IMG/VR virus record: IMGVR_UViG_3300042374_001687 | Coordinates: 79,619 to 143,618 of that record | Strand: one strand, 5' to 3' | Length of the DNA: 64,000 nucleotides | DNA from: a virus | In this document: positions 1 to 64,000 of the stretch, one piece after another | Numbering within the stretch: the stretch's first letter is position 1 | Layout of the letters: each line of letters starts with the position of its first letter | Position numbers and translations under genes: made by a program | Notes under the pieces: generated by a model | Database searches by the model: none | What the model saw: the letters and a program-made list of their open reading frames with translations, nothing else | Told to the model about the DNA's origin: nothing

Positions 1-817
1 TCCGGACGAATATCTCGTACCAGGCGGCCGAAAAAACTCTTCCGAAACTGTGACACTCGGCTGCAAGCTGGTTGTTTGGGGCATCTTTCGGGAGTCCGGC
101 AGGATTGACATATTTGAATTTTTCTATGGCCGGATCCCTCAACGAATTGGGGAGGCATGTTCTGTCTTTGGATATTTTGCTTATTAATATTCCGATTTCT
201 TCGGCAAGTCTTGAAATTATATTGGAACTCCTCAAATCTCCATTGTTTTCCTTGAGGGCGGCGACCAAGGCCATTTCGTAATTCATCATGTTGAACATCG
301 CGACGATGTCCGAAAAAGCCTCGTGAAAAGACCATATCTCCAAGGATTGAACGCTCCAGAAATCGGGCCTCATGGAATCAAGAATAGCATGACCTAATTC
401 GTGCGTCACTATATCTTGTGAGTCGCCGAAATAATAGTTCTTCCCTGAGTGCCTGTAGTAAAAGAACCTGAGCGAAGCTCTGTCGTAATAGGCATTCAAA
501 TCAGATCCGGCGGCGGGAATCACCTGGAGGAGGTTTGTGGCGGCCCAATTTTTAACCGGCGTCTTAAGATGGCTTTGGACTTTCTCTATGCAGTTCCCGA
601 CGGATATGTGGCAATTGGCGGCTCTTGTTTCATCCTCATTTTTGGGGACGGGATTAAAGCCTTTGACTGCATATTTAAGGAGTCCCGACTTTGGAAAAGT
701 GAAATTCTCAACGAGGTTGGGAGTGGTCGGATCGTTGATCGTGTATTTTCCCAAAAATCGGGCCACATCAGAATGAATTCTCTCAAGTGCCGACAACTCA
801 AACAGCTTCTTGAACAT
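1..817 (-). CDS. Thermolysin-like (M4/M36) zinc metallopeptidase, 3' end beyond window
   Basis: Hand translation from ATG 817 (RBS AAGGAGG): ...DLNAYYDR...DIVTHELGHAILD...SFHEAFSDI; HExxH plus ExxxD third ligand and NAFW-like motif; absent from ORF track because it runs off the window. Confidence 0.85.
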   Translation of the reverse strand, partial: MFKKLFELSALERIHSDVARFLGKYTINDPTTPNLVENFTFPKSGLLKYAVKGFNPVPKNEDETRAANCHISVGNCIEKVQSHLKTPVKNWAATNLLQVIPAAGSDLNAYYDRASLRFFYYRHSGKNYYFGDSQDIVTHELGHAILDSMRPDFWSVQSLEIWSFHEAFSDIVAMFNMMNYEMALVAALKENNGDLRSSNIISRLAEEIGILISKISKDRTCLPNSLRDPAIEKFKYVNPAGLPKDAPNNQLAAECHSFGRVFSAAWYEIFVR

Positions 818-867
818 ACAACCTCCTTGTTTTTGTTCCCAAAGATATCTAGATACTAAGATCAAAA

Positions 868-1410
868 ATGTACAATCAATTTTCAACAATGTGCAAGAAT
901 CAAGAAGTAGAGGCGCAGATTAAATCGCTCATAGGAGAGAAGGAACTGCGAGAGTACAGAAACTTTGCCTTCAAGGATGACATGTTGAAGTTGTCTGTGG
1001 GGATAATACTTGGGAACTCTTTCAATAAGGTTGTGCATGGGATATCGGATTATCTTGTCATGCCTATATTCACATTTTTGGTTTCAAAGACGGGGGATGG
1101 ATGGAGGAATTGGACATTCACTCCCGTGAAGGGGCTGAATTTTGAGTTGGGACACCTTTTCGGCGTATTTTTTGACTTTCTGCTAATATCGATGCTGCTC
1201 TATGTCTTCTATATTAAGTTGATTGGGCAGATCGTAAATCGAGAAGTACCGAGCCTTAAGAACTGCCCTCACTGTTGTGGGCGCATAAATGCGGCTGCGA
1301 GAAAATGTCCGTTGTGTACGGGAGACATGATCGTAGAAGGAGATCCAATTGTCAAAACAAGAAGAACTAGAAGCAAGGATACGAGAGCAAAGAACCGTAG
1401 AGGCAAATAA
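868..1410 (+). CDS. mscL: Large-conductance mechanosensitive channel MscL family protein with C-terminal CxxC-CxxC zinc ribbon
   Basis: LREYRNFAFKDDMLKLSVGIILGNSFNKVV..ISDYLVMP matches MscL TM1; second TM G.LFGVFFDFLLI; tail CPHC...ARKCPLCT. Confidence 0.85.
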   Translation: MYNQFSTMCKNQEVEAQIKSLIGEKELREYRNFAFKDDMLKLSVGIILGNSFNKVVHGISDYLVMPIFTFLVSKTGDGWRNWTFTPVKGLNFELGHLFGVFFDFLLISMLLYVFYIKLIGQIVNREVPSLKNCPHCCGRINAAARKCPLCTGDMIVEGDPIVKTRRTRSKDTRAKNRRGK

Positions 1411-1963
1411 AAAAGGACTCATCGGTCAGAACGGAAAGATAGGGGTTGTGCTAAAGATGATGGGTCAGCCGATAGTGTCCCACTCTGAGGGCGGAGCATA
1501 TGTGGACACAAACTATCTAGAGTACGAGGAGGAAGCCGGTGAGCCTAGAAGTTCCGCTGAACTTCTAGAAAAAATCCCCATCATGAACATTGATGGAAGC
1601 TTAAGGCCTGAAACTGCCGAGTGGGCTCAACTAGCCGATCCGGTTTCGTATGGGATATACAATGTGGGGTGGTATTTTGATGGCCTCAGTCGGGGAATGC
1701 ACCTTGAAATAAAATACATGGACTCAGAGGCGGAACTTGTTGTCTTGCACAAGGGATATGTGGTGTACAAAGAGATAAAGGGAGAGATCGTTTCCTATGT
1801 TCCAAAAGATGAGTGGGAGGGCTGGGTAAACAATTTGTACAATAAGGCAAAAGACATGCAGAGAAAGATGAAGGAAAATGAATTTGAGGAGCAAGTGAGA
1901 GAGTCGGAGAGAAAAAAGAAAAGTTGGTGGTCGGAAATGAAATCAAGGTGGGGAATAGAGTGA
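1349..1963 (+). CDS. Hypothetical protein
   Basis: 204-aa ORF, TTG start after GGAG, followed by terminator. Confidence 0.7.
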   Translation: MSKQEELEARIREQRTVEANKKGLIGQNGKIGVVLKMMGQPIVSHSEGGAYVDTNYLEYEEEAGEPRSSAELLEKIPIMNIDGSLRPETAEWAQLADPVSYGIYNVGWYFDGLSRGMHLEIKYMDSEAELVVLHKGYVVYKEIKGEIVSYVPKDEWEGWVNNLYNKAKDMQRKMKENEFEEQVRESERKKKSWWSEMKSRWGIE

Positions 1964-1966
1964 AAC

Positions 1967-1997
1967 AAAAAAGCCCAGATTTTGAAATCTGGGCTTG
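1967..1997. terminator. Intrinsic terminator hairpin between convergent genes
   Basis: AAAAAAGCCCAGATTT-TG-AAATCTGGGCTT inverted repeat with A-tract. Confidence 0.75.
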
Positions 1998-2025
1998 AAA
2001 TTAAGCTACGGCCGTGCGTTGTAGG

Positions 2026-2418
2026 TCACATGAAAAAAATGATATACGCCAAGACCAAAACTTGTAGTCCCACGATGGCGCCAAATACATACATATCGTA
2101 GCGGGTCTTTGACTTAATCTTATCCTCAACGACTAGTTGCATGGGCGACTTGTGAGAAACCGACGCGGCGGACGAGAGACCTTCCGATCTGCCTTGGTCG
2201 CAGCACACTCTTTCCGAGATTCTGTTGATCACCTCTCCTGTGACCTCATCGAATGTTTCGGTCTCTCTTTCACAGACGCAATAGTGCTCGATGACTCTCT
2301 GCGCCAGCTTTTTCTGCGGCTTGGGCTCAACAAATACTTCAGTAACCCTAGTCAGCGAATCAGGTGTATTCTCCACCTTCTCGGCCTTTCTTCCGTCATC
2401 AAGCGTGAATTCAGACAT
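2026..2418 (-). CDS. Hypothetical protein with C-terminal transmembrane helix
   Basis: RBS AAGGAGG; hydrophobic C-terminus YVFGAIVGLQVLVLAYIIFFM. Confidence 0.7.
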   Translation of the reverse strand: MSEFTLDDGRKAEKVENTPDSLTRVTEVFVEPKPQKKLAQRVIEHYCVCERETETFDEVTGEVINRISERVCCDQGRSEGLSSAASVSHKSPMQLVVEDKIKSKTRYDMYVFGAIVGLQVLVLAYIIFFM

Positions 2419-2457
2419 TTAGTCCTCCTTGTTTAATACCCACGCGCCTTCTATGTG

Positions 2458-2465
2458 TATTTATA
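2458..2465 (-). promoter_or_regulatory. T4-type late promoter TATAAATA
   Basis: Exact TATAAATA on minus strand ~40 nt upstream of ATG 2418. Confidence 0.6.
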
Positions 2466-2497
2466 ATTGATCGTCAAGAAAAAATTGAATTTTGGTA

Positions 2498-2532
2498 CAA
2501 AAAAACCCCCCTGGCCGAAGCCAGGGGGGTTT
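2498..2532 (-). terminator. Intrinsic terminator with cUUCGg tetraloop
   Basis: CCCCCCTGGC-TTCG-GCCAGGGGGG followed by T-tract on minus strand. Confidence 0.85.
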
Positions 2533-2555
2533 GTAACAATCAAAAAGGAGTCAGA

Positions 2556-2834
2556 TCAAGCACCGTGAACGATGAGATCGGTCAAGGTGTGCTTGCTGAG
2601 CGTGGACTTAACTCCTCCCTTAACCGGAGCAATTTCGCTCTTCTTAAAGGACTTGATGGGAGCATCCTGGAGCCGGGTGCAAACCGTGTTGCCCCTGCGA
2701 AGGACATATCCCTTCACCACATCGCCCTTGTTCTCAACGACCGCAATGGTCGTGCGAATGGGCTTGCTGTGGGTTCCCTTGTAAAAGAACTTCCAGACCG
2801 GGAGGTTTCTGACCAAACAATAACCTGTCGACAT
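2556..2834 (-). CDS. Small hypothetical protein
   Basis: AAGGAG RBS before ATG 2834 (MSTGYCLV...); biased codon usage; terminator downstream. Confidence 0.65.
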   Translation of the reverse strand: MSTGYCLVRNLPVWKFFYKGTHSKPIRTTIAVVENKGDVVKGYVLRRGNTVCTRLQDAPIKSFKKSEIAPVKGGVKSTLSKHTLTDLIVHGA

Positions 2835-2891
2835 TGATTGAACTCCTTTCTTAAAGTTCAGGTATAGAGACATCTTATCAGATCTGTTCTG

Positions 2892-3353
2892 CTAGTCAAT
2901 AGCATTTTCTAGCATTTCAAGAATATTGTCAGCATCGCCCCTGCTGTCCAGGATCTGATCTTCCAGAAACAGGGCGACATAAGTGGCATCAACATCGCAA
3001 GAGCCGATATTTTCAGCCTGGCTATGACGAAGGACATAGTTATTCACCACATCGTTCTCCATTTGCAATGCGGCTTCCAGAAGAGCCTTCGGGCAAGTCA
3101 TTCCGGACTTAAAAGATCCGACATCGGACGGGACTCCACCTGCGATGCCTCGCCTGGTCTTCAGGCCAGTGATGAGCCTTCTGAACTGCTCTATGTGCTT
3201 CATTTCGCTGGCGGCTTGCTCCAAGAAGAACTCGCTCAGTTCTTGCCGGTGCAATCCCCGCACATTAGTGGCCGCTTGCATGTAAAAATGCCAATGTGCA
3301 TATTCATTAGAAAGATCTAAAGTTAGTAGATCCACGAGTTCTTCAATTGTCAT
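2892..3353 (-). CDS. Ferritin/bacterioferritin-like protein
   Basis: L..DLSNEY...FY, EQAASEMKH, ENDVV..Y ferroxidase-like four-helix bundle pattern. Confidence 0.8.
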   Translation of the reverse strand: MTIEELVDLLTLDLSNEYAHWHFYMQAATNVRGLHRQELSEFFLEQAASEMKHIEQFRRLITGLKTRRGIAGGVPSDVGSFKSGMTCPKALLEAALQMENDVVNNYVLRHSQAENIGSCDVDATYVALFLEDQILDSRGDADNILEMLENAID

Positions 3354-3634
3354 TGGTCGCCTTTCTTTGTAAACATAGGTTCGCCATCCACATCGAATCC
3401 GCAGATTTCTACGGATCCCATTATGAAGTTTTTAAAAAGTATTTGGCCGATTCGCACATGGCCGCACCAGGCCACAACCTTCAGAACATCATCTAGTTCG
3501 GACATGCCTTGATTGAGACAAGCCGATACTATTTGATTGGTCTCTTCGTCTGAAAGGGACACATACCTTTTTTGATTATCGTCCCAGTGCAGGTCATCGG
3601 CGGGAATCAAATTGTTTAGAATATGATGATACAT
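3350..3634 (-). CDS. Hypothetical protein
   Basis: Stop/start overlap with ferritin gene. Confidence 0.6.
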   Translation of the reverse strand: MYHHILNNLIPADDLHWDDNQKRYVSLSDEETNQIVSACLNQGMSELDDVLKVVAWCGHVRIGQILFKNFIMGSVEICGFDVDGEPMFTKKGDQ

Positions 3635-3887
3635 GATTTGGCCTTGTTGCCAATATCTTATTGATTCCTTCCGTGCCGGTCAATGTCAAAAAATTTAATA
3701 GAACGGGCCTTCCACTTTTCCCACCACTGCTTCGTGAAAAATGCCGAAGTTGCATATATCACGCCGCCCATTATGGTTTTAATCAGCCAAAATGAAGCAC
3801 AGGTCACGACGATAAACCTTCTTTTGTCGCCCAAATCGTTTTTGTTTTCCATACCAATATCTATTTTGGACACATATAATAGAATGT

Positions 3888-5702
3888 ATGCAAAATGGAA
3901 AAAATCAATTTCCCGAGGGGTTGGCCTATCCCACCGAGCCTTTTGAAGACTTTTATTTCAAATTTCGGAATACAAAGGAGATGATCGAACATCCCGAATG
4001 GGATGAAATTTATTCAACTTATTACGAACTAGATCCCTACGAAATCGGAATTCCCGTGGGCGAGAAAGTTGAAGATCTTAATTCCTTCCCCGCCGAGAAG
4101 CAGATAGAAGAGGTCATAAAGTGCGCAAAAAGTTTCTTCTATTTTTGCCACCGCTATGTGAAAATCCTACACCCAAAGTTCGGAACGATCCCATTTGTGC
4201 TCTACAAATACCAGCGGAGGGTCATAAAGGAGTACGAATCCAAAAGATTCAACATGATAAGCAAGTTCCGACAGGGGGGTCTAAGCACCGTCACGGTTCT
4301 CTGGGGACTTTGGAAGTGCATGTTCCAAAAAGACCAGCAGATATACTTTCTGTCAAAGACGGACCGAGAGGCTCTGGCCGCAGGTGATATAGCCAGAAGG
4401 GCCATGGACAACTTTCCTTACTGGATGTATGACAAAAATAACGCAGACATAACAAAGCACGAGAAGAGTTTCAACGATGTAGGGTCAAAAATATGTTTCT
4501 ATACGCCCGAGGCGGCTCGAGGCAAGTCTGCCACATACATCATGATAGACGAGGCGGCATTCATAGAAAAAATGGACGAACACTGGAAAGCGATGTATCC
4601 CGTGATCGCAACGGGAGGACACATAGAGATAATCTCTACCGTCAATGGTTTGGGGAACTGGTATGAGGAGACATACCATGAGGCCCAGGCCGGGAGAAAT
4701 TTTTTTAACATCATAGACTTGGACTACTGGGAGCACCCCGTGTATGCGAATCCCGAATGGGCGGCTGCCATGAGGGCGAACTTGGGGGAAAAGGGGTGGC
4801 AACAAGAAGTGCTGCGAGATTTCTTGGGCTCGGGCGATACTTACATATCTTCAAATGTGATAAGCCAATACGACAGAGGAGCCAGAAGTACGGTTCCTGT
4901 CAGGACCGCCTTTTCTAAATGGACAAATGAATCGCAGCAAAAGCAGCAGTGGGATGACGGTGCCTTGTGGATATGGAAAGAGCCAATGGTGGGGCACGAG
5001 TACATAATAGGTGCGGACTGTGCCGAGGGAGTCGGAAAGGACGGCGACAACTCGTGCTTCCAGATAATAGACGCGGTTAGTCTAGAACAAGTCGCCGAAT
5101 TCTACAGCAATTTGGTTCCTCCAAATGTATTCGCCCAGATAATAAACCAGATAGGCATATACTACAACACGGCGACCGTGGTGGTAGAAAACAATTCAGT
5201 AGGAGGTGCGGTCTTAAACAGCTTGAGCAACGACATGGGGTACGAAGCTCTCTATTATGAAAGTAGAAAGTCATCCACCAAGTTGGGAATCAAAATGGGC
5301 CCCTCTAACAGACCAATATTCCTGGAGGCTATGCAGAACAGACTCATGAATGGAACGGTCAGGATAAACAGTCATCGTTTAGTGAACGAGCTGAAGACCT
5401 TCATATACAGCCCCCAGAAAAAGCGAGCCGAGGCGATAAAAGGAAAGCACGACGACGCAATCATGGCCTTGTGCCTCGCTCTGTATGTCAGGGACGAAAG
5501 AATAAGGGGATTGCCTCTGGACATTGAGTACGCGGAACAATCTATACTTGCAAAAAACAGACCAGTAGATGACATAAAAAAAGAGATACTCGAGGGAGGA
5601 GTTTCTGACTGGTTTGAGATAAGATCTGGGGAGGACTCTTTTGCCGAGGATAAGCAAGACAGCAGAAAAAACAGTCCTATACTCAAGGAATTTGGATGGT
5701 AG
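3888..5702 (+). CDS. terL: Terminase large subunit (T4 gp17-like)
   Basis: LYKYQ adenine-binding, KFRQGGLST Walker A, YIMIDEAAF Walker B, ISTVNG, RNase H-like GADCAEG / VENN / KHDDAIMA. Confidence 0.95.
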   Translation: MQNGKNQFPEGLAYPTEPFEDFYFKFRNTKEMIEHPEWDEIYSTYYELDPYEIGIPVGEKVEDLNSFPAEKQIEEVIKCAKSFFYFCHRYVKILHPKFGTIPFVLYKYQRRVIKEYESKRFNMISKFRQGGLSTVTVLWGLWKCMFQKDQQIYFLSKTDREALAAGDIARRAMDNFPYWMYDKNNADITKHEKSFNDVGSKICFYTPEAARGKSATYIMIDEAAFIEKMDEHWKAMYPVIATGGHIEIISTVNGLGNWYEETYHEAQAGRNFFNIIDLDYWEHPVYANPEWAAAMRANLGEKGWQQEVLRDFLGSGDTYISSNVISQYDRGARSTVPVRTAFSKWTNESQQKQQWDDGALWIWKEPMVGHEYIIGADCAEGVGKDGDNSCFQIIDAVSLEQVAEFYSNLVPPNVFAQIINQIGIYYNTATVVVENNSVGGAVLNSLSNDMGYEALYYESRKSSTKLGIKMGPSNRPIFLEAMQNRLMNGTVRINSHRLVNELKTFIYSPQKKRAEAIKGKHDDAIMALCLALYVRDERIRGLPLDIEYAEQSILAKNRPVDDIKKEILEGGVSDWFEIRSGEDSFAEDKQDSRKNSPILKEFGW

Positions 5703-5715
5703 AAAGGGGGCTTGA

Positions 5716-6006
5716 TTGAAAAACGAAGAGATGAAGAGAGTGATAGGAAGGGCTATTGAATGTTGCACGGGGCATCACATGCAAGGGGTGAAGCGAAAGT
5801 TGATTGGCGTATTGCATGAAATATCAGAAATAGAAGATAAAAAAGTGCGAAGAAGGTCTGTGGACGATATTTACAAGCAGTGGACGGCAGAAAAATCCTC
5901 ATCGGTCGCCAAGATGAGCGAAGTTCAAGCTAAAAACGCTCTCGGCGAAATAGAGAACATGATCAATACAGAGCACAGAAAGATCGGGGGGGGCGGAGAG
6001 CGATAG
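5716..6006 (+). CDS. Hypothetical protein
   Basis: ORF immediately after terminase with GGGGG RBS. Confidence 0.6.
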   Translation: MKNEEMKRVIGRAIECCTGHHMQGVKRKLIGVLHEISEIEDKKVRRRSVDDIYKQWTAEKSSSVAKMSEVQAKNALGEIENMINTEHRKIGGGGER

Positions 6007-6495
6007 AGGCACGCTAATGGACTGAGGCGGCGATCAGCCAGTCCCAGTTCAATCCAATCAAATAGCCCACAAGAAAAGCAAGAGCACACACAAAGACGAC
6101 GGCGTTGTTGGCTAAAAATTTAAAAATATGTTCCATTGATGTCGTTTCCTATTCTTTTGGTCGTAATGTCACGGACCGTTTGCAACCACAAAATTTCTTT
6201 TTCTGACATTTCAACATTTGAAGTCAAGACGAAGTCGGCCCCGATCCATTCGCCTATCTGCTCCTTCGTTCCATCTTTGCGACGCTTTAAGAGCACATAT
6301 TTATCCAATGATTTCATTTGATAGTCTTCCATGAAGTAGTTGGTAGACTCAATATTGCCGAAATCGCACTTGTAGTGGATCACATTTTTTCCTATTCATC
6401 TAAAAACGGAATTATAGCAGAGATTGCGGCAATAAACAATGCCCAATCCGATATATATGAATAGAGATGATATCCATTAAACAAGGAGGTTTAAA

Positions 6496-6798
6496 ATGGA
6501 TGCAAGAACAAGACTTGAGATGGCCAGAGGCAAGGTGGCCAATGCAAAAAAAATGCAAGCGGAAATAATTTCCGCCACTCAACAGATTCAAGATCTTGAA
6601 GACAGAACGATAGAAAACTCTTCTGCTCTCGTGAAATACAGACAAAATTTTACTGTGCCTGCGGTCTGGGTTCCTAAGCAAGGCATAAGAATATCAAACA
6701 TACCTCAGATCCCAGCAGAAAAGATATCAAATATTAGTACATACATTCAAGCCAACGTTAAAAGAATTGACGGTGGCGATCTTGATGAGACTGGGTGA
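6496..6798 (+). CDS. Hypothetical (probable virion/fibre-associated) protein
   Basis: AAGGAGG RBS; ends ...IDGG.. like the downstream fibre protein (LDGG). Confidence 0.65.
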   Translation: MDARTRLEMARGKVANAKKMQAEIISATQQIQDLEDRTIENSSALVKYRQNFTVPAVWVPKQGIRISNIPQIPAEKISNISTYIQANVKRIDGGDLDETG

Positions 6799-6825
6799 TT
6801 TGCAATAACCAAGGAGAAAAAGAAG

Positions 6826-8802
6826 ATGGCAGCAGAAACAATTATTCAGATACGCAGAGGTCTTGCGGCAACATGGACGGAGCTCAATCCGGTCCTGGCG
6901 GCTGGCGAGATGGGTCTGGAGACGGACACAAAGAAGGCCAAGATCGGCAACGGCTCGACCGCTTGGAATAGCTTGGCCTATTCAATCGGCCAAGTTGACA
7001 ACATCAATTTTAGCGGCAACACGATCAGCTCCACCGACGCGAACGGCGACATAACGCTCGATCCGAACGGAACGGGCGACGTCAGAATTGCCGACAGTGC
7101 TGACCTGTATGTCGGTGGCGATGTCTATGCGAACAACAAGAGACTAGCGACCTTGGAGTATGTTGACGCTGTCAAGCAAGGCTTGGACGTCAAGGATTCG
7201 GTCAGGGTTGCGACGACTGGAAACATCACATTGTCGGGCGAGCAGGAAGTTGACGGCGTATCCTTGGTCGCCGGTAACCGCGTGCTAGTCAAGAATCAGA
7301 CCACAGCCAGCCAGAACGGCATTTATGTCGTTGCTGCTGGTTCTTGGACGAGAGCCGACGATGCCAACGCCGATGCCGATGTTACATCTGGTCTCTTCAC
7401 ATTCGTGGAGCAAGGCACGGTTAATCAGGACAGCGGTTGGGTTTTGACCACAGACGGGGCGATCACAGTCGGAACGACCTCGCTTGCTTTCGCGCAGTTT
7501 AGTGGTGCGGGCTCGGTTACAGCCGGCGCCGGCCTCACAAAGAGTGGAAACACTCTTGATGTTGGCGGCACTGCTGACAGAATCACTGTCAATTCCGACA
7601 GCGTCGACATTGCCAGCACCTATGCCGGTCAGTCCAGCATCACCACGCTCGGCACGGTGACGACGGGAACTTGGAATGGTACAACGGTCGGGCTCAGCTA
7701 TGGCGGCACGGGAGCTACGGACGCCTCGGGTGCTCGCTCAAACCTCGGCCTCGTGATCGGAACGGATGTTCAGGCGTACGATGCTGAGTTGGCGGCTCTT
7801 GCCGGCACAACCAGTGCGGCTGACGCTCTTCCGTACTTCACAGGTGCGGGCACAGCGACGACAACAACGATGACGAGCTTTGCTCGTGGCCTTCTCGACG
7901 ACACCAGCGCGTCGGACGCCCGCACAACGCTCGGCGTTGTGATCGGCACCGACGTTCAGGCGTACGATGCTGAGTTGGCTGCTATCGCTGGCCTGACCAG
8001 CGCTGCTGACGCTCTCCCGTACTTCACGGGTGCGGGCACAGCTGCGGTGACCACGCTGTCCAGCTTCGGCAGATCGCTTGTTGACGACGCCAGTGCGTCG
8101 GACGCCCGCACAACGCTCGGCGTTGTGATCGGCACCGACGTTCAAGCGTACGATGCTGAGTTGGCTGCTATCGCTGGCCTGACCAGCGCTGCTGACGCTC
8201 TCCCGTACTTCACGGGTGCGGGCACAGCTGCGGTGACCACGCTGTCCAGCTTCGGCAGATCGCTTGTTGACGACGCCAGTGCGTCGGACGCCCGCACAAC
8301 GCTCGGCGTTGTGATCGGCACCGACGTTCAAGCGTACGATGCCGAACTCGCGGCCCTCGCGGGTCTGACAAGTGCTGCTGACGCTCTCCCGTACTTCACA
8401 GGCACGGGAACAGCGGCGACAACGACGATGACGAGCTTTGCTCGTGGCCTCCTTGATGACGCAAGCGCGTCGGATGCCCGCACAACGCTCGGCGTTGTGA
8501 TCGGCACTGACGTTCAGGCGTACAACAGCACTCTTGCTGCTGTGGCTGCCGGAACCTACACGGGTGACGACAGCATCACGACTGTCGGAACCGTGACGGC
8601 GGGCACATGGAATGCCAGCGTGGTCGGATCCACCTACGGTGGAACCGGGCTCTCGAGCTACGCTGCTGGCGATATCATCTACGCCTCCGCGACGGACACC
8701 TTGGCCAAGTTGGCTAAGGGAACCGGCTACCAGTTCTTGAAGATGAACTCGGCCGGCACCGCTCCGGAATGGTCCAGCTCGCTGGACGGCGGCACCCCGT
8801 GA
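6826..8802 (+). CDS. Virion fibre protein (Mtd N-terminal-like domain + 62-aa repeats)
   Basis: [36 protein letters not shown]-domain; KDSVRVATT...[14 protein letters not shown] domain; Gly/Thr/Ala-rich repeats. Confidence 0.85.
7747..8525 (+). repeat. 186-bp (62-aa) tandem repeat, 4 copies plus partial
   Basis: Units start 7747, 7933, 8119, 8305, 8491 ([17 protein letters not shown]...ASDARTTL). Confidence 0.95.
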
Positions 8803-8827
8803 TTTGACTCACGGAGTTGATTCAAAA

Positions 8828-8864
8828 GGCGGCTCGCCCCGAAAGGGGCGGGCCGTTTTTTTTG
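8828..8864 (+). terminator. Intrinsic terminator
   Basis: GGCGGCTCGCCCC-GAAA-GGGGCGGGCCGTTTTTTT. Confidence 0.9.
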
Positions 8865-8924
8865 CTAGATAACCAAAGCAATGGAGTGTTGTAAAACTAA
8901 ATATGTTACACGAACAATCCAAGG

Positions 8925-9299
8925 ATGCAAATGTTTGAATACGAATATAATACAAAGATAAGGATCGTAGGTTGTGCTGAGATAAAGTTAAAGAAAAACT
9001 TTTTGGCTTTGTTTCAAGTCGGATCAAAAGTTTATATTAAGAAAAATGCGAGGATCGGAGAAATGAGGTCGGTGGTCATAAAAAGATTCTCCAAGTCTCT
9101 GGCTCACAGTCTTAATGTGGAAAGCAATCCACAAATCATGTACACAGACACATTCAACAGGGTGTGGGCGGAGAATGAATTGTTATCAGAAGAAAACGCT
9201 GCGGATCAGGCGCTGTTGTATTTAAAGAACATACAAGAAGAAGGAAGGAGGCTATTTGAAGAAAATGGATGCTTCCCAATTAACCCAGAAAACTGCTAG
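8925..9299 (+). CDS. Hypothetical protein
   Basis: 124-aa ORF between terminator and convergent glycosyltransferase. Confidence 0.6.
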   Translation: MQMFEYEYNTKIRIVGCAEIKLKKNFLALFQVGSKVYIKKNARIGEMRSVVIKRFSKSLAHSLNVESNPQIMYTDTFNRVWAENELLSEENAADQALLYLKNIQEEGRRLFEENGCFPINPENC

Positions 9300-10039
9300 A
9301 TCAAAAAGCTTTCTTTGAAATTCTTGGTTATGTTCGCACGACCCCATTCTATGGAAGAATTGGCGACATAGTTTTTGCTAGTCGCAGCGTCTTCGCATAT
9401 ATTCATGCTCAAGTCTCTGGTGACCTCTATCTGCTTGAGTTGGCAGTTTTTTGTTCTAATTTCATTGGGATGGGGTATGCACGAACAAATTTTCGGTGGG
9501 GTAAAAAGTTCTAGATTGTTTTGCATTCTCACCCTGAACTGATAGTTCATGTCGTCATAGCCCCAACCGAGATGAATACTTTCATCGTAGCCGTTGACTG
9601 AGTAGAAGTCCTTCCTTGTCGCAGCGACGAGGCCGGCACAACCATTATTTCCATACATATCCTCACTTTCAAAAGCCATCACCATTCTTTTGCCCGAAGA
9701 AAATGCAGAATCCAAGTATTCGCAAAAACCTTCTGGGATGAATATGTCGCAGTCCAAATTCATAAGAATGTCGCCCGTGGCGACCTTGTGGGCTATGTTC
9801 TTTGCATGAGCCGCCACCCAGTACCTCGGCTCTTTTGTTTGAACAAAAACTACTCTTCCTGATTCAATATATCCAGAAAGATTTTCTTTTACCCAGTCTT
9901 CTAGCCCGTCTTTGCTATTATAGTCGAGAAGGACGAACTCCACATTTGATAACGATTTGGAACTTTCTATGTTGTGAACATAAGTCTGTTCCAGATGAAA
10001 CAGCCTGTCCATGGATGTGGTGCAGAATGATATCTTCAT
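9296..10039 (-). CDS. Glycosyltransferase (GT2 / GT7-like C-terminus)
   Basis: ISFCTT..DR, LLDYNSKDG, NLDCD (DxD), VNGYDE...GWGYDD. Confidence 0.9.
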   Translation of the reverse strand: MKISFCTTSMDRLFHLEQTYVHNIESSKSLSNVEFVLLDYNSKDGLEDWVKENLSGYIESGRVVFVQTKEPRYWVAAHAKNIAHKVATGDILMNLDCDIFIPEGFCEYLDSAFSSGKRMVMAFESEDMYGNNGCAGLVAATRKDFYSVNGYDESIHLGWGYDDMNYQFRVRMQNNLELFTPPKICSCIPHPNEIRTKNCQLKQIEVTRDLSMNICEDAATSKNYVANSSIEWGRANITKNFKESFLI

Positions 10040-10665
10040 TTTTGCTTAAAAAATCCAACGACTGTCGCTCTGCAATGGTCGCCGGCATCGTTATCTACTC
10101 TGTTTATGGAGTGCCAAACGCCGGGTCTGGTGAGGACAAGCCTGTTGGGCTTGCAAGTTATGTATGTTCCGGCTCCAAAATGGGACAAGAAAACATCCTC
10201 GTTCTTGTGGTCCAAATGAGGGGGGCTCACGCTGAATCCGGAAGGGGTCCTGGCCAGCATCAGTTCTCCGCCCCATGTGGAGGCCCATTCGGGATGGGCG
10301 TAAAAGATCGCGGCCCCAGAATACCCGAGGTCATTGTGCCAGTTCAATTTTGTTCCGCGCGGGTAAAGGTATGATCTCAAGACAAGTTCGTCGCAACTCA
10401 ATATTATTTGGGGATGCATCTTGGCAGCCTCCATGATAATAAACTTCATTAAGTCCATGTAGTTGCCAAATGAATCCGGACCCACATTGTAATCCCTAGT
10501 GCCCACCGGAGATCCGTCCGTTATTCTCCAAACCTTGGACCAGTTATTGATGTGCGGGATTAGAAATTCGTCGGACTGTATGGCCATCCATACCTTTTCA
10601 AACTGTTCGTTGTCCAGAACTTCGTCGTATATTGCGTAGTCGTTCGTTTCTTCAACTCTTATCAT
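10036..10665 (-). CDS. 2OG-Fe(II) oxygenase
   Basis: WHND (HxD), W..TWGGEL, KPNRLV, WHSI, R..VVGF; start at 10665 overlaps upstream stop. Confidence 0.9.
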   Translation of the reverse strand: MIRVEETNDYAIYDEVLDNEQFEKVWMAIQSDEFLIPHINNWSKVWRITDGSPVGTRDYNVGPDSFGNYMDLMKFIIMEAAKMHPQIILSCDELVLRSYLYPRGTKLNWHNDLGYSGAAIFYAHPEWASTWGGELMLARTPSGFSVSPPHLDHKNEDVFLSHFGAGTYITCKPNRLVLTRPGVWHSINRVDNDAGDHCRATVVGFFKQK

Positions 10666-11261
10666 AATGATCTTCTTAGTTTTAGCCTGTTCAAATAATA
10701 ATAGTATCTCTCGTAAGCGTCTTGGCACTCCTCTATCAGATTTTCCTTAAATATGTCATTCATCCCAGAGGAAAAATGATTAAATTCGGTCTTTAATTGC
10801 GTGGACAGCCCCAAGTAATGTTCTATTATAGGAAATGCCGTTCCTTTCGCAAGATCATCCCAAGTGAGAAGCACCGAATCTGGGGATCGTTTGGCCATCT
10901 CGCAGATTCTTCTGAGCCTAAACCTATAGTATTTTGCCGCATCTTCTTGTGTGTACTTCTTGTCTCTAAGCGTCATTATCTCGTTTAATGACGCTCTGGC
11001 GGGCCTTATCACATATATGAACTTGCAAAAATCAAAGAAGGACTTGTGAGAAAGGGACATGTTAAAGAGGAGGTGATCCCCGTAAACGGCCGAACTGTCG
11101 CGGCACTTGTGTCCTGCGGCAAACATCCACTCCAGCGAAGAGGGATTGTTGTACTGGGCTTCGGAATCGTGTATTTGGCATCTCGGGTTTTTATTGAGCA
11201 CATCCACCAGATCAGCAGATCCGGATCCGAGATGGCTGACGATAAAACAGACTCTTTTCAT
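10662..11261 (-). CDS. Sulfotransferase-like protein
   Basis: FIVSHLGSGSADL (degenerate PAPS loop), KFIYVIRP..S (3'-PB motif), LTWDDL. Confidence 0.6.
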   Translation of the reverse strand: MKRVCFIVSHLGSGSADLVDVLNKNPRCQIHDSEAQYNNPSSLEWMFAAGHKCRDSSAVYGDHLLFNMSLSHKSFFDFCKFIYVIRPARASLNEIMTLRDKKYTQEDAAKYYRFRLRRICEMAKRSPDSVLLTWDDLAKGTAFPIIEHYLGLSTQLKTEFNHFSSGMNDIFKENLIEECQDAYERYYYYLNRLKLRRSL

Positions 11262-11351
11262 GGCGCGATGGCTTAGTATTTAAGCCTTTTTGGGGCGGGT
11301 TCGACTATAATAGTAGAGTCGGCGTATAGATAAACCAAAAGAGAGGTGTCG

Positions 11352-13841
11352 ATGGCTTGGTGGGATTTTTACAAGTTGTGGACTTATCAATTTGAGAAAG
11401 GTCCCATAGAAAGAATGGACACCGCCCAAATAACCGGGGCGGGCGTTGTGGTTCCGGACGCCATGCCGGATCTGCGGGGGGATTCCTTTGGCCTGACTCA
11501 GTCACAGATCAGGCTGTATGACAGCAACGACTTTATAGACCTGTCTACTGTTACCAACAGGCAATCCAGGTACAAGGAATACGAAAGGCTCAGAAGCGTG
11601 GCTGAGATGGAAATGGCCATGACCGTGATCAGCGACGAGGCTTGCGTATCCGGCGATACAAAGATAGCCACACTTTTTGACGGCCAAAAAAGTATCAAGT
11701 GGCTGACCGAGAGATGGAGGAAGGATCCTAGTCCCTTCCTTGTTTACTGTTGGGATTTTGAAAAAGAAGATTATTCCTTGGGCTGGGCGTACGATCCTAG
11801 GGTTGTAAAGACAGAAAAGACGATCAGGGTGCTTCTTGACGACGGAAGCAGTTTCGTAGTGACGCCCGACCACAGAATACTGACGAGGGATCAGGAATGG
11901 GTTCATGCAGAAGATCTTGAGGTTGGGAGCGAACTGATGCCGTTCTACCGAATGGATCCGAACAAGAAGATAAATAGCTTCAAGTCAAGGCAATTCCCCA
12001 GAATATTCACATTTGACGGATGGAAGCACGAGCGCCAGTTCATAGACGAGTGGAGGGACGGAAAGTCAAAATACAAGAGGGTGAGCGAAGCATCCAGGCT
12101 TATAGCTGCGGGTGCCACATGTCGCTCCGTGGAAAGCATGATGAAGCACTCATGGAAGAGCATAGATTCATGGATCAGAAAAGAAGGGTTTTGCACCAAA
12201 GAACTCAAGTGGCTGGGGAAGAGGAAGGACAGGCGGAGAGTGGTCGGAATACTACCCCATAAGGAAATGGAGGTTTTTGATCTTAGCGTAAAAGACCACG
12301 AGAATTTCTGTACTGACAGCGTTGTGATGCACAACTGCCAGAAGAACGAAAAGGGAAATGTTCTGACAATAACGGTGGAGAACGAGCAGATAAAGAAAGA
12401 ACTTGAATTCTTATGCTTCAACAGGAAGATGCTCAATCTTAACCGTAAGGCTTGGCAGATGGTAAAGAAGCTCTGCATATTTGGCGACGGCTTCTATGAA
12501 CTCATAACCGACCCTAAGAATCCAAAGTACGGAGTGCTCAAGATCCAAGAACTACCCCCTGACAGCATGTACAAGATAGTAACAACTAAGGGAAGGGTGG
12601 TGGAATTCCAGCAGAGTAAAGAGGGGCCGGACTATCAAGCCCTGACACGCAGCGAAGTCTCAAAAGCAACTGACCAGGAGTTGATGCAGTCCACGGCGAT
12701 CAGGTTCGCCCCCACACAAGTAATCCACATGTACCTGGGTGACGACAGAAGGACGTTTTATCCATACGGACAAAGCCTTATGGAGCCGGCCAGAGGGCCT
12801 GCCCACCAGTTGAGACTTATGGAGGACGCGATGATGGTATATCGCCTCTCCAGAGCTCCCGAGCGTAGGGTTTTCTACATAGATGTCGGACAGTTGCCGC
12901 CATTCAAAGCCGAGGCGTTTGTGGAAAGGATGAAAGATCAATTCCGGAAAAAGAAGGTTCCGGCCGCAAGGGGAGCGGGAGCAAATGCGGTCGAGGAAAG
13001 ATGGCACGCACCGGCGGCTGACGAGGACTACTGGATTCCGATCCGACCGAGTGCGAATACTAGGATAGAAACCCTCCCCGGAGCCCAGAACCTTGGCGAG
13101 ATCGATGATGCCCTATATTTCAGGAACAAGCTTTTCACAGCACTCAACTTCCCAAAGAACTACCTGAGCAATGAGGATGTGGGGGCGACAAGAATAACGC
13201 TGAGCGCCCAAGACGCAAGGTTTGCAAGGATGGTAGAAAGAATACAATCAAGCATGGAGGATGCAATACTTGAAATATGTGAGCGTCACCTTGAAATGAG
13301 AGGGTTCCCATCAGAGGCCTATGAAGACCTTAAGATAGAGATGACGCCACCGAGCAGCTGGAGGGAACTGAGCGAGGCCGAGATCATGAACAACAGGATC
13401 AACGCGGTAACGACGCTGAAGTCCTCCATGCTCATGAGCGATTTTGACTTGCTTACTAAATTCCTCAAGATCAGCGAGGAGGAGGCCGTTAGAATAATAT
13501 CAAGGAACAAGATTCAGAAACTAGAAGACCTCAAGATCCAGATAATAGGACAAAACCCGCAGCTTTTGGGAGTAGGTACGCCAGGAATTCCAACCGGGGA
13601 GCCTGAAATTGGAGCCGAACGAGGCGGCCCCACGCCAAACCTAGAGGCACCCGAAGAGTCCGAAAGCGAAATAAACCAGACGGAAGAGGAAAGTCCCGAG
13701 GCGGAAACGGGAGAAGGCCAAGAAATAACGGCCGAACTCCCAGACCCCAGCGAAGAGGACATCAAAAAGTACGATTTGGGCATAGAGAACTACAGCAAGG
13801 ATATAGACAACGAGGACATAGACTGGAGCGAAGAGGGATGA
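11352..13841 (+). CDS. Portal protein (T4 gp20-like), intein-interrupted
   Basis: YGQSLMEPAR, QLRLMEDAMMVYRLSRAPERRVFYIDVGQLP..KAE, EDYWIP, TRIETLPGAQNLGEIDD..YF..KL..AL..P. Confidence 0.95.
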   Translation: MAWWDFYKLWTYQFEKGPIERMDTAQITGAGVVVPDAMPDLRGDSFGLTQSQIRLYDSNDFIDLSTVTNRQSRYKEYERLRSVAEMEMAMTVISDEACVSGDTKIATLFDGQKSIKWLTERWRKDPSPFLVYCWDFEKEDYSLGWAYDPRVVKTEKTIRVLLDDGSSFVVTPDHRILTRDQEWVHAEDLEVGSELMPFYRMDPNKKINSFKSRQFPRIFTFDGWKHERQFIDEWRDGKSKYKRVSEASRLIAAGATCRSVESMMKHSWKSIDSWIRKEGFCTKELKWLGKRKDRRRVVGILPHKEMEVFDLSVKDHENFCTDSVVMHNCQKNEKGNVLTITVENEQIKKELEFLCFNRKMLNLNRKAWQMVKKLCIFGDGFYELITDPKNPKYGVLKIQELPPDSMYKIVTTKGRVVEFQQSKEGPDYQALTRSEVSKATDQELMQSTAIRFAPTQVIHMYLGDDRRTFYPYGQSLMEPARGPAHQLRLMEDAMMVYRLSRAPERRVFYIDVGQLPPFKAEAFVERMKDQFRKKKVPAARGAGANAVEERWHAPAADEDYWIPIRPSANTRIETLPGAQNLGEIDDALYFRNKLFTALNFPKNYLSNEDVGATRITLSAQDARFARMVERIQSSMEDAILEICERHLEMRGFPSEAYEDLKIEMTPPSSWRELSEAEIMNNRINAVTTLKSSMLMSDFDLLTKFLKISEEEAVRIISRNKIQKLEDLKIQIIGQNPQLLGVGTPGIPTGEPEIGAERGGPTPNLEAPEESESEINQTEEESPEAETGEGQEITAELPDPSEEDIKKYDLGIENYSKDIDNEDIDWSEEG
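11643..12335 (+). mobile_element. Intein (231 aa) in portal
   Basis: A/CVSGDTKIA block A, VTPDHRIL block B, VFDLSV.DHENF block F, VVMHN/C block G. Confidence 0.92.
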
Positions 13842-14014
13842 CGGAACACGAAATAAGGAACAAGCTTAATGAAATACGGGAGTATGTGTGCTCCAAGTAC
13901 TTCACGACAGATCAAGCCAAAGCCCTTTATGCCGAAAAAGAGAAACTGGAAAAGATGCTGGAGGTTTTGTCAAATGATAAAGAGAAAGCCCGGGATAAGC
14001 GCAAAGAAGATTGA
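13838..14014 (+). CDS. Small hypothetical protein
   Basis: MTEHEIRNKLNEIREY... overlaps portal stop (ATGA). Confidence 0.5.
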   Translation: MTEHEIRNKLNEIREYVCSKYFTTDQAKALYAEKEKLEKMLEVLSNDKEKARDKRKED

Positions 14015-14168
14015 AAAGCTCGCAAAGCAAGGCCGGCTGAGGGATAATTTTGAAATTTGGGTTGACAAGCACAACCACAAGATGGAACTTATTAGAACCT
14101 TAACAAGCGTTATGGGTCTCATAGTTTCTTCAATCGTGATGCTTAAGGTTTTCGGGCTGATTAAATAG
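13974..14168 (+). CDS. Small membrane protein
   Basis: Basic N-terminus, C-terminal TM (LTSVMGLIVSSIVMLKVFGLI). Confidence 0.55.
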   Translation: MIKRKPGISAKKIEKLAKQGRLRDNFEIWVDKHNHKMELIRTLTSVMGLIVSSIVMLKVFGLIK

Positions 14169-14175
14169 ATATAGC

Positions 14176-14802
14176 ATGACCAATTTCAAAGAATGGCTCA
14201 TCTCTGAGGCCGCCATAGTGCCGGAGAAGATCCAGTATGACGAAAAAGGAAGACCCAACTTCCGCGTGTACTTCATGAATGAAGGCCAGACGATAGGGCT
14301 GGAGGTGCTGCAAGGGGGAGGATACAAATTTGCAGGCGATCTCATAAGCGATGTGTTTGGAAACACGCAAATTCTACAAGGCTACAAGTTGTTTAATTGG
14401 CACAACGATCTACCCAAGGACGGAGGCTACAGCCCGATGTTCTACGACATCGCCATGGAACTCGCGACAAAGAAGGGCGGATATCTGGTGTCCGCAACCT
14501 TGGTCAACAGGCTTGTCGGAGCAAAGAACGCAAAGGAAAACAAGGGCTACGCGGGAGGAGACACCAGCGATGGAGCAGAGGCCATCTACAAGTTCTACTA
14601 CGAAAGAAGAGGCGATGTTGAGAAGGTGCAGCCCAATCTGATTTTGATGAACGAACCAGACCAAGCCAACAAACCATATCTGTACGAACTCTATAAGAAA
14701 AGCCCGACAGTCATACCCAAACTGATCCAGATGAATTCAAAAGGACAGCCTGTGCTAGTGTCGGGGATGGGCATACATGCGAAGCCCATCATGAGCCTTT
14801 AG
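14176..14802 (+). CDS. Putative capsid-targeted protein, GNAT-like fold
   Basis: MTNFKEWLISE tag; GGYSPMFYDIAME...S..AEAIYKFYY pattern resembles GNAT motifs A/B. Confidence 0.6.
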   Translation: MTNFKEWLISEAAIVPEKIQYDEKGRPNFRVYFMNEGQTIGLEVLQGGGYKFAGDLISDVFGNTQILQGYKLFNWHNDLPKDGGYSPMFYDIAMELATKKGGYLVSATLVNRLVGAKNAKENKGYAGGDTSDGAEAIYKFYYERRGDVEKVQPNLILMNEPDQANKPYLYELYKKSPTVIPKLIQMNSKGQPVLVSGMGIHAKPIMSL

Positions 14803-15983
14803 AATCCGACCTTTCTCTTCTCTTCCTCCTCGTGGAAGTTGTCGTCGTCATTGTATATTTCGGCAAGGGTCATGGGAGAATCTGTCCTTCTCGAGGATCC
14901 CATGGACTCCAACACTCGGTTCGCATCCTCGGCGGACAAGGCTTTGAAGCAGTGCTCAAAAAGGAGCCTCCCCTTCCTAACAAGCGCCGAGTCTATGTTC
15001 TCGCGCTCTATGTTGAAGGTTGCGATGATCATGATGTTGAGGCAGTCGCCCAGTATGCCGTCGGTGATGTTTAGTATGTTGCTGACAGCACCGTTGTCTC
15101 CCGAGTCCCGGCTCCTTATTACCTTCTCGGCGTCCTCCAGCAAGAGTATGGAATTCCTGTGTCCCATCATAAAACTCAAAAAATCGGGACTTGTGAGCTG
15201 CTCGGCGGCGGCGGAGGAAAGATATATCACCTTCCTGTTGGTCTTAGTTGTGAGATACTTTATGAATGTGCTCTTGCCAGTGCCGGGGTCTCCTGAAAAA
15301 AGAACAAGGCCGTTCTTGTTTTTGGACAGAAGATCCACGACCCTTCCGAGTTTCTCGGAATAATCGCGGCCATAGTTGAGTTCAATGTCCACGGAGGGAG
15401 GAAGCTTTATATTAAATCTCTGGAGCGATAGCATCCCGTCAGAGGCGCAAAGCAGATAAACATTACTGTGCTTCCTGGGTTCGGGTTCCAATTCAAAACA
15501 GCCCTTGACCTTTTCTAGGGTCTCGGAAGAAGCATAAAGTATGCGACCTCTGTAATTGGTGAAATCTTTGTCCTCTTCCTCCTCCTCGTCGTCGGCCTCG
15601 TCAATGTGAAAATAATTCCTTCTCAAGAGGCTTTCTTTTCTGTATATCAGGATCATGGAGTCCTCGTACTCGTAGCAAATTTCCGTGTTGTCCACGAGTT
15701 TTTTGCCGTCTATAAGCGTCTCCAGTTCGCACTGAAAAAACCTCTTGGCGCCCATCTTTTCAAGGTTTTCCAGCGTGGAAACGCTTATGGGCGACTGGTA
15801 CTCGTAGACCGATGGCTGTTTGGAGTGACGGTCCACATAGTTGTAGAAAAAATTAAGGTATGTTCCGTAGTCGCCCGAGTTAGTCTTGCGACCGTAAGGA
15901 TTGGAATTTAGGTCTTTCATTCCATTATCATAATCCCGACTGTTAAAAAAATCAAGGCCTTTCAGGGATTTTTGAGTTATCAA
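14799..15983 (-). CDS. AAA+ ATPase
   Basis: GDPGTGKST Walker A, LLLEDAE Walker B, ATFN sensor I, IDSALVRKGRL arginine finger. Confidence 0.9.
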   Translation of the reverse strand: MITQKSLKGLDFFNSRDYDNGMKDLNSNPYGRKTNSGDYGTYLNFFYNYVDRHSKQPSVYEYQSPISVSTLENLEKMGAKRFFQCELETLIDGKKLVDNTEICYEYEDSMILIYRKESLLRRNYFHIDEADDEEEEEDKDFTNYRGRILYASSETLEKVKGCFELEPEPRKHSNVYLLCASDGMLSLQRFNIKLPPSVDIELNYGRDYSEKLGRVVDLLSKNKNGLVLFSGDPGTGKSTFIKYLTTKTNRKVIYLSSAAAEQLTSPDFLSFMMGHRNSILLLEDAEKVIRSRDSGDNGAVSNILNITDGILGDCLNIMIIATFNIERENIDSALVRKGRLLFEHCFKALSAEDANRVLESMGSSRRTDSPMTLAEIYNDDDNFHEEEEKRKVGF

Positions 15984-16102
15984 GCATACTATACAGATGA
16001 CGTTGGGTCGCTATGCCAATTCGTCGAAAAAAAGGCCTGCCCGACTATATAGAACTATGTGCCACGGTTTTTAGGGCTGAAAAAGACTAGGAGTATATTG
16101 AC

Positions 16103-17899
16103 ATGAAAAGAAAACTCATCGAGTACGATGCATTCAACAAAATAAAGACGGAGTCGCTGTCGAACGCCCAGAAGGAATTGGAGGCGGCGTCCAACCTTCT
16201 GGCCGTGGCTCTGGAGATGGAAGGACTTTCCTTGGACTCATTCGGGCCCAATGAAGTACTGTTCGAATCGCTGGACGGTGATTTCGTCCACGCAAACTAT
16301 GAAATAAAGAATGGTTATGTGCAGTTTGACAATGTCGAGCAGCTCGTGATCAACGAGGAGAGTGAGGCTGCCAAGTCGAAGGAAGTTATATCGCGCATGA
16401 TCGACTCGCTCATCGAGAGCGACGAGGCCAAGGCCAACGAGATCTTCGCGGAGTGGATGAACCTCCCAAGAACAAAGAGAATATTCACCGAGACCAAGAA
16501 GCTCCGCGTAGTCCCGATCCGAAAGAGGGTCGGCGGCAAAACAAAGATCGTCGGCTACAGAAAGGCGCGCTGGAGTGTCACTCCCCACTCGCACGAGAGC
16601 GGAAGCAAGACGGCCAAGAGAATGCGCATGAAGAGGGCCAGCCAGAGAAAAATGCCACTCGGCCTAAAGAAGTTCCTCGCCGCGAGGCGCGACAGGGTCA
16701 AGAAGACAATCGGCGAGTGGAATGTGATCGCCGAAAACGTGCTGAACTACCTTGATCTAACACAGAACGGCCCGGTTGTTGACCAGTGCGGCGTCTTGAG
16801 GAAAGAGAACGAGATCGTTTCGGTCAGGGTTCCGACCATGAAACTCAGGAACGAGGCCAAACTCCTCAAGTTCAACTGGGACACTATGAACACCGATGTC
16901 GTTGTCAAGAGAAGCAACGCCAAGAAGATGAATGAGAACAGCGAATTCGTCAAGGAAATCGCCGAACTCAAGAGAGCCAACGCCCTCTCCGACACCAAGT
17001 CGTTTGAGGAGTCACTCGAGAGCATCTCCACAAAGTATGCCGACTGCATCTATCTGACCGAGGGAGAACTCGCCAGACAGATAAAGCTGTGCCTAGAGTC
17101 CGCTGCGGCCAGCAACTACGACGATGAAACATGCCAGTTCCTGGCTGAGGGCATCATCAGGACGATCCACGAAAACTTCGTGGAGCGTGTCGCGAAGATC
17201 GTAAAGCTCGCCGGATCCAAGATCAACGAGGAAGCCGCCGACAAGTATGCCGAGTTCAAGGCCATCGCCGAAACCTATTTCAAGAAGTTGGACGAGTCCA
17301 GAATGCTTGAGATGCAGGCCTTCGTCGATGTGTATGAAGCCCTGAGACAAGTTCACGAACTAGCTAAGGAAGAGAACAACGAGATAGTTGCCGAGGAAGC
17401 CGCCGCTCAACTGGACAGCTTGCTGCCCATCGTGAAGGGCGAGGCTGAACTTTCGGCCGAAGTTCTCGGCGAGGCCGCCGAACTCCTATATGACATCGTG
17501 GAAGGCACGATGCCCGAGGAGTGGAAGGTTTCGGAGCCGGTCGTCAGCGCCGAGGGCGAGCACCCCGAAGTCGCCAAGAAGGGCAAGACTAGCCAGTCGC
17601 CCGCCGAGATGCAGGGCAGAACGCCCGAAGCTCAGCACACAAGCGACGGAAAGGAATGCGACGGTGACGCGGCCCGCGAACTTGAAGGCGAGGGCTGGAG
17701 CAACCTGGGCGGCGAGGGAGTCTACCCCGAGCTTGATAACCCGTACGTACTCAAGGCCGGAGAATACAAGATTGCCAACGAGAAGGACATTGATTCCGAC
17801 TCCGATCAGCTAGCGCACTGGGGAGACGCCGACACATGGCCGAACCTCCAGAATCCTTATTCCAAGGCCAGCGTCACGCCGAAGTCTGTCAAAGAGTAA
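16103..17899 (+). CDS. Prohead core / head-associated protein
   Basis: Glu-rich with a basic central patch, directly upstream of prohead protease; many L/I-x-E sites; structural-gene codon bias. Confidence 0.6.
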   Translation: MKRKLIEYDAFNKIKTESLSNAQKELEAASNLLAVALEMEGLSLDSFGPNEVLFESLDGDFVHANYEIKNGYVQFDNVEQLVINEESEAAKSKEVISRMIDSLIESDEAKANEIFAEWMNLPRTKRIFTETKKLRVVPIRKRVGGKTKIVGYRKARWSVTPHSHESGSKTAKRMRMKRASQRKMPLGLKKFLAARRDRVKKTIGEWNVIAENVLNYLDLTQNGPVVDQCGVLRKENEIVSVRVPTMKLRNEAKLLKFNWDTMNTDVVVKRSNAKKMNENSEFVKEIAELKRANALSDTKSFEESLESISTKYADCIYLTEGELARQIKLCLESAAASNYDDETCQFLAEGIIRTIHENFVERVAKIVKLAGSKINEEAADKYAEFKAIAETYFKKLDESRMLEMQAFVDVYEALRQVHELAKEENNEIVAEEAAAQLDSLLPIVKGEAELSAEVLGEAAELLYDIVEGTMPEEWKVSEPVVSAEGEHPEVAKKGKTSQSPAEMQGRTPEAQHTSDGKECDGDAARELEGEGWSNLGGEGVYPELDNPYVLKAGEYKIANEKDIDSDSDQLAHWGDADTWPNLQNPYSKASVTPKSVKE

Positions 17900-17917
17900 C
17901 AAATAGGAGGGACCCAC

Positions 17918-18637
17918 ATGAATCTGTTGCTAGAGCATGACCAGACGCCGGGCACTGTTTACGAGAATAGACTTATTCTCGGAGGCGGATGCTGCGCCGT
18001 ACTAAACGAGATGGACTTGCACGAGTCCGCCGGAACCGGCGGGAATGTCGTCAAGTTCAGGGGCAAGTTTCAAGAAGCCGACGCGATCAACAAGAACAAG
18101 AGGACATACCCGTTCAGTGTTCTGGACGATAATGTCAAGAGCCTCATGGAGACCATTTCCAGCGGCGGCCTCATCGGCGAGCTGGACCACCCCACGGACA
18201 GCATAGTCCACTTCACGAACGCCTCCCACAAGATCACAAAACTCTGGTGGGAGGGTAAGACCCTCATGGGTGAAGGGGTAATACTGAACACTCCCCACGG
18301 CAAGATACTCAAGGCGCTCATCAACGACGGCGTCCGAGTGGGAATCAGCAGCCGCGGGGTTGGTAACGGAAAGGTGAACGAGAACGGAATACTTGTCATC
18401 GGCGAGAGCTACAAGCTCATAACCTTTGATGCTGTCGCCGACCCGAGCACCAGCCAGGCTTTCCAGGAAAAAGTGGTTTCCAAAGAGAGCGTGACCCCCA
18501 AGACAGTCCAGCAGGAAGTTCATTCGGTTAAAAATGAAACCAGCAGCATACATACTCTGAGCAAAGAGCTCATTCTTGCTGCTTTCGGCGGGATTGTTCA
18601 ACAACAAGCCAGAGTTATTAAAGAGAGGACAAACTAA
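17918..18637 (+). CDS. Prohead protease (T4 gp21-like)
   Basis: NKNKRTYP, GELDHP, SHKI, LNTPHGKI, GISSRGVG, TFDAVADPS. Confidence 0.95.
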   Translation: MNLLLEHDQTPGTVYENRLILGGGCCAVLNEMDLHESAGTGGNVVKFRGKFQEADAINKNKRTYPFSVLDDNVKSLMETISSGGLIGELDHPTDSIVHFTNASHKITKLWWEGKTLMGEGVILNTPHGKILKALINDGVRVGISSRGVGNGKVNENGILVIGESYKLITFDAVADPSTSQAFQEKVVSKESVTPKTVQQEVHSVKNETSSIHTLSKELILAAFGGIVQQQARVIKERTN

Positions 18638-19551
18638 TGGAAAAAATTGTAGAGGCTTTGACCAAACTGCTCCCCGAGGACGCCGTCACGGAAGTCACCG
18701 AGGCAGTCAAGAACGAACTGGAAGGTGCCAAGCAGGCGTACGAGCAAGAGTTCAACTCCAAGCTCGAGGAAGCCTATGCAGAACTTTCCGAGGAACTGAA
18801 GACCGCCGAGGAGACCGCCATCCAAGGCTATAAGGAAGCGTACGCGATCATCCAGGATCTCCGCAGCCGCCTTGAGACGCAGCAGAAGGAATTCGAGGCC
18901 TCGATGGAAGAGGGCTACGAGGAGGCCTACCAGATGCTGCTCGCCGAGAAGGGCAAGAACGAGAACCTCGAGGTAGAGATGTACGAGCAGTTCAATACAA
19001 AACTCCAGGAGATGAAGGAGTACATGGTCGACAAGGTCGACGCCTTCCTCCAGTACAAGGGCGCCGAGATATACGAATCGGCCCACAAGGAAATCACGAG
19101 CGATCCGAGACTGGTGGAGCACAAGTCCGCCCTCGACAAGGTCGTGGAATGCGTTGCCAACTACATCGGGGACGAAGAGTTCGCCGGTGTCAACAACGCG
19201 AAGGTTGAAGAAATCGCCCGCAAGGCTGAGGAACTCAAGAGCCAGGTCAAGATCCTGGAGGCTAGGAACATCAGACTGAGCGCCGAGAACACGAAACTCA
19301 CCGAGGCCGTCAGGGAGACCCAGAAGGTCATCACCGAATCGGTCGAGGCCGAGAAGAAAGAAAGAGCAGAAAAGGCAAAGAATGTGCAGGGGAGAGGACG
19401 TGCCGTCAACGACTCTGAGCTTGTTGCCGAATGGAATAACAATAAGTCCGAAGAAAAGAAGCCAAACGTTGACACAACATTGGTCGAAAGTCTCGATCCT
19501 GACTTGCTTCGTCAAATGCAGGTCCTAGCCGGAACGAAAAACAACGACTGA
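18637..19551 (+). CDS. Prohead scaffold protein (gp22-like)
   Basis: Glu/Lys-rich coiled coil between protease and capsid genes. Confidence 0.8.
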   Translation: MEKIVEALTKLLPEDAVTEVTEAVKNELEGAKQAYEQEFNSKLEEAYAELSEELKTAEETAIQGYKEAYAIIQDLRSRLETQQKEFEASMEEGYEEAYQMLLAEKGKNENLEVEMYEQFNTKLQEMKEYMVDKVDAFLQYKGAEIYESAHKEITSDPRLVEHKSALDKVVECVANYIGDEEFAGVNNAKVEEIARKAEELKSQVKILEARNIRLSAENTKLTEAVRETQKVITESVEAEKKERAEKAKNVQGRGRAVNDSELVAEWNNNKSEEKKPNVDTTLVESLDPDLLRQMQVLAGTKNND

Positions 19552-19587
19552 TCAGAATCTTTAGTATAACCAAGGAGAAAACCAAAA

Positions 19588-21015
19588 ATGCAAGCAAATG
19601 CAAAGTTCCTAAATGAAGCAAGGGAGCTGGAATCTCGTTGGGCGCAAACAGGTTTGCTAGAGAACATAAGCGACAAGTACACACGTTCTTGCACTGCCGT
19701 TCTCCTCGAAAACCAGCGTCTCATCAACGAGAACTCGACCGACTCGGGCGACGTCGCCCAGTTCAAGAGGATCTCGATTCCGCTCGTCCGTAGAATTTAC
19801 CCCCAGCTGATCGCCAACAAGGTGGTCTCGGTTCAGCCGTTGCTCGGCCCGACCGGCCTCGTCTATTACCTCCGTTTTAGATACGGCAGCAACAAGGGCA
19901 GCGTCCGTGGAGCCACCAAGAGCGGCTTCCCCACAGACGACGCCAACTCGCTCCAGCAGCTCGCCAGCGGCGATGCCAACCTGAGCGTCTACTACTCGCA
20001 CCAGTTCGTTGAGAACGAGACGAGTGCCACAGACGCCGGCGGCACCAGCACCAGCGTGACGCTTGAGCACACCCCGGTTCTCGCCGGAACCGTGACCGGC
20101 ACCGTCTATGACGGTGACGTCGCCGTCCAGACCTTCGTGGTCTCGGAAAGCGGCTCGTTCACGTTCCACGACATCGGATCGCCCTCGGCCAAGGTCACCA
20201 GCGCCACGCTGAACCTGACCACAGGCGAGATGGGCCTGACTTGGAACAGCGACCCGGGTGCCAACCATGTTACCGTCTCGTACGAGTACAACATGGAATG
20301 CAACCAGGACCTCCCCGAAATCAACCTCGTTGTTGAGTCGGAAGAGATCGCCGCCAAGACCCGCAAGTTGAAGGCCGTGTGGAGCTACGAGGCCCAGCAG
20401 GACCTCCGCAGTCAGCACAACCTCGACGCCGAGGCCGAGCTCACAGCCGTTCTGGCTCAAGAGATCAACCTCGAGATCGACCGTGAAGTTCTCAGCGACC
20501 TCCGCAACAACGCGGGCACAGTCGCCTCGTGGGACTTCAATACCGCCCTTGGTGATACCATCAAGGAAAAGTATGAGTCGCTCTACGTCAAGGTCGTCGA
20601 AGTCAGCAACGTGGTGCATCGCAAGACGCTCCGCGGCGGCTGCAACTGGCTCGTCACCAGCCCCGAAGTTGCCTCGATCTTCGAGACAGCCACCGCTGGT
20701 TTCGCTCCGGCCCCCTCGGAAGGCTTCACATCGTCGCTCGGCATCCAGTATGTCGGCACCGTGAACAACCGTTGGAGACTCTACAAGGATCCGCTGTTCC
20801 CGACGGGACAGATCCTCATGGGTTACAAGGGTGACTCGTACATGGACAGTGGTTACTTCTACTGCCCGTACGTGCCGCTTACCCAGACGCCAGTCGTGCT
20901 CGATCCCGAGTCCTTCTGCCCGCGTAAGGGAATACTTACCCGCTATGGTAAGAAGCTCCTCCGCGAAGGCGCGAAGTTCTACGCCAGACTCAGCGTTGCT
21001 AATTTTGTGATTTAG
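19588..21015 (+). CDS. Major capsid protein (T4 gp23-like)
   Basis: LLENQ, PLVRR..PQLIA, VQPL.GPTGLVYYLR, AKTRKLKA.WS.EAQQDL, DAEAELT, EIDRE, GYFYCPYVPL, PRKGILTRYG. Confidence 0.97.
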   Translation: MQANAKFLNEARELESRWAQTGLLENISDKYTRSCTAVLLENQRLINENSTDSGDVAQFKRISIPLVRRIYPQLIANKVVSVQPLLGPTGLVYYLRFRYGSNKGSVRGATKSGFPTDDANSLQQLASGDANLSVYYSHQFVENETSATDAGGTSTSVTLEHTPVLAGTVTGTVYDGDVAVQTFVVSESGSFTFHDIGSPSAKVTSATLNLTTGEMGLTWNSDPGANHVTVSYEYNMECNQDLPEINLVVESEEIAAKTRKLKAVWSYEAQQDLRSQHNLDAEAELTAVLAQEINLEIDREVLSDLRNNAGTVASWDFNTALGDTIKEKYESLYVKVVEVSNVVHRKTLRGGCNWLVTSPEVASIFETATAGFAPAPSEGFTSSLGIQYVGTVNNRWRLYKDPLFPTGQILMGYKGDSYMDSGYFYCPYVPLTQTPVVLDPESFCPRKGILTRYGKKLLREGAKFYARLSVANFVI

Positions 21016-21050
21016 CGGAAACCCTTGCTGAACGCAAAGAGTTACGAACA

Positions 21051-21087
21051 GAAACCCTCGGCAGAAATGCTGGGGGTTTTTTGTTTT
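21051..21087 (+). terminator. Intrinsic terminator after capsid gene
   Basis: AAACCCTCGGCA-GAAA-TGCTGGGGGTTTTTT. Confidence 0.85.
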
Positions 21088-22265
21088 CATTCATATGGTT
21101 TGTGCGTAACCACGACTTCCTTTTTGCCCAATATGTCAAGAAGATTGATGCCTAGAGCATGGATGTCTTTCTTCAAAAAAATATTGTACTCAATATTAGG
21201 ATTATTTTTGACATATTCTCTTGCGCAATCGTACTTCATCTGGGTCTCCAGACTATCGTGAAGATAATCCGCTTTGATTTCGCAAAGAGACAAAACTGAA
21301 TTGTTTTGATACTTGACCAAGAAGTCAGGAAAATAAAGACCGATATTGCCATTGTCTTTCTTGTAGGGAATACAGAAGGGTTCATAATCGTACCATTCAA
21401 CCAATTCTGAATGATCCAAGTGCCAATGGTAAATCAATTCAAATCCAGACCTGAACATGGGATTGGACTTCTTGCACTTTATAGAATCGTAATTACCCCG
21501 CCAAGTGTTCTTGTGCCCAGCATTCCATTTTCCTTGAAGTATTAGTTCAGTTATGGTTTCCCTCTGCTTCTGGTTCCACTCCTCCGGCCTGACGATACCC
21601 TTTGCCCAAGGGTTCGCCCACGACTCGGCCAGCCACTCCTTGCAGTTCTCACGGAGGTAGTCCTTCATCTCCGGCAATTGGTTGTAGTGTTCTACTCCGT
21701 AGCGCTGGAGGGTGGTCTGAGCCATCTTTACCCTGACCTCGGGGGCTTGGGCGGCGTTCTCGACCCCATAGCGCTCTAAGTTGGTCTTCCTTGCTTTCTT
21801 CTTAATCTCCTCGGCTTGCATGGGATTGTCTACGCCGTATTTATCTTGCACGGTTTGTCGCTGACGCTCCTTGGTCTCGTCAAGGTGCATGGGGTGTTCC
21901 ACCCCGTACCTCTCCAAGGATGTCTGCCGGTGCTTCTCCACCCACTGCTTCTTAAAGTCCTCATCCTTGAACTTCGCTTTCCTTTTTTCCACAAGTTCCT
22001 TCTTGTTCATGGGCATTTCCGTGCCGTACTTCTTGAGGCAGGTCTTCTTGGCCTTCTCCTTGATTTCCTTTTTTTTCATGGGATTCTTGCTCTTGAGGAA
22101 GCACTTGCGACATATGTGCTTTCCCTCGTTATCCCTGAAGTTCTTCTCGGCGTAGCGGAGTTTGAGCATCCGTTCACGCCCGCATTCATCAAAGCCCCCG
22201 TCGCAGTCATACTTGATCTTGACCTCGTGGCCCGGCAGTTTGCCCTCAATTTTTTCTAAATACAT
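21087..22265 (-). CDS. Putative homing endonuclease: basic (T.LERYGVE..) repeats + TnsA-like PD-(D/E)xK domain
   Basis: Five KKT.L.KYGVE.PM-type repeats; FRSGFE...YFPDFLV...EIK. Confidence 0.75.
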   Translation of the reverse strand: MYLEKIEGKLPGHEVKIKYDCDGGFDECGRERMLKLRYAEKNFRDNEGKHICRKCFLKSKNPMKKKEIKEKAKKTCLKKYGTEMPMNKKELVEKRKAKFKDEDFKKQWVEKHRQTSLERYGVEHPMHLDETKERQRQTVQDKYGVDNPMQAEEIKKKARKTNLERYGVENAAQAPEVRVKMAQTTLQRYGVEHYNQLPEMKDYLRENCKEWLAESWANPWAKGIVRPEEWNQKQRETITELILQGKWNAGHKNTWRGNYDSIKCKKSNPMFRSGFELIYHWHLDHSELVEWYDYEPFCIPYKKDNGNIGLYFPDFLVKYQNNSVLSLCEIKADYLHDSLETQMKYDCAREYVKNNPNIEYNIFLKKDIHALGINLLDILGKKEVVVTHKPYE

Positions 22266-22279
22266 ATTGATTTCTCCGA

Positions 22280-23848
22280 TTGATTGACTATTATATATGT
22301 AGTATGACAGACATAAAAAATCAATATCAAATGGCCAATATAATAGTGCTTGATGAAATCAAGGAACCTACATGGATGAAAAGGACGCTGGCGGCCGAGA
22401 GGGTAGCGAATCCGAATACATTCATCTTTTTCAGGCACGAATGGAACGAGCGTTCGGAGCATATACTTTCACACATCAATTCCTATTCGCAGGATCGGTT
22501 CAAAATACATGCACGAAAGTGCACCGTCAAAAAGATCAGGTCTAAGCAGCATAGGGATTTTTGCGACCTCCACCACATCCAAGGATCAAACAAACTAACC
22601 CTCTCTGCGTTCGGGATATTTTTAGGCGACGATCTTCTGGGCGTTCTGTCGCTCGGAAGGCATAACAGAGACAGCAAGGCGACTGTGCTTGATCGTCTGT
22701 GTTTTAAGGCGGGGTGGCGGGTTGTGGGTGGAGCCAGCAGACTTTTCTCCGCCGCCAAGAAATGGGCCTTGGAGAACGGCATCTATTCCATAGTCAGTTT
22801 CAGCGACAACAGAATGAGCCTGGGTACGGTTTACGAAAGGCTAGGTTTTGAGATTGATTGCGAACTGCCTCCCGATTACATCTACATCAAGGCTGACGAC
22901 CCCGGCGTCGCCTTCAGCAAACAGAGCCAGCGCAAGAAAGTCACCGGATGTCCTTCCGATGTGACCGAGAAGGAGTGGGCAAGCAGGCAGGGCCTTGTTC
23001 AGGCTTTCGACGCCGGAAAGAAGAGGTGGTTGCTCAAACTCCGATTGCACAAAGAAGTGCCGTTGAAGAGCAGGAGGCAGGGATATTACGAGACGAAAAA
23101 GGCCAACCCTAGGGTTTTGTACTACCAGTCCAGCTACGAACTGAAAGCGGCAACCATATTGGACGAGATGGACGATGTGAATTCTTACATTAGCCAGCAC
23201 ACTTTCACGATGGACGGAAGGGAGAGGGTAACTGATTTCATAGTAACATGGAAGGACGGATCAAAAACCATACTTGAAATCAAGCCGGAAAGGAGGATTG
23301 AACAGTTCAGAGAGCAGATAGGGGACAACAAGGAGTACGCTAGGCGGAACGGGTGGAAGTTCCAAATATGGACGGAGAAAGAACTCGGATTCCAAACCGA
23401 GTATTTCGCGACCAAGTGGGCCGACGAGTTCATATCAAAGATCACCAAAGTAGACTTCGTTCAAGAGAGAAAGGACAGAAATCTCACCAAGTCAAAGAAA
23501 TACTATGCCGAGAAGATCGCCACCAACAAGGTCTCCGTCTTCTGCGAGTACTGCCAGACGACGCATGAGGCTCTTAGATTGACTCACGACAAGAACATAG
23601 CCCGCAACGGCCGGTACATTTGTGAACGCGAGGGAGGGCATATAGCGGGCAGCAAGCCCAAGCTCCATCTCAGAAAGGACAACCCCCATGCCGCCGATGG
23701 GAAGAAGCAGTGCTTGGGTTGCAAGCAAGTTCTATCCTTTGATAATTTCGGCACGGACAAGGTTCGTGCGGACGGGTACGCCAGCAAGTGCAAGGAGTGC
23801 AGGAGGAAGGCGGCGAACGAGAAATATGCCAAGAAGAAGGCTACTTGA
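22280..23848 (+). CDS. Putative homing endonuclease: Mom/GNAT-like domain + TnsA-like nuclease + zinc fingers
   Basis: F..LHHIQG, RLCFK..VVGGASRL, SFSDNR..G.VYE.LGF; YQSSYE..TDFIV..LEIKP; C-terminal CxxC motifs. Confidence 0.7.
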   Translation: MIDYYICSMTDIKNQYQMANIIVLDEIKEPTWMKRTLAAERVANPNTFIFFRHEWNERSEHILSHINSYSQDRFKIHARKCTVKKIRSKQHRDFCDLHHIQGSNKLTLSAFGIFLGDDLLGVLSLGRHNRDSKATVLDRLCFKAGWRVVGGASRLFSAAKKWALENGIYSIVSFSDNRMSLGTVYERLGFEIDCELPPDYIYIKADDPGVAFSKQSQRKKVTGCPSDVTEKEWASRQGLVQAFDAGKKRWLLKLRLHKEVPLKSRRQGYYETKKANPRVLYYQSSYELKAATILDEMDDVNSYISQHTFTMDGRERVTDFIVTWKDGSKTILEIKPERRIEQFREQIGDNKEYARRNGWKFQIWTEKELGFQTEYFATKWADEFISKITKVDFVQERKDRNLTKSKKYYAEKIATNKVSVFCEYCQTTHEALRLTHDKNIARNGRYICEREGGHIAGSKPKLHLRKDNPHAADGKKQCLGCKQVLSFDNFGTDKVRADGYASKCKECRRKAANEKYAKKKAT

Positions 23849-23886
23849 TGGCCCCTACAAACTCCTCAATCAACTTTGGTATATTT

Positions 23887-24096
23887 TCATAGTCCCAGTA
23901 GGTGCCATATCAATTTTTTACCTGATCCAGCAGTGACTTTTTCCGGAGTTAAATCTCCATTTTGAATCAAAATGCACGCCAAATTGACAACTGGGAGATC
24001 TTTCAGATTTACAATCTTGTATAGATGCTTATACTTATTCTTTTGGTGAAGAGTTTGCAGATAATTTTTGTAATCAGTGTGTTTGATTTTATACAT
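23887..24096 (-). pseudogene. Truncated zinc-ribbon (DUF4379-like) fragment
   Basis: NGDLTPEKVTAGSGKKLIW then stop, without the expected Cys/His continuation. Confidence 0.45.
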
Positions 24097-24109
24097 GGGG
24101 TAGGAGTAT

Positions 24110-26356
24110 TCACATTAAACTTCTTATAATTTGAGAACAATAAGATTCATAAGACAACAATTGTTGTGAAATAAACTCAACCCTGTCGCCCACAGTTTTA
24201 CCTTGCCCTTCAAATATTGGGTTGTAAAAAATAGGATTATTAAATTGTAAGTTTAAAATTTCTTTGTGGAAAACTCTAAGATTTTCAAATATATTGATCC
24301 AATTAAACTTAAAATCGTCTTTTATGAATTTATCTATCGAGCTTACAAGTTCCTTTGAATTAAAATTAATACTTCTAAAATCTCTTCTTATATCAAAGTG
24401 ATAGGAAGGCTCAAGATTTAAGTGATAATCACCACCACCATCACCAGAATTTAAATTATAAAAACAACCACTATTTTGATATCTGTATATTTTTGTCATT
24501 GGATTTATCGGACCATAAATTATAAAACTAGGTGTGTTTAGTAGTTGTGCAATATGAGAAGGCCCAGAGTCTATGCCTATAAAAAGAAATGCATTATTTA
24601 TAAAAACAAACATATCTTTTATAGATCCAACATCCCTTTGATCGAATAAAATATTTTTGTTTTTATATTCTTCTATTTTTTTTTCATACTCATTACAATA
24701 AAATTTATTTTCTTTTTTGAGTCTTTGTCCAATTAAAACAATTTTATAATCCCCAGAAAGATAATCTATCAGATCTATAAACTTATCTTGCTTTGGCATC
24801 CTTCCTTCAAAACCTACTCTTTGAGAATCCAGATGTAGCACCACATATTTTTCTTCGATAGGATTAAAGTTAGAATCAAATTTTTCTATAAATTGCTTGA
24901 TCAAGTAAGGGTTTGTATCTGTTTCAACAACATTTAGTTTTGCACATATCAAATCAATAGTGTGCATTGGGTATGAATAATTTAAACTAGTCAAATTGTA
25001 AATTGTATCATAATTTGCTTGATCAAAATCATTTACGATTTTTATTTTTGGTAGAAGTTCGTATAGAAAATTAAGTTTATTTGTGGACAAAGATATGTCA
25101 ACATTATTTAATTTATGTTGCATTAAGCAACTAGAGACAGGGTATAGTGCATCTACCATATCTCCAAAACCATCTACATTCAAATTTATCAATATTCTGT
25201 TTTTAAATTCTTTTGATTTTAATGATAAATATTTTCGCCATCTACAAAGAAATTTAGATCTATTTAATTCAACAATAGAGTTTTTAATTGATTCTGGTAT
25301 TTTATTTGAGCTTTGTGCTCTTTTATGATAAATTTTTATATTTATGTTTTCTTGCTCAAATCCAATTTGTTTTGCCCGTAGACAAAAATCTACATCCTCG
25401 AAATAAAAATATCTATATAGGTTATCAAAACCGGACAATTGTTTAAAAACACAAGATCTTATGAATAAAACAGAGCCTTCGCTATAGTCTGGTGTTTGTT
25501 TATATTGAGTTTTAATATCGTGTCCACATCCAAATTCATTTACAAATTGAGGCAGATTAGATGAACCTACTATAGCGACATTTGGTCTTGATTCGAAAAT
25601 ATAAACCGCCTCATTCAGCCAATTAAAATCTTCTATTTCAATGTCATCGTTTAAACACAAAAACAAATCGCTTTCTTGTTGATCAAAGTTTTTGTTGTGC
25701 CCTTTGCCATAACCTATATTATAGTTGTTGTAAAAACAAACTGATAGATATTTAAGTTCTGATTTAATTTGAAGGCAAGCGTCTTTTATAATTTCTTGAT
25801 TACAATCAAAAGAATTATTTCTAATAAATAGTGTTATACTCTCACACCCCATTAGCTCCAATTGCTTGAAAATTCCATAACATGTTTTTTTAATGAAATC
25901 TACTACAGATTGTTCTGGCTGGTATAGCAAAACGGATACTAACACTTTGGTTTTTGGTGACATTTTATACAGCTTGTTTTGAACGTAGTGCTCTGTTGGT
26001 AAATCGAGCATGGATTTTTTGTATATCCTTTTTTCTTTTGAACCGTGTAGTAGAAAATGTTGTGCTGCTTTTTCTTTTGAGTCTAAGTGTTTTAACTCCT
26101 TGTATCTTTCAACATATGAGATCCAATCAAAATCTTTTGGTATCAAATTCTCTAGCTGGCTTTTATTTTTAAAATTATTGGGTGCATAAGTTTTATAATG
26201 ATAAAATAACCTGTGTTTGTCGTCATAGTTATTCTCCGTGCAATAAGGCTGATAAAAATTTTTGGTTTCGGGATTTTGAGTTTGATAAAACGCTTCATCG
26301 AAATCTTCATCAATAGAATTGACTTCATAAAATTCTTTTATGTTTAAAATTTTCAT
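24110..26356 (-). CDS. Multidomain glycosyltransferase (GT2 + GT9 heptosyltransferase-like)
   Basis: NIGYGKGHN, CLNDD, GFD..Y.YFEDVDFCLRA (GT2); FIGIDSGPSHIA...P..IIYGP (GT9); N-terminal FD...Y repeats. Confidence 0.88.
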   Translation of the reverse strand: MKILNIKEFYEVNSIDEDFDEAFYQTQNPETKNFYQPYCTENNYDDKHRLFYHYKTYAPNNFKNKSQLENLIPKDFDWISYVERYKELKHLDSKEKAAQHFLLHGSKEKRIYKKSMLDLPTEHYVQNKLYKMSPKTKVLVSVLLYQPEQSVVDFIKKTCYGIFKQLELMGCESITLFIRNNSFDCNQEIIKDACLQIKSELKYLSVCFYNNYNIGYGKGHNKNFDQQESDLFLCLNDDIEIEDFNWLNEAVYIFESRPNVAIVGSSNLPQFVNEFGCGHDIKTQYKQTPDYSEGSVLFIRSCVFKQLSGFDNLYRYFYFEDVDFCLRAKQIGFEQENINIKIYHKRAQSSNKIPESIKNSIVELNRSKFLCRWRKYLSLKSKEFKNRILINLNVDGFGDMVDALYPVSSCLMQHKLNNVDISLSTNKLNFLYELLPKIKIVNDFDQANYDTIYNLTSLNYSYPMHTIDLICAKLNVVETDTNPYLIKQFIEKFDSNFNPIEEKYVVLHLDSQRVGFEGRMPKQDKFIDLIDYLSGDYKIVLIGQRLKKENKFYCNEYEKKIEEYKNKNILFDQRDVGSIKDMFVFINNAFLFIGIDSGPSHIAQLLNTPSFIIYGPINPMTKIYRYQNSGCFYNLNSGDGGGDYHLNLEPSYHFDIRRDFRSINFNSKELVSSIDKFIKDDFKFNWINIFENLRVFHKEILNLQFNNPIFYNPIFEGQGKTVGDRVEFISQQLLSYESYCSQIIRSLM

Positions 26357-27057
26357 AAGTAAAAATTCTCTATAAGATCTAATTCTAATTTAAGTTTTTT
26401 TTCCAGATAGTTTTTTAAATTTTCGTTAATTTTTAAATCTTCTTTTTTGTTTTTGATATTGTTATATACATTTTTTAATTTTAGCGAAAAGGGATTAATT
26501 TGGTTAAATCTATCAATACAAGTCTGCATTTTTTCTTGGATAAAAATAAAGTTATATTTTTTAATTTCTTCTTTTGCTATTTCAAATTTTTCTTCTAAGC
26601 TTTTATCCTCATAGCCACAAAGCATATTCATTGTTTCGTGCCCAAATTTTGATATAAAACTATTTAATTCGTCTATTTTTAAATCTTTTGGATGCTTTTT
26701 TTCAAAAAACAAACAGTGACTTATAAATCTGCTTATAGGATTTCTTATGGTAAAAATTCTATAGGTCTCCTCTTGTTTTAAATTAAATTGATCTTCTATA
26801 AAGTTCGCGTAACTATGATCTATAAAAGCCTTTGTTCCTTTGTGTATTGCTTTTATGCAACACATATCTCTATGAAGACTTATATTCCCATGTGTTAGCA
26901 TAGAAATATAAGTCGGATTGTTTGAAAAATATTCGTTTTCTTTAAAAGCATCATGAAATGAATGCCTTAGGCTGCTCCCTGCACATTTTGCCACATGATT
27001 TAATACTAAGTATCTAAACACTAGTAAATCCTTGTATATCCAAAACCTTGTTTCCAT
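26353..27057 (-). CDS. Sulfotransferase family protein
   Basis: HVAKCAGSSL (5'-PSB), FTIRNPISRFIS (3'-PB). Confidence 0.85.
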   Translation of the reverse strand: METRFWIYKDLLVFRYLVLNHVAKCAGSSLRHSFHDAFKENEYFSNNPTYISMLTHGNISLHRDMCCIKAIHKGTKAFIDHSYANFIEDQFNLKQEETYRIFTIRNPISRFISHCLFFEKKHPKDLKIDELNSFISKFGHETMNMLCGYEDKSLEEKFEIAKEEIKKYNFIFIQEKMQTCIDRFNQINPFSLKLKNVYNNIKNKKEDLKINENLKNYLEKKLKLELDLIENFYL

Positions 27058-28364
27058 TATTCTCCATAAGATTTCTCCTCCACTATTTGCGACTTGTAAT
27101 GTAAATTTACATCTTTCTTTATTTTTGCTCTTATATCATTAAATTGATATACCTGTCTTGCGGTTTGTGTAAACTCATCATCAAATCGACCAGTAGATTC
27201 TATGTGTCTTATCTTATCTTCTACTTCCCAAAGTTTTTTGTTTATGTTTATCAATTTATCGAAAAATAATAAATAATTTTTATCATAATTGATTTTTTTT
27301 GACTCTAATACAAGTTCTAAAGATTTAAGTTCTTTGCAAATGTTTTTGCTTTTTTTTTCATCGTTTATTTTTATTTTTTTAATTGTTAATATCGTTACTT
27401 TATCAATCAAATCGCCAACAGATGTCGGGACAAATAATTTAGATTCTTCGTTTTTTTCTCCAAGAACATAAATTCTTTTGTTAAATTCCCTTATCATATT
27501 TCCAAACAATCTCTCAAAAGCGTGGGCAATTGTACCATCTGATTTGTGTCTTTTTTCAAAAATATCAACATTTAAATTTGTTAAAAAATAATTGATAATG
27601 TCATATCTAACAACAAACATGGTGCCATAAATAAAGTCTATAGTATTATCTTCAATCTTTAGAAGCTTTCTAATTTTATTAAAATTTTTTTCATTGATAA
27701 AATCTTGCTCATGAGTTAACGACAACCTTGTGTTTGGAGAGCCGATCATTCCAATCGATTCTTCAACCTCAAGAAGCAATACTATAGAGCTTAAGTTTTT
27801 ACAAAGATTTTTATAAACACTATTTCTAAAACAGTGTGTCCAAAATTCATTGGTTTGCGAAGACTTTTTAGTATGAAGTTTTAGGATATATTTATATTTT
27901 TTCCCAGTAGAGTTAATGTGTTGAATAGTTTTTACAAACGGAGCAATATCAGCTCCTGAATTTTTTAATAAAATTATATTCGACTCTGGAATTTGTTCTT
28001 TAATTGTTTTTTCGTACTCTTTATTGTTTATTGTAATGTAGATATCTCTTGGAACATCTAAGTTTTTAATTAACGGTTTTATTTCTTGCTCCCACACTTC
28101 AAAATAATGCACATGAACTATTATGCATATTTTATCCTTTATTGGACAGAAATCATAATCATAATAATTTAATAACTCTTTTCTATTTTTAAACCGCCCT
28201 ATTCCTTCGTTTTTATAAAGACTATAATGATAAAACAACCTTCTTCTATCATCTATGTTGTTTTCTTGACAATAAGGCTGATAAAAACAAATAGTCTCTG
28301 GGTATAGGGAGGAGTAGAAGTTTTCATCAAAATCAATGTCTATTGATATTTCTTTGATATCCAT
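27057..28364 (-). CDS. Rhamnan synthesis RgpF-like protein fused to DUF6165-like domain
   Basis: IVHVHY, N.GADIAPF, LKLHTKKS, YGTMF, AHAFER; C-terminal SVGDLIDKVTIL.IK...N.KLWEVEDKIR...EEKSY. Confidence 0.8.
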   Translation of the reverse strand: MDIKEISIDIDFDENFYSSLYPETICFYQPYCQENNIDDRRRLFYHYSLYKNEGIGRFKNRKELLNYYDYDFCPIKDKICIIVHVHYFEVWEQEIKPLIKNLDVPRDIYITINNKEYEKTIKEQIPESNIILLKNSGADIAPFVKTIQHINSTGKKYKYILKLHTKKSSQTNEFWTHCFRNSVYKNLCKNLSSIVLLLEVEESIGMIGSPNTRLSLTHEQDFINEKNFNKIRKLLKIEDNTIDFIYGTMFVVRYDIINYFLTNLNVDIFEKRHKSDGTIAHAFERLFGNMIREFNKRIYVLGEKNEESKLFVPTSVGDLIDKVTILTIKKIKINDEKKSKNICKELKSLELVLESKKINYDKNYLLFFDKLININKKLWEVEDKIRHIESTGRFDDEFTQTARQVYQFNDIRAKIKKDVNLHYKSQIVEEKSYGE

Positions 28365-28524
28365 ATTTTTATTTTACTTTAGATCTGGGTCATCACCAAG
28401 TCATAAAAATATTGACTCTCCCATTTGCGAAGGTGATAGTAAAAGGATTTAAATACGGCGGAAGGACGGTGAAAGCCGTGGTCAGCATAGATGCTTTTAA
28501 AAGAGATAGAGGCATAGATAAGGC

Positions 28525-28680
28525 ATGAAAACATTTAATGAATGGTTAGAATTGAGGGAGGCCGGTTTCTTCTCAAAAATTTCACGAATGGCTTGAATTG
28601 AAAGAGGCTGGGTTCTTCTCCGGTTTGTTCGGGAAGAAACCCGCTCCAGCGCCGGTCACGCAAGTCGGATCGGTGACATG
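28525..28680 (+). pseudogene. Two fused/tandem remnants of capsid-tag mini-genes
   Basis: MKTFNEWLELREAGFFSK then in +1 frame KFHEWLELKEAGFFSGLFGKKPAPAP. Confidence 0.6.
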
Positions 28681-28757
28681 ATCGTAAAGGTTGTTGCGAA
28701 GGGCTTCTTTAGACGTTCCGAAATAATGGTCCCTGCCTATGTTGAAAAAATAATCAA

Positions 28758-29150
28758 ATGAAACAACTACCCAGAAAGAAACTTCCAAAAGAATTGGCTG
28801 TCATAAACGCAGATAATTGCACTGGGTGCGAGGCTTGCTTGGAGGTTTGCCCTGTTGATTGCATTATCAAGATTCAGCAACATGACAAGTTCCATAATCT
28901 ACAGAGTTGGTGCCAGATTGATTTGGACAGGTGTGTTGGCTGCGAGGTTTGTGTACATATTCCCGGAAAGAAGACCAATCCCTATGATCTGAAGGTTTGT
29001 CCTTGGGATGCGATTGAGATGGTTCCGACGGAAAAAGCAGCCGAAGTTGTTGCCCAGATTGGCGGTCCTCCCGAGTACATCGAGAAGAATTGGGATAATC
29101 TTGTAGGAATTGCGTATAATTTGGCGAAATTGAAGGCGGAGAATAAGTAG
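28758..29150 (+). CDS. 4Fe-4S dicluster ferredoxin
   Basis: CTGCEACLEVCP and CVGCEVC...CPWDAI. Confidence 0.92.
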   Translation: MKQLPRKKLPKELAVINADNCTGCEACLEVCPVDCIIKIQQHDKFHNLQSWCQIDLDRCVGCEVCVHIPGKKTNPYDLKVCPWDAIEMVPTEKAAEVVAQIGGPPEYIEKNWDNLVGIAYNLAKLKAENK

Positions 29151-29163
29151 AAATGCCTACCAA

Positions 29164-29200
29164 TTAAAAAACGGCCCCCGAGTTTCCCCGGGGGCCGTTC
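29164..29200 (-). terminator. Intrinsic terminator
   Basis: AACGGCCCC...GGGGCCGTT inverted repeat with T-tract on minus strand. Confidence 0.75.
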
Positions 29201-29211
29201 TATTAAATCAA

Positions 29212-29787
29212 TTAATACTTGATTATGTAGTTTAGGACTGCGAACGGTTGCATGTTGTTGTGCGCTTGGCCGCTGCCGACGCTAGTTGAAGCTGTGGAAA
29301 CGGTAGTGACGGTGTCAATTTCATTTCCGCCATTATCCAAACTGCCTGGGGTGTTGAATCCGCTTTTCTGCACGGTGTTTGAGACATCGTGGGAGTGGCT
29401 TGGCATTTCACCGGCGGTCAAGGTGTGGGTTTCGGCTCCGCCCGTGGCGCCCATGCTCCTGGCGGTGAGTCCTGATCCGCTTCCTTGTCCGACGACCACT
29501 CTGCCCGCTAGGTTGGGCAGGTTGAATGTCGTGCTTCCGTCTCCCGCGCCGTATGTGGTTCCGATCACCGCGAATAGGTTGGGGTAATCTCCTCTGTAGA
29601 GTTCTTGACCTTGGCAGTTCAGCCAGCCGTTCGGGGCGTTGCTTGAGCTGTAGGCGAGCACCACGCCGACAGGCATGAGCATCTCTGGGGGGAAGATATT
29701 TTCCTCTCTTACGACAGAGTTTTGTATTTTTCTTCTAATTTCCTCGACCGAACCTGGTCCTGTTCCTTCCGTAGTTGTTGCGGGCAT
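29212..29787 (-). CDS. Phage tail collar domain protein
   Basis: PVG.V.AY...APNGWL.CQGQ...YPNLFAVIGTTYG.GDGSTTFNLPNL.GR...AHNNMQP..VLNYIIK. Confidence 0.92.
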   Translation of the reverse strand: MPATTTEGTGPGSVEEIRRKIQNSVVREENIFPPEMLMPVGVVLAYSSSNAPNGWLNCQGQELYRGDYPNLFAVIGTTYGAGDGSTTFNLPNLAGRVVVGQGSGSGLTARSMGATGGAETHTLTAGEMPSHSHDVSNTVQKSGFNTPGSLDNGGNEIDTVTTVSTASTSVGSGQAHNNMQPFAVLNYIIKY

Positions 29788-29997
29788 GTTTTCCTCCTTG
29801 ATATTAGGATGCCTTCACAATTATCTACTATTTGACTGGGAGAAAACTGGGTTGGTTCTTTAGAAAAATTATTCCGCGTGCGTTTGGAGAGCCGATCAAG
29901 CACTCTAATTTTGTGGTTAAGAGCGAAGTTCTGCGTTCTAATATAGTATTAAATATTGGCGATAAGAGCATAGATAATGAAAACAAAAAGAGGCTTC

Positions 29998-30528
29998 ATG
30001 AAGACATTTTACGAGATGTTGCAGATATTGAGCGAGGAGGAATACGATGCGGAGAAAGACGCTCGTGCCATGGGATACAGTGGTGCGGCGGACGCTGACA
30101 GGAACAATTGGGGCAGCCCTGTCCGCCGAGATCCGAATGCCAAGATGACCCAGCAGGAAAAGAGCGAAATGTATCGGGACGCTGCGGAAAATCCCAAGAC
30201 GATTGAAGAATTCGTGAAGTTCGTGAATGGAATGAAGAATCCTGTAGTTCTGAAGTGGAGGAAGGACGATACTTGGATTTCCGGCAATTTCTTGAGCGAT
30301 CCCAGCAACTACATTGATCTAAAAGAACTTATCAATGGAATAGAAAAATACAGAAGTTTTAAAGAGTTTTGGAGGAGTCTGGATCTTTCTCCCAAGGATC
30401 ATATGATAATTGCAAACACGATAACGGGCTTGCTGCGTCAGGGTCTTCCAATGAGCGTCAGGGACGCCTTTGCGAGCGGGGAGTTGCGTTCCGGGGCTCC
30501 TTTCAGGAGCGGTAGCGGATGGGCATGA
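29998..30528 (+). CDS. Putative capsid-targeted protein
   Basis: MKTFYEMLQILSEE tag after GAGG RBS. Confidence 0.65.
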   Translation: MKTFYEMLQILSEEEYDAEKDARAMGYSGAADADRNNWGSPVRRDPNAKMTQQEKSEMYRDAAENPKTIEEFVKFVNGMKNPVVLKWRKDDTWISGNFLSDPSNYIDLKELINGIEKYRSFKEFWRSLDLSPKDHMIIANTITGLLRQGLPMSVRDAFASGELRSGAPFRSGSGWA

Positions 30529-30833
30529 TTAATTTTTACGGGTGGCTAGAATTGGCCGAGGCTCGGGCTCCAAAAGGCAGCCCCACCAGCCTTAACATAT
30601 GGGTGATGTTTGACTCTCTGGAGAAGGGTGGCGGGGTGATATCCGACCGCGTGGAACCGACCAGCTTGAGTCATCTTCGGAGGTGTTTGGAGGCGGGTCT
30701 TCTAGAGCGTGGGGCTTCGGGAGGTTTTGTACCAACCCAGAATGGTATAGAGGCGATGGAGAAGGATCTCGCCGTCAAGATGTCGCGGGATCCTAATTAC
30801 AAGAGGCCTGCGTGGATGGGTCCTGGCTCTTAA
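30525..30833 (+). CDS. Putative capsid-targeted protein, possible winged helix
   Basis: MINFYGWLELAE tag; HLRRCLEAGLLER...F.PT.NG wHTH-like wing. Confidence 0.6.
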   Translation: MINFYGWLELAEARAPKGSPTSLNIWVMFDSLEKGGGVISDRVEPTSLSHLRRCLEAGLLERGASGGFVPTQNGIEAMEKDLAVKMSRDPNYKRPAWMGPGS

Positions 30834-30844
30834 AAAAATACAAT

Positions 30845-31180
30845 ATGAAAACTTTTAATGAATGGCTGGAAAAGAAGGCTGAGTCTTGGGATCCCGAGAC
30901 CCAAAGGTACCTGGACTGGCGCAAGCAGTTCACTGCGAAGTTCCCGGTTGGAGAATACAACCCTAGGAACGGCATGGACAGGGACAACCTTTTCGCCGGG
31001 CGTATATCTTGGGTTCTTGACGAGTTTGGTGGCGGGGAGCATGGCAAAATATGGGATTACATCGGAGGCGTCAATCAGTCCGAAAACAACTACTACATGC
31101 TTCTGGAGAAGCTTGTGGAAAGGGAATTCCCGGAAATGCTAGTTCAGTGGAAGGAGGATGGCGGAGGACGGGACGGCTGA
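30845..31180 (+). CDS. Putative capsid-targeted protein
   Basis: MKTFNEWLEKKAE tag. Confidence 0.65.
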   Translation: MKTFNEWLEKKAESWDPETQRYLDWRKQFTAKFPVGEYNPRNGMDRDNLFAGRISWVLDEFGGGEHGKIWDYIGGVNQSENNYYMLLEKLVEREFPEMLVQWKEDGGGRDG

Positions 31181-31347
31181 ATTTATTTTTTGATCGTAGA
31201 TTATGACAAATGGCCTTGTGAGTCGCCGGATACTTATCCATTATGTCTAAAAATCATGTCAATTGTGACAGAATTGAAAGGCAGCGTGACGAGTACGAAA
31301 GAGCTCAAGATCGCTATGATTACCGAGGATACTAGTCTTTCAAGTAA

Positions 31348-31932
31348 TTGAAAACGAACTACCCGGACGCGGCTGGTGGCGATCCTTCTGTTAATCACTT
31401 GATAATAGTCCCAGGAAATTCTGATGGGCTCACGCAATTGATAAACGAAGATGGAGATGAATATGATGATCATTGTGTTAAAGGACTATCTGGTAGGGGT
31501 GCGATCGCGTTCCTGGTGATTGCAAGGGACGAAGCCCAGTATCTTTCTAATGAGGACGCAGAAGCCGTTGCCTTGAAGTTCTTGGAGGTCACGGGCGGAT
31601 TTTCTTCGGTTCAAAACTACTCCGCGACCGGCGACAGTGCCTATGACTTGTCCCCGCAAGTTGTGAAGCAGGTCGGCGAAGGATCCTTGGACGCGGCAAT
31701 CGTGATGGTTGAAGGGGAGAGAGTTTCTCTCCAGAGAACAGGATATTACGAAGTCGTCAATTCTGAGGGCGGCAGAAAGGTCGTCGCGGTCAACGACGGA
31801 GAAACTTGGGACGACGCTCCCGAGACGCCGGAGGTGACGGACAATCCGAACGGACACCCCAGTTTCGGCGAGAACGACGTCTACTCAATAACCGAGATGG
31901 TCATCCCCGTCGGCAATCCGCTGGCCAGGTGA
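31348..31932 (+). CDS. Probable virion protein with shared C-terminal SIQRT domain; 5' end uncertain
   Basis: C-terminal YDLSP...EGSLD...SLQRTGY...RKV...DGET...GHP...GNPL; terminator at 31950-31988. Confidence 0.65.
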   Translation: MKTNYPDAAGGDPSVNHLIIVPGNSDGLTQLINEDGDEYDDHCVKGLSGRGAIAFLVIARDEAQYLSNEDAEAVALKFLEVTGGFSSVQNYSATGDSAYDLSPQVVKQVGEGSLDAAIVMVEGERVSLQRTGYYEVVNSEGGRKVVAVNDGETWDDAPETPEVTDNPNGHPSFGENDVYSITEMVIPVGNPLAR

Positions 31933-32058
31933 TTTTTAAATATTGAAAAAGAAGGGCCGGGGGATTTTCCTCCGGCCCTTTTCTTTTTGATGGTGGGCTG
32001 CGCATTAAAACAATTTGCAGTTAGGTATATATCATGGAATATCAATTAAGGAGAAGAC

Positions 32059-33732
32059 ATGAGTTTGTATATTGTAGCCAACATAGATGGTAATGTTATT
32101 AGTTCTACTAACGGGATAGAGTGGTCTGCTCCTTTTGATACGGGAATTAGTATAGGGAAGGTGGCGGTAGGTCCAAATAAGATAGTTTATGCGGCGACTA
32201 GCGGCGAGGGTGGCGAGGGTGGCGAGGGTGTTTCGTCTGGCTTGTTTTATGCGTCTAGTTGGAACTCAACGCCAATACAAGCAGAGGGAACAGAAAGTTA
32301 TAGATTTAATGAAGTTCGTTATTTGGGAAATAAATTTGTAGCGGTGGGTCATACAACATCATCCCCAACAACTCCGGCGTTTGCATACAGCGAAGATGGA
32401 GAAAATTGGACAATAGGCGATATAGACCCAGCATATATTGCATTAGTAGGAAATGGAAATGATCTAGAATTTACGGATGTTGGCTACAATGGAGTGGGGT
32501 ATTTTATAATTGGAATATTGGCGGGCGAGGGCGGAGAAAATGACAAGGCCGGGGGTTTCTACACAACGGATTTGACACAAGGGTTAAATGAAAGCAATTA
32601 TGTAACCCCGGAAAATTTTCCAACCGACGCTAGACAACTCGTATTTGCTCAGTACGAGGGTGGCGAAAATTTCGGAGCATGGAGTGCATTTGCCGATGAT
32701 AGTAAAACTTGGTGGTCAACATTTGATCAAGATCCCTCTCAACCTTGGAATTTCATACCGGGAGTTGATTTAAGTGAAACTCTTTTTGACAACGTAGGAT
32801 TGCAAAATTTATCAATAGCCGAGGCGACAATTGGAACCCTAAATCATGAAGGAAGCTCATACGTAGTTTGGATGGTAAGCACAACCAACGGTCAAATTAT
32901 TTGGTGGCCTCACGTTCCTGCTGGACCTTTTGTTAGCGTTCCAAACCCTTATACCACTTCAATAGCCACTATAGAAAATTTAAATCCTTTGCAGATTACT
33001 TTTACAAGTAACGAAGAAACCGATAATAATGAAAAAATAACAGTTTCAAACTCTTCGGGACTCACAGATTTAGATGGAGTGTATTTTATAAAAGAAATGG
33101 GTAGCGGAGTATATGAACTTCATGAAACCAAAGAACTAAATTCTCCAATTGATGCATCTGGTTGGGCCGGATCTTATGTCAATAGTAGTGCAACTGCAAC
33201 TTTGAGTCATGGAACTTATATAGATGCACTTGGTTATGGAGATGGTAAATTTTTTGCCGGCAATGATGACGAAGAGGTTTTTGTATGCTCGGAATTTAAT
33301 GTTGGTGGAGAAAGTATTGGAGAATTAGTGTGGGTAGAAGTAGAAGATTTGAATGATAGTCTAGTGTATTGGAATGATATTGAATATGGAGATTTTGAAG
33401 GATGTGTAACAACTTATACTTACGACTTAAGCCCAGACAATCCGGAAACAATCCCTAATTATCGATATGGCGGAGAAGGAAATATGGATACCGCAATCGT
33501 AGTTGGTGAAGACGGAACAAGAAGATCAATTCAAAGAACCGGATATTTTGATTACTTGGACGCTTGTGGAAATAGAAAAGTTATGAGTGTTGATGACGGA
33601 GAAACGGTAACAGATGCCCCAGAAATTCCTGAGGCGGCGCCTAATTCAATTGGCCATCCTACTTTTGGACAAAACGACAATCCTTCCGTAACTAATCAGA
33701 CCATCCCGACAGGCAATCCGCTCATGAATTAA
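32059..33732 (+). CDS. Probable virion beta-propeller/BNR-like protein with SIQRT C-terminal domain
   Basis: SSTNGIEW, YSEDGENWT Asp-box motifs, GNKFVAVG; shared C-terminal domain; AAGGAG RBS. Confidence 0.7.
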   Translation: MSLYIVANIDGNVISSTNGIEWSAPFDTGISIGKVAVGPNKIVYAATSGEGGEGGEGVSSGLFYASSWNSTPIQAEGTESYRFNEVRYLGNKFVAVGHTTSSPTTPAFAYSEDGENWTIGDIDPAYIALVGNGNDLEFTDVGYNGVGYFIIGILAGEGGENDKAGGFYTTDLTQGLNESNYVTPENFPTDARQLVFAQYEGGENFGAWSAFADDSKTWWSTFDQDPSQPWNFIPGVDLSETLFDNVGLQNLSIAEATIGTLNHEGSSYVVWMVSTTNGQIIWWPHVPAGPFVSVPNPYTTSIATIENLNPLQITFTSNEETDNNEKITVSNSSGLTDLDGVYFIKEMGSGVYELHETKELNSPIDASGWAGSYVNSSATATLSHGTYIDALGYGDGKFFAGNDDEEVFVCSEFNVGGESIGELVWVEVEDLNDSLVYWNDIEYGDFEGCVTTYTYDLSPDNPETIPNYRYGGEGNMDTAIVVGEDGTRRSIQRTGYFDYLDACGNRKVMSVDDGETVTDAPEIPEAAPNSIGHPTFGQNDNPSVTNQTIPTGNPLMN

Positions 33733-34454
33733 TGTAGGATAATGGTTGATTGGCTAGTTTTAATCAAATCAACATAGGTTAAATTCCAATTCAAAATACA
33801 TTTTTCTTTATTTTCATAGCCAACAAAATCATTCAAAGCATCAAGTATTTGTTTGTCCTCAACATTTTTCAAATCAAATAAAAGCCTACAGTACTCTGCC
33901 ATTTGTTGCTCTGATTCAAACACCCAAGGGCAAGGGCGATTTTCTATGCCAACCACTTCTAGATTGGCTGGGTAATTCACATCGTTCCAATCGTAATAGT
34001 TGCCATGGTGTGAGCCAGTAGAGGTATTTGAGCCTACAAATTCATCAAGAAATTTTGAAATTGAACTGTCCAATGCCACATCTGCCAAATGGATAGTTCC
34101 ATTTTCAAGCAAATGATCGTTCATATTGTGCAAAAATAGATAAAGGTCGTCAATGTGATGGGCCGCGGCCAAACAAACTATTCGGTTGACCGGTTTGACC
34201 GGCCATTTTTCATATGGGGAAACAACATCAATTCCGTTAATTGATTTTGAAAAGTCCAAACAAATAACGGTGTTTTCAACGCAATATTTTTGCAAATAGC
34301 CACCCAAAGCAGGAATGTCCAATATCGTTTCATTCATACCTAATGGAACTTTTGAAAAAAGTTGTAGAAACTCCATGTCGCGCACCCAAGGAAACCTTTT
34401 CATGGCGGAATCATATGATTCGCCTCTGTGTCTGAATATGCTCTCGTAGTTCAT
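33729..34454 (-). CDS. Class I SAM-dependent methyltransferase
   Basis: ILDIPALGGYL motif I, CLDFS, CLAAAHHI, L..NGTIHLAD. Confidence 0.75.
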   Translation of the reverse strand: MNYESIFRHRGESYDSAMKRFPWVRDMEFLQLFSKVPLGMNETILDIPALGGYLQKYCVENTVICLDFSKSINGIDVVSPYEKWPVKPVNRIVCLAAAHHIDDLYLFLHNMNDHLLENGTIHLADVALDSSISKFLDEFVGSNTSTGSHHGNYYDWNDVNYPANLEVVGIENRPCPWVFESEQQMAEYCRLLFDLKNVEDKQILDALNDFVGYENKEKCILNWNLTYVDLIKTSQSTIILH

Positions 34455-35059
34455 GTATTGCCTTTTATTTTTTTGATTTCCATGCATGTTCTGCATCTTC
34501 CGCACTTCTTAATTTCATCTCCATAAATTGGGGTTCTACAACTCCAAGTCATTTTTATTAGTTCTTCTGGGAGCATTTCATATATTTCTTCTTTAGTCAT
34601 ATCTCCAACGGGATATGTTTTTTCAACCCAAGGGGACAATGTTTTGAGTATTTTTGTCCCCCTATCGGCACGATCTAGTCCGCCGTCTGATTTGGTTCTT
34701 CCGATTGCCACCAATTCAATACTCTTAATGCTGAGGCATATTGTTCCTGCGATAAAGTTATACAAGTCACTATCCCACATAAAGTTGCCATCATGGCATG
34801 GGTATTCATGAAAACTATCGCTATAGGCAAAGTCTCTAATTTTTTTCATATATTTGACTATGTCTAAAACCGCTTTACTCTCTGCTTCGGCTCGATTTTC
34901 TTTGTTTTGCAAATGAAGATGATGAACATGGAGTGGTTCTTTGGTGTTCATTATTAGTTTCCAAAACGCACCGGTAGAATCCAATCCCCCTGAGAACATG
35001 ATCAATATTTTTGGCTTCAAGATAATGCCCCTCGGAGCGTGGGTCAATTTTTCGTCCAT
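34451..35059 (-). CDS. QueC-like PP-loop ATPase (copy 1)
   Basis: MFSGGLDST PP-loop; TWSCRTP...CGRCRTC zinc site. Confidence 0.85.
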   Translation of the reverse strand: MDEKLTHAPRGIILKPKILIMFSGGLDSTGAFWKLIMNTKEPLHVHHLHLQNKENRAEAESKAVLDIVKYMKKIRDFAYSDSFHEYPCHDGNFMWDSDLYNFIAGTICLSIKSIELVAIGRTKSDGGLDRADRGTKILKTLSPWVEKTYPVGDMTKEEIYEMLPEELIKMTWSCRTPIYGDEIKKCGRCRTCMEIKKIKGNT

Positions 35060-35149
35060 GGAGGTATATATCCACAACGAATCAAGGGAGTAAGCCGGCT
35101 GGCAATGCGAACATAAAAGATTTGAGAAGCACCATTTGGAAACATTGGA

Positions 35150-35779
35150 ATGGAAAGACCTGACACGCTGATCATGTTCTCCGGCGGACTTGACTCCACC
35201 GGGGTCTTCTGGAAGCTCATAAAATCAACAAAAAAACTCCATGTTCATCATCTGTATCTGGTCAACAAGGAGAACAGGGCGAAGGCCGAAGACAGAGCCG
35301 TTAGTGCTATCGTCGCCTACATGAAGAACATAAGGGAATTCGGATACTCGGAAAGCTATCACGAGTATCCTTCCTATAACGGCAACTTCATCTTTGACAG
35401 CGACATCTTCTCATTCATGGCGGGCTCCATATGCCTCAGCACGAAGACCATCAGAGAAGTGGCAATAGGCATGACCGCGTCCGACATGGGGTCTGGTCTG
35501 TCGGAGCGGGTGAATAGGGCGAACAAGATATTTGAGTCGTTCGGGACGAAGGCCCAAAAGGTCTATCCTCTGATGGACATGACAAAGAAACAGATATATG
35601 AAATGCTCCCCGAGGACCTCCGCAACATGAGTTGGAGCTGTCGTACGCCGATCTACGAAGGTGATGAAATCAAGGAATGCGGAAGGTGCAGGACATGCAG
35701 GGAAATTAAGTTAATTGTCCCACACGACGATGGCAATGTCGGCTTGGGTGGGGATGACCCTACTCGCCCCGGGGAATGA
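35150..35779 (+). CDS. QueC-like PP-loop ATPase (copy 2)
   Basis: MFSGGLDST; SWSCRTP...CGRCRTC; clearly paralogous to copy 1. Confidence 0.85.
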   Translation: MERPDTLIMFSGGLDSTGVFWKLIKSTKKLHVHHLYLVNKENRAKAEDRAVSAIVAYMKNIREFGYSESYHEYPSYNGNFIFDSDIFSFMAGSICLSTKTIREVAIGMTASDMGSGLSERVNRANKIFESFGTKAQKVYPLMDMTKKQIYEMLPEDLRNMSWSCRTPIYEGDEIKECGRCRTCREIKLIVPHDDGNVGLGGDDPTRPGE

Positions 35780-36154
35780 GGTCGGAAAGTGGGTCGCGTA
35801 CTTCATGCCGCACATTTTTTTCAGAAAGACCCTACACACGAGCAGATCGCACTTATCCAGCAGCTTGGGCACTACTTCCATTCCGGCAAGGTTGAGGATT
35901 CCGTCGCCGATTATGGCTTCGGCAAGACACTCGAAGCTGTACCAGTCCGACTTAATGACCGGCTTTGGCTGGGGTATGGGGTTTAGATCCACCATGTAGT
36001 CGCAGATGTGTATGAGTTGCTTGGTCATGCCTAAGAGGCACACGGGCCCTTTGTCCTTCACGATGGACTCGTACAGCTCCACCTCGTTAGGGTTCGGGCA
36101 CAAGGGAGGCTCAAGATTCTGCCAGTGGTTGGTATCTTCAATCAGTTTGTTCAT
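35711..36154 (-). CDS. Methyltransferase-like hypothetical protein
   Basis: PPLCP, VCLLGMTKQL, VDLN, IIGDG.LNL: minimal Rossmann SAM-MTase-like pattern. Confidence 0.5.
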   Translation of the reverse strand: MNKLIEDTNHWQNLEPPLCPNPNEVELYESIVKDKGPVCLLGMTKQLIHICDYMVDLNPIPQPKPVIKSDWYSFECLAEAIIGDGILNLAGMEVVPKLLDKCDLLVCRVFLKKMCGMKYATHFPTSFPGASRVIPTQADIAIVVWDN

Positions 36155-36177
36155 TTTGTTTTGGCCTTGTGTTTGGG

Positions 36178-36552
36178 CTAGGAAACTTTTCCTTTCCATA
36201 CGGCTCCGAGCGAGGACAGATCCTTGGAGTGGGCTATTGATTCAAATCCTTGCCTAGCACGGTCGAGAAGGCTCCTTGCCAAGCCCTGTTTCCTGTATTC
36301 CGGTAAAGTGTAAACATTTGCTATTTGTCCGTTGATTCCGTCCTTGGATACGATCTGGAGGGCGCTGACAGGCTTGCCGTCAATGTAGTGGACATACCGG
36401 TACGAGCCGTGAGGCGAAAGGAACTTGACGGATCCGTCGGCCTCCCTCCCGACTTGTTTTTCTGGGCCGATCTGAGGTATGGTTCCGGCCGGGCCGAGGA
36501 GATATAACAGATCCGGCTCGCCAGATTCTGCAAGCCATATTTTAAAATTCAT
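36178..36552 (-). CDS. GNAT acetyltransferase with capsid-tag-like N-terminus
   Basis: IANVYTLPEYRKQGLARSLL motif A; MNFKIWLAE start. Confidence 0.8.
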   Translation of the reverse strand: MNFKIWLAESGEPDLLYLLGPAGTIPQIGPEKQVGREADGSVKFLSPHGSYRYVHYIDGKPVSALQIVSKDGINGQIANVYTLPEYRKQGLARSLLDRARQGFESIAHSKDLSSLGAVWKGKVS

Positions 36553-36606
36553 GAAGGTATCTAGATATTTGATTTTTAAAACCTAGATATGGTCTGGAGG
36601 TTGAAT

Positions 36607-36975
36607 ATGAAGAGTTTTTACGAAATGATGAAGTTGATAGAGGAGGATCTGGGTCTGGGCGATCAGCAAGCCCCAATGGTGGCACAAGACCAGCCGGCTC
36701 CCGAGGCGGCCGGACAAGAGGGCCAAGAGACACCCGACCAAGCCGCCGCTCAACCTTCGGATCAAGAAAAGCCTAAGCACTACATGTTCTTTTCCAACTT
36801 GAAGGTCATAAAGAACATGGCAGAAGAGATGCTTTCCATGGATCCCTCTCAAGTTGACGCCCTCCTAGACGACGGTCACGACTGGGCTTCGGATCATGTT
36901 GCGACGAGCAAGGATGATGTGGAAGAAGTTTGCAATTGGCTCAAAAGCAACATGGAAGGCTCTAATCAAGGATGA
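36607..36975 (+). CDS. Putative capsid-targeted protein
   Basis: MKSFYEMMKLIEE tag; YMFFSNL...DGHDWA.DHVATSK. Confidence 0.7.
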   Translation: MKSFYEMMKLIEEDLGLGDQQAPMVAQDQPAPEAAGQEGQETPDQAAAQPSDQEKPKHYMFFSNLKVIKNMAEEMLSMDPSQVDALLDDGHDWASDHVATSKDDVEEVCNWLKSNMEGSNQG

Positions 36976-37673
36976 AAAGTTTCAAGAGTTGGCTGCTGGA
37001 GGTCGTGACCCAGGAAGAATTCGGCGAGGAAAACAACAGCAGCAAGAAGGAGATGGTAGTTCTAGTCGGACCGCCGGCGGTTGGGAAAAGCACATTCATC
37101 AAGAGCAAATTTCCTCCGGGAGATGTTTTCTTGGTGAGCCGCGACGACATCGTGGACGATGTCGCGGGTTCCTTGGGTATGACCTACGATGATATGTTTG
37201 AAATGCCCCCAGAGAGCTCGGCAATTGGGTCCATGGTTCCCGGCAAGGAAAAGTTCGGAGTCGTCTTGGCCGCTCCGCAATGGATGAGGTGGACGACAAA
37301 GGTTTACTCTAAAATCCAAGAGGCAAACAATTCCATAAATGGAAGGCTGGAGGAGCGCTTCAAAAGGGCGGTAGATTCGGGAAAACATGTGGTCGTGGAT
37401 ATGACCAACATGACAGTCGGCGCCAGACGGGGGGCTTTGAAATATATACACGGAAAGGATTTCTTTAGGAGAGCAGTCGTCTTTACCCTCCAAGAGTCGG
37501 ACATTCCCGAACTCTTGCGCAGGATGAGATCAAGAAGCGATCAGATCAAGGCTAACGGCGGATCCAAGACCATAGGCGACGATGTAGTGGCCAGGATGAT
37601 CAAGAGTTTTCAGAAAATAGGCCCCGAAGAGGGATTTGACAAGGTAGATACTTTTAATTCATTCTCGCCTTGA
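36972..37673 (+). CDS. P-loop kinase (AAA_33/polynucleotide-kinase-like) with capsid tag
   Basis: GPPAVGKST, VSRDD, VVVDMTN...R; MKSFKSWLLE start. Confidence 0.85.
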   Translation: MKSFKSWLLEVVTQEEFGEENNSSKKEMVVLVGPPAVGKSTFIKSKFPPGDVFLVSRDDIVDDVAGSLGMTYDDMFEMPPESSAIGSMVPGKEKFGVVLAAPQWMRWTTKVYSKIQEANNSINGRLEERFKRAVDSGKHVVVDMTNMTVGARRGALKYIHGKDFFRRAVVFTLQESDIPELLRRMRSRSDQIKANGGSKTIGDDVVARMIKSFQKIGPEEGFDKVDTFNSFSP

Positions 37674-37707
37674 TTTATTTTAAAGTTCATGGTATATTTT
37701 TGCTACT

Positions 37708-38595
37708 ATGAACACTATAAAATTAGAAAATCGGATGTTCGGCCATGTTGAATCGGCGGAAGATGTGGAAAAGGGCGCTCACCTCAACCATTTCTTGAAT
37801 GTCCGCACCACGAATGGCTTCTTGTCCGTCAAGTACTGGAACATGAAGAATCGCGATCTTTTTCCGGTCGTCGGAGATCTAGTGGAGCTCAAGATGAAGG
37901 ATCTTGAGGAGGCCCAGGCTGAGCTGGACAAATGGAGGAGTTTGAGCTTGGACTCCAAGAGCGGGCGGTCTTATTTTTGCGACATATCCATACTGAATGA
38001 GGAGGATGTTCCAGAGGATGTTAGAAAAAAGATAAAGAGGGACAGGACAAAGCAGAAAATTCGGGCGTTGGAGATCATCAAGGACGATTCTTATTGGAAG
38101 GACAAGAACCTCCATAGTTTCTTGATGAACTTCTTCAAGAAAGAGATGGAGAGGTTCGCGAGCGTCCCTGCGGCGATCAAGAATCATCACGCGTACAAAA
38201 GCGGTCTTTTTATACATACTGCTCATGTGTTTAGTTTGTGCCAAGGTGTAGTGAACAATCCCATGAAGGAATTTGACGAGGTGGATTCGGATGTTCTTTA
38301 CATGGCAGCTTGGTTCCACGACATGGGAAAGATGGATGTTTATTCCATGGATGGAGAGGCTCCCAAGATGAATTTTGACAAGGAGAACATGTTCGGCCAC
38401 ATCGTGTTGTCCGACCGCATTTTCAGGAAGGCGGCCGAGGAAGCCGGTTTGGATTCAAAGTTTATCGATGCCGTTAGCCACTGCATTCTTTCACACCACC
38501 AGATGAGGGAGTGGAATGCGGTCGTCGAGCCGGTTACGAACGAGGCGCACATTCTCTGCAGGGCTGATGGAATTAGTTCAAGAATATCGGAATAG
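37708..38595 (+). CDS. HD-domain phosphohydrolase, YhaM-like 3'-5' exonuclease
   Basis: PAAIKNHHAYKSGL.IHT, FHDMGK, GHI, HCILSHH, EA.IL.RAD. Confidence 0.88.
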   Translation: MNTIKLENRMFGHVESAEDVEKGAHLNHFLNVRTTNGFLSVKYWNMKNRDLFPVVGDLVELKMKDLEEAQAELDKWRSLSLDSKSGRSYFCDISILNEEDVPEDVRKKIKRDRTKQKIRALEIIKDDSYWKDKNLHSFLMNFFKKEMERFASVPAAIKNHHAYKSGLFIHTAHVFSLCQGVVNNPMKEFDEVDSDVLYMAAWFHDMGKMDVYSMDGEAPKMNFDKENMFGHIVLSDRIFRKAAEEAGLDSKFIDAVSHCILSHHQMREWNAVVEPVTNEAHILCRADGISSRISE

Positions 38596-38610
38596 CCGAG
38601 GTCAACTAAT

Positions 38611-38646
38611 AAAAAACAGCACGGGCCGCGTTTCCGCGGCCCGTGC
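38611..38646 (-). terminator. Intrinsic terminator
   Basis: GCACGGGCCGCG...CGCGGCCCGTGC inverted repeat with T-tract on minus strand. Confidence 0.8.
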
Positions 38647-38656
38647 ATCTGGAAGA

Positions 38657-39136
38657 TCACTCGGACTTTATTTTTAACTTCTTAGTTTGAACTAGTTCTT
38701 GCTTTTGCTGGGTGGTCTTGAAGGACAGCCGCAGCACGCCGTCTTTAAGTGTAGCCTCAGGCTCTTCCTCGGTGACGTCCTCCGGGAGGCGTATCACCCT
38801 TCTGAACTCCCTGCTGGAGAGCTCTCTGATGGCGTAACTGTCTTCTTGGTGGGTGTATTCCTCAGAGAGCCTTCCCGAAACGGTGAGTATTCTCCCTTGG
38901 TCGTCGCGTGTCACCTCCACATCAAGGTCGTCCAGTTTGACGCCGGGCACGGTATATTGCAGCGTTAGAACTCCGTCGCCTTGGATGGCGTCCATGAGTG
39001 GGTAGCCCTTGGACTTTTTGCCGGCAAAGAACGGCGCAGCAAATACCTCATTGAACATTTGATCAAGTTCCCTACTTACTTCAGAGAACAGATCTACCCT
39101 TCTCGGAGAAAGAGCGTTGGTTCTTATCAAATTCAT
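38657..39136 (-). CDS. Small heat shock protein Hsp20
   Basis: YP..D, VPGV, LTVSG, RE.SSREFRR.I.LP, ATLKDGVL. Confidence 0.93.
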   Translation of the reverse strand: MNLIRTNALSPRRVDLFSEVSRELDQMFNEVFAAPFFAGKKSKGYPLMDAIQGDGVLTLQYTVPGVKLDDLDVEVTRDDQGRILTVSGRLSEEYTHQEDSYAIRELSSREFRRVIRLPEDVTEEEPEATLKDGVLRLSFKTTQQKQELVQTKKLKIKSE

Positions 39137-39282
39137 ATATCCTCCTGTTACAACTTTTAAAGTTTAACAACTATCAACATTTGGCCCGCCAACGAGGCGG
39201 CGTCAAATTGGCCTTCCGTGAGTGGACTGGCCGAAAATATTATAGTAAAATCAAAGCCGCATTTTATGGCATAAATATTCGG

Positions 39283-39738
39283 ATGATTGAAATAAGACCC
39301 ATTAAGCCGGATGAGATCGAGGCCGTGGAGGAGATTGGCACGGCGTCGTATCCGATGAATTACTACGAGGGAAGCGATTCTTTCCGATCCAAGATACACG
39401 GAAGTCCGGAGGGGTGTTTCGCGGGCTTCGTAGGAGGGGAACTAGCGGGGTATGTAATAACCTTCCCTTATTTTTCGGGAAAGCCCTATCCTATAGACGA
39501 GGTCTATGTGCCCGTATTCGGAGCCGACTGCCGGTATGTGCATGACTTGTGCGTTGCTGACTGGGCCAGAGGGGCGGGGCTGGGAGAGGCTATGGCGGAG
39601 GTTGTCTTGAGGAAGCCTGGGGTCGTGGCGTTGACGACGGTGATGGGCTCGGAGAGCTTCTGGGAGAACTTCGGATTCGAGCGGATTTTTGAATTTGATT
39701 ATTATGGGAGAGGCGCGACCTACATGGTGCGCCCTTGA
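39283..39738 (+). CDS. GNAT acetyltransferase
   Basis: YVHDLCV...RGAGLG, FWENFGF. Confidence 0.85.
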   Translation: MIEIRPIKPDEIEAVEEIGTASYPMNYYEGSDSFRSKIHGSPEGCFAGFVGGELAGYVITFPYFSGKPYPIDEVYVPVFGADCRYVHDLCVADWARGAGLGEAMAEVVLRKPGVVALTTVMGSESFWENFGFERIFEFDYYGRGATYMVRP

Positions 39739-40379
39739 CGGATTATGGTGAGTTGAGGTTTGTGGCCGGTCGTGTTCATGATGTTGCTCTTTAGTTGTTC
39801 GAGATCTTTCTTGTTTGACCGAGCAACTCGTTCGTCCATCATCTTTCCAAAGAAGAAGGGTATGGTCTTCCTTACCTTGAGTTCGCTTTTTATTGAAACA
39901 TGCGTTCTTTCGGCCAATCCGCCTTGCTCCACGGACGGACTGACTTCTATCGTTCTTTGGCAAGATGCAATATGTTCTTGAGGAGAGACAAGTCTGGTGT
40001 TTATGGACAAGATTTGATCGTCCAAGTGCATCTCTTGAACGAACGGAAGTTCAAGATGGCCAAGGTCGGGATCCTTTTTCTCCACCGTGAACTTCATTGT
40101 CCCCTCTAGCTTGTATTCTCGGATCCTCAGTATCCTTCTGGGGACTTCCACTTGAAAACTATCCCAGTTCTTATTCTTCACCACGCCGTCATTTTCCTCA
40201 ACGATCTTTTCCAGAGAGTTTTTAGAAGCCAGCCCTTTAATTACGAGGAGGTATGGGCTTTCAATGACAAAATCCGAGGTCTCCACACTTTCGGACTCGT
40301 GAACCTTCAAGCAAAAATATCCTGCTGTGAATAGCAGAGCGATCAATGCGGCCAATCCAACTGCGATTTTTTTCATCAT
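39720..40379 (-). CDS. Membrane-anchored/secreted hypothetical protein
   Basis: N-terminal KK + hydrophobic helix. Confidence 0.65.
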   Translation of the reverse strand: MMKKIAVGLAALIALLFTAGYFCLKVHESESVETSDFVIESPYLLVIKGLASKNSLEKIVEENDGVVKNKNWDSFQVEVPRRILRIREYKLEGTMKFTVEKKDPDLGHLELPFVQEMHLDDQILSINTRLVSPQEHIASCQRTIEVSPSVEQGGLAERTHVSIKSELKVRKTIPFFFGKMMDERVARSNKKDLEQLKSNIMNTTGHKPQLTIIRQGRTM

Positions 40380-40537
40380 GGTTTAACTTAGTGTCCTGTT
40401 GGAATTGTTTGCGACAAGGCGGCTTTGGGCCGTTTTGGGCGGAAAAACAAGGCAGCGCCGGATTTCAAGGGCCGTTTTCGTTTCTGGTTTACAGTCGGGA
40501 AAAGTCGGACTACAATCTTCCAGAAGGAGAAACATCC

Positions 40538-40693
40538 ATGCAAAATGAACTCTGGGAAGTCTTGAAGAATGACCCCATGATGCTCAGGGAGTTCGTGGAT
40601 ATCCATAAAAACATGACACTCTGGCAGAGGTTCTCTTACGGCATTTCCTTGGGCTGGTGGAGATTCAAAATGAAGTTTGGACTCACTAGATAG
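40538..40693 (+). CDS. Small hypothetical protein
   Basis: AAGGAG RBS, MQNELWEVL... Confidence 0.5.
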   Translation: MQNELWEVLKNDPMMLREFVDIHKNMTLWQRFSYGISLGWWRFKMKFGLTR

Positions 40694-40696
40694 TGC

Positions 40697-41434
40697 ATGG
40701 AATTTAGGGAGTTTCTTGAAGAACAAGAGTTCAAGGCATTTGACGAGCAGATGGCTCTTGAAGTCAATCTGTTGACCGTGCCGAAATTTGTGGCCGGGGC
40801 GGCTGCAAATGCTGTGACGCAAGCTGGCAGAGGGGTCGGCAACATCGTCGGCGGGGCGGCAAAGAGTGCCCTTGGTGCAGCCCGCATGGGTCTTGGCGGC
40901 CTCCAGATGATTGGAGGCGGTGTAGAGCCGGGCTGGGATAATGTTAAGGCGGGATGGGGTGCTGCTCAGGATGCTGGCCTCCAAATTGGAAAAGGCGTCC
41001 TTCAAGGGGCCGGCGTCGTTACCGGGGCCACCCCGCTTCTAAGAGGGGCTCAGGCTGCGAGCGAAAAGATAACCGATATAAGCGGGATTTATTCGCCCAA
41101 AGGAAAGAATTCTTGGCAAGACATCTTCGGAATGAATTCTTGGAAAAAAGATTCAAGTGAGTCTGGGGTCAAGAATTTAGAGCGTGCCAAAGCTGCCGGA
41201 AAGGCTGTTCCCTCTGAGAGGAGGAGTGGAGTAAGCTCAAAAGTTTCAGCCGAGGCAAGAGAGAAGGCTCTTGAAAGACAGCAGCTCTGGCTGCATTTGG
41301 TCGCCGCCTATAAGTCTTCTAGAAGTTTGGCCGAGAAGAAGAAACTCCAAGACACGATAAGAAAGGTGTTTCCGGAAAAGTACGCAGAGATAATGGCGCG
41401 GCAAGAAACCAAGAAGATAATGGACAAAAAATGA
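40697..41434 (+). CDS. Putative capsid-targeted Gly/Ala-rich (glycine-zipper-like) protein
   Basis: MEFREFLEEQE tag; GxxxG-rich amphipathic region; basic C-terminus. Confidence 0.65.
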   Translation: MEFREFLEEQEFKAFDEQMALEVNLLTVPKFVAGAAANAVTQAGRGVGNIVGGAAKSALGAARMGLGGLQMIGGGVEPGWDNVKAGWGAAQDAGLQIGKGVLQGAGVVTGATPLLRGAQAASEKITDISGIYSPKGKNSWQDIFGMNSWKKDSSESGVKNLERAKAAGKAVPSERRSGVSSKVSAEAREKALERQQLWLHLVAAYKSSRSLAEKKKLQDTIRKVFPEKYAEIMARQETKKIMDKK

Positions 41435-41512
41435 AAAAGAAGAAGAAAAAGAGCAAAAGTGGCGGACTGAAGATGGTGCTGAACTCCAGCGGACAGCCGG
41501 TGTTTATCGGTT

Positions 41513-42367
41513 TCAAGGACTGGCTGGTCGCTCGGGGCAAGCTTGTTGAAGGCCAAGTCCAGACTTAATTTTTGCTGCCGTGCTTTCGTTTTCAAAAAGA
41601 AGGGCGTCTTCGGACTCTACCTCGCTCCTCCAGTTTTCGTTCATTTCTTTGTACTTCTCGGAAAGTTCCTCTGGGGCCGGCATCTTTAGTCCGGATATCT
41701 CGACAAGCAAAGACCCCAATTCCCCGTGACCCTTGATTTCGTAAATATCGCCCACGCTTGTTCCGGGCTTTATGTGAAGTTTCCTAGGGCCGTAGAGTGT
41801 TTCCACCTCTATTATGCCGCCTTGAAGAGCTACAATTACCGGTATGGCTTCGTTGACAAGAAGCAGTCCGGCATCCTTGTTGGGCGAAGGCTTGTAACGC
41901 TCATGTTCCTTTATGGAATAGTGAACCTTTATGTCCTTTATGGATCCGCCTATCCTCTGTGCTTTGTGCAACTTAGAAACTGGTGACGCTTTTAAAAGCA
42001 ACATTGGGGGTATCTTCTCCACCACCGTCAGGACATGAATGTTTGCCTTGGATGAAATATTCCTTTTGTCTGATATCATGGGAACGCTGGATATAACCTC
42101 TTGCCTCAGGTGTGTCTCCAAGGTCGTTCCGAATATTGCCTCCTCAAGAGATACTTGAACATGAAACTCAATCTTGTCTTCTTTTGGGGTTTCGTCTTCT
42201 TGCAAGGATGTAAGAAGTTTGTATGCCTCGTGTATCTTCAAGAATTTCTCAGGATCGCCGCCCTTGTCGGGGTGGTTCTCCTTGCTCATCTTCAGATATG
42301 CCTTTTTTATAGTCTCCTTGGGGTCGGAACTTATTCCTAGGATTTCATACGCTTCTTCAATAGTCAT
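41513..42367 (-). CDS. dnaJ: DnaJ-class co-chaperone (J domain + C-terminal domain)
   Basis: AYEILG, IKKAY...NHPDKGGD..KF..I.EAY; VSLEEAIFG, ALQGG.IEVETL.G. Confidence 0.9.
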   Translation of the reverse strand: MTIEEAYEILGISSDPKETIKKAYLKMSKENHPDKGGDPEKFLKIHEAYKLLTSLQEDETPKEDKIEFHVQVSLEEAIFGTTLETHLRQEVISSVPMISDKRNISSKANIHVLTVVEKIPPMLLLKASPVSKLHKAQRIGGSIKDIKVHYSIKEHERYKPSPNKDAGLLLVNEAIPVIVALQGGIIEVETLYGPRKLHIKPGTSVGDIYEIKGHGELGSLLVEISGLKMPAPEELSEKYKEMNENWRSEVESEDALLFENESTAAKIKSGLGLQQACPERPASP

Positions 42368-42385
42368 ATCTTATATATGATTGCA

Positions 42386-42427
42386 TAAAAAAAGCCGGCC
42401 AGGTCATTTCTGACTCTGGCCGGCTTG
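42386..42427 (-). terminator. Intrinsic terminator ending the large ncRNA
   Basis: AAGCCGGCCAG...CTGGCCGGCTTTTTTT. Confidence 0.85.
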
Positions 42428-43260
42428 ATTTGGCGAAAGGATTTTGATCCACTCGTGGTTTAACAGAGGAATGAATCAATCATTGAAGTCCGTCACTTAA
42501 AGCAGATCCCACAGGTTCCTTCCGCCTTTGGGCATTTTTAACCCACCGCGTTTGACCTGTGTGTGACAGTCGTGGTCTGTCCGTAAACTTGCTGACGGCC
42601 ATGGATTTAGCCTTTCGCGCCAGATTCCGCCTGTAACCAGCGGTTGCCCTAGCGTGGAGGCGTATGTCCAACATGCTGACGACTCGTTCCGTGCATTTGC
42701 CGCGACATTCCTGTTTTTTAACGTGTTCAGGCACCACGTCGTTTCTGGGGATTTTTTATCCCGGGCTCAACATCACTATGTTCCGTCGCCACGGATGCTC
42801 TGTGTTCACAGAGGGATTTCCATGAGAGACTGCTGGTTCAAATGGCTATCCCGTGATGCTCAAGGACCGTTACTCCGTTTTATTTTGGGCTTGCCCACAA
42901 GGAGCAAGTGCGTTCCCGAACTGTGCGGAGGCGTTTTGAAAACATTTGGGCGAGTCTTCATTTCTGTCGGCTCGTCCTATCTGCCTTCTCATCCTTTCTA
43001 CGAAGCCCGCCTTAGAGTTCCGAGTCCGACTCCTCCTTTTACGGTTTTGTCGGATCGTATGTGGTTCAGATGCACCTTTCGGAGCAGGAGCCACATCCCG
43101 GCCCATTCTGCGGGTTGGGCTTTTGTCAACGTGGAGATCTTTTGGACTCCATCGTATGACCCTAAGGCTTCATTTTTCACCGATACCTTTTCGGTATCGG
43201 CAAGGACTTGGCTTAATTGTCAATGATCAGCTCAGCCATCGCGTTTCCGTGCGGCTGATG
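42390..43260 (-). ncRNA. Putative large structured non-coding RNA (~870 nt)
   Basis: No credible ORF; own promoter and terminator; 10-bp 5'/3' closing helix; numerous GNRA-type hairpins. Confidence 0.7.
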
Positions 43261-43265
43261 GGCTC

Positions 43266-43293
43266 AGTATACAAAGATCGGCACGCGTTGCAA
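43266..43293 (-). promoter_or_regulatory. Sigma70-type promoter for the ncRNA
   Basis: TTGCAA-N16-TATACT with TG just upstream of -10. Confidence 0.7.
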
Positions 43294-43348
43294 GGGCCGG
43301 ACGAAATTTTTTTTCGGATTGGTCGCAAACCCTTTTGGCAAAAGAAGA

Positions 43349-43639
43349 TCAGTCCTTATAGGGTATCCAGTGCTTCCGGGTAAATAGGAGGTTTGCGAAA
43401 AATCCACAAAATGCGCTCATGATATTGCTCGCATACGGAAGGGTGACATCCTGCATCGGGTTGATGAGGAAGCTCAGTCCCAAACTGATCCAGAAACTCG
43501 AGCATTCGTGGCAGAGGAGCATCCTTCTGATGTAGGGCACTCTTGCCACAAGGTTTCTAAACGGAACACTGGCCTCGGTGTCGCTCCACGCGTAGCACAC
43601 CCCGAGGCTCGTGATGAGAAATAAAACGAGAGTGTTCAT
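43349..43639 (-). CDS. Small membrane protein (DUF1360-like, CxxC..FW)
   Basis: Hydrophobic helices, LLCHECSSFW. Confidence 0.65.
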   Translation of the reverse strand: MNTLVLFLITSLGVCYAWSDTEASVPFRNLVARVPYIRRMLLCHECSSFWISLGLSFLINPMQDVTLPYASNIMSAFCGFFANLLFTRKHWIPYKD

Positions 43640-44040
43640 AGGAAGTACACCGCGACCGAATTCTCCCTTTCCACAACGCTGAATGCCCTAAAGGCCTTTC
43701 CGGCAAGCGATTGCGAGAAGGTCAACCAAGCCTCGTCGCCCTTCTGGACCTCAAACACCCTGCCGGAATAGTTGTTGGCAGCACGCTGGCTGACCAGCTG
43801 ATTGATCTCGGCTTGGAGGCCAGCAGGATCCTTGACATACTTTTCAAGCACATCCTTGTTCTGCTCCAACTGCTCGGTGAAGAACTTTATCACCCTGCCC
43901 CTGCAGGTGCAGTTGGGATTGTTCTTGAAGGTCACCAGGTCAGCTAGAATTGCTGGGAAGTCCGCCTTGAGTTGTTCAAATACAGAATCATCTTTGATGA
44001 GTATGGGAAGCGCATCGCCCAGATTTGCTATTGTTATCAT
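43636..44040 (-). CDS. Hypothetical protein
   Basis: AAGGAG RBS; NPNCTC motif; coupled to downstream ORF. Confidence 0.7.
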   Translation of the reverse strand: MITIANLGDALPILIKDDSVFEQLKADFPAILADLVTFKNNPNCTCRGRVIKFFTEQLEQNKDVLEKYVKDPAGLQAEINQLVSQRAANNYSGRVFEVQKGDEAWLTFSQSLAGKAFRAFSVVERENSVAVYFL

Positions 44041-44086
44041 GATTTCTCCTTGTTTATTATTCTAGTACCGATTGGTAAAAAATTTT

Positions 44087-44329
44087 TTAACGGTTTATGT
44101 GGCAAAAAACAGCGTAAATGAAGCACATGGCAAAATGAAGCATCATGCACAGGACAATGAACTTTGCGGCCGTCGCCAGAGGATCCGCCTTCTCAAGAAA
44201 CGACACCAAATTTTGCATTTTCTTCTTGTCCATGCCTCCTTGATGGATTAGGTAGTTGAATTGAACTTCCGTGCATTCGCCGCTCATGTGCTTCCTGGCG
44301 AGCGCTAGTTCGTCTTCCGTGTATTCCAT
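44087..44329 (-). CDS. Small membrane protein
   Basis: C-terminal hydrophobic helix. Confidence 0.5.
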   Translation of the reverse strand: MEYTEDELALARKHMSGECTEVQFNYLIHQGGMDKKKMQNLVSFLEKADPLATAAKFIVLCMMLHFAMCFIYAVFCHINR

Positions 44330-44510
44330 TTGTGACGCTTTCTTTGATGCGAACTGCCCAACTCCTAAAGGGATTGGGTTTTCTGGCGGGAGTCGTATAA
44401 ATCATAGAGTATGTCTTGGAGCAAATAAGCAATGGGTTGGGGCCGTTAGTTTTGTTAATTTTGACTGGGTGTTAAGATATATACTTTTGGGCTCTAGCAC
44501 AGGAGAAAAA

Positions 44511-44825
44511 ATGGCAGTATACACAGTTGATCTTACACCCGTCGTTGTGACGAACTCATCGGAAGGCAGCTTGGACACCTCGGTTGTGGGTGGACTTTCT
44601 ATTCAAAGAACATTCAATGACCACATGGTGGTGAACGGATCGGATCGCAAGATTGTCGGCAGACTTGCGGACGGATCTACCTACGACGACACCACGTTCG
44701 AGACGGTCTCTTCAGACCTTCCCATCGGAAACCCGACAGTTTCCGAAGGAAATCCGGTAATAAGCGAAAACAATGTTACAGCCGGACACCCGACAGCCAG
44801 CAGCGCTTCGGGAAGCACAATCTGA
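44511..44825 (+). CDS. Stand-alone SIQRT-domain protein (probable virion decoration)
   Basis: AGGAG RBS; DLTP...EGSLDT...SIQRT...RK...DG.T.DD...GNP/GHP; terminator 44845-44878. Confidence 0.7.
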   Translation: MAVYTVDLTPVVVTNSSEGSLDTSVVGGLSIQRTFNDHMVVNGSDRKIVGRLADGSTYDDTTFETVSSDLPIGNPTVSEGNPVISENNVTAGHPTASSASGSTI

Positions 44826-44926
44826 TTTGTTTATTTTAATTGTGGACGGCCGCTCAAATGGGCGGCCGTCTTTTTTTATGTATTTTGGAATAGATACTGC
44901 TGAGCTTTTATGAGGCGGGAGGAAGA

Positions 44927-45307
44927 ATGCTATCGATGCAAGAATACAGGCAGTCCAAGAGTGTCAAAGGGCTCGTGCAGAAACTTTTTGAAGCCAGGCA
45001 AGTGATTCACACTTGTCATCTGAAGTCGAAGAGTTTCAGCGAACACAAGGCTTTGGACGATTTCTACAGCGGAATATTGGATCTTGCGGACGAGTTCGTC
45101 GAAACCTATCAGGGTCAATACGGAATACTCTCGGACTACGAGATACAGACCCAGCCGGTAAGCAATCCTTTGGAATATTTGGAGGATTGCGTGAAGATGT
45201 TCGTATTGGGTAGGGATTCCATTAAGGATTCCCATCTTCAAAACATCATGGACGAGATAGTTGCCATGACTTACAGAACCATATACAAGTTGAAAAATTT
45301 GAAGTGA
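44927..45307 (+). CDS. Ferritin/Dps-like (DUF5856-like) protein
   Basis: H..HL...SFSEHKALDDFY...D.F.ETYQG.YG...LQNIMDEI...YKL..L. Confidence 0.75.
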   Translation: MLSMQEYRQSKSVKGLVQKLFEARQVIHTCHLKSKSFSEHKALDDFYSGILDLADEFVETYQGQYGILSDYEIQTQPVSNPLEYLEDCVKMFVLGRDSIKDSHLQNIMDEIVAMTYRTIYKLKNLK

Positions 45308-45371
45308 TAAAAAAGAAGGGCACAGGAATTCCTGTGCCCTTCTTGCCTTTTTCAAAAAAGACGATGTTGCT

Positions 45372-45764
45372 TTACTTGCAGCAGCAGTCGCACTTCTTGA
45401 CCTTTGACTCTACGACAAGAGTCTTGGGCTTCTTGCGACATTCGCAGCCGCTGTTGCAGCAGTCGCAGCAATTACGGCTTTCTCGAGCCTCCTGCCTGTC
45501 TGCAATCCGGTTCAAGCGGCGTGTATGCCAAGGCGAAAGCTTGACAGAGCGAGCCTCTTCGCAACAAGCGACTGTCTGCACAGCAACGGGCTGAGCGGCG
45601 ACTGTCTGCACAGCAACGGGCTGAGCGGCAGCTTGTGTTGTCTGTGTCGCAGGGGCTGCGGCTGGGGTGGGGGTGCTCGTCTTGAGGACGCTGACCGTGC
45701 CGTCATCCGAACGGGCGGTCGAGGCAAGAGCAAGCAAGCAAAGTGCGGCAAAAATAATCTTCAT
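45372..45764 (-). CDS. Secreted Cys-rich small protein
   Basis: Signal peptide MKIIFAALCLLALASTARS; 30-bp tandem duplication 45568-45627; CCDCC/CDCCC. Confidence 0.7.
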   Translation of the reverse strand: MKIIFAALCLLALASTARSDDGTVSVLKTSTPTPAAAPATQTTQAAAQPVAVQTVAAQPVAVQTVACCEEARSVKLSPWHTRRLNRIADRQEARESRNCCDCCNSGCECRKKPKTLVVESKVKKCDCCCK

Positions 45765-45905
45765 ATTAACTCCTTTGTGTTTTCGCCGAAGAATTCGGCG
45801 ACAAGGTCATTATAGTCGCTCGGCGGAGAAAAGTAAAATTTGACGGGGAAGCTGCCGGTTTTGAAAATATAGGTAATGTAGGCAACAATGTGGGAGATGT
45901 GGGAG

Positions 45906-46328
45906 CTATATTTTTTGGCTGGGGACCACAACGCCCAAGTGAACCGTTCCCGAGCCGGATTGAATGTCGATACAGACCTCTCTCTTGGATGCATCAAAGC
46001 TTGTTATTCTCCAAGGAACCTCCAGCCCTTCCAGATACCTTCTAGTGCTTCCAACACTGCGGGGCTCATCTTGTGCAGCCGTTCCAGGATCGGCGTCAAG
46101 GCGGCGAAGTAGGCTTGCCATAGATATCCCGAGGCTCGCGGCGGCGGCCTTGTAGTTGCCGTCAAATTGCTCAAGAACTTCTGCGGTGGATGCCTTTTTC
46201 TGGTATTGTACGCCGGAAAACGGGCTGAAGTTTTTTGGCCTTGTGTACCTGGGCGGGCCGATCATTGAAAGCAGCGCTTTCTTGTTGAGTCTGTCCGTCC
46301 CTTTGCAAGCGCCGCGTATTATGCCCAT
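45906..46328 (-). CDS. Fis-type HTH protein
   Basis: VLEQFDGNYKAAAASLGISMASLLRRL. Confidence 0.65.
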   Translation of the reverse strand: MGIIRGACKGTDRLNKKALLSMIGPPRYTRPKNFSPFSGVQYQKKASTAEVLEQFDGNYKAAAASLGISMASLLRRLDADPGTAAQDEPRSVGSTRRYLEGLEVPWRITSFDASKREVCIDIQSGSGTVHLGVVVPSQKI

Positions 46329-46383
46329 GAACTTATATAGTCTTTCTGGGCTAGTTTGACCCGATGGTTACTATCTTATCTTA

Positions 46384-46608
46384 ATGAAGTCCCTCATAAA
46401 GCAAGACAGTTATTGGTACGTTGATGGCGAGGACGACGACGCAAGGATGATGGCCCTATGTTCTATCTGCGCCAAAAAGCAGAACAAAGGGTGGCTTTGG
46501 AAGGGGGAAATGGGGTACGGGAACTATGATTTGTTCTGTGCGTCTTGTAAAAATGCCATCCATATAAGGGAGAATAATGAGGCTAAAGCCAATAATAAAG
46601 GTCAGTGA
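46384..46608 (+). CDS. Small zinc-finger protein
   Basis: CSIC...CASC. Confidence 0.55.
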   Translation: MKSLIKQDSYWYVDGEDDDARMMALCSICAKKQNKGWLWKGEMGYGNYDLFCASCKNAIHIRENNEAKANNKGQ

Positions 46609-47290
46609 AAGCAAGAGCTACCTTGTTTCATGGATTATAGAAAAATTCCCGGAAGGATACCAGAACATGGTTTACATAGAGCCCTTTCTGGGGTCCGGGG
46701 GGGTTCTCTTGAACAAGGAGCCCTCGCGCGAGGAGTGTGCCAATGATCTGGATCCGGGTGTCATGGACATATGGAGGGCTCTAAGGGACGAGCCAAAGTT
46801 GTTTACATCCAAGGCAAGAAGGATGGAATACAAGGAGGCAACTTTCAAGCGACTTCTTAAAAAAAAGGAGACCGACTACTTGGCGAGGGCCGTGAACGAG
46901 TTTGTCCTCAGACAGATGAGCAAGAGTGGGTTGAAGAAACACTTTCTGCCCAAGGAAAAGAGTGTCAAGTGCAAGGATTGCTGGCAGGAGGTATTTGAGA
47001 AGATACCGGCCATTTCCGAAAGGATTGATAAAGTACACTTGTTGGATCAAGACGCCATAAAAATACTGGGCTCTTTCAGTCACAAGGACACTCTTGCCTA
47101 TTGCGATCCCCCATCCACGAAGGAGATGAGTCCGGACAAACATGTGGAACTGGGCGAGGTTTTGAAAAACTTCAAGGGCAAGGTGGTAATAAGCGGCTCC
47201 AACACCCCCCTCTACAAACGAATATATTCCGGCTGGGTTCGGAAGGGCATTCCCGGGCGTCCCAAGGAATGCATATGGACGAATTTTTGA
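46577..47290 (+). CDS. Dam-family DNA adenine methyltransferase (degenerate motif IV)
   Basis: YIEPFLGSGGV, ANDLD, YCDPPS. Confidence 0.8.
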   Translation: MRLKPIIKVSESKSYLVSWIIEKFPEGYQNMVYIEPFLGSGGVLLNKEPSREECANDLDPGVMDIWRALRDEPKLFTSKARRMEYKEATFKRLLKKKETDYLARAVNEFVLRQMSKSGLKKHFLPKEKSVKCKDCWQEVFEKIPAISERIDKVHLLDQDAIKILGSFSHKDTLAYCDPPSTKEMSPDKHVELGEVLKNFKGKVVISGSNTPLYKRIYSGWVRKGIPGRPKECIWTNF

Positions 47291-47312
47291 CGCGTGGCCG
47301 CTAAATATATCC

Positions 47313-47594
47313 ATGACCATCACCTTCAAGGAATTTGCAGATAGCAACGACGAGTCCAAGGACGAACAGAAGGCCCTCGAGGTCGTCAGGAAGGGAATGA
47401 ACATGCAGAGGGGCTCGGACTTCTGGGACGACTTAATAAGCCTTTGCGGGAATGCCGAAGGCATGTCCAAGCTTCTAGGGGTTCCGAGGGAAAAGATCAC
47501 CGGGCTGGCCGGCAGGATCGGCAAATTGAAGGATAAGGCAATAGATACGGACGAAACTAGTTCCAAAGACCGACTTATCAAAACGGGGAAATAA
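47313..47594 (+). CDS. Putative capsid-targeted protein
   Basis: MTITFKEFADS tag. Confidence 0.65.
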   Translation: MTITFKEFADSNDESKDEQKALEVVRKGMNMQRGSDFWDDLISLCGNAEGMSKLLGVPREKITGLAGRIGKLKDKAIDTDETSSKDRLIKTGK

Positions 47595-47596
47595 AA

Positions 47597-48235
47597 ATGA
47601 AGAGCATAAGAGAGTGGAGAGCGGACAGAGAAGGAAGAATTGGCAAAAATCTTATGGAGTTGAACCTCGCGACATCTCTAAGGAATTTTGTGGGCGGCGC
47701 CAACATAAAACAAGACCCCAGGATAAAGGCGGGGCTAAGGTCCAAGATACTTGGTCTTTGGAAGGACGCTCAAGGGTCGGGAATGAGCGCCCTTGACTTT
47801 GTCAGGCAAGTTTGGGCGATAGCCGGATCTTTGGCCACCGGCAAATCGGGAACAAACCTCAGCGTCGGGACGGCGGCAAAGGGGCTGAACGCAGTTGACG
47901 ATCACCATCAAGAGTGGGCGGAACTGAGCGAGTTGGTTCTGAAGGAGATGGTCGGAGATGCCGATATAGACAAGAGCCAGTTTGCAAAATTCGCGGGAAG
48001 CACAACCCTTGATGTAGACTCAAAATTGAAGCAGGAACTAAGGTCTAAGATAAACCACATAGGAGAGATGAAGGAGTTCTCTGGTCTGACTAAGGCCGAG
48101 TTGTTCAAGAAAATAGTTGCTGCCGTCGCCGCGTTAGAGGCCGATGTCAGCGGAAGCACCATATCCATCGCATCCGTTGCTGGCAAGATGAATAGTGCGG
48201 ACGACGACAAGGACATAGCCCAAGAGGTAAGATGA
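47597..48235 (+). CDS. Putative capsid-targeted protein with two internal repeats
   Basis: MKSIREW tag; duplicated LRSKI...SG...SGT.LSV...N..DD module. Confidence 0.65.
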   Translation: MKSIREWRADREGRIGKNLMELNLATSLRNFVGGANIKQDPRIKAGLRSKILGLWKDAQGSGMSALDFVRQVWAIAGSLATGKSGTNLSVGTAAKGLNAVDDHHQEWAELSELVLKEMVGDADIDKSQFAKFAGSTTLDVDSKLKQELRSKINHIGEMKEFSGLTKAELFKKIVAAVAALEADVSGSTISIASVAGKMNSADDDKDIAQEVR

Positions 48236-48489
48236 TTCCTTTCTCTAAGTGGATGGAGGGATTGTCCGAGCCCCAAGACAAAGTCGGCGAGAAAAATGCG
48301 GACCTGGAGAAGGTCGTTGAGAAACGGCTGATGCAGATGATCATGTCGCTGGAGATGGATGGCAGGGGAGCCAGGAAGGACATCATCCAGATTATAAAGA
48401 AAATAGTCGGCGGCGTGGCTGCATCCCAGCCTCAAGCACAGCCTCAGGCTGAGGTTCCGGCAGATCAAAACCCCGCTGTCGCAGGCTAA
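48232..48489 (+). CDS. Putative capsid-targeted protein
   Basis: MIPFSKWMEGLSE tag. Confidence 0.6.
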   Translation: MIPFSKWMEGLSEPQDKVGEKNADLEKVVEKRLMQMIMSLEMDGRGARKDIIQIIKKIVGGVAASQPQAQPQAEVPADQNPAVAG

Positions 48490-48507
48490 CCCTTGTGTGA
48501 AACATCG

Positions 48508-49788
48508 TCAAATTGCATTTTCCATAAAGGAAAAGGCCTCGTCGGCATCTAGTTTAGAAAATGTCAAGTGAGGCCTTAGCCTCACGGACTTTTGGCCGCA
48601 GGGCAAGGCCAGCATGTTTTTGCTCAAAATCTTCAAGAATTCATCCCTTTTTTCAGGGCTTTGAAGATCGAACGATATCATCAGCCCCCTTCCCCTTATG
48701 TTGGTAGCCTTGCCGTGGAAAGATTTGAGGCGTTGAAGAAAATATTTTCCGACATGGTAGGCATTGTGTATCAGATCTTCCTCTTGTATTATTTCCATCT
48801 GCATGGTGGATCTGACCATATCCACCAAATTCCCGCCCCATGTAGATCTCAGTCTGGACGGCTCCGAGAAGACATTGTCCTTGACCTCGTCCAGCCTTTC
48901 GCAAGCGCATATTCCCGACACCTGAACTTTTTTTCCAAAACACAGTATGTCGGGGATGACGCCAAAATGCTCGTACGCCCATGTCTTGCCTGTTAGGCCG
49001 AGGCCTGTCTGGACCTCATCGAAAATCAGAAGCGATTCATAGCGATCAGCCAGATCCCTGAGCTTTGACAGGAATTCCGCCCTGAAGTGGTTGTCGCCGC
49101 CGTCACCCTGTATCGGCTCTATCACGATGGCTGCGACATCCTTTTTTTCCAACGCCTTTTTGATTTCATTTATCGCTATGGTTTCTGAATTCTTGGCCTT
49201 GATCTTGTCTATTCCATCAAGTTCGTGCCACACCTTGGGATTGTGCACCTTCTTCCAGTTGAATTTCGGGAAGCCGTAGGTCTTTAGATTTTTTGCAGAT
49301 TGGCTGTTCGTCATGGACATTGTGTATCCGCTGCGTCCATGGAAGGCCTCTTTGAAATAGATGACCTGCAGGGCGTTGTGTCCCTTGTCATCGGACAATC
49401 CCATCTTTTTGCCTTTCCAGTCAAATGCTGCTTTTAGGGCATTTTCTACAGCCAGGGCTCCGCCATTTATGTAGAAATGATGACAGAAGTCCGGAGTGAA
49501 CTCAGAGAACTTTTTGACAAAATCTGCGTAGTGCGTCGTGTAGGTGCATGAGTTGGCTATGCTGTTGACGGCGACATCGGCAAGTCGCTGTTTCTGGGCA
49601 GTCATCTTGGGATGATTCCAGCCCAAGGCTTGGCTGGAGAGTTGGGACGAGCAGTCCAGATATTGATTTCCCGTTCTAGCGTCTACCACCCATGAACCTT
49701 GACTTCTCTCAAGGTCAACAACGATTGACCTGCTGTCTACCAGAAGCCTTGATTCAAGAATCTCAATCACATCATTGGGATTGGTCAT
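48508..49788 (-). CDS. lat: L-lysine 6-aminotransferase (class III PLP aminotransferase)
   Basis: [67 protein letters not shown]. Confidence 0.88.
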
Positions 49789-50111
49789 GTCCTCTCGTAT
49801 TTGTGCCTGAACTTGCTCATCTCTATGGTTTCCACATAGTCGTATAGGCACTTTTCGTTGTTTTCGGAAACTTCTCTTAGTTTATATACGGCGACCCTTT
49901 GGTTTCCGTCAATCTGGTCTTCGCCGAGATATTCTATGAGTTTCTCCCCGAGGGTCTCCCTTTGCATTTCTTGACCATTGATCAGTCTCTTAATTATGGT
50001 CGGCGGCTGCTGTGCATTAAGTTCTATCGCTATGTCCAAGCATCCGTCCGCCGGGCCGCCAACTAGCATGGCGTCCCATTCGTAGCCGTATCCCTCGTTT
50101 TTCATATCCAC
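49785..50111 (-). CDS. Hypothetical protein
   Basis: LVGGPADG motif; translationally coupled. Confidence 0.6.
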   Translation of the reverse strand: MDMKNEGYGYEWDAMLVGGPADGCLDIAIELNAQQPPTIIKRLINGQEMQRETLGEKLIEYLGEDQIDGNQRVAVYKLREVSENNEKCLYDYVETIEMSKFRHKYERT

Positions 50112-50428
50112 CCCTCCAGTATCGCCCTCTTTATCTCCTTTGTTGTGACCTTTCTTCCAAGGGCCTCAGACACTGCCTTTATGAATTCCCTTTCTATCTT
50201 CTGTTGCTCTTGAATAAGAAAATTGAAGCCCTTGCTCTTGGCCTCCAGGAACCTCAGCACGTCTATCGTGAAATCCAGCTTCTTACCGTCCAAAAAAACG
50301 GCTTTTTCCACTCCGTCTTTTGCAGGATTAGACCCCATTGAGCGCATTCTTACCTCAAACTTTCGCTTGAAGTTTCCCTTGTCATCCATTGGAGGGACGT
50401 CTGTGTATATAAACCCTTTGTCTTCCAT
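50102..50428 (-). CDS. Hypothetical protein
   Basis: 108-aa ORF in operon. Confidence 0.65.
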   Translation of the reverse strand: MEDKGFIYTDVPPMDDKGNFKRKFEVRMRSMGSNPAKDGVEKAVFLDGKKLDFTIDVLRFLEAKSKGFNFLIQEQQKIEREFIKAVSEALGRKVTTKEIKRAILEGWI

Positions 50429-50488
50429 GCGATATTAGAGCTTGAAAAGTGGCTTTTGGCGATTGAAAGCCGATTTGCTATATAAGGC

Positions 50489-51001
50489 ATGGAAAATTTG
50501 TGGCTGGAGTCTTCTATAGCGGAACTGTACAAAACGACGGTCGACGCGTTCCCCAAGACCACAAAAAGACAATTCTCTACCGATCCAGTGGTGATAGAGC
50601 ATTTAGAATGGGTTCCTTTCCTAGGAATGAAGACGCTATTCATCAAGGGGACGGCAAAAAACGAAGGGAGAAAAAACGAATCCATATTGCTGTTCAAGGG
50701 GGTGAGATACAAGGTCAGGGAGGAAAAGGGGGCGGTGCCGTTAAGAACTTCCGACGGAAGAGTTGTGTTCCTAGAGCAGATATCGTCAAAGGAAGATGAT
50801 GTTCTGGTGCGGTGCACATGCAAGGACTTCTCGTACAGATTTAATTACTACAACAGCTTGAACGGTTCGCTTTTTGGAAGAAAAAGAACCAAATACGAGG
50901 GGAAGGGATTGTGGGAGGCCAATCCCCAAGAGGCTCCTGGGATGTGCAAACATCTCATGAAAATGGCCAAAATACTGCGGGAATCAAAATTATTAGTGTA
51001 G
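50489..51001 (+). CDS. SWIM zinc-finger protein
   Basis: VRCTCKDF...MCKHL. Confidence 0.75.
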   Translation: MENLWLESSIAELYKTTVDAFPKTTKRQFSTDPVVIEHLEWVPFLGMKTLFIKGTAKNEGRKNESILLFKGVRYKVREEKGAVPLRTSDGRVVFLEQISSKEDDVLVRCTCKDFSYRFNYYNSLNGSLFGRKRTKYEGKGLWEANPQEAPGMCKHLMKMAKILRESKLLV

Positions 51002-51023
51002 CGCGGGCAATATATAAGATCAT

Positions 51024-51587
51024 ATGACACACATGATTAATCCCAAGATAACCCAAGCACAGAAGTTCTTGATAATAGGGACAATATTGGGTGGAAGTTC
51101 AATAATAAAGCCCCAAAAGGGCAAAAATTGCTATATGTCCATGAGGGACAAGGACTTGGCATGGCTTAAGTTCAAGGCCGAGCAGCTCAAAGATTTGACA
51201 TCCCAATCCCCCATGACGATCGAGAAGACCAACAGGTGGCATTCCGTATGCTACCCGCTTTTCAATGAATACCATGAAATGTTCTACAAAGGCAAAAACA
51301 GGATTTTGAAGATAGAGCACCTTAATCTTCTCCACGACTCCAGCATAGCCATATGGTTCGGCGATGCTGGGAAGTGCAAGGGGAATCATGTGGTCTTGAA
51401 TACCAACATATGGGGAAAAAAGGGAACGGACATGGTCGTAGAATACTTCAAAAGCTTGGATTGGGAGTCCGAGGCATTTTTGGAAAGAAAGAACTACCGC
51501 GTTCGTCTGGACAAGGGCTCCTCGGAGGAATTCCTCAAATTGGTCAGCCCCTATCTTCCCAAGGATAGAAAATGTGGTCGAGAATAG
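51024..51587 (+). CDS. LAGLIDADG endonuclease family protein (degenerate)
   Basis: IIGTILGGSSI and IAIWFGDAG motifs, LNT..., F..LV.PY. Confidence 0.7.
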   Translation: MTHMINPKITQAQKFLIIGTILGGSSIIKPQKGKNCYMSMRDKDLAWLKFKAEQLKDLTSQSPMTIEKTNRWHSVCYPLFNEYHEMFYKGKNRILKIEHLNLLHDSSIAIWFGDAGKCKGNHVVLNTNIWGKKGTDMVVEYFKSLDWESEAFLERKNYRVRLDKGSSEEFLKLVSPYLPKDRKCGRE

Positions 51588-52045
51588 GCAAGGGCGGCCG
51601 TAAATACTGGGGTCGCGGAGGGGCTGGGATCTTTTTTACGGACGGCGATAAAGTCCTTCTGCTTAAAAGAAGCAAAAAGGGCGATAATTGTGGCTCATGG
51701 GGTTTGCCCGGAGGTAAGATAGAGGAAGGAGAATCCCCTATAGATGCTGCCCTCAGAGAGGCCAAGGAAGAGTGTGGAAAAGTCTTGGGCCAAAGGTTTG
51801 AGGACGCCAAGGAAACCGACGGGCTGCACGAATGGACAACCTTCTTTTTTAAGGTCAAGAGACCATTTGAGTGCGAACTAAGCGACGAGCATACGGACTA
51901 CAAGTGGGCAGACATAAAGTCTTTAGACAAATATGAACTTCACCCCAAGCTTAAGGAAAACTTGGGGCGTTATTTAAACCTACTGAAGAGGTCTTCCCGA
52001 AAGGGACTCGTTAGCTTCAAAGAATGGATGTCTTTTAATCCCTGA
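51572..52045 (+). CDS. NUDIX hydrolase
   Basis: GGKIEEGESPIDAALREAKEECG Nudix box. Confidence 0.93.
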   Translation: MWSRIGKGGRKYWGRGGAGIFFTDGDKVLLLKRSKKGDNCGSWGLPGGKIEEGESPIDAALREAKEECGKVLGQRFEDAKETDGLHEWTTFFFKVKRPFECELSDEHTDYKWADIKSLDKYELHPKLKENLGRYLNLLKRSSRKGLVSFKEWMSFNP

Positions 52046-52487
52046 TTATCGTCACGCCAGCGAGAGGATCTTCCGTAAGAAGTCTGTCTTTGATTTCGGC
52101 GCTTTGGGGGGTCTCATTGAGCGGAAGGTCTTCTTGGACGACCTTGTGCTCAACCTTGCCGGCGCTGGTGACTTGGTCAGGCTGATCCAGTATCAACTTG
52201 CTTTCCATGTTTTTATCCTCCTTATTCTCTGCTTTTGAATCTGTCAAGCTCCTCACTAGGACCGCCTCCTTGGGGATCATAGACAAAAAGTAGCTATCCC
52301 CCTCCCATGTCTCCTTCGGGCCTACCCACCTCTTGCCGTCCATAGAGACCTTTGGAAGCTCCAAGGAGGCAACTTCGCTTCTGTTCCTGAACAGATACAG
52401 TCCGGATCCCTTTTGGTGGTATTCCAGCAATTCCTTTTTCTGCTGAGTTCTTTCCAGCTTGGTTACCTTCTTGCTTGACTTTTTCAT
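52035..52487 (-). CDS. Hypothetical protein
   Basis: 150-aa ORF. Confidence 0.6.
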   Translation of the reverse strand: MKKSSKKVTKLERTQQKKELLEYHQKGSGLYLFRNRSEVASLELPKVSMDGKRWVGPKETWEGDSYFLSMIPKEAVLVRSLTDSKAENKEDKNMESKLILDQPDQVTSAGKVEHKVVQEDLPLNETPQSAEIKDRLLTEDPLAGVTIIRD

Positions 52488-52548
52488 GCTAGTGTCTCTT
52501 CTTTTGTTTAATTTGCGACACTATAATCAGAGTATATAGGTTGATAAA

Positions 52549-52875
52549 ATGTCAAAAATAAAGCCAAAAAAATGGACCGACGTGTATCCTTCCGGAACCG
52601 CCGAAGGAAACGAGGAGGCCAGATTCTTCAGGAGTCTGGCGAGACACCCGAAATATGAATGGCGGAGCACGGCTGCAATAGCCAAGGAAAGCGGCCTTAC
52701 CCACAAGAGGGTAGAAGAGATAATATCAAAGTACATAAAAATGAAGATGGTTTTCCAAAACCCTAAAAACGAGGATCACTGGGGGTACTGGGAGCGGGTG
52801 CCCCACATACTTCCAGATGCATATCTGTCAATCGCCGATGCGGACAAGACGAAGCGCATAGGTCGATTTGAGTGA
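52549..52875 (+). CDS. Putative HTH DNA-binding protein
   Basis: WRSTAAIAKESGLTHKRVEEII. Confidence 0.6.
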   Translation: MSKIKPKKWTDVYPSGTAEGNEEARFFRSLARHPKYEWRSTAAIAKESGLTHKRVEEIISKYIKMKMVFQNPKNEDHWGYWERVPHILPDAYLSIADADKTKRIGRFE

Positions 52876-52878
52876 ATA

Positions 52879-54876
52879 TCAGACTTGCTTTCTGAACCTT
52901 GATAGAGGGGCTTGCCTAGATGCATCGAACCTTGTGTTTATAGCGGGATTGCTCTTGATTGTGGGTCCTGAGGTAACGGAGGCGGCCTTTTCTCTTTGAA
53001 TTCTTCTTAGCCTATGCAAGGGTAGTTGTTCACATATGTACTTTAGGGCATTTTTGAGTTTAAGTCTTATGGTCTCTTGAAAGCTGAAGAAGGCTTTTGT
53101 TTGTTCCGGGGATATTGCGTCTTGGCCGGGGACAAAGAAGTGGTTCATGCCCTTATCCTTAGCCATTCTTATAGCAATGTTCTTGACGCTATCTGTACCT
53201 TGTATTCCCATGGCATTCATCCTGCTTAGACACTCCTCGCCTTCTTTTTCTTCGCCGCCCTTTGTGCCAGATGCGGTCATGTGAGTGACTATGTCTGCAA
53301 AGCCGGCCATTGAATTTACCCTTCCGTTTTCCGAGCAGTTTAAGCCGAACTTTATACATACGGCCAATGCTCCGTCGGGATTTGTTCGAGCCAATTCCTC
53401 AAGGACGCTCCTAAGATCTTGTATTATCTTTGACTTGTCATCTTCAGCGGATGCGGCGGCCATTGCCGGATTGGAGAATGATTGGGATCCAGCCTCGCCT
53501 CTGGTTTTTCCGTCATCGGCGACGGGATCGTAGTCGCCCTCGCCAGAATCTGAATCTTTTGTCCTGATGAGGCCCAAGTAACTGTAGCCTTGACGCTTTG
53601 CTCTCAAGAATTGAATCTTGTAGTTCTCTAGCGTCTCTTTGATCTTGTTGGGATCTAGGGAAAGCTTGTCGGAGTGTCTAGATTGGAGGAACAAAATGTG
53701 TTGTATTATCTCCAACCTCCATTTGTCCTCCTTTGTTTTGGCTTCCGGGGTAGGAGGGACTGGAGTGGTGATTTCTCCGTTTTCGCCACGGCCGGGGGAT
53801 CCCAAAGACTTCAAATAGTCCTCATAGAACTTTGTGCCAAATCCGGGCTTCTTGCCCTCTATGTCCTTGTTTATCAAGGTTCTCTTCTCAGATCTTGATG
53901 TTATTTCATCCTCTAGTCTGGCGCTGGGGGAATGGGCTGCCCTCATTGCCTCTTCCTCTTTGTCGGCCATGCTTTTGAGCGTGCTTCCGAAATACTTGAC
54001 AACCCTGTCCACGATCTTGTCGGTGTCGTTTTTGAGTTCTGACTTTCCTATGTTTCCAATCTCGCCCGCAATAGGACCCCAGCTGGCGGCCTTGCCCAAC
54101 TTTTCAGAAACATTCCTTCTTGTGATCATGTCATACATCAATGTGGCGAATTTTGTGAAGACCTCTTCTGGGTCCTCAAACAACTTTTGCCCAGTGATCC
54201 TCTTGCCAGCGGCAGTCGTGAACGAACCTCTGTTCCTATCGCTTGCCGCTATCTTTCCGTATGTTCTTGCAAAAACCTTTCTTAATGCTTCAAAGAACGA
54301 CTTTCTCTGATCTGGCAGGACTTGCTTTATCTCTTCCGGATCTATGTCGGGAGGAAGGTCGTTGCCTTTCTCCTTGGCTGCGGCATAAAGGGCTTTTCGT
54401 ACGGCCTCGCGGAACTTTTCATCGTTAAGCCCATGGAATTTTTGAGAGTTGAAGTACCCTGTCTTTTCCAGCAGCGGGATCGCCTCTAGCACATCGAATT
54501 CGGTCCCTAGATTTTCAAAATCATCATCTCCTGCGGCCTCGCCCAGCCGGCTGTCGGATTCTTCTGCCTCGCCAGCGAACTGCGGGTTCTGGGCGAGGTG
54601 CTCGTCGCGCATCCTTCTTAATTCCGCGATGTCTTTTTGCCTTTCCAAGACCGCGTTCCACCTTATCCACAAAACAGAGTCCTTGAGTTGTTTTTTAAGT
54701 TCCCTCATTTGGTCGTCAATGTTAGACCAACTGCCGGGATCATTCTCATCTAATTCTTCAAAAATGACTCTTGCAGTCTGCTCTGCCATGTCCTCCAAGA
54801 TGGATACGGCCAGCAAGGTCTCATAAAAATCAGTTCTTATGCCATCTGCTTGAAGCCACTCTTTGAAGCAAAACAT
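52879..54876 (-). CDS. Large putative capsid-targeted protein, possible divergent sigma-factor-like C-terminus
   Basis: MFCFKEWLQ tag; LRSVLEEL...KFGL...SVKNIA...ETIR..L.NALK region-4-like pattern. Confidence 0.55.
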   Translation of the reverse strand: MFCFKEWLQADGIRTDFYETLLAVSILEDMAEQTARVIFEELDENDPGSWSNIDDQMRELKKQLKDSVLWIRWNAVLERQKDIAELRRMRDEHLAQNPQFAGEAEESDSRLGEAAGDDDFENLGTEFDVLEAIPLLEKTGYFNSQKFHGLNDEKFREAVRKALYAAAKEKGNDLPPDIDPEEIKQVLPDQRKSFFEALRKVFARTYGKIAASDRNRGSFTTAAGKRITGQKLFEDPEEVFTKFATLMYDMITRRNVSEKLGKAASWGPIAGEIGNIGKSELKNDTDKIVDRVVKYFGSTLKSMADKEEEAMRAAHSPSARLEDEITSRSEKRTLINKDIEGKKPGFGTKFYEDYLKSLGSPGRGENGEITTPVPPTPEAKTKEDKWRLEIIQHILFLQSRHSDKLSLDPNKIKETLENYKIQFLRAKRQGYSYLGLIRTKDSDSGEGDYDPVADDGKTRGEAGSQSFSNPAMAAASAEDDKSKIIQDLRSVLEELARTNPDGALAVCIKFGLNCSENGRVNSMAGFADIVTHMTASGTKGGEEKEGEECLSRMNAMGIQGTDSVKNIAIRMAKDKGMNHFFVPGQDAISPEQTKAFFSFQETIRLKLKNALKYICEQLPLHRLRRIQREKAASVTSGPTIKSNPAINTRFDASRQAPLSRFRKQV

Positions 54877-54980
54877 TAATAAACTCCCAGGTTTGTCATT
54901 TAACAACTATATAGATGCGGCAAAAAAATCTTTTAATGCCCACTATATAATCAAGTCCCTAGCTTTACAGAGAGGAAAAC

Positions 54981-55235
54981 ATGAAGTCATTTTTGAACTG
55001 GTTGAAGGAGGAGAACCTTGATCTGCCTGCTTGCAACGACGCTGCCGCGGCGGAGAAGAGCGTAGAGGCCGAGACGAACGAAAAGACCGTAGAGGAGAAG
55101 ACGAAAAGGACAGGGCTGAGCGCGAACTACCCCTCGGCTTATGTTTCGGGACAGTATCCCCACAAGTACTTCAACCCCTCAAAGGCCACAGCCGACCTGG
55201 ATATACAGAACATAGAAAAGAAAGACACCCATTAA
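54981..55235 (+). CDS. Putative capsid-targeted protein
   Basis: MKSFLNWLKEE tag. Confidence 0.7.
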   Translation: MKSFLNWLKEENLDLPACNDAAAAEKSVEAETNEKTVEEKTKRTGLSANYPSAYVSGQYPHKYFNPSKATADLDIQNIEKKDTH

Positions 55236-55250
55236 TTAACGGAGGTCGGC

Positions 55251-55553
55251 ATGGGATGCGGTTGTGGAGGAGGAGGAAGAAGAAATCTGAATACCTCCAG
55301 AAGGAGCGCTTTGCAGCCAGGACGGCTCTCTAGCGGCGTCAATGCGAGGCAAGTTCAGGTTCAGTCCAACCAAAGGCAAGCATTGGTGCAGAGCGCAAGG
55401 GATAGAATATCCCAAGCGAACGGTCAACAACAGGTGCAGGCTCAGGGGCAGCCTGCTGCTAGGGCTTTGAGCGTTGGAGAGCAGGAGGCGGAAAGAAAGA
55501 GGCGCGTTCAAGTATCACTGAGGACTAGAAACACAAGGCGAGGAAATCAGTAG
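55251..55553 (+). CDS. Small basic protein (MGCGCG start)
   Basis: GGAGG RBS; Arg/Gln-rich. Confidence 0.6.
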   Translation: MGCGCGGGGRRNLNTSRRSALQPGRLSSGVNARQVQVQSNQRQALVQSARDRISQANGQQQVQAQGQPAARALSVGEQEAERKRRVQVSLRTRNTRRGNQ

Positions 55554-56299
55554 TCCTCTAAATTTATCATCTCAAGTCCCTTGGGCATGGCGGCCACTGG
55601 GTTTTTGCTGTTTATTGAGACCATTTCTGTTTTGATGTCTGCGGACTTGCCTTCCTCGTGCCAAATTAGCCTCATATTTTTGGGAAGGAAAACCCCTTCT
55701 ATTTCGTAGAACTGGCTTACAGTGACGCTTAGCACGGGCGATCCATCTTTGAAAAAATGCTGTTCTATTAACTTTTGTTCGTCAGCCACTAATGTCTTTG
55801 AATACGATCCTTCTTTGTTTGTGACTACAGCTAACCCATTTTTGTCAAGATACGCTCCCTCGGGGTTTATTTCATTTATCCAAGACAAGCCTTGAATTAT
55901 GAACGGGTGCAAAGCAGGCTTTACCCTAGTTGATTCTATCTTTTTGATAGGACAGAAGAACAAGGAATCTTTTTTGAATTCCTCCATCCAAAACCAATAG
56001 GTTTCGCCGTTACTTGCCACCTCGGCCTTCTTCTTGTTCAAAAGGTAGGTTTCAAACAAAAATAAATCTGGCTTCTTGTACAAAAGTGATGAATGAACCA
56101 TGGAAATTCCCGTTATTTTCCCATAAAAAATGCTTTTGGCCAATGAATTTCTAGAATTGATGGAGTCAAATATTTCTACGGCGGGGCGTCCAGGTGTGAC
56201 CACCGTGTTTTTTCTTGATGATTCATAGTAGAACAAGGCTGCTATAATTACAGCCAGCAATGTGATTATGTTTTTTTGATAGTCGGGCATAAAAATCAA
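55547..56299 (-). CDS. Membrane-anchored periplasmic protein (LolA-like fold possible)
   Basis: N-terminal TM; ASNGETYWFW motif. Confidence 0.6.
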   Translation of the reverse strand: MIFMPDYQKNIITLLAVIIAALFYYESSRKNTVVTPGRPAVEIFDSINSRNSLAKSIFYGKITGISMVHSSLLYKKPDLFLFETYLLNKKKAEVASNGETYWFWMEEFKKDSLFFCPIKKIESTRVKPALHPFIIQGLSWINEINPEGAYLDKNGLAVVTNKEGSYSKTLVADEQKLIEQHFFKDGSPVLSVTVSQFYEIEGVFLPKNMRLIWHEEGKSADIKTEMVSINSKNPVAAMPKGLEMINLEDY

Positions 56300-56344
56300 T
56301 ATTTCAAAACATATATACGAGGTCTAACTTTTAATGGAGTCGCC

Positions 56345-57130
56345 ATGCTATCCTACAAAGAATACAAGTTGCTCAACGAGTCTCTTTACGGAGCCCTCAA
56401 CCTCGGCTTGAGGAATCCAAACACGGTAGGAGGCATCGTCAGCGCTTCTTCCATAAACGGAACAGAAGCTGCCTTGGAGGCCCAAGCCGAAGAGGCACTG
56501 GAAGAGGCCAAGAAGATGAAAAAGAAGATGGAAGGCGACGAAGAAGAAGAGGAAGAAGATATGGAAGACTCGGAATCCTCAGAAAAGGATTGCAAGGACG
56601 AGGACAAGGACGAGGACGAGGACAAGGACGAGGACGAGGACGAGGACGAGGACAAGGACGAAAAGGAAGATGCCGACGAAGACGAAGAAGGCGAAGAGCC
56701 TAAGTTCATGAAAAAGAAATCCAAAAAAGAATGGTCTGAGGTGCTTGCAGATCTCGAGACCGTTTTGGAAGGCATAGACGATGAGGAATCCATTGCGGAG
56801 ATAAAAAAAGGAATGTCAATTCTCAAGGAAGGGCTAAAAAAAGGACTCAAGGGCCACAAAAAAGGTTGTGACTGCAAGCTCTGCAAGAACGCCAAGTCCG
56901 ACAAGGGATGCGAAGAGGGGTGCGAGTGCGAGGCCTGCAATAAGTCCGAAAAAGAGGACATGAAGAAAAACTGCGGGTCTGGATCCTATATGAAAAAAGA
57001 AGAGAAGGAGTGGTGGGATAGCGTCAATAGTATGCTCAATTCCGATCCCCTTCCCAAGAATTGGGACGGCGGATGGAGCGAGGTCGGAGAAGTCCAGCAA
57101 GCCGTGAGGGAAGACGGCAGCCAAACCTGA
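56345..57130 (+). CDS. Acidic prohead-core-like protein with capsid tag and Cys cluster
   Basis: MLSYKEYKLLNE; D/E tract (GACGAG/AAG repeats ~56594-56665); CDCKLC..CEEGCECEAC. Confidence 0.65.
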   Translation: MLSYKEYKLLNESLYGALNLGLRNPNTVGGIVSASSINGTEAALEAQAEEALEEAKKMKKKMEGDEEEEEEDMEDSESSEKDCKDEDKDEDEDKDEDEDEDEDKDEKEDADEDEEGEEPKFMKKKSKKEWSEVLADLETVLEGIDDEESIAEIKKGMSILKEGLKKGLKGHKKGCDCKLCKNAKSDKGCEEGCECEACNKSEKEDMKKNCGSGSYMKKEEKEWWDSVNSMLNSDPLPKNWDGGWSEVGEVQQAVREDGSQT

Positions 57131-57375
57131 TTGAAGCCATGATCAAAGAACAAGTTCTGATCCTTAGAGTCAGGTACGACGACGAGGAAGATCACACACC
57201 CCACACATGGAATTGGACCGAACTGGTCGGGAGCGACCACGAGATAGAGGTTCTAAATCACGGATCTGCTCAACCTTGCAAGGATTGAGTGGAACATGTG
57301 ACCTTGGAAATACTGTCGTATAAAAGGACAATCTAAATCAATATATACTTGCAGGAACATTGACAAGGAGGTTGT

Positions 57376-57813
57376 ATGTTCAATGAAACTGCGAATCCTA
57401 TCGGCGTCGTGAGAAAAGTAGACGAGATAGAAAAAAAGATTGAAAAATATCAAAAACTTTGGGATTTAGAGAAGAAAAAAAGAGCATTCACTCTTAAGGC
57501 TCCAAATCTTCATAAGATCACCAACTTTCTTCTGATGGTTCTGGATGATTTTGTGGTGACGATCAGTACGGTACTAATATGCGGTCCGGATAAGAAGGCG
57601 ACAGTTCTGGATGCTTTGGATCGCCTTTACGAATATACGGTCAAAGAGGCCATGCCGATATGGATGAGGCCCTTTGCCGCTCCTATAAAGCATTACATCG
57701 TATATGTGCTTGTTTCTAGTGCAATAGATTGGATGGTTGAAAAGTATCAGAGCGGTTCATGGAGGCCATCACTAGAAAAAGAATTTTTTGAGTCTTCAAG
57801 GAGGTGGGCATGA
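57376..57813 (+). CDS. Hypothetical protein
   Basis: AAGGAGG RBS; coupled to subtilase. Confidence 0.7.
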   Translation: MFNETANPIGVVRKVDEIEKKIEKYQKLWDLEKKKRAFTLKAPNLHKITNFLLMVLDDFVVTISTVLICGPDKKATVLDALDRLYEYTVKEAMPIWMRPFAAPIKHYIVYVLVSSAIDWMVEKYQSGSWRPSLEKEFFESSRRWA

Positions 57814-58745
57814 ACAACGAAAATTTAAGCCTATTCCCCTACGAAAGGGAGGAGGTTTTTTCTATACAAGACGCCAAGCAGAAGGCAGGATGGAACATAA
57901 CGGCATTTGATCTTCCAAATGCTTGGAAGAAGTCTAGGGGATACGGAGTCAAGATTGCTGTTATAGACACAGGAATTGATCTGGATCATCCTGACCTAAA
58001 TAAAAATATTATTCCCGGAGCAAACATCATAGATCCTTCTAAAATGCCGTGGGACGACAACCAGCATGGAACGCATGTGGCTGGCATAGTAGCAGCGGAG
58101 AACAACGAAATAGGCATGGTTGGCGTGGCTCCAGATGCGAAAATAATTCCCGTTAAGGTTCTGGATAGAAACGGAAACGGCACGATAAGCAATGTTGCCA
58201 ACGGCATAAGGTGGGCCGCTTCCGAGGGCAAGGCCGACTTGATATGCATGTCTCTTGGGGCGCCGAATCACACGCCCGAGGTGCACGAGGCAATCAAGTA
58301 TGCGGCATCCAAGAATGTTGTGTGCTTCGTTGCGGCCGGGAACTCGGGATTGACCAAGAGCGTTTTCTATCCGGCAAACTATCCCGAAACAATAGCGATA
58401 GGCTCAATAGACGAGAGCCTTAGAAGATCTAGTTTTAGCAACACAGGGGACAATCTTGACTTTATGTGTCCCGGCGGAAAGATATTTTCTACAGTTCCAG
58501 ACAACTGGTACGCTGTGCTTAGCGGAACCAGCATGGCAGCTCCTTTTGCTGCGGGGGTGGCGGCATTAGTGCTATCGCACGCCCGGAACACTGATTTGAA
58601 CTTGGTTTTGAATAGTGCCGAAGACTACAGGAATGCTTTTAGGGAGCACACTATCCCCATAACCTGCGAAACATTCAAAAACAACAAGTTTTATCAAGGC
58701 TTTGGAATATTAGAGCCAAAGAAGATACTAGAGGCCTTTGGCTGA
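57810..58745 (+). CDS. Subtilisin-like serine peptidase S8
   Basis: VIDTG, HGTHVAG, AAGN, SGTSMAAP catalytic triad motifs. Confidence 0.95.
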   Translation: MNNENLSLFPYEREEVFSIQDAKQKAGWNITAFDLPNAWKKSRGYGVKIAVIDTGIDLDHPDLNKNIIPGANIIDPSKMPWDDNQHGTHVAGIVAAENNEIGMVGVAPDAKIIPVKVLDRNGNGTISNVANGIRWAASEGKADLICMSLGAPNHTPEVHEAIKYAASKNVVCFVAAGNSGLTKSVFYPANYPETIAIGSIDESLRRSSFSNTGDNLDFMCPGGKIFSTVPDNWYAVLSGTSMAAPFAAGVAALVLSHARNTDLNLVLNSAEDYRNAFREHTIPITCETFKNNKFYQGFGILEPKKILEAFG

Positions 58746-59321
58746 TTTTTGCTCTCTGTACTTGAGAATGATTTCGGCGAGTTCCTTCCTGATAGAGGGA
58801 GCTCGCCTTTCTATTTCCGTCTCCAAGAATTCATCCGCCCTAACTTGGTCTCGGTACCTCGCAAGCACATCCCTAAATTCATTCATTTTGGAGATTAATT
58901 TTGGAACATCCTCGTACCTCTCGTTCTTTATTGCAACATTGGACTCATATTCCAATTCAATCAAAAAAGAATCAAGATCTTCACTTTCGGCCATCTTGAT
59001 CTTGTGTCTCATCGGAACAGATCCGACATGTTTTATGTTAGAGGCAGAATTCTGCGCAGATGCGACTATGTGACAGATCGTTTTTCCAAAATGAAAATAG
59101 CAATTTGGACAACCAACTCTGGTCGATTTGAGCAGATCATTCAAACTCATTCCGCACATTTCGCAGTCATTCGCCTCTTGTGGAACTTCTATTATTTTTT
59201 TCATGTTGGAGTGGAGGCAGTCCTCGCAGACCTCAAAAACTTGAGTTTTACCCCCGACCTTTTCGGTTATGTGGAAGCCTTTGTATTTAGAGCAAGGCTT
59301 TCCATTTATTGGGCATTTCAT
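58728..59321 (-). CDS. mcsA: McsA-like protein (CxxC + UVR domain)
   Basis: CEDC, CEMCG..L......RVGCPNCY..F, HVGSVP, AIKNERYE. Confidence 0.8.
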   Translation of the reverse strand: MKCPINGKPCSKYKGFHITEKVGGKTQVFEVCEDCLHSNMKKIIEVPQEANDCEMCGMSLNDLLKSTRVGCPNCYFHFGKTICHIVASAQNSASNIKHVGSVPMRHKIKMAESEDLDSFLIELEYESNVAIKNERYEDVPKLISKMNEFRDVLARYRDQVRADEFLETEIERRAPSIRKELAEIILKYREQKSAKGL

Positions 59322-60814
59322 GGATTTGGCGTGCTTGTAGGAACGGGTGACTTAACACATTCGCATATTTCGCAATCTAGTGCGTAGGAATATCCGGGGT
59401 CATTTATTAGACCGCAGTCCGCGTATATTGCCGAACCTCCACATTCAATGAAGTGACATTCGGAGTTAACTGTCAAAGTTGGCGTGCTTGTGGGCGTCAC
59501 AGACACGGCAGGGGTTGCGGTCAAAGTTGGAGTGCTTGTGGGCGTCACGGGCGACTTAACACATTCGCATATTTCGCAATCTAGTGCGTAGGAATATCCG
59601 GGGTCATTTATTAGACCGCAGTCCGCGTATATTGCCGAACCTCCACATTCAATGAAAATACAAGAAGCAGACACCGTTGCGCTGTTGCTGTAAACTTGGT
59701 ATTGAGATCCTATTATGCCCATCGCAACTCTTACCCTGTACCTTCTCCCGGACACATATGTTGCTGGATCTTTGATCCTAAGGTTTCCGCCGACATACGA
59801 TATGTTCGTCCCCGGATCAATGCTACTGTAGGCATTTACGGACTCTACGGTGGGGTTTTCGGACCATGTCGCCCCTTCATCGTCACTGTATTGCCAATAG
59901 GGGGTGTTTCCGATAGATGTGTTGTAGGAATAAGAGAATTCAATTTCGTTTCCGGAAACATACGGCTGATTGGATGGCTGCTGTGTCCATGTCAATGAAG
60001 AGGTGGAGAAAGCGAATGGCTTGCCAGAAATCTTGAATACAAAATAATCATTTTCCTTGAAATCTGTGTTTGGCGAAGTGGTTCTTTTTATCCATATCGG
60101 GACAAAATCGCCGGGCCGCAATGTGCCAAGAGCAACCCGTTGAGAGGCCGCATAAAAATTCACTTTTGCTGGGGGTATCGTTTCCACGGCAAGAAGCGGG
60201 GCATTTGAATTTATAGGCTGTCCCTCGGAGAGTTTTAAAATAGATACGGAAATTGCGCCTTCCAGATTATTTTGACTCACCACTAACTTTTGATGATTTC
60301 TTTTGTCTTGGTTTCCTTGGAATGTGATGTTGAAGTTTTGCGAACTGGCCGACAAAGATGTCGAAACCTCAACTCCTTCTAGGCCAATGGAGGCCAGGCC
60401 AGAAATAAGATTGTTCTGGAAGTTTTGGGCAGAGCCCTCCCAATTGACTACAAATTGAGCTTGTTCGTATTGAAGAATTAAATTGCCGCTAGTGACAGAG
60501 CCTTTTATTTCTATACTTTGAATATCGGTCACTATCGCTATGCCCACTTCGGCAGAAGATCCTCTCGAGGATTGCGAATCTATGTAGCACTCAATATCAT
60601 ACAAGTATTCCGTAGAACTATTGTTTTTAACATAAAAGCATCTGAAGTCGGTCTTGCCGGCAATTGCTTCGGCAGAGGTCACATCCGCAAATAAATTGTT
60701 CAAGGATCCGAGCACGGGAAAGGCGGACGGAGGTCCGCCAATTGATCTGTTTGGGTTGGAGTTTCCGCTTCCTCCGGAAAGGAAAAAATTGATTTGTGTT
60801 GCTGCTGTGGCCAT
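59318..60814 (-). CDS. Probable virion surface protein (Ig-like + PT linker + Cys-rich repeats)
   Basis: LSGG..N..PN.SIGG...NNLF.DV..E...G..D.RC.YV.N N-domain; TQQP/YWQYS.D.G Ig-like; duplicated Cys module. Confidence 0.7.
   Translation of the reverse strand: MATAATQINFFLSGGSGNSNPNRSIGGPPSAFPVLGSLNNLFADVTSAEAIAGKTDFRCFYVKNNSSTEYLYDIECYIDSQSSRGSSAEVGIAIVTDIQSIEIKGSVTSGNLILQYEQAQFVVNWEGSAQNFQNNLISGLASIGLEGVEVSTSLSASSQNFNITFQGNQDKRNHQKLVVSQNNLEGAISVSILKLSEGQPINSNAPLLAVETIPPAKVNFYAASQRVALGTLRPGDFVPIWIKRTTSPNTDFKENDYFVFKISGKPFAFSTSSLTWTQQPSNQPYVSGNEIEFSYSYNTSIGNTPYWQYSDDEGATWSENPTVESVNAYSSIDPGTNISYVGGNLRIKDPATYVSGRRYRVRVAMGIIGSQYQVYSNSATVSASCIFIECGGSAIYADCGLINDPGYSYALDCEICECVKSPVTPTSTPTLTATPAVSVTPTSTPTLTVNSECHFIECGGSAIYADCGLINDPGYSYALDCEICECVKSPVPTSTPNP
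59349..59656 (-). repeat. Exact 104-bp direct repeat (59349-59452 / 59553-59656)
   Basis: Encodes FIECGGSAIYADCGLINDPGYSYALDCEICECVKS twice. Confidence 0.9.
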
Positions 60815-60844
60815 TTTTAAGTACCCAATTATTTAGTCAAAGCC

Positions 60845-60873
60845 TTGACATTTTGGGTAGCGCCGTTCAAAAT
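60845..60873 (+). promoter_or_regulatory. Sigma70-type promoter
   Basis: TTGACA-N17-CAAAAT upstream of ATG 60892. Confidence 0.55.
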
Positions 60874-60891
60874 GTGGTCGGAGGCAAAGAA

Positions 60892-61845
60892 ATGAAGTTC
60901 ACATTCGGAAGCGACCCTGAATTCATTCTGATGGGCCAAAATGGCAAGTTCAAAAGCGCAATAGGGGTCATAGAAGGAACGAAGCAAAGCCGCCTCACCA
61001 TCGGCAAAAATGATTTTTTTTACGACAATGTGCTCGCTGAGTGTACCATAGAGGCCGCCTCCTGCAAAGAGGAGGCGATAGAAAACATCCGAAAAGCATT
61101 GGGCACATATTCCAAGATAGTTCATCCCTTTAAGCTGACGAACATTTCGGCGGCTGAATTTCAAAAAAATGAACTTATGCACCCGGATGCAAGAAAAGCA
61201 GGGTGCGAGGCTGAGTATTGTGCTTATGAAATGAAGAATGTGCCGGCGGGCGGCATCAAGAAGATTTTCAAAGAAAGTGGATTTAGAACAGCCGGGGGGC
61301 ATGTCCACTTGGGGACAAGTTTGGGAAAATCGCACGAAACTTGCATCATGCTGGTCCGGATGTTGGATCTTTTTCTCGGAGTCTCATCCATTCTAATAGA
61401 TGGTCGCGAAAGTAGTGTCCTAAGAAGAAGAGCGTATGGAAGTGCAGGAAGATACAGGCAGCCCAAACACGGCGCAGAATACAGAACTCTTGGGAACTTT
61501 TGGATATCCAGTCCAAAGTTAGTCACATTGGTATATGAAATATGCGAAAATGTAATTAAATTCACTGAAGACAACGTTCATGAAGAATTTTGGTCTATAG
61601 ACAAAAAGAAGTTGGATTCCGATGAATTCTGGAATTCCGGAGGGGATCCTGCGGCCTGCCACTGTTGTAAGGCTTATGATGTGAACTTGCTTAGATCCAT
61701 GTTCAGATTGAGGAGAGAGGAGGCTATCAAAAGGGGCTCTTCAATAATAGATTTCGCCCTCAGTTTCTTTCCTGCGTCGATAAAAAGAAGGATAAATGAA
61801 CTAGGATCCAAGAGGTTCAACATGTACAAGGAGTGGGGGATTTAA
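60892..61845 (+). CDS. phiEco32-like COOH-NH2 ligase (type 2)
   Basis: FGSDPEF, DNVLAE, GC...CAY, RTAGGHVHLG, RR.AYG.AG.YR..K.HG.EYRTL.NFWI. Confidence 0.88.
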   Translation: MKFTFGSDPEFILMGQNGKFKSAIGVIEGTKQSRLTIGKNDFFYDNVLAECTIEAASCKEEAIENIRKALGTYSKIVHPFKLTNISAAEFQKNELMHPDARKAGCEAEYCAYEMKNVPAGGIKKIFKESGFRTAGGHVHLGTSLGKSHETCIMLVRMLDLFLGVSSILIDGRESSVLRRRAYGSAGRYRQPKHGAEYRTLGNFWISSPKLVTLVYEICENVIKFTEDNVHEEFWSIDKKKLDSDEFWNSGGDPAACHCCKAYDVNLLRSMFRLRREEAIKRGSSIIDFALSFFPASIKRRINELGSKRFNMYKEWGI

Positions 61846-62313
61846 CTACTTTGGTCCCCTTTTCAGCGGAACTCGCTTTAACTTTTCTTTGTAGCGGTCT
61901 GGCTTATCCTTTAGTCCGTGCATCATGTTGACCAGCTCTTTGACCATTTCTGCTGGCGTTTCATTCTTGCACTTCTCTGATCTTTGGACTGAGACTGTCT
62001 TTCTGTCCTTGTTGTAAAACCCGTTAGAAATAATGAAGCAGCCGGAGCGCTCTTTGATGCTATAGGTTATAATTCCAACCCACTCCCCATCGTCCCAGTT
62101 TCCCGAAGATACGATGATTCTCATGGGTTTCTCGTCAAGTATTTGCTTGACATGGTAGCCTCGTTTCTTCATTCCAGCACTCACAAATCCTAGTGCTATT
62201 TTGGCAAAGGCCCCCAGAACCTCCTCTGTCTTGGTTCTGTAGTTAACCTCCACGCTGTAACGGGTGCCCTCAGTTTGCAGCGGCCTTTTTTCAATCCACT
62301 CTTGAAACTTCAT
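61846..62313 (-). CDS. Putative capsid-targeted protein
   Basis: MKFQEWIEKRPLQTE tag. Confidence 0.65.
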   Translation of the reverse strand: MKFQEWIEKRPLQTEGTRYSVEVNYRTKTEEVLGAFAKIALGFVSAGMKKRGYHVKQILDEKPMRIIVSSGNWDDGEWVGIITYSIKERSGCFIISNGFYNKDRKTVSVQRSEKCKNETPAEMVKELVNMMHGLKDKPDRYKEKLKRVPLKRGPK

Positions 62314-62389
62314 GAATGTATATAGAGAAAAGAGAACTAGATTAGCAAGGAGATAATTGATAAATTAATGGGTCAAGGAGGCCTTTTGT

Positions 62390-63019
62390 ATGGAAAAACT
62401 TAGAGTTCTGGTGGCGTGCGAGTATTCGGGAGCCGTTAGGGACGCCTTCTCCACGCTAGGACATTACGCAATATCGTGCGACTTGCTCCCGACTGAATCG
62501 CCGGGAAACCATCATCAAGGTGACATATTTGAAGTGATTGATGACGGCTTTGACCTGATGGTTGCCCATCCGCCGTGCACCCACCTAGCAGTGAGCGGAG
62601 CAAGGCATTTTCATAAAAAGCAAAAAGAGCAAGCAGAAGCTCTGGACTTCGTAAGAAGGCTAATGGCGGCAAACATAAAGCACATAGCAATTGAAAACCC
62701 GGTGAGTGTAATAAGCAGTAAAATAAGAAGGCCAGATCAGATTATACAGCCTTGGATGTTTGGAGACCCTTTTCAAAAGACGACTTGTCTTTGGCTGAAG
62801 GAGCTTCCAAAACTAGTGCCAACTAAGATAGTGCACAAGGGAGAATTCCATGAATGGGTAGACAAGAAGACGGGAAAGAAAAAGCGACAAGCGGCGTGGG
62901 ATATGGAGGCTTTCAAGAAGGGCGAAAATAGAGGAAAGGCTAGAAGTAAAACATTCCAAGGCATAGCAGACGCGATGGCTCAACAATGGTCGGCCTATGC
63001 GCTGTCCAAAAAACCTTAG
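62390..63019 (+). CDS. Phage DNA cytosine methyltransferase-like protein
   Basis: VLVACEYSG, SCDL, AHPPCT (PC motif), IENP, RSKTF.GIADAMA.QW. Confidence 0.85.
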   Translation: MEKLRVLVACEYSGAVRDAFSTLGHYAISCDLLPTESPGNHHQGDIFEVIDDGFDLMVAHPPCTHLAVSGARHFHKKQKEQAEALDFVRRLMAANIKHIAIENPVSVISSKIRRPDQIIQPWMFGDPFQKTTCLWLKELPKLVPTKIVHKGEFHEWVDKKTGKKKRQAAWDMEAFKKGENRGKARSKTFQGIADAMAQQWSAYALSKKP

Positions 63020-63125
63020 AAACCTTTATTCTTCTTCTTCTTGCCGAATATCCTCTCCCAGTTCTTTGTCCAGGTCTTGTCGCTGACAGTCTTTTTTCTG
63101 GGTGTGTCTCCCTTTCCATTTTGGT

Positions 63126-63845
63126 TCATTTTTGTTCTCCATGAATTTTGAAGATTGGAGCCTTAATTTTTGTAATATGCATTTCTGCTGGCTCTCCCGA
63201 AAGCTTGGATCCTTGAAAATAGTTTTTTTGCCATTCTCCATTTTTTCTGTTCGGCCTTGAATTAAATTCAAATCGGTAATTGCGAAAGTCCTCATATTCT
63301 TTCTTGAGTTCTAAATTTTGATCTATGTCTACTATTTCAGCTTCTGCGTTTTCAAATATATCAAGTCTCACTGGGATTAACTGTGATATTACATCTCCTA
63401 CATTTACTTTTATTTTAGAAGGAGTGGTGAATTTCCAGTTGAGAGTGAAAGGAAAAGACAACCAGTGCGTTTCCACAATTCCTGAAAGGCAAGTGATATT
63501 TTTAATTGGTTCATTCTGAGATCCTGTGACAAAAACGCCGTAAGGATATTCCGTCTTAAATAGAAAGCCCGTGTGCCATGTTATCACGCCTTCGCCAAAA
63601 TGAGACATAGGAGTGCATTCTCCGGAAATTTGTTCTATAACTAGATCTTTGGGAAGCTGGCCTCCGTTCCATTCGGCAGTAAATTCACTTTTTGAAACAA
63701 GATCCCATCCGTAACTATTCGCCATCAGCATGGGAAGACATCTGTATGGGTTTTTATTTACCGATTCGTCCATCCATCTCCGGGTTGTTTTTGAAGGAAC
63801 CAGACCCAGATTCTCTCTTGTCACTCTATAAGCTGTGATTTTCAA
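63126..63845 (-). CDS. DUF6065-like protein
   Basis: R.WMD...YRCLP...AN.YGW, SHFG.G.ITW, LSGIVET.W..F.FT.NWK, WQKNYF.G. Confidence 0.7.
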   Translation of the reverse strand: MKITAYRVTRENLGLVPSKTTRRWMDESVNKNPYRCLPMLMANSYGWDLVSKSEFTAEWNGGQLPKDLVIEQISGECTPMSHFGEGVITWHTGFLFKTEYPYGVFVTGSQNEPIKNITCLSGIVETHWLSFPFTLNWKFTTPSKIKVNVGDVISQLIPVRLDIFENAEAEIVDIDQNLELKKEYEDFRNYRFEFNSRPNRKNGEWQKNYFQGSKLSGEPAEMHITKIKAPIFKIHGEQK

Positions 63846-63877
63846 ATTTTCACCTTATATCATGGCGAAATAGTCAC

Positions 63878-64000
63878 GGCGAATCCGGTGGCGGTGGCGG
63901 TGGCGAATCCGGTGGCGGTGGCGGTGGCGAATCCGGTGGCGGTGGCGGTGGCGAATCCGGTGGCGGTGGCGGTGGCGAATCCGGTGGCGGTGGCGGTGGC
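63878..64000 (-). repeat. 24-bp tandem repeat (~5 copies) encoding (PPPPPDSP)n C-terminus of an incoming minus-strand ORF
   Basis: Unit GGCGAATCCGGTGGCGGTGGCGGT; minus frame ends PDSP-TGA at 63874. Confidence 0.8.

Follow-up and report, generated by a model that had tools for sequence, protein, structure and literature searches.

The DNA analysed here comes from an uncultivated giant phage related to T4, represented by a contig of 143.6 kb, part of a genome of roughly 0.5 Mb (CheckV completeness 28%). The window is the whole stretch of 64,000 nucleotides taken from this contig; positions preceded by ‘genome’ are those of the contig. The window carries a head module of the T4 type:

11346..13841, plus strand: portal protein, T4 gp20-like (phrog_213, E 3e-77; BLASTP to T4 gp20, E 1e-35)
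16103..17899, plus strand: 598-aa acidic protein carrying 15 [LI]-x-E sites, its gene shortly before that of the protease; candidate core or scaffold protein
17918..18637, plus strand: prohead protease, T4 gp21-like, Peptidase_S77 (E 7.7e-27; phrog_207, E 7e-50)
18637..19551, plus strand: acidic protein of 304 aa, helix-prone and with 12 [LI]-x-E sites, occupying the gp22 position; candidate scaffold protein
19588..21015, plus strand: major capsid protein, T4 gp23-like (phrog_138, E 5e-83)

A terminase is encoded as well, and BLASTP connects products of the window to T4 gp20, gp21, gp23 and gp17. The first-pass annotation had correctly recognised the gp21 homologue at 17918, which is presumed to be the enzyme taking off the tag described below; the portal, however, which it had placed at 16103, is the gene at 11346-13841. 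Neither the 598-aa nor the 304-aa protein matched any family, and their candidate role as scaffold is assigned from position and composition only. The gene at 16103 has the top codon score of the window. The conserved N-arm of the capsid protein is preceded by [LI]-x-E sites at residues 10, 25, 41 and 48.

Genes that begin with the tag

Sixteen genes of the window begin with forms of one short N-terminal tag, whose consensus is M-(K)-(T/S)-F-x-(E)-W/F-L-x(0-3)-E (slash, putative cut; score, position-matrix score; box, TA[G/T/A]ATA):

14176..14802, plus strand: tagged 208-aa protein (MTNFKEWLISE/A), between the portal and protease genes; score 21.2; TAGATA box 4 nt ahead of the ATG
28525..28680, plus strand: decayed tagged gene, a 23-codon ORF (MKTFNEWLELRE...), the tag region being duplicated in tandem and out of frame
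29998..30528, plus strand: tagged 176-aa protein (MKTFYEMLQILSE/E), a Met-7 variant; AAGAGG ribosome-binding site 6 nt upstream
30525..30833, plus strand: tagged 102-aa protein (MINFYGWLELAE/ARAPKG); score 17.1
30845..31180, plus strand: tagged 111-aa protein (MKTFNEWLEKK); score 20.1
36178..36552, minus strand: tagged GNAT acetyltransferase, 124 aa (MNFKIWLAE/S); Pfam Acetyltransf_1, E 3e-7; TAGATA box 5 nt ahead of the ATG
36607..36975, plus strand: tagged acidic 122-aa protein (MKSFYEMMKLIE/E); GGAGG ribosome-binding site, box 17 nt upstream
36972..37673, plus strand: tagged P-loop kinase, 233 aa (MKSFKSWLLE/V); Pfam AAA_33 from residue 28, E 2e-15
40697..41434, plus strand: tagged basic 245-aa protein (MEFREFLE/E), pI 9.8; score 18.5; TAGATA box 4 nt before the ATG
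47313..47594, plus strand: 93-aa protein whose start (MTITFKEF...) is probably a variant of the tag; TAAATA box 5 nt ahead of it
47597..48235, plus strand: 212-aa protein, probably with a variant of the tag (MKSIREWRADRE) that has Ile as residue 4
48232..48489, plus strand: tagged 85-aa protein (MIPFSKWMEGLSE/P); score 15.4
52879..54876, minus strand: tagged 665-aa protein (MFCFKEWLQAD...), without an early Glu site; score 19.5
54981..55235, plus strand: tagged 84-aa protein (MKSFLNWLKE/E); score 17.4
56345..57130, plus strand: very acidic 261-aa protein with a T4-like Y4/Y7 tag (MLSYKEYKLLNE/S) and a Cys-rich C-terminus; GGAG ribosome-binding site
61846..62313, minus strand: tagged basic 155-aa protein (MKFQEWIE/K); score 18.6; TATATA box 5 nt before the ATG

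The first-pass annotation had listed 17 such N-termini, all with exact translations, of which these 16 are credible, one of them as the 23-codon remnant. Its ‘GNAT 36178’ and ‘36552(-)’ are one gene and not two, with the acetyltransferase assignment upheld by Pfam, as is that of the P-loop kinase. The seventeenth entry, called ferritin-like, is ruled out as a tagged protein, its orthologue beginning MISLQDY, without the tag:

44927..45307, plus strand: untagged DUF5856 protein, T4 rI.-1 homologue (MLSMQEY; Pfam DUF5856, E 9e-22; phrog_858)

In related phages, several orthologues begin with other forms of the tag. The GNAT begins MTFKTWIESSE in its orthologue, the kinase MNFKKWLLE, the 212-aa protein MKSIKEWMSE and the 93-aa protein, in L029, MLSFREFREFEEE; relative G005 has MKSFLNWVKEE for the 84-aa protein and, as counterpart of 62313(-), MRFHDWMKLNE on a 152-aa ORF. 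Where the remnant lies at 28525, relative L006 has a complete gene for 209 aa that begins in the same way. The swap from Trp to Met at position 7 seen at 29998 is also found between orthologues of a neighbouring family, and in the orthologues of 30525 the junction LxE/ARAPKG is conserved and the tag itself variable. In the family alignment of 14176 (A1), F4 and E11 are invariant over 42-100% identity.

As to what the tag is joined to, the kinase resembles polynucleotide kinase (phrog_505, E 9e-9), and among the tagged proteins of the contig there are also a tRNA nucleotidyltransferase and, for anti-restriction, an ArdC-like protein. The 56345 protein has a net charge of -39 and a high codon score (81.5), whilst those at genome 29782 and 76569 are Gly/Ala/Ser-rich. 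No family match was found for the 40697 protein, nor any Pfam, PHROG or Atlas lead for the 665-aa one. The 14176 protein has no Pfam or PHROG match either; its AF2 model (pLDDT 85.6) has the tag as a separate helix (residues 4-11), and the top structural matches are all GNATs, if weak ones (Foldseek E about 0.1, VIA Z 5-6.3), so that of the earlier label ‘GNAT-like’ there is left a faint likeness of fold (VIA Z at most 6.3).

Enrichment and spread of the tag

The expression ^M.{0,2}[FY]..[WF][LIMV], run on the 170 predicted N-termini of the 143.6-kb contig, matched 23 of them; when residues 2-12 were shuffled 2000 times, 0.97 matched on average and never more than 6, which bears out the enrichment that the first-pass annotation had supposed. 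A stricter form of the tag was found at 14 of 282 gene-start ATGs; out of 824 in-frame internal ATGs it marks 1, and out of 3748 non-coding ones 6. Four of these six non-coding matches resemble small genes missed by the gene caller. With a position matrix, 23 starts score at least 12.5 bits and all others at most 9.3; five of the 23 lie outside the seed set, and all are at ORF starts, none being internal to a gene. Once variants confirmed by orthologues are added, the contig holds about 28 tagged genes, at least 12 of them upstream of the window, scattered and in several clusters, for proteins of 54-665 aa. The tag had been described as ‘genome-wide’: it does occur across the whole contig, but that contig is rated 28% complete.

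Phe is encoded in the tag by both TTT and TTC, and the Leu position is spelled CTA, CTC, CTG, CTT, TTA and TTG, besides codons for Ile, Val and Met; because six Leu codons serve at this one position, selection acts on the peptide. When the tagged proteins are compared all-against-all by BLASTP without their first 20 residues, only two marginal matches appear; judged from their sequences, they are not paralogues of one another, and the earlier description of them as otherwise unrelated stands.

The tag also behaves as portable, as had been proposed. It heads at least 142 protein families in relatives, among them SNF2 and UvrD helicases (860-950 aa), RNA ligase, RNase T, phosphatases, acetyltransferases and a DnaJ-domain protein, the tagged proteins reaching 947 aa. 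Close homologues of a 578-aa phrog_2319 protein keep it, whereas distant ones (400-450 aa) begin directly at the conserved domain, without it. The tagged set turns over fast, even among relatives whose major capsid proteins are more than 83% identical. Literature searches turned up no virion proteome for this uncultivated clade.

Behind the tag there is often a putative cleavage site. A hydrophobic-x-Glu with P3 at residues 7-11 is present in 18 of 29 tagged N-termini and 12 of 141 untagged ones (p 1.4e-9), and, with an aromatic P3 allowed, in 71 of 89 tagged ORFs from relatives that had themselves been chosen irrespective of the tag. In the remaining 11 of the 29 there is no canonical [LIVM]-x-E where one would be expected; Asp replaces the Glu in that of 54876, and some tags have W-L-E.

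Ahead of the tag, 10 of the 29 genes have the box TA[G/T/A]ATA at a distance of 4-5 nt from the ATG, with no Shine-Dalgarno sequence, compared with 3 of 141 untagged genes (6 with the box at 3-7 nt). The box precedes most tagged genes in relatives too. It is also found 20-50 nt upstream of the portal gene, of the gene for the 598-aa protein and of two unannotated genes (genome 40391 and 70136), which, from their position, presumably lie in the tail module. We infer from this a late-promoter-like element and its timing. In the contig, itself a fragment, neither early or replication genes nor a phage sigma factor were found.

What the tag may do

In T4 the capsid-targeting sequence (CTS), MKTYQEFIAE, is removed by the prohead protease (PMC8442874; PMC9026906), just as the first-pass annotation had it; in IPIII, residues 4 and 7 govern targeting and residues 8 and 10 processing (PMC9026906), and the CTS alone suffices for packaging foreign proteins (PMC3012670; PMC8442874). 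The conserved tag positions, F4, W/F7, L8 and a Glu at 9-12, are these same targeting and processing positions, with the Phe 2-3 residues after the Met. As a positive control, our expression recovers IPII and IPIII from T4. Its third match there is gp61.1 (MKTFKEFIKE), and beyond these three there is no other convincing match in the 169 kb of T4. gp61.1 is not known to be a head protein, so the motif alone is no proof of packaging.

We put at about 0.72 the probability that the tag is a CTS of the T4 type, greatly expanded in a huge-phage lineage, as a comparison of sequences suggests. It would form a short amphipathic N-terminal helix, the aromatics at positions 4 and 7 of which would attach the nascent protein to the scaffolding core during prohead assembly. 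The Peptidase_S77 protease (17918-18637) would then cut after the Glu of hydrophobic-x-Glu, and the mature protein would remain within the DNA-filled head. For the tagged proteins we infer packaging and head retention, core docking, cleavage, injection and an anti-defence function. The cargo would consist of small basic and acidic proteins plus enzymes, many of which probably enter the next host together with the DNA. Where the box accompanies the tag, as it often does, promoter, start codon and tag would make up one compact 5′ cassette, able to head any gene. One near-T4 CTS on about 28 unrelated proteins would make probable head-loaded proteins readable from sequence alone. The number and size of the putative cargo would imply an unusually heavy protein load, which counts against the CTS reading.

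A bolder extension, to which we give somewhat less than even odds, is that this cassette of late promoter box, leaderless AUG and tag is a general device by which almost any acquired gene is captured and turned into virion cargo, with dozens of exchangeable enzymes being injected. Such a pre-loaded arsenal would, if so, enter the host with the DNA, ahead of any phage gene expression; candidates for it are an RNA-repair kit (the PNK-like kinase, tRNA nucleotidyltransferase and RNA ligase), helicases, the ArdC-like protein, acetyltransferases and phosphatases. The shared cassette may itself be a recombination site shuffling cargo genes, as hinted by the out-of-frame tandem duplicate at 28525-28680. 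Were this extension true, the injected proteome of uncultivated phages would become legible from their sequence.

Less likely, though it deserves attention before the other alternatives, is that the tag indeed sends proteins to the prohead, most of which, however, would serve in assembly (as core, inner body or scaffold-like parts) and be degraded or retained there, not injected. The T4 core proteins gp67, gp68 and gp22 are fragmented by the same protease (PMC5694885), the 14176 gene lies between portal and protease, where T4 has gp67/gp68, and several tagged proteins are small, of low complexity or extremely acidic (e.g., 56345, genome 29782 and 76569). Many others, however, are enzymes without an obvious assembly role (the GNAT, PNK-like kinase, tRNA nucleotidyltransferase and ArdC-like protein, and likewise the helicases, RNA ligase and phosphatases), and the fast turnover of the set suits accessory cargo better.

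It seems improbable that the tag is shared because another machine of the phage or the host recognises it (a chaperone or hub, a compartment, a protease timing turnover) and that it resembles the T4 CTS by convergence. Packaging is not directly evidenced, the CTS-like start of gp61.1 has no known head location to go with it, and SNF2 and UvrD helicases or a DnaJ-domain protein could equally work inside the infected cell. Convergence, however, would have to match the T4 determinants one-to-one, with the Glu site following, and the motif is found in a phage with the T4-type S77 protease and head module, whereas two cultured, distant T4-like phages lack it; an ArdC-like protein behind a late-type promoter, too, makes most sense if packaged for the next infection. 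Hardly credible is a nucleotide-level need of leaderless mRNAs for an A/U-rich, unstructured 5′ coding region, which the ten box-led genes without Shine-Dalgarno and the A/T-rich consensus codons would suit, since six Leu and both Phe codons are used while Trp and Glu are kept, genes with good Shine-Dalgarno leaders or ATGA overlaps bear the same tag, and the six untagged genes with the box at 3-7 nt have unrelated N-termini.

Known systems compared

Like the T4 CTS, the tag directly follows the initiator Met and spans some 10 residues. In both, Lys-Thr fills positions 2-3, 4 and 7 are aromatic, 8 is hydrophobic and a Glu comes at about 10. The tag, too, is borne by otherwise unrelated proteins whose genes swap rapidly between relatives, in a phage that encodes a Peptidase_S77 protease with T4-type portal and capsid genes. 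Unlike it, the tag prefers Phe at 4 (97%, Tyr 2%) and Trp at 7 (77%, Phe 22%) in the 89 tagged ORFs of relatives, which were pre-selected by an expression demanding F/Y and W/F there; its Glu is placed more loosely (F+5 to F+8), and it is often joined to a promoter-like box 4-5 nt upstream. Some 28 tagged genes in 143.6 kb stand against three matches of the expression in the whole of T4, and the putative cargo, known here from sequence alone, includes sizeable enzymes. Apart from the head module, this phage has just a few genes in common with T4.

The internal proteins of T2, T6 and other T-even phages are basic with CTS-like starts, and IPI* inhibits the GmrSD restriction enzyme (PMC3012670; PMC9026906). 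There a conserved targeting leader heads a diverse, fast-evolving set of proteins that are injected and counter host defences, the same concept as is proposed here; the T-evens, however, have a handful of small basic proteins at few loci, whilst here there are several clusters, acidic proteins and enzymes. In P1, the 250-kDa DarB is packaged via an N-terminal signal (PMC9024508); here a large enzyme is packaged by its N-terminus and protects incoming DNA, as the tagged SNF2, UvrD and ArdC-like proteins might. The Dar proteins have no consensus leader, nine residues are insufficient (PMC9024508), and there is no likeness in sequence to the tag. The phiKZ-like giants (SPN3US, phiKZ, 201phi2-1) have many internal or ejected proteins cut after Glu by a homologous prohead protease, but their propeptides mostly exceed 100 residues, are cut at A/S-x-E and have no common short leader, unlike the uniform 10-residue T4-type tag here.

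An N-terminal tag common to dissimilar proteins

The first-pass annotation had proposed that some 17 ORFs of the window start with a common tag, likened to the ten-residue capsid-targeting sequence of T4, and all 17 N-termini are present in the sequence as it wrote them. About 165 genes were called with a self-trained codon model, and every ATG was inspected in six frames. The pattern M-x(0-2)-F-x-x-W-[LIM] is found at 14 of 282 start-proximal ATGs. Among 824 in-frame ATGs inside genes it occurs once, and among 3748 in non-coding sequence 6 times, four of these six heading small ORFs that the gene caller missed. With a position matrix, 23 starts reach 12.5 bits or more (five of them absent from the matrix seeds), and everything else stays at or below 9.3. 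The supposed enrichment of the motif is borne out, as shuffling residues 2-12 of all N-termini yields about one match to M-x(0-2)-[FY]-x-x-[WF]-[LIMV] (maximum 6 in 2000 trials) against the 23 observed. In total, tagged genes number about 28 of the roughly 170 on the contig, i.e., about one gene in six.

Paralogy as the source of the common start is ruled out by BLASTP among the tagged proteins without their first 20 residues, which gave two marginal hits and no meaningful similarity. Conservation at the nucleotide level is ruled out by codon diversity: the conserved Leu position uses six different Leu codons as well as those for Ile, Val and Met, and the Phe both of its codons; since codons vary at these positions, selection acts on the peptide. 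Chance is excluded by the shuffles together with the internal-ATG controls.

Tagged starts, by window coordinate unless stated otherwise; (-), minus strand
14176, 28525, 30525, 30845, 36552(-), 36972, 40697, 48232, 54876(-), 54981, 62313(-): strong tags (n = 11)
29998, 36607: variants with Met at position 7 (n = 2)
56345: MLSYKEYKLLNE, T4-like Tyr/aromatic pattern
47313, 47597: weaker here; orthologues start MLSFREF... and MKSIKEWMSE, respectively
593-, 2643+, 7377+, 17643-, 20498+, 26962-, 27157+, 29782+, 37081-, 37773-, 39860+, 76569+: further tagged starts upstream of the window (n = 12), genome positions

The original list stands for its 11 strong members and, with support, for the further variants, and loses 44927, which is homologous to DUF5856 / T4 rI.-1 and has an untagged orthologue. 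The two Met-at-position-7 variants are validated by the 30525 family, because its orthologues vary in the tag (MKTFYEWLELNE, MKTFNEMLAMLAE or MKSFYEMLPILAE) before the same junction, E|ARAPKG. As for 28525, it is a decayed gene of 23 codons followed by a stop, with the tag region duplicated in tandem and out of frame (28525-28680), and one relative has an intact 209-aa gene at this locus; the duplication hints at the shared 5′ cassette as a recombination site. Tagged proteins also pose an annotation problem, as a public start call can conceal the tag: in one case (P0001, the 571-aa public record for genome 7377-9113) the tag is hidden because the call begins at internal Met 8, and a GGAGG 5 nt upstream favours the earlier ATG at genome 7377.

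The contig, its head module and the T4 leader

The window is the final 64 kb of one viral contig of 143,618 bp, classed as linear by IMG/VR and, because its CheckV completeness is 28%, a fragment of a far larger genome. Its major capsid protein (MCP) shares 77.6% identity with the one encoded by LR756511.1, an uncultured phage of 595 kb, and just 30-41% with that of any cultured phage, and at least 402 IMG/VR relatives have MCP identities of 82-100%. The head module is T4-like.

Head module of the contig (window coordinates)
3888-5702: large terminase
11346-13841: portal (phrog_213, E 3e-77)
16103-17899: 598-aa acidic ORF, [LI]-x-E-rich, at one flank of the protease
17918-18637: prohead protease, Peptidase_S77
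18637-19551: 304-aa acidic ORF, [LI]-x-E-rich, at the other flank
19588-21015: major capsid protein (phrog_138)

By position only, the two acidic ORFs are candidate core or scaffold proteins. BLASTP of T4 ORFs against the contig found only homologues of gp17, gp20, gp21, gp23/24, rI.-1 and T4 ORF 115404-115811 (possibly gene 25), plus a short match to T4 ORF 90540-92132, and detected none of gp22, gp67, gp68, Alt or gp55. Directly after the capsid gene lies a divergent gene pair, 21087-22265 (-) and 22280-23848 (+), both with TnsA-like endonuclease domains and both touching a 'head closure' PHROG; one has DUF7487, whereas the other combines a Mom-like/GNAT region with an end that resembles endonuclease VII.

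Elsewhere in the window, a low-GC island (24110-28364 (-); 27.6% GC as opposed to about 48% in the rest) encodes a glycan-related trio (GT9-like glycosyltransferase, sulfotransferase-like, and RgpF rhamnan-synthesis plus DUF6165), and FDE.FY...FYQPYC, a motif also seen at genome 10085, heads two of the three; the island looks horizontally acquired. Two QueC-like paralogues, 34451-35077 (-) and 35150-35779 (+), and a class III aminotransferase, 48508-49851 (-), may belong to a 7-deazaguanine-type DNA modification.

The capsid-targeting sequence of T4 features in textbooks and serves as a tool in biotechnology, yet it is known from just a handful of small T-even phage proteins. The leader, MKTYQEFIAE, is cleaved a single time by the prohead protease, after which the mature protein remains in the head (PMC8442874), and suppressor analysis of IPIII assigned residues 4 and 7 mainly to targeting, and residues 8 and 10 to processing (PMC9026906). 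The conserved positions of the tag coincide exactly with these residues, and 89 tagged ORFs, in relatives not chosen by the tag, give the logo M-K-T-F-K-E-W-L-E-(N/E)-x-E-A. A hydrophobic-x-Glu with P3 at residues 7-11 is present in 18 of 29 tagged proteins but in just 12 of the 141 that lack a tag (p 1.4e-9), its rate in internal windows being 9%. Across the 14176 family (42-100% identity) F4 and E11 are invariant, and in the AlphaFold model of 14176 (pLDDT 85.6) the tag is a helix at residues 4-11. As a positive control, the T4 genome was scanned with the tag expression, which returned IPII, IPIII and gp61.1, and nothing else convincing. The last (NC_000866 18966-19130 (-)) is a 54-aa hypothetical protein adjoining the primase gene that starts MKTFKEFIKE, i.e., a similar leader heads a protein not known from the head.

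Portability, proposed cargo and distribution

The tag behaves as a portable extension. All close homologues of the 578-aa protein at genome 7377 (phrog_2319) begin with it (MLGFKLWLEDE, MEFRQWLENEE, etc.), and the distant ones (400-450 aa) begin right at the conserved domain. Family models likewise begin well past the tag: in the kinase Pfam AAA_33 sets in at residue 28, and in their tagged proteins the PHROG tRNA nucleotidyltransferase does so at residue 69 and ArdC_N at residue 132. Related loci totalling about 2.07 Mb contain 186 distinct tagged ORFs, which fall into 142 families after tag trimming, numbers meaningful for diversity and not for density, since some loci were chosen by the tag pattern. 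Pfam domains on 100 tagged representatives of relatives include SNF2 and UvrD helicases, RNase T, RNA ligase, an RNA-repair HAD domain, AAA_33 kinase, low-molecular-weight and NIF phosphatases, isochorismatase, SET, DnaJ, GNAT, GP88 and several DUFs. A DNA polymerase A fragment flagged among the tagged ORFs of a relative is taken as a false positive, its poor tag (MTDFVEFLPRL) having no Glu. The window itself encodes a full DnaJ (J domain plus DnaJ_C; 41513-42367 (-)) without a tag, the tagged J-domain protein being that of a relative.

Strict-pattern starts number 16 in the complete LR756511.1, where the reversed control gives 2, and a 150-kb relative has about 16 tagged ORFs; in Flavobacterium phage immuto and Microcystis phage Mel-JY01, the nearest cultured and distantly T4-like phages, tag-like starts are not above the reversed-pattern control. 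Head-flanking regions of relatives have few homologues of the contig's tagged proteins, yet are full of tagged genes, and turnover of the cargo is, on such comparisons, fast. Pfam and PHROGs gave no match for 14176, 29998, 30525, 30845, 36607, 40697, 47313, 47597, 48232, 54876, 54981, 56345 and 62313, nor did the ESM Atlas give a usable lead for the 665-aa protein of 54876(-). In the tagged 261-aa protein of 56345-57130, a long Asp/Glu-rich run (net charge -39) is accompanied by a Cys-rich segment at the C-terminus, spaced CxC/CxxC; a high codon score suggests that the protein is abundant.

A promoter-like box, proposed packaging and known systems

A box, TA[G/T/A]ATA, stands 4-5 nt before the ATG, without a Shine-Dalgarno, in 10 of 29 tagged genes, as opposed to 3 of 141 untagged ones (6 if 3-7 nt are allowed). 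In several other tagged genes it lies 17-35 nt upstream, and it precedes most tagged genes of the relatives. Ahead of the portal gene, of the 598-aa gene in the head module and of the unannotated genes at genome 40391 and 70136 (presumed tail module, by position only), it is found at a distance of 20-50 nt with a Shine-Dalgarno after it. The box resembles the T4 late promoter TATAAATA, and its spacing to the ATG would presumably set the transcript start at, or adjoining, the A of the ATG; its position directly before ATGs with no Shine-Dalgarno suggests that a late-type promoter gives rise to leaderless transcripts here. DNA polymerase A, DnaB and sigma-70 region 2, sought as early-gene or sigma-factor markers, were not found in the contig (28% complete). 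We infer that the box is late; if so, enzymes such as the ArdC-like anti-restriction protein or those of tRNA repair are most readily understood as cargo destined for the following infection.

We put at roughly 0.7 the probability that the tag is a T4-type capsid-targeting propeptide, which would dock on the core and be cut after its Glu by the S77 protease, the mature protein being retained in the head. We are less sure that most of the cargo is subsequently injected to act in takeover or counter-defence, with the odds slightly against it, and a share of the tagged proteins may be core or inner-body material. Enzyme cargo has precedents in T4 Alt (PMC5694885), the 250-kDa DarB of P1, packaged via its N-terminus (PMC9024508), and giant phages with tens of ejection proteins. 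Reviewers of T4 already suggested that the leader could be an evolutionary route for loading varied proteins. If packaging is true, a rule based on sequence alone would predict the proteins injected by such phages, pre-packaged counter-defence enzymes would be indicated as a major huge-phage strategy, and the tagged set would be a natural catalogue of proteins tolerating capsid packaging and ejection.

The capsid-targeting device itself is already known; four features are new, namely the occurrence in a very distant lineage of huge phages, the scale, the enzyme-rich cargo and the fusion with a promoter cassette that is leaderless, and our literature search found no description of an expanded tag set in such a lineage. 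The tag described here belongs to a very distant uncultivated huge-phage clade, with at least 142 families across the relatives, many of which are enzymes tied to RNA repair and anti-restriction.

Follow-up and report, generated by a model that had tools for sequence, protein, structure and literature searches.

The window analysed here is a stretch of 64,000 nucleotides, bases 79619-143618 of a 143.6-kb IMG/VR virus record with an estimated completeness of 28% (CheckV). Because the phage encodes a T4-type major capsid protein, a T4-type portal and a T4-type terminase (Pfam), because the nearest GenBank relative of its capsid protein is found in an uncultured phage of 595 kb (LR756511.1; 77.6% amino-acid identity), and because related IMG/VR contigs reach 532 kb, it is, on this evidence, a huge T4-like phage; the capsid proteins of cultured T4-like phages are only about 30-35% identical to that of the window. 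On the minus strand, between a 96-aa ORF and a DnaJ-like gene, lies the interval of interest. The first-pass annotation had described it as a large, structured, non-coding RNA equipped with a promoter and a terminator, and that description is supported by homologues, by covariation and by the conservation of expression signals. The features of the locus are collected in Table 1. The DnaJ-like gene starts 19 nt past the terminator of the RNA, with a TATATA motif ahead of its start, and freshwater metagenome assemblies contain identical copies of the locus; lake samples in which this phage occurs include JGI 3300013005 and ENA ERZ27272074.

Table 1. Features of the RNA gene and its immediate neighbours (positions in the window; helix numbers as in the consensus structure of the respective part).
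Feature	Position	Strand	Basis and remarks
Upstream neighbour, 96-aa ORF	43349..43639	-	Outside RNA gene; Pfam search, no match
UP-element-like A8T3 tract, about -45 to -58	43304..43314	-	A-tract/T-tract equally distant in four lineages
Sigma-70-type promoter, TTGCAA-16 nt-TATACT	43266..43293	-	Motif scan; position conserved
GC-rich discriminator GAGCCC	43260..43265	-	GCCC invariant in 6/6 sequences; between -10 and likely start
Predicted mature transcript, about 874 nt	42386..43259	-	5' end placed at the A at +7 from -10 in all lineages
5'-terminal hairpin with GNRA tetraloop (GAAA; GAGA in L116)	43232..43258	-	Pair probability 0.98
boxA-like element UGAUCAUUGACAA	43217..43229	-	Core TTGACAATT invariant in all lineages
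11-bp hairpin, GAAA(A) loop	43178..43203	-	4 pairs with compensatory changes; 86-97% of cells paired
Multi-helix junction domain, four hairpins	43009..43168	-	RNAalifold on MAFFT; closing helix 43168-43160/43017-43009
Two-arm sub-domain, closed by 42997-42991/42867-42861	42861..42997	-	31 pairs with compensatory changes (helices 2-7)
Sub-domain with almost invariant 8-9-bp closing helix	42769..42860	-	Helices 8-11; most conserved block of the family
Two conserved hairpins, 42764-42745 and 42740-42720	42720..42764	-	Helices 12-13; 97% of cells paired; flanks invariant
Long composite arm, GUAA-type tip (window: GUUA)	42565..42710	-	Helices 14-19
3' sub-domain	42432..42545	-	Helices 20-23: hairpin 42545-42529, then helix 42526-42518/42440-42432 around hairpin 42480-42444
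Intrinsic terminator: 17-bp hairpin, invariant loop AGAAAUG, U-tract	42386..42427	-	Helix 24; 7 double-change pairs
Downstream neighbour, DnaJ-like gene	41513..42367	-	Outside RNA gene; Pfam DnaJ and DnaJ_C

The earlier reading that the interval holds no credible ORF stands. ORFs on the minus strand do not exceed 85 aa. The plus strand has ORFs of 190 aa and 145 aa, neither of which matches a Pfam family or has coding-type codon usage, and ORFs of this length are expected by chance because the minus strand is A-rich and the plus strand is therefore poor in stop codons. Used as a protein query and as a bait for miscalled ORFs, the 190-aa ORF brought up no relatives, either among 5.8 billion proteins or in viral contigs. 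Codon-usage scores are at most 0.05 in every frame of the interval, compared with 0.135 +/- 0.072 for real genes, and an alternative genetic code was rejected since no frame is broken by just one type of stop codon. The AT-rich homologues contain about 20 stop codons in each frame and no ORF above 75 aa, and in the alignment of homologues substitutions lack a 3-base periodicity and no ORF is conserved. At the level of sequence statistics, these analyses show window 42386-43259 (minus strand) to be non-coding.

Five homologues were found in IMG/VR phage contigs (G041/L108, L112, L115, L116 and L123). G041, a collinear homologue on a 251-kb contig, was the sole find when the complete records of 50 capsid relatives were searched with the element by BLAST, and the RNA is absent by BLAST from the other 49, including a complete 532-kb genome. 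The remaining four were recovered with scan patterns made from blocks conserved between the window and G041; the pattern that found L115 and L116 is a block within the most conserved sub-domain of the RNA family (42769..42860). Further pattern matches (L110, L111, L113 and L120-L122) were rejected as chance matches. All homologues align with the window RNA over its full length. Together with the window they form four lineages that are pairwise 59-62% identical and range in G+C from 0.39 to 0.53; G041 and L123 are 68% identical, and only the four lineages are independent, three of the six sequences being close relatives. The family was not found in LR756511.1 with a covariance model, nor by BLAST of three of its members against 50,697 GenBank phage records, and a scan of prokaryotes (one genome per species, n=185,579) with the most conserved block yielded three chance matches and no homologue.

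Folding of the single window sequence gives a z-score of -6.8 for the whole 880 nt against dinucleotide shuffles. The 5' 261 nt (z = -6.3) and the terminator contribute most of this signal, and the remaining 556 nt alone fold no better than shuffles (z = -1.4). A consensus structure was obtained with RNAalifold on structure-blind MAFFT alignments, handling the 5' domain and the 3' part separately, and comprises 257 base pairs, 105 of them with compensatory double changes, spread over about 35 helices that carry such support. The 5' domain accounts for 76 pairs, of which 26 have double changes (12.9 +/- 2.3 with shuffled partners, 5-11 with slid partners) and in which 92.3% of cells are paired; the 3' part accounts for 181 pairs, 79 of them with double changes (32.4 +/- 4.2 shuffled, 10-21 slid), and 92.5% of cells are paired. 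The observed counts were reached in none of 500 shuffles of the 3' partners. In the slid control partners are moved by 1-3 columns, so that relatedness is preserved, and paired cells amount to about 40% compared with the 92% observed. A model-fitted alignment of the 5' domain agrees with the MAFFT-based structure, and the 3' part, with covariation support as good as that of the 5' domain, also holds the longest invariant blocks. A search for homologues and covariation had been proposed in the first-pass annotation as one way to check the RNA; it returned both, and no codon-level conservation.

The RNA begins with the 5'-terminal hairpin (helices 2-3), retained in all lineages with some compensatory changes, followed by the boxA-like stretch, the 11-bp hairpin and the four-hairpin junction domain; three multi-helix sub-domains come next, then the long-range helix 42526-42518/42440-42432 and finally the terminator. 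The closing helix of the junction domain has double changes in 4 of 9 pairs (96% of cells paired). The most conserved block of the family includes hairpin 42795-42782 (CCGUGGCGACGG), double changes occur in 5/6 pairs of helix 17 and 7/8 pairs of helix 18 in the composite arm, and helix 21 of the 3' sub-domain is 98% paired with 3 double-change pairs. Many local hairpins, several with GNRA-type loops, had been reported for the interval; those named exist, and most are conserved with covariation, while the retention of the CUCUGUG-AA-CACAGAG hairpin in the homologues was judged by eye and not counted. At least five helix tips are GNRA tetraloops, and one hairpin loop of the junction domain varies between lineages as GAAA, GCAA, GAGA and GUAA, a substitution pattern as expected of putative tertiary-contact loops. 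The loop AGAAAU is invariant on two hairpins in all lineages, one in the two-arm sub-domain (42951-42975, minus strand) and one in the terminator (42390-42427, minus strand); these loops may be repeated binding sites or tertiary contacts.

Not every long-range pairing withstood comparison. The proposed 10-bp helix closing the 5' and 3' ends (43229-43220/42486-42477) is fully complementary in the window (10/10), but only 3-5 of the 10 positions are complementary in the five homologues and its pair probability is about 0, and it was rejected. A loop-loop pairing of the purine-rich tip of the last 5'-domain hairpin with a 3'-proximal CCUCUG loop, noticed by eye, was dropped since the purines take part in a local helix.

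The expression signals are conserved along with the structure. A motif scan placed the promoter where it had been annotated (43293-43266), and in all lineages the same layout recurs: an A/T-tract at around -45 to -58, a -35 element starting with TTG, a spacer of 16-17 nt, a -10 element of the form TAnAnT, a GC-rich discriminator ending in GCCC, and an A exactly 7 nt past the -10. The sequence itself varies within the consensus (TTGTGT/TAGACT, TTGCGA/TATACT and TTGTAA/TACAAT in the other lineages), and predicted -35 and -10 elements at the 16-18-nt spacing of sigma-70 promoters occupy positions shared by the homologues. The invariant GCCC could alternatively serve to pair with GGGC at 43008-43005, which never varies. 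Promoters with such a layout are those of stable RNAs, for example E. coli rrn P1, and when the sequences are read side by side the RNA-gene promoter resembles E. coli rrsH P1 in its layout. At the other end, the strong terminator that had been called at 42427-42386 was likewise found, as a GC-rich hairpin (42427-42390) with 7 covarying pairs followed by a U-tract on the transcribed strand. It is conserved as part of the RNA itself, and the end of the U-tract at 42386 marks the predicted 3' end of the transcript.

Another motif is frequent next to gene starts of the phage. TATATA/TAGATA is strongly enriched upstream of genes throughout the 143.6-kb contig (TATATA precedes 37 of 168 crude gene calls), lying either about 10-13 nt before the ATG, in a leaderless-like arrangement, or about 33-37 nt before it with a GGAGG ribosome-binding site; the copy before the DnaJ-like gene is at 42371-42380. 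The motif resembles a T4-late-type promoter. The RNA-gene promoter differs from it, and because of this difference the time at which the RNA is expressed is a guess.

A boxA-like element lies 2-10 nt past the 5' hairpin and about 30-45 nt past the likely start, on the transcribed strand of all lineages. The resemblance to the boxA of rRNA leaders, pointed out in the first-pass annotation, is borne out by the invariance of the core and by the G041-group element, TGCTCTTTGACAATTTG, which matches the E. coli rrsH leader, TGCTCTTTAACAATTTA, at 15 of 17 positions. The published consensus is GYTCTTTAANA for gamma-proteobacteria (PMC5725501), and is given as UGCUCUUUAACA for E. coli and AUGAUCUUUGAAA for B. 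subtilis (PMC13753749). The G041 group has one mismatch to the gamma-proteobacterial consensus. The window element departs from that consensus at 3 of 11 positions and agrees with the B. subtilis one at 10 of 12, and the host's own boxA may differ from both. Overall, the phage variants are intermediate between the E. coli and B. subtilis forms, and the 143.6-kb contig has a single occurrence of the family motif, compared with 0.03 expected. A boxA variant was also searched in 151 Burkholderiales genomes with a view to inferring the host, and gave near-chance matches, none adjoining rRNA.

In B. subtilis rrn operons a small 5'-terminal hairpin precedes boxA (PMC13753749), and on transcripts of rRNA, suhB and CRISPR loci boxA brings in NusB-S10 and leads to a complex that withstands Rho (PMC5725501, PMC13753749). 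The phage gene shares with rRNA operon leaders the UP-like tract, the GC-rich discriminator and a small hairpin followed by a boxA-like sequence near the 5' end, and with both rRNA leaders and boxA-controlled CRISPR arrays a long untranslated transcript, here a structured one. Unlike in rRNA operons, the RNA downstream of the boxA-like element of the window is not rRNA, and an RNase III-type 5'/3' processing stem is not conserved in the family. A boxA would be functionally sensible here because Rho would naturally act on an untranslated RNA of 0.9 kb, and we infer that the element is a putative Nus-factor antitermination site.

Comparison with known RNA families had also been recommended (GOLLD, ROOL, OLE and introns among them), and no family matched. 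Rfam 15 gave no match to the RNA gene when the whole window was searched at the gathering score, nor when the RNA region and the 5' domain were searched at E <= 10 and three homologues at E <= 1. GOLLD (RF01998) was rejected, with no covariance-model match even at E <= 10, as were ROOL (RF03087), OLE, HEARO, raiA and other large Rfam RNAs; a group I or group II intron was rejected on the lack of an Rfam intron match, the intergenic site and the retention of the 3' end of the element in a relative that lacks the rest. The RNA has features in common with GOLLD: both are ornate, multi-helix, stand-alone phage or prophage RNA genes of about 0.8 kb without an assigned function, and GOLLD was first seen in freshwater lake metagenomes, just as the window RNA resides in freshwater phages. 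The carriers here, however, are huge T4-like phages, and the window RNA does not sit beside tRNA genes. GOLLD is often adjacent to tRNA genes in phages and prophages, which is typical rather than strictly defining. No tRNA was found in the 64-kb window, and one of the five homologue neighbourhoods has one about 3.3 kb from the RNA gene, so that there is no consistent tRNA adjacency. To our knowledge, a boxA-type leader has not been described for GOLLD. With ROOL and OLE the RNA shares large size, a highly structured nature and many conserved helices, as seen in these bacterial or phage RNAs, but at about 874 nt it is longer than either (about 580 nt for ROOL and about 610 nt for OLE). Judged by these searches, the window RNA is a new, previously undescribed family of about 870-960 nt.

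The RNA gene is independent of its neighbours, since the gene neighbourhoods differ among the lineages and share no common neighbour; it is present in one copy per record. In L002, whose DnaJ-like protein is 82% identical to that of the window, the flanking genes are just 88 nt apart and about 899 nt present in the window are missing from the same site. Homology links the 88-nt spacer to roughly the final 60 nt of the window RNA, and the spacer carries the 3' strand of helix 21 and the terminator, whose stem differs from that of the window by compensatory changes. Because the spacer retains this end of the RNA gene, L002 shows, as far as its sequence tells, what a deletion left behind and not an unoccupied site. 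L012 (4309-4944, plus strand; Logan ERR4869830), a close relative, has a 211-aa ORF at the RNA-gene site, which by eye looks like a SAM-dependent methyltransferase, and the terminator is missing. Lost in L002, replaced in L012 and absent from 49 related records, the RNA is an accessory gene, and comparison of these relatives presents its site as a variable, cargo-swapping hot spot and the gene as dispensable. Elsewhere, homologous genes for an ~800-aa beta-propeller protein adjoin the RNA gene in L130 (G054) and L109 (G041), in opposite orientation relative to the RNA, a flip that points to a local rearrangement at the 3' border of the RNA gene.

On balance, we favour the view that the locus is an independent accessory gene for a new family of large structured RNAs, found in some huge T4-like freshwater phages, with the following proposed biogenesis and an action in trans. 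Host sigma-70 RNA polymerase would start, probably early in infection, at the stable-RNA-type promoter with its UP-like tract and GC-rich discriminator. As they emerge, the 5' hairpin and boxA would recruit host NusB-S10 and other Nus factors, as in rRNA operons, and the resulting complex would render the long untranslated transcript Rho-resistant and aid its folding. The intrinsic terminator would then end transcription, its hairpin staying on as a conserved 3' element. The chances of this whole scheme, from sigma-70 start through Nus/boxA antitermination to intrinsic termination, seem to us slightly better than even. The folded RNA would act in trans, as an RNA or a ribonucleoprotein machine. 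That it works in this manner, and neither by antisense pairing nor by cis-regulation, is probable. A search for antisense targets gave no match of 14 nt or more to the RNA elsewhere in the 143.6-kb contig, and no linked protein gene was found across the neighbourhoods of the lineages. An RNA of this size, with its many conserved helices, its GNRA loops and its junction blocks that do not vary, suggests a folded machine or scaffold of the GOLLD/ROOL kind, or else a ribozyme or a protein-binding decoy. ROOL and GOLLD form RNA-only multimers, as seen by cryo-EM (bioRxiv 10.1101/2024.12.08.627333), and within the trans-acting reading a comparable architectural assembly is conceivable, if unlikely. 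More broadly, and tentatively, with the balance leaning somewhat against it, the family might represent a class of giant, ornate phage RNAs not seen before, made in bulk by drawing on the rRNA-type transcription programme of the host. In the course of infection by huge phages such an RNA would then serve as a machine, either of RNA only or of RNA and protein; a multimeric cage, a ribozyme and a device aimed at ribosomes or at defences are examples.

A decoy or sponge would be an abundant folded RNA that, while the phage takes over, ties up a host protein or a defence sensor or draws off Nus factors or ribosomal proteins. Such a role would fit a sporadic accessory gene at a variable hot spot, where a relative has a methyltransferase-like gene instead, as well as the host-type promoter and the invariant AGAAAU loop on two hairpins, which could be repeated protein-binding sites; yet a decoy would seldom require some 35 conserved helices together with many junction blocks that never vary. 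We consider it a minority reading, one that overlaps with the main explanation and is not an exclusive alternative to it. That the RNA is a large ribozyme, and thus a new class of catalytic RNA, is improbable: its size, its division into several domains, its multiple GNRA tetraloops and its unpaired blocks that never vary, such as those around 42782-42795, are typical of group I and II introns and RNase P, but GOLLD and ROOL share such features without known catalysis, the RNA matches no Rfam ribozyme family, and no signature of a substrate or cleavage site was seen.

The absence of about 899 nt from L002 and the different loci occupied in different lineages could also be taken as the trace of a mobile genetic element, or of an intron without an ORF, inserted in the window. 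Against this speak the last ~60 nt retained in L002, the search for terminal repeats and target duplications, which found none, the lack of a match to Rfam intron models, the intergenic site with a promoter and terminator of its own, and the single copy per record, which together make insertion very improbable. Least credible of all is a leader or 3'UTR that belongs to a neighbouring gene and acts in cis, or else a protein gene that has decayed and whose structure is incidental. The RNA does sit between two same-strand genes, and read-through from upstream genes is possible; however, between it and the DnaJ-like gene stands a strong terminator that is conserved, the neighbours differ in every lineage, and 105 pairs show compensatory changes where no frame is conserved. 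This reading is contradicted by both the covariation and the variable context.

It is important to point out that bacterial and phage RNAs of this size and complexity are very few (rRNAs, RNase P, group I/II introns, GOLLD, ROOL, OLE and HEARO), and that each of these has yielded new insight into RNA biology or structure. The covariation support is unusually dense for a family of only four lineages, the RNA is compact enough for cryo-EM, and its carriers are huge phages whose biology is largely unexplored. The combination of an rRNA-like promoter, a 5' hairpin and boxA leads to the testable idea that a phage uses Nus-factor antitermination for a long untranslated RNA; the conserved expression signals provide a handle for producing the RNA in a laboratory host, and natural plus/minus pairs for function tests are at hand because close relatives have lost the gene.

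Several other genes of the window deserve mention. The DnaJ-like protein next to the RNA gene has the J and C-terminal domains without a zinc-finger domain; a phage-type DnaJ family of about 39 clusters in metagenomes is 46-57% identical to it, and a metagenome scan with this neighbour as query gave unrelated J-domain matches only. The T4-type portal gene (11346-13841, plus strand) contains an intein (Pfam Intein_splicing, residues 156-330) ahead of the Portal_T4 match. A 658-aa protein (6826-8802, plus strand) has an N-terminal Mtd_N domain (major tropism determinant), which hints at a target of a diversity-generating retroelement, and a 522-aa protein (22280-23848, plus strand) combines Mom-like, GNAT acetyltransferase and TnsA-like endonuclease N-terminal domains.
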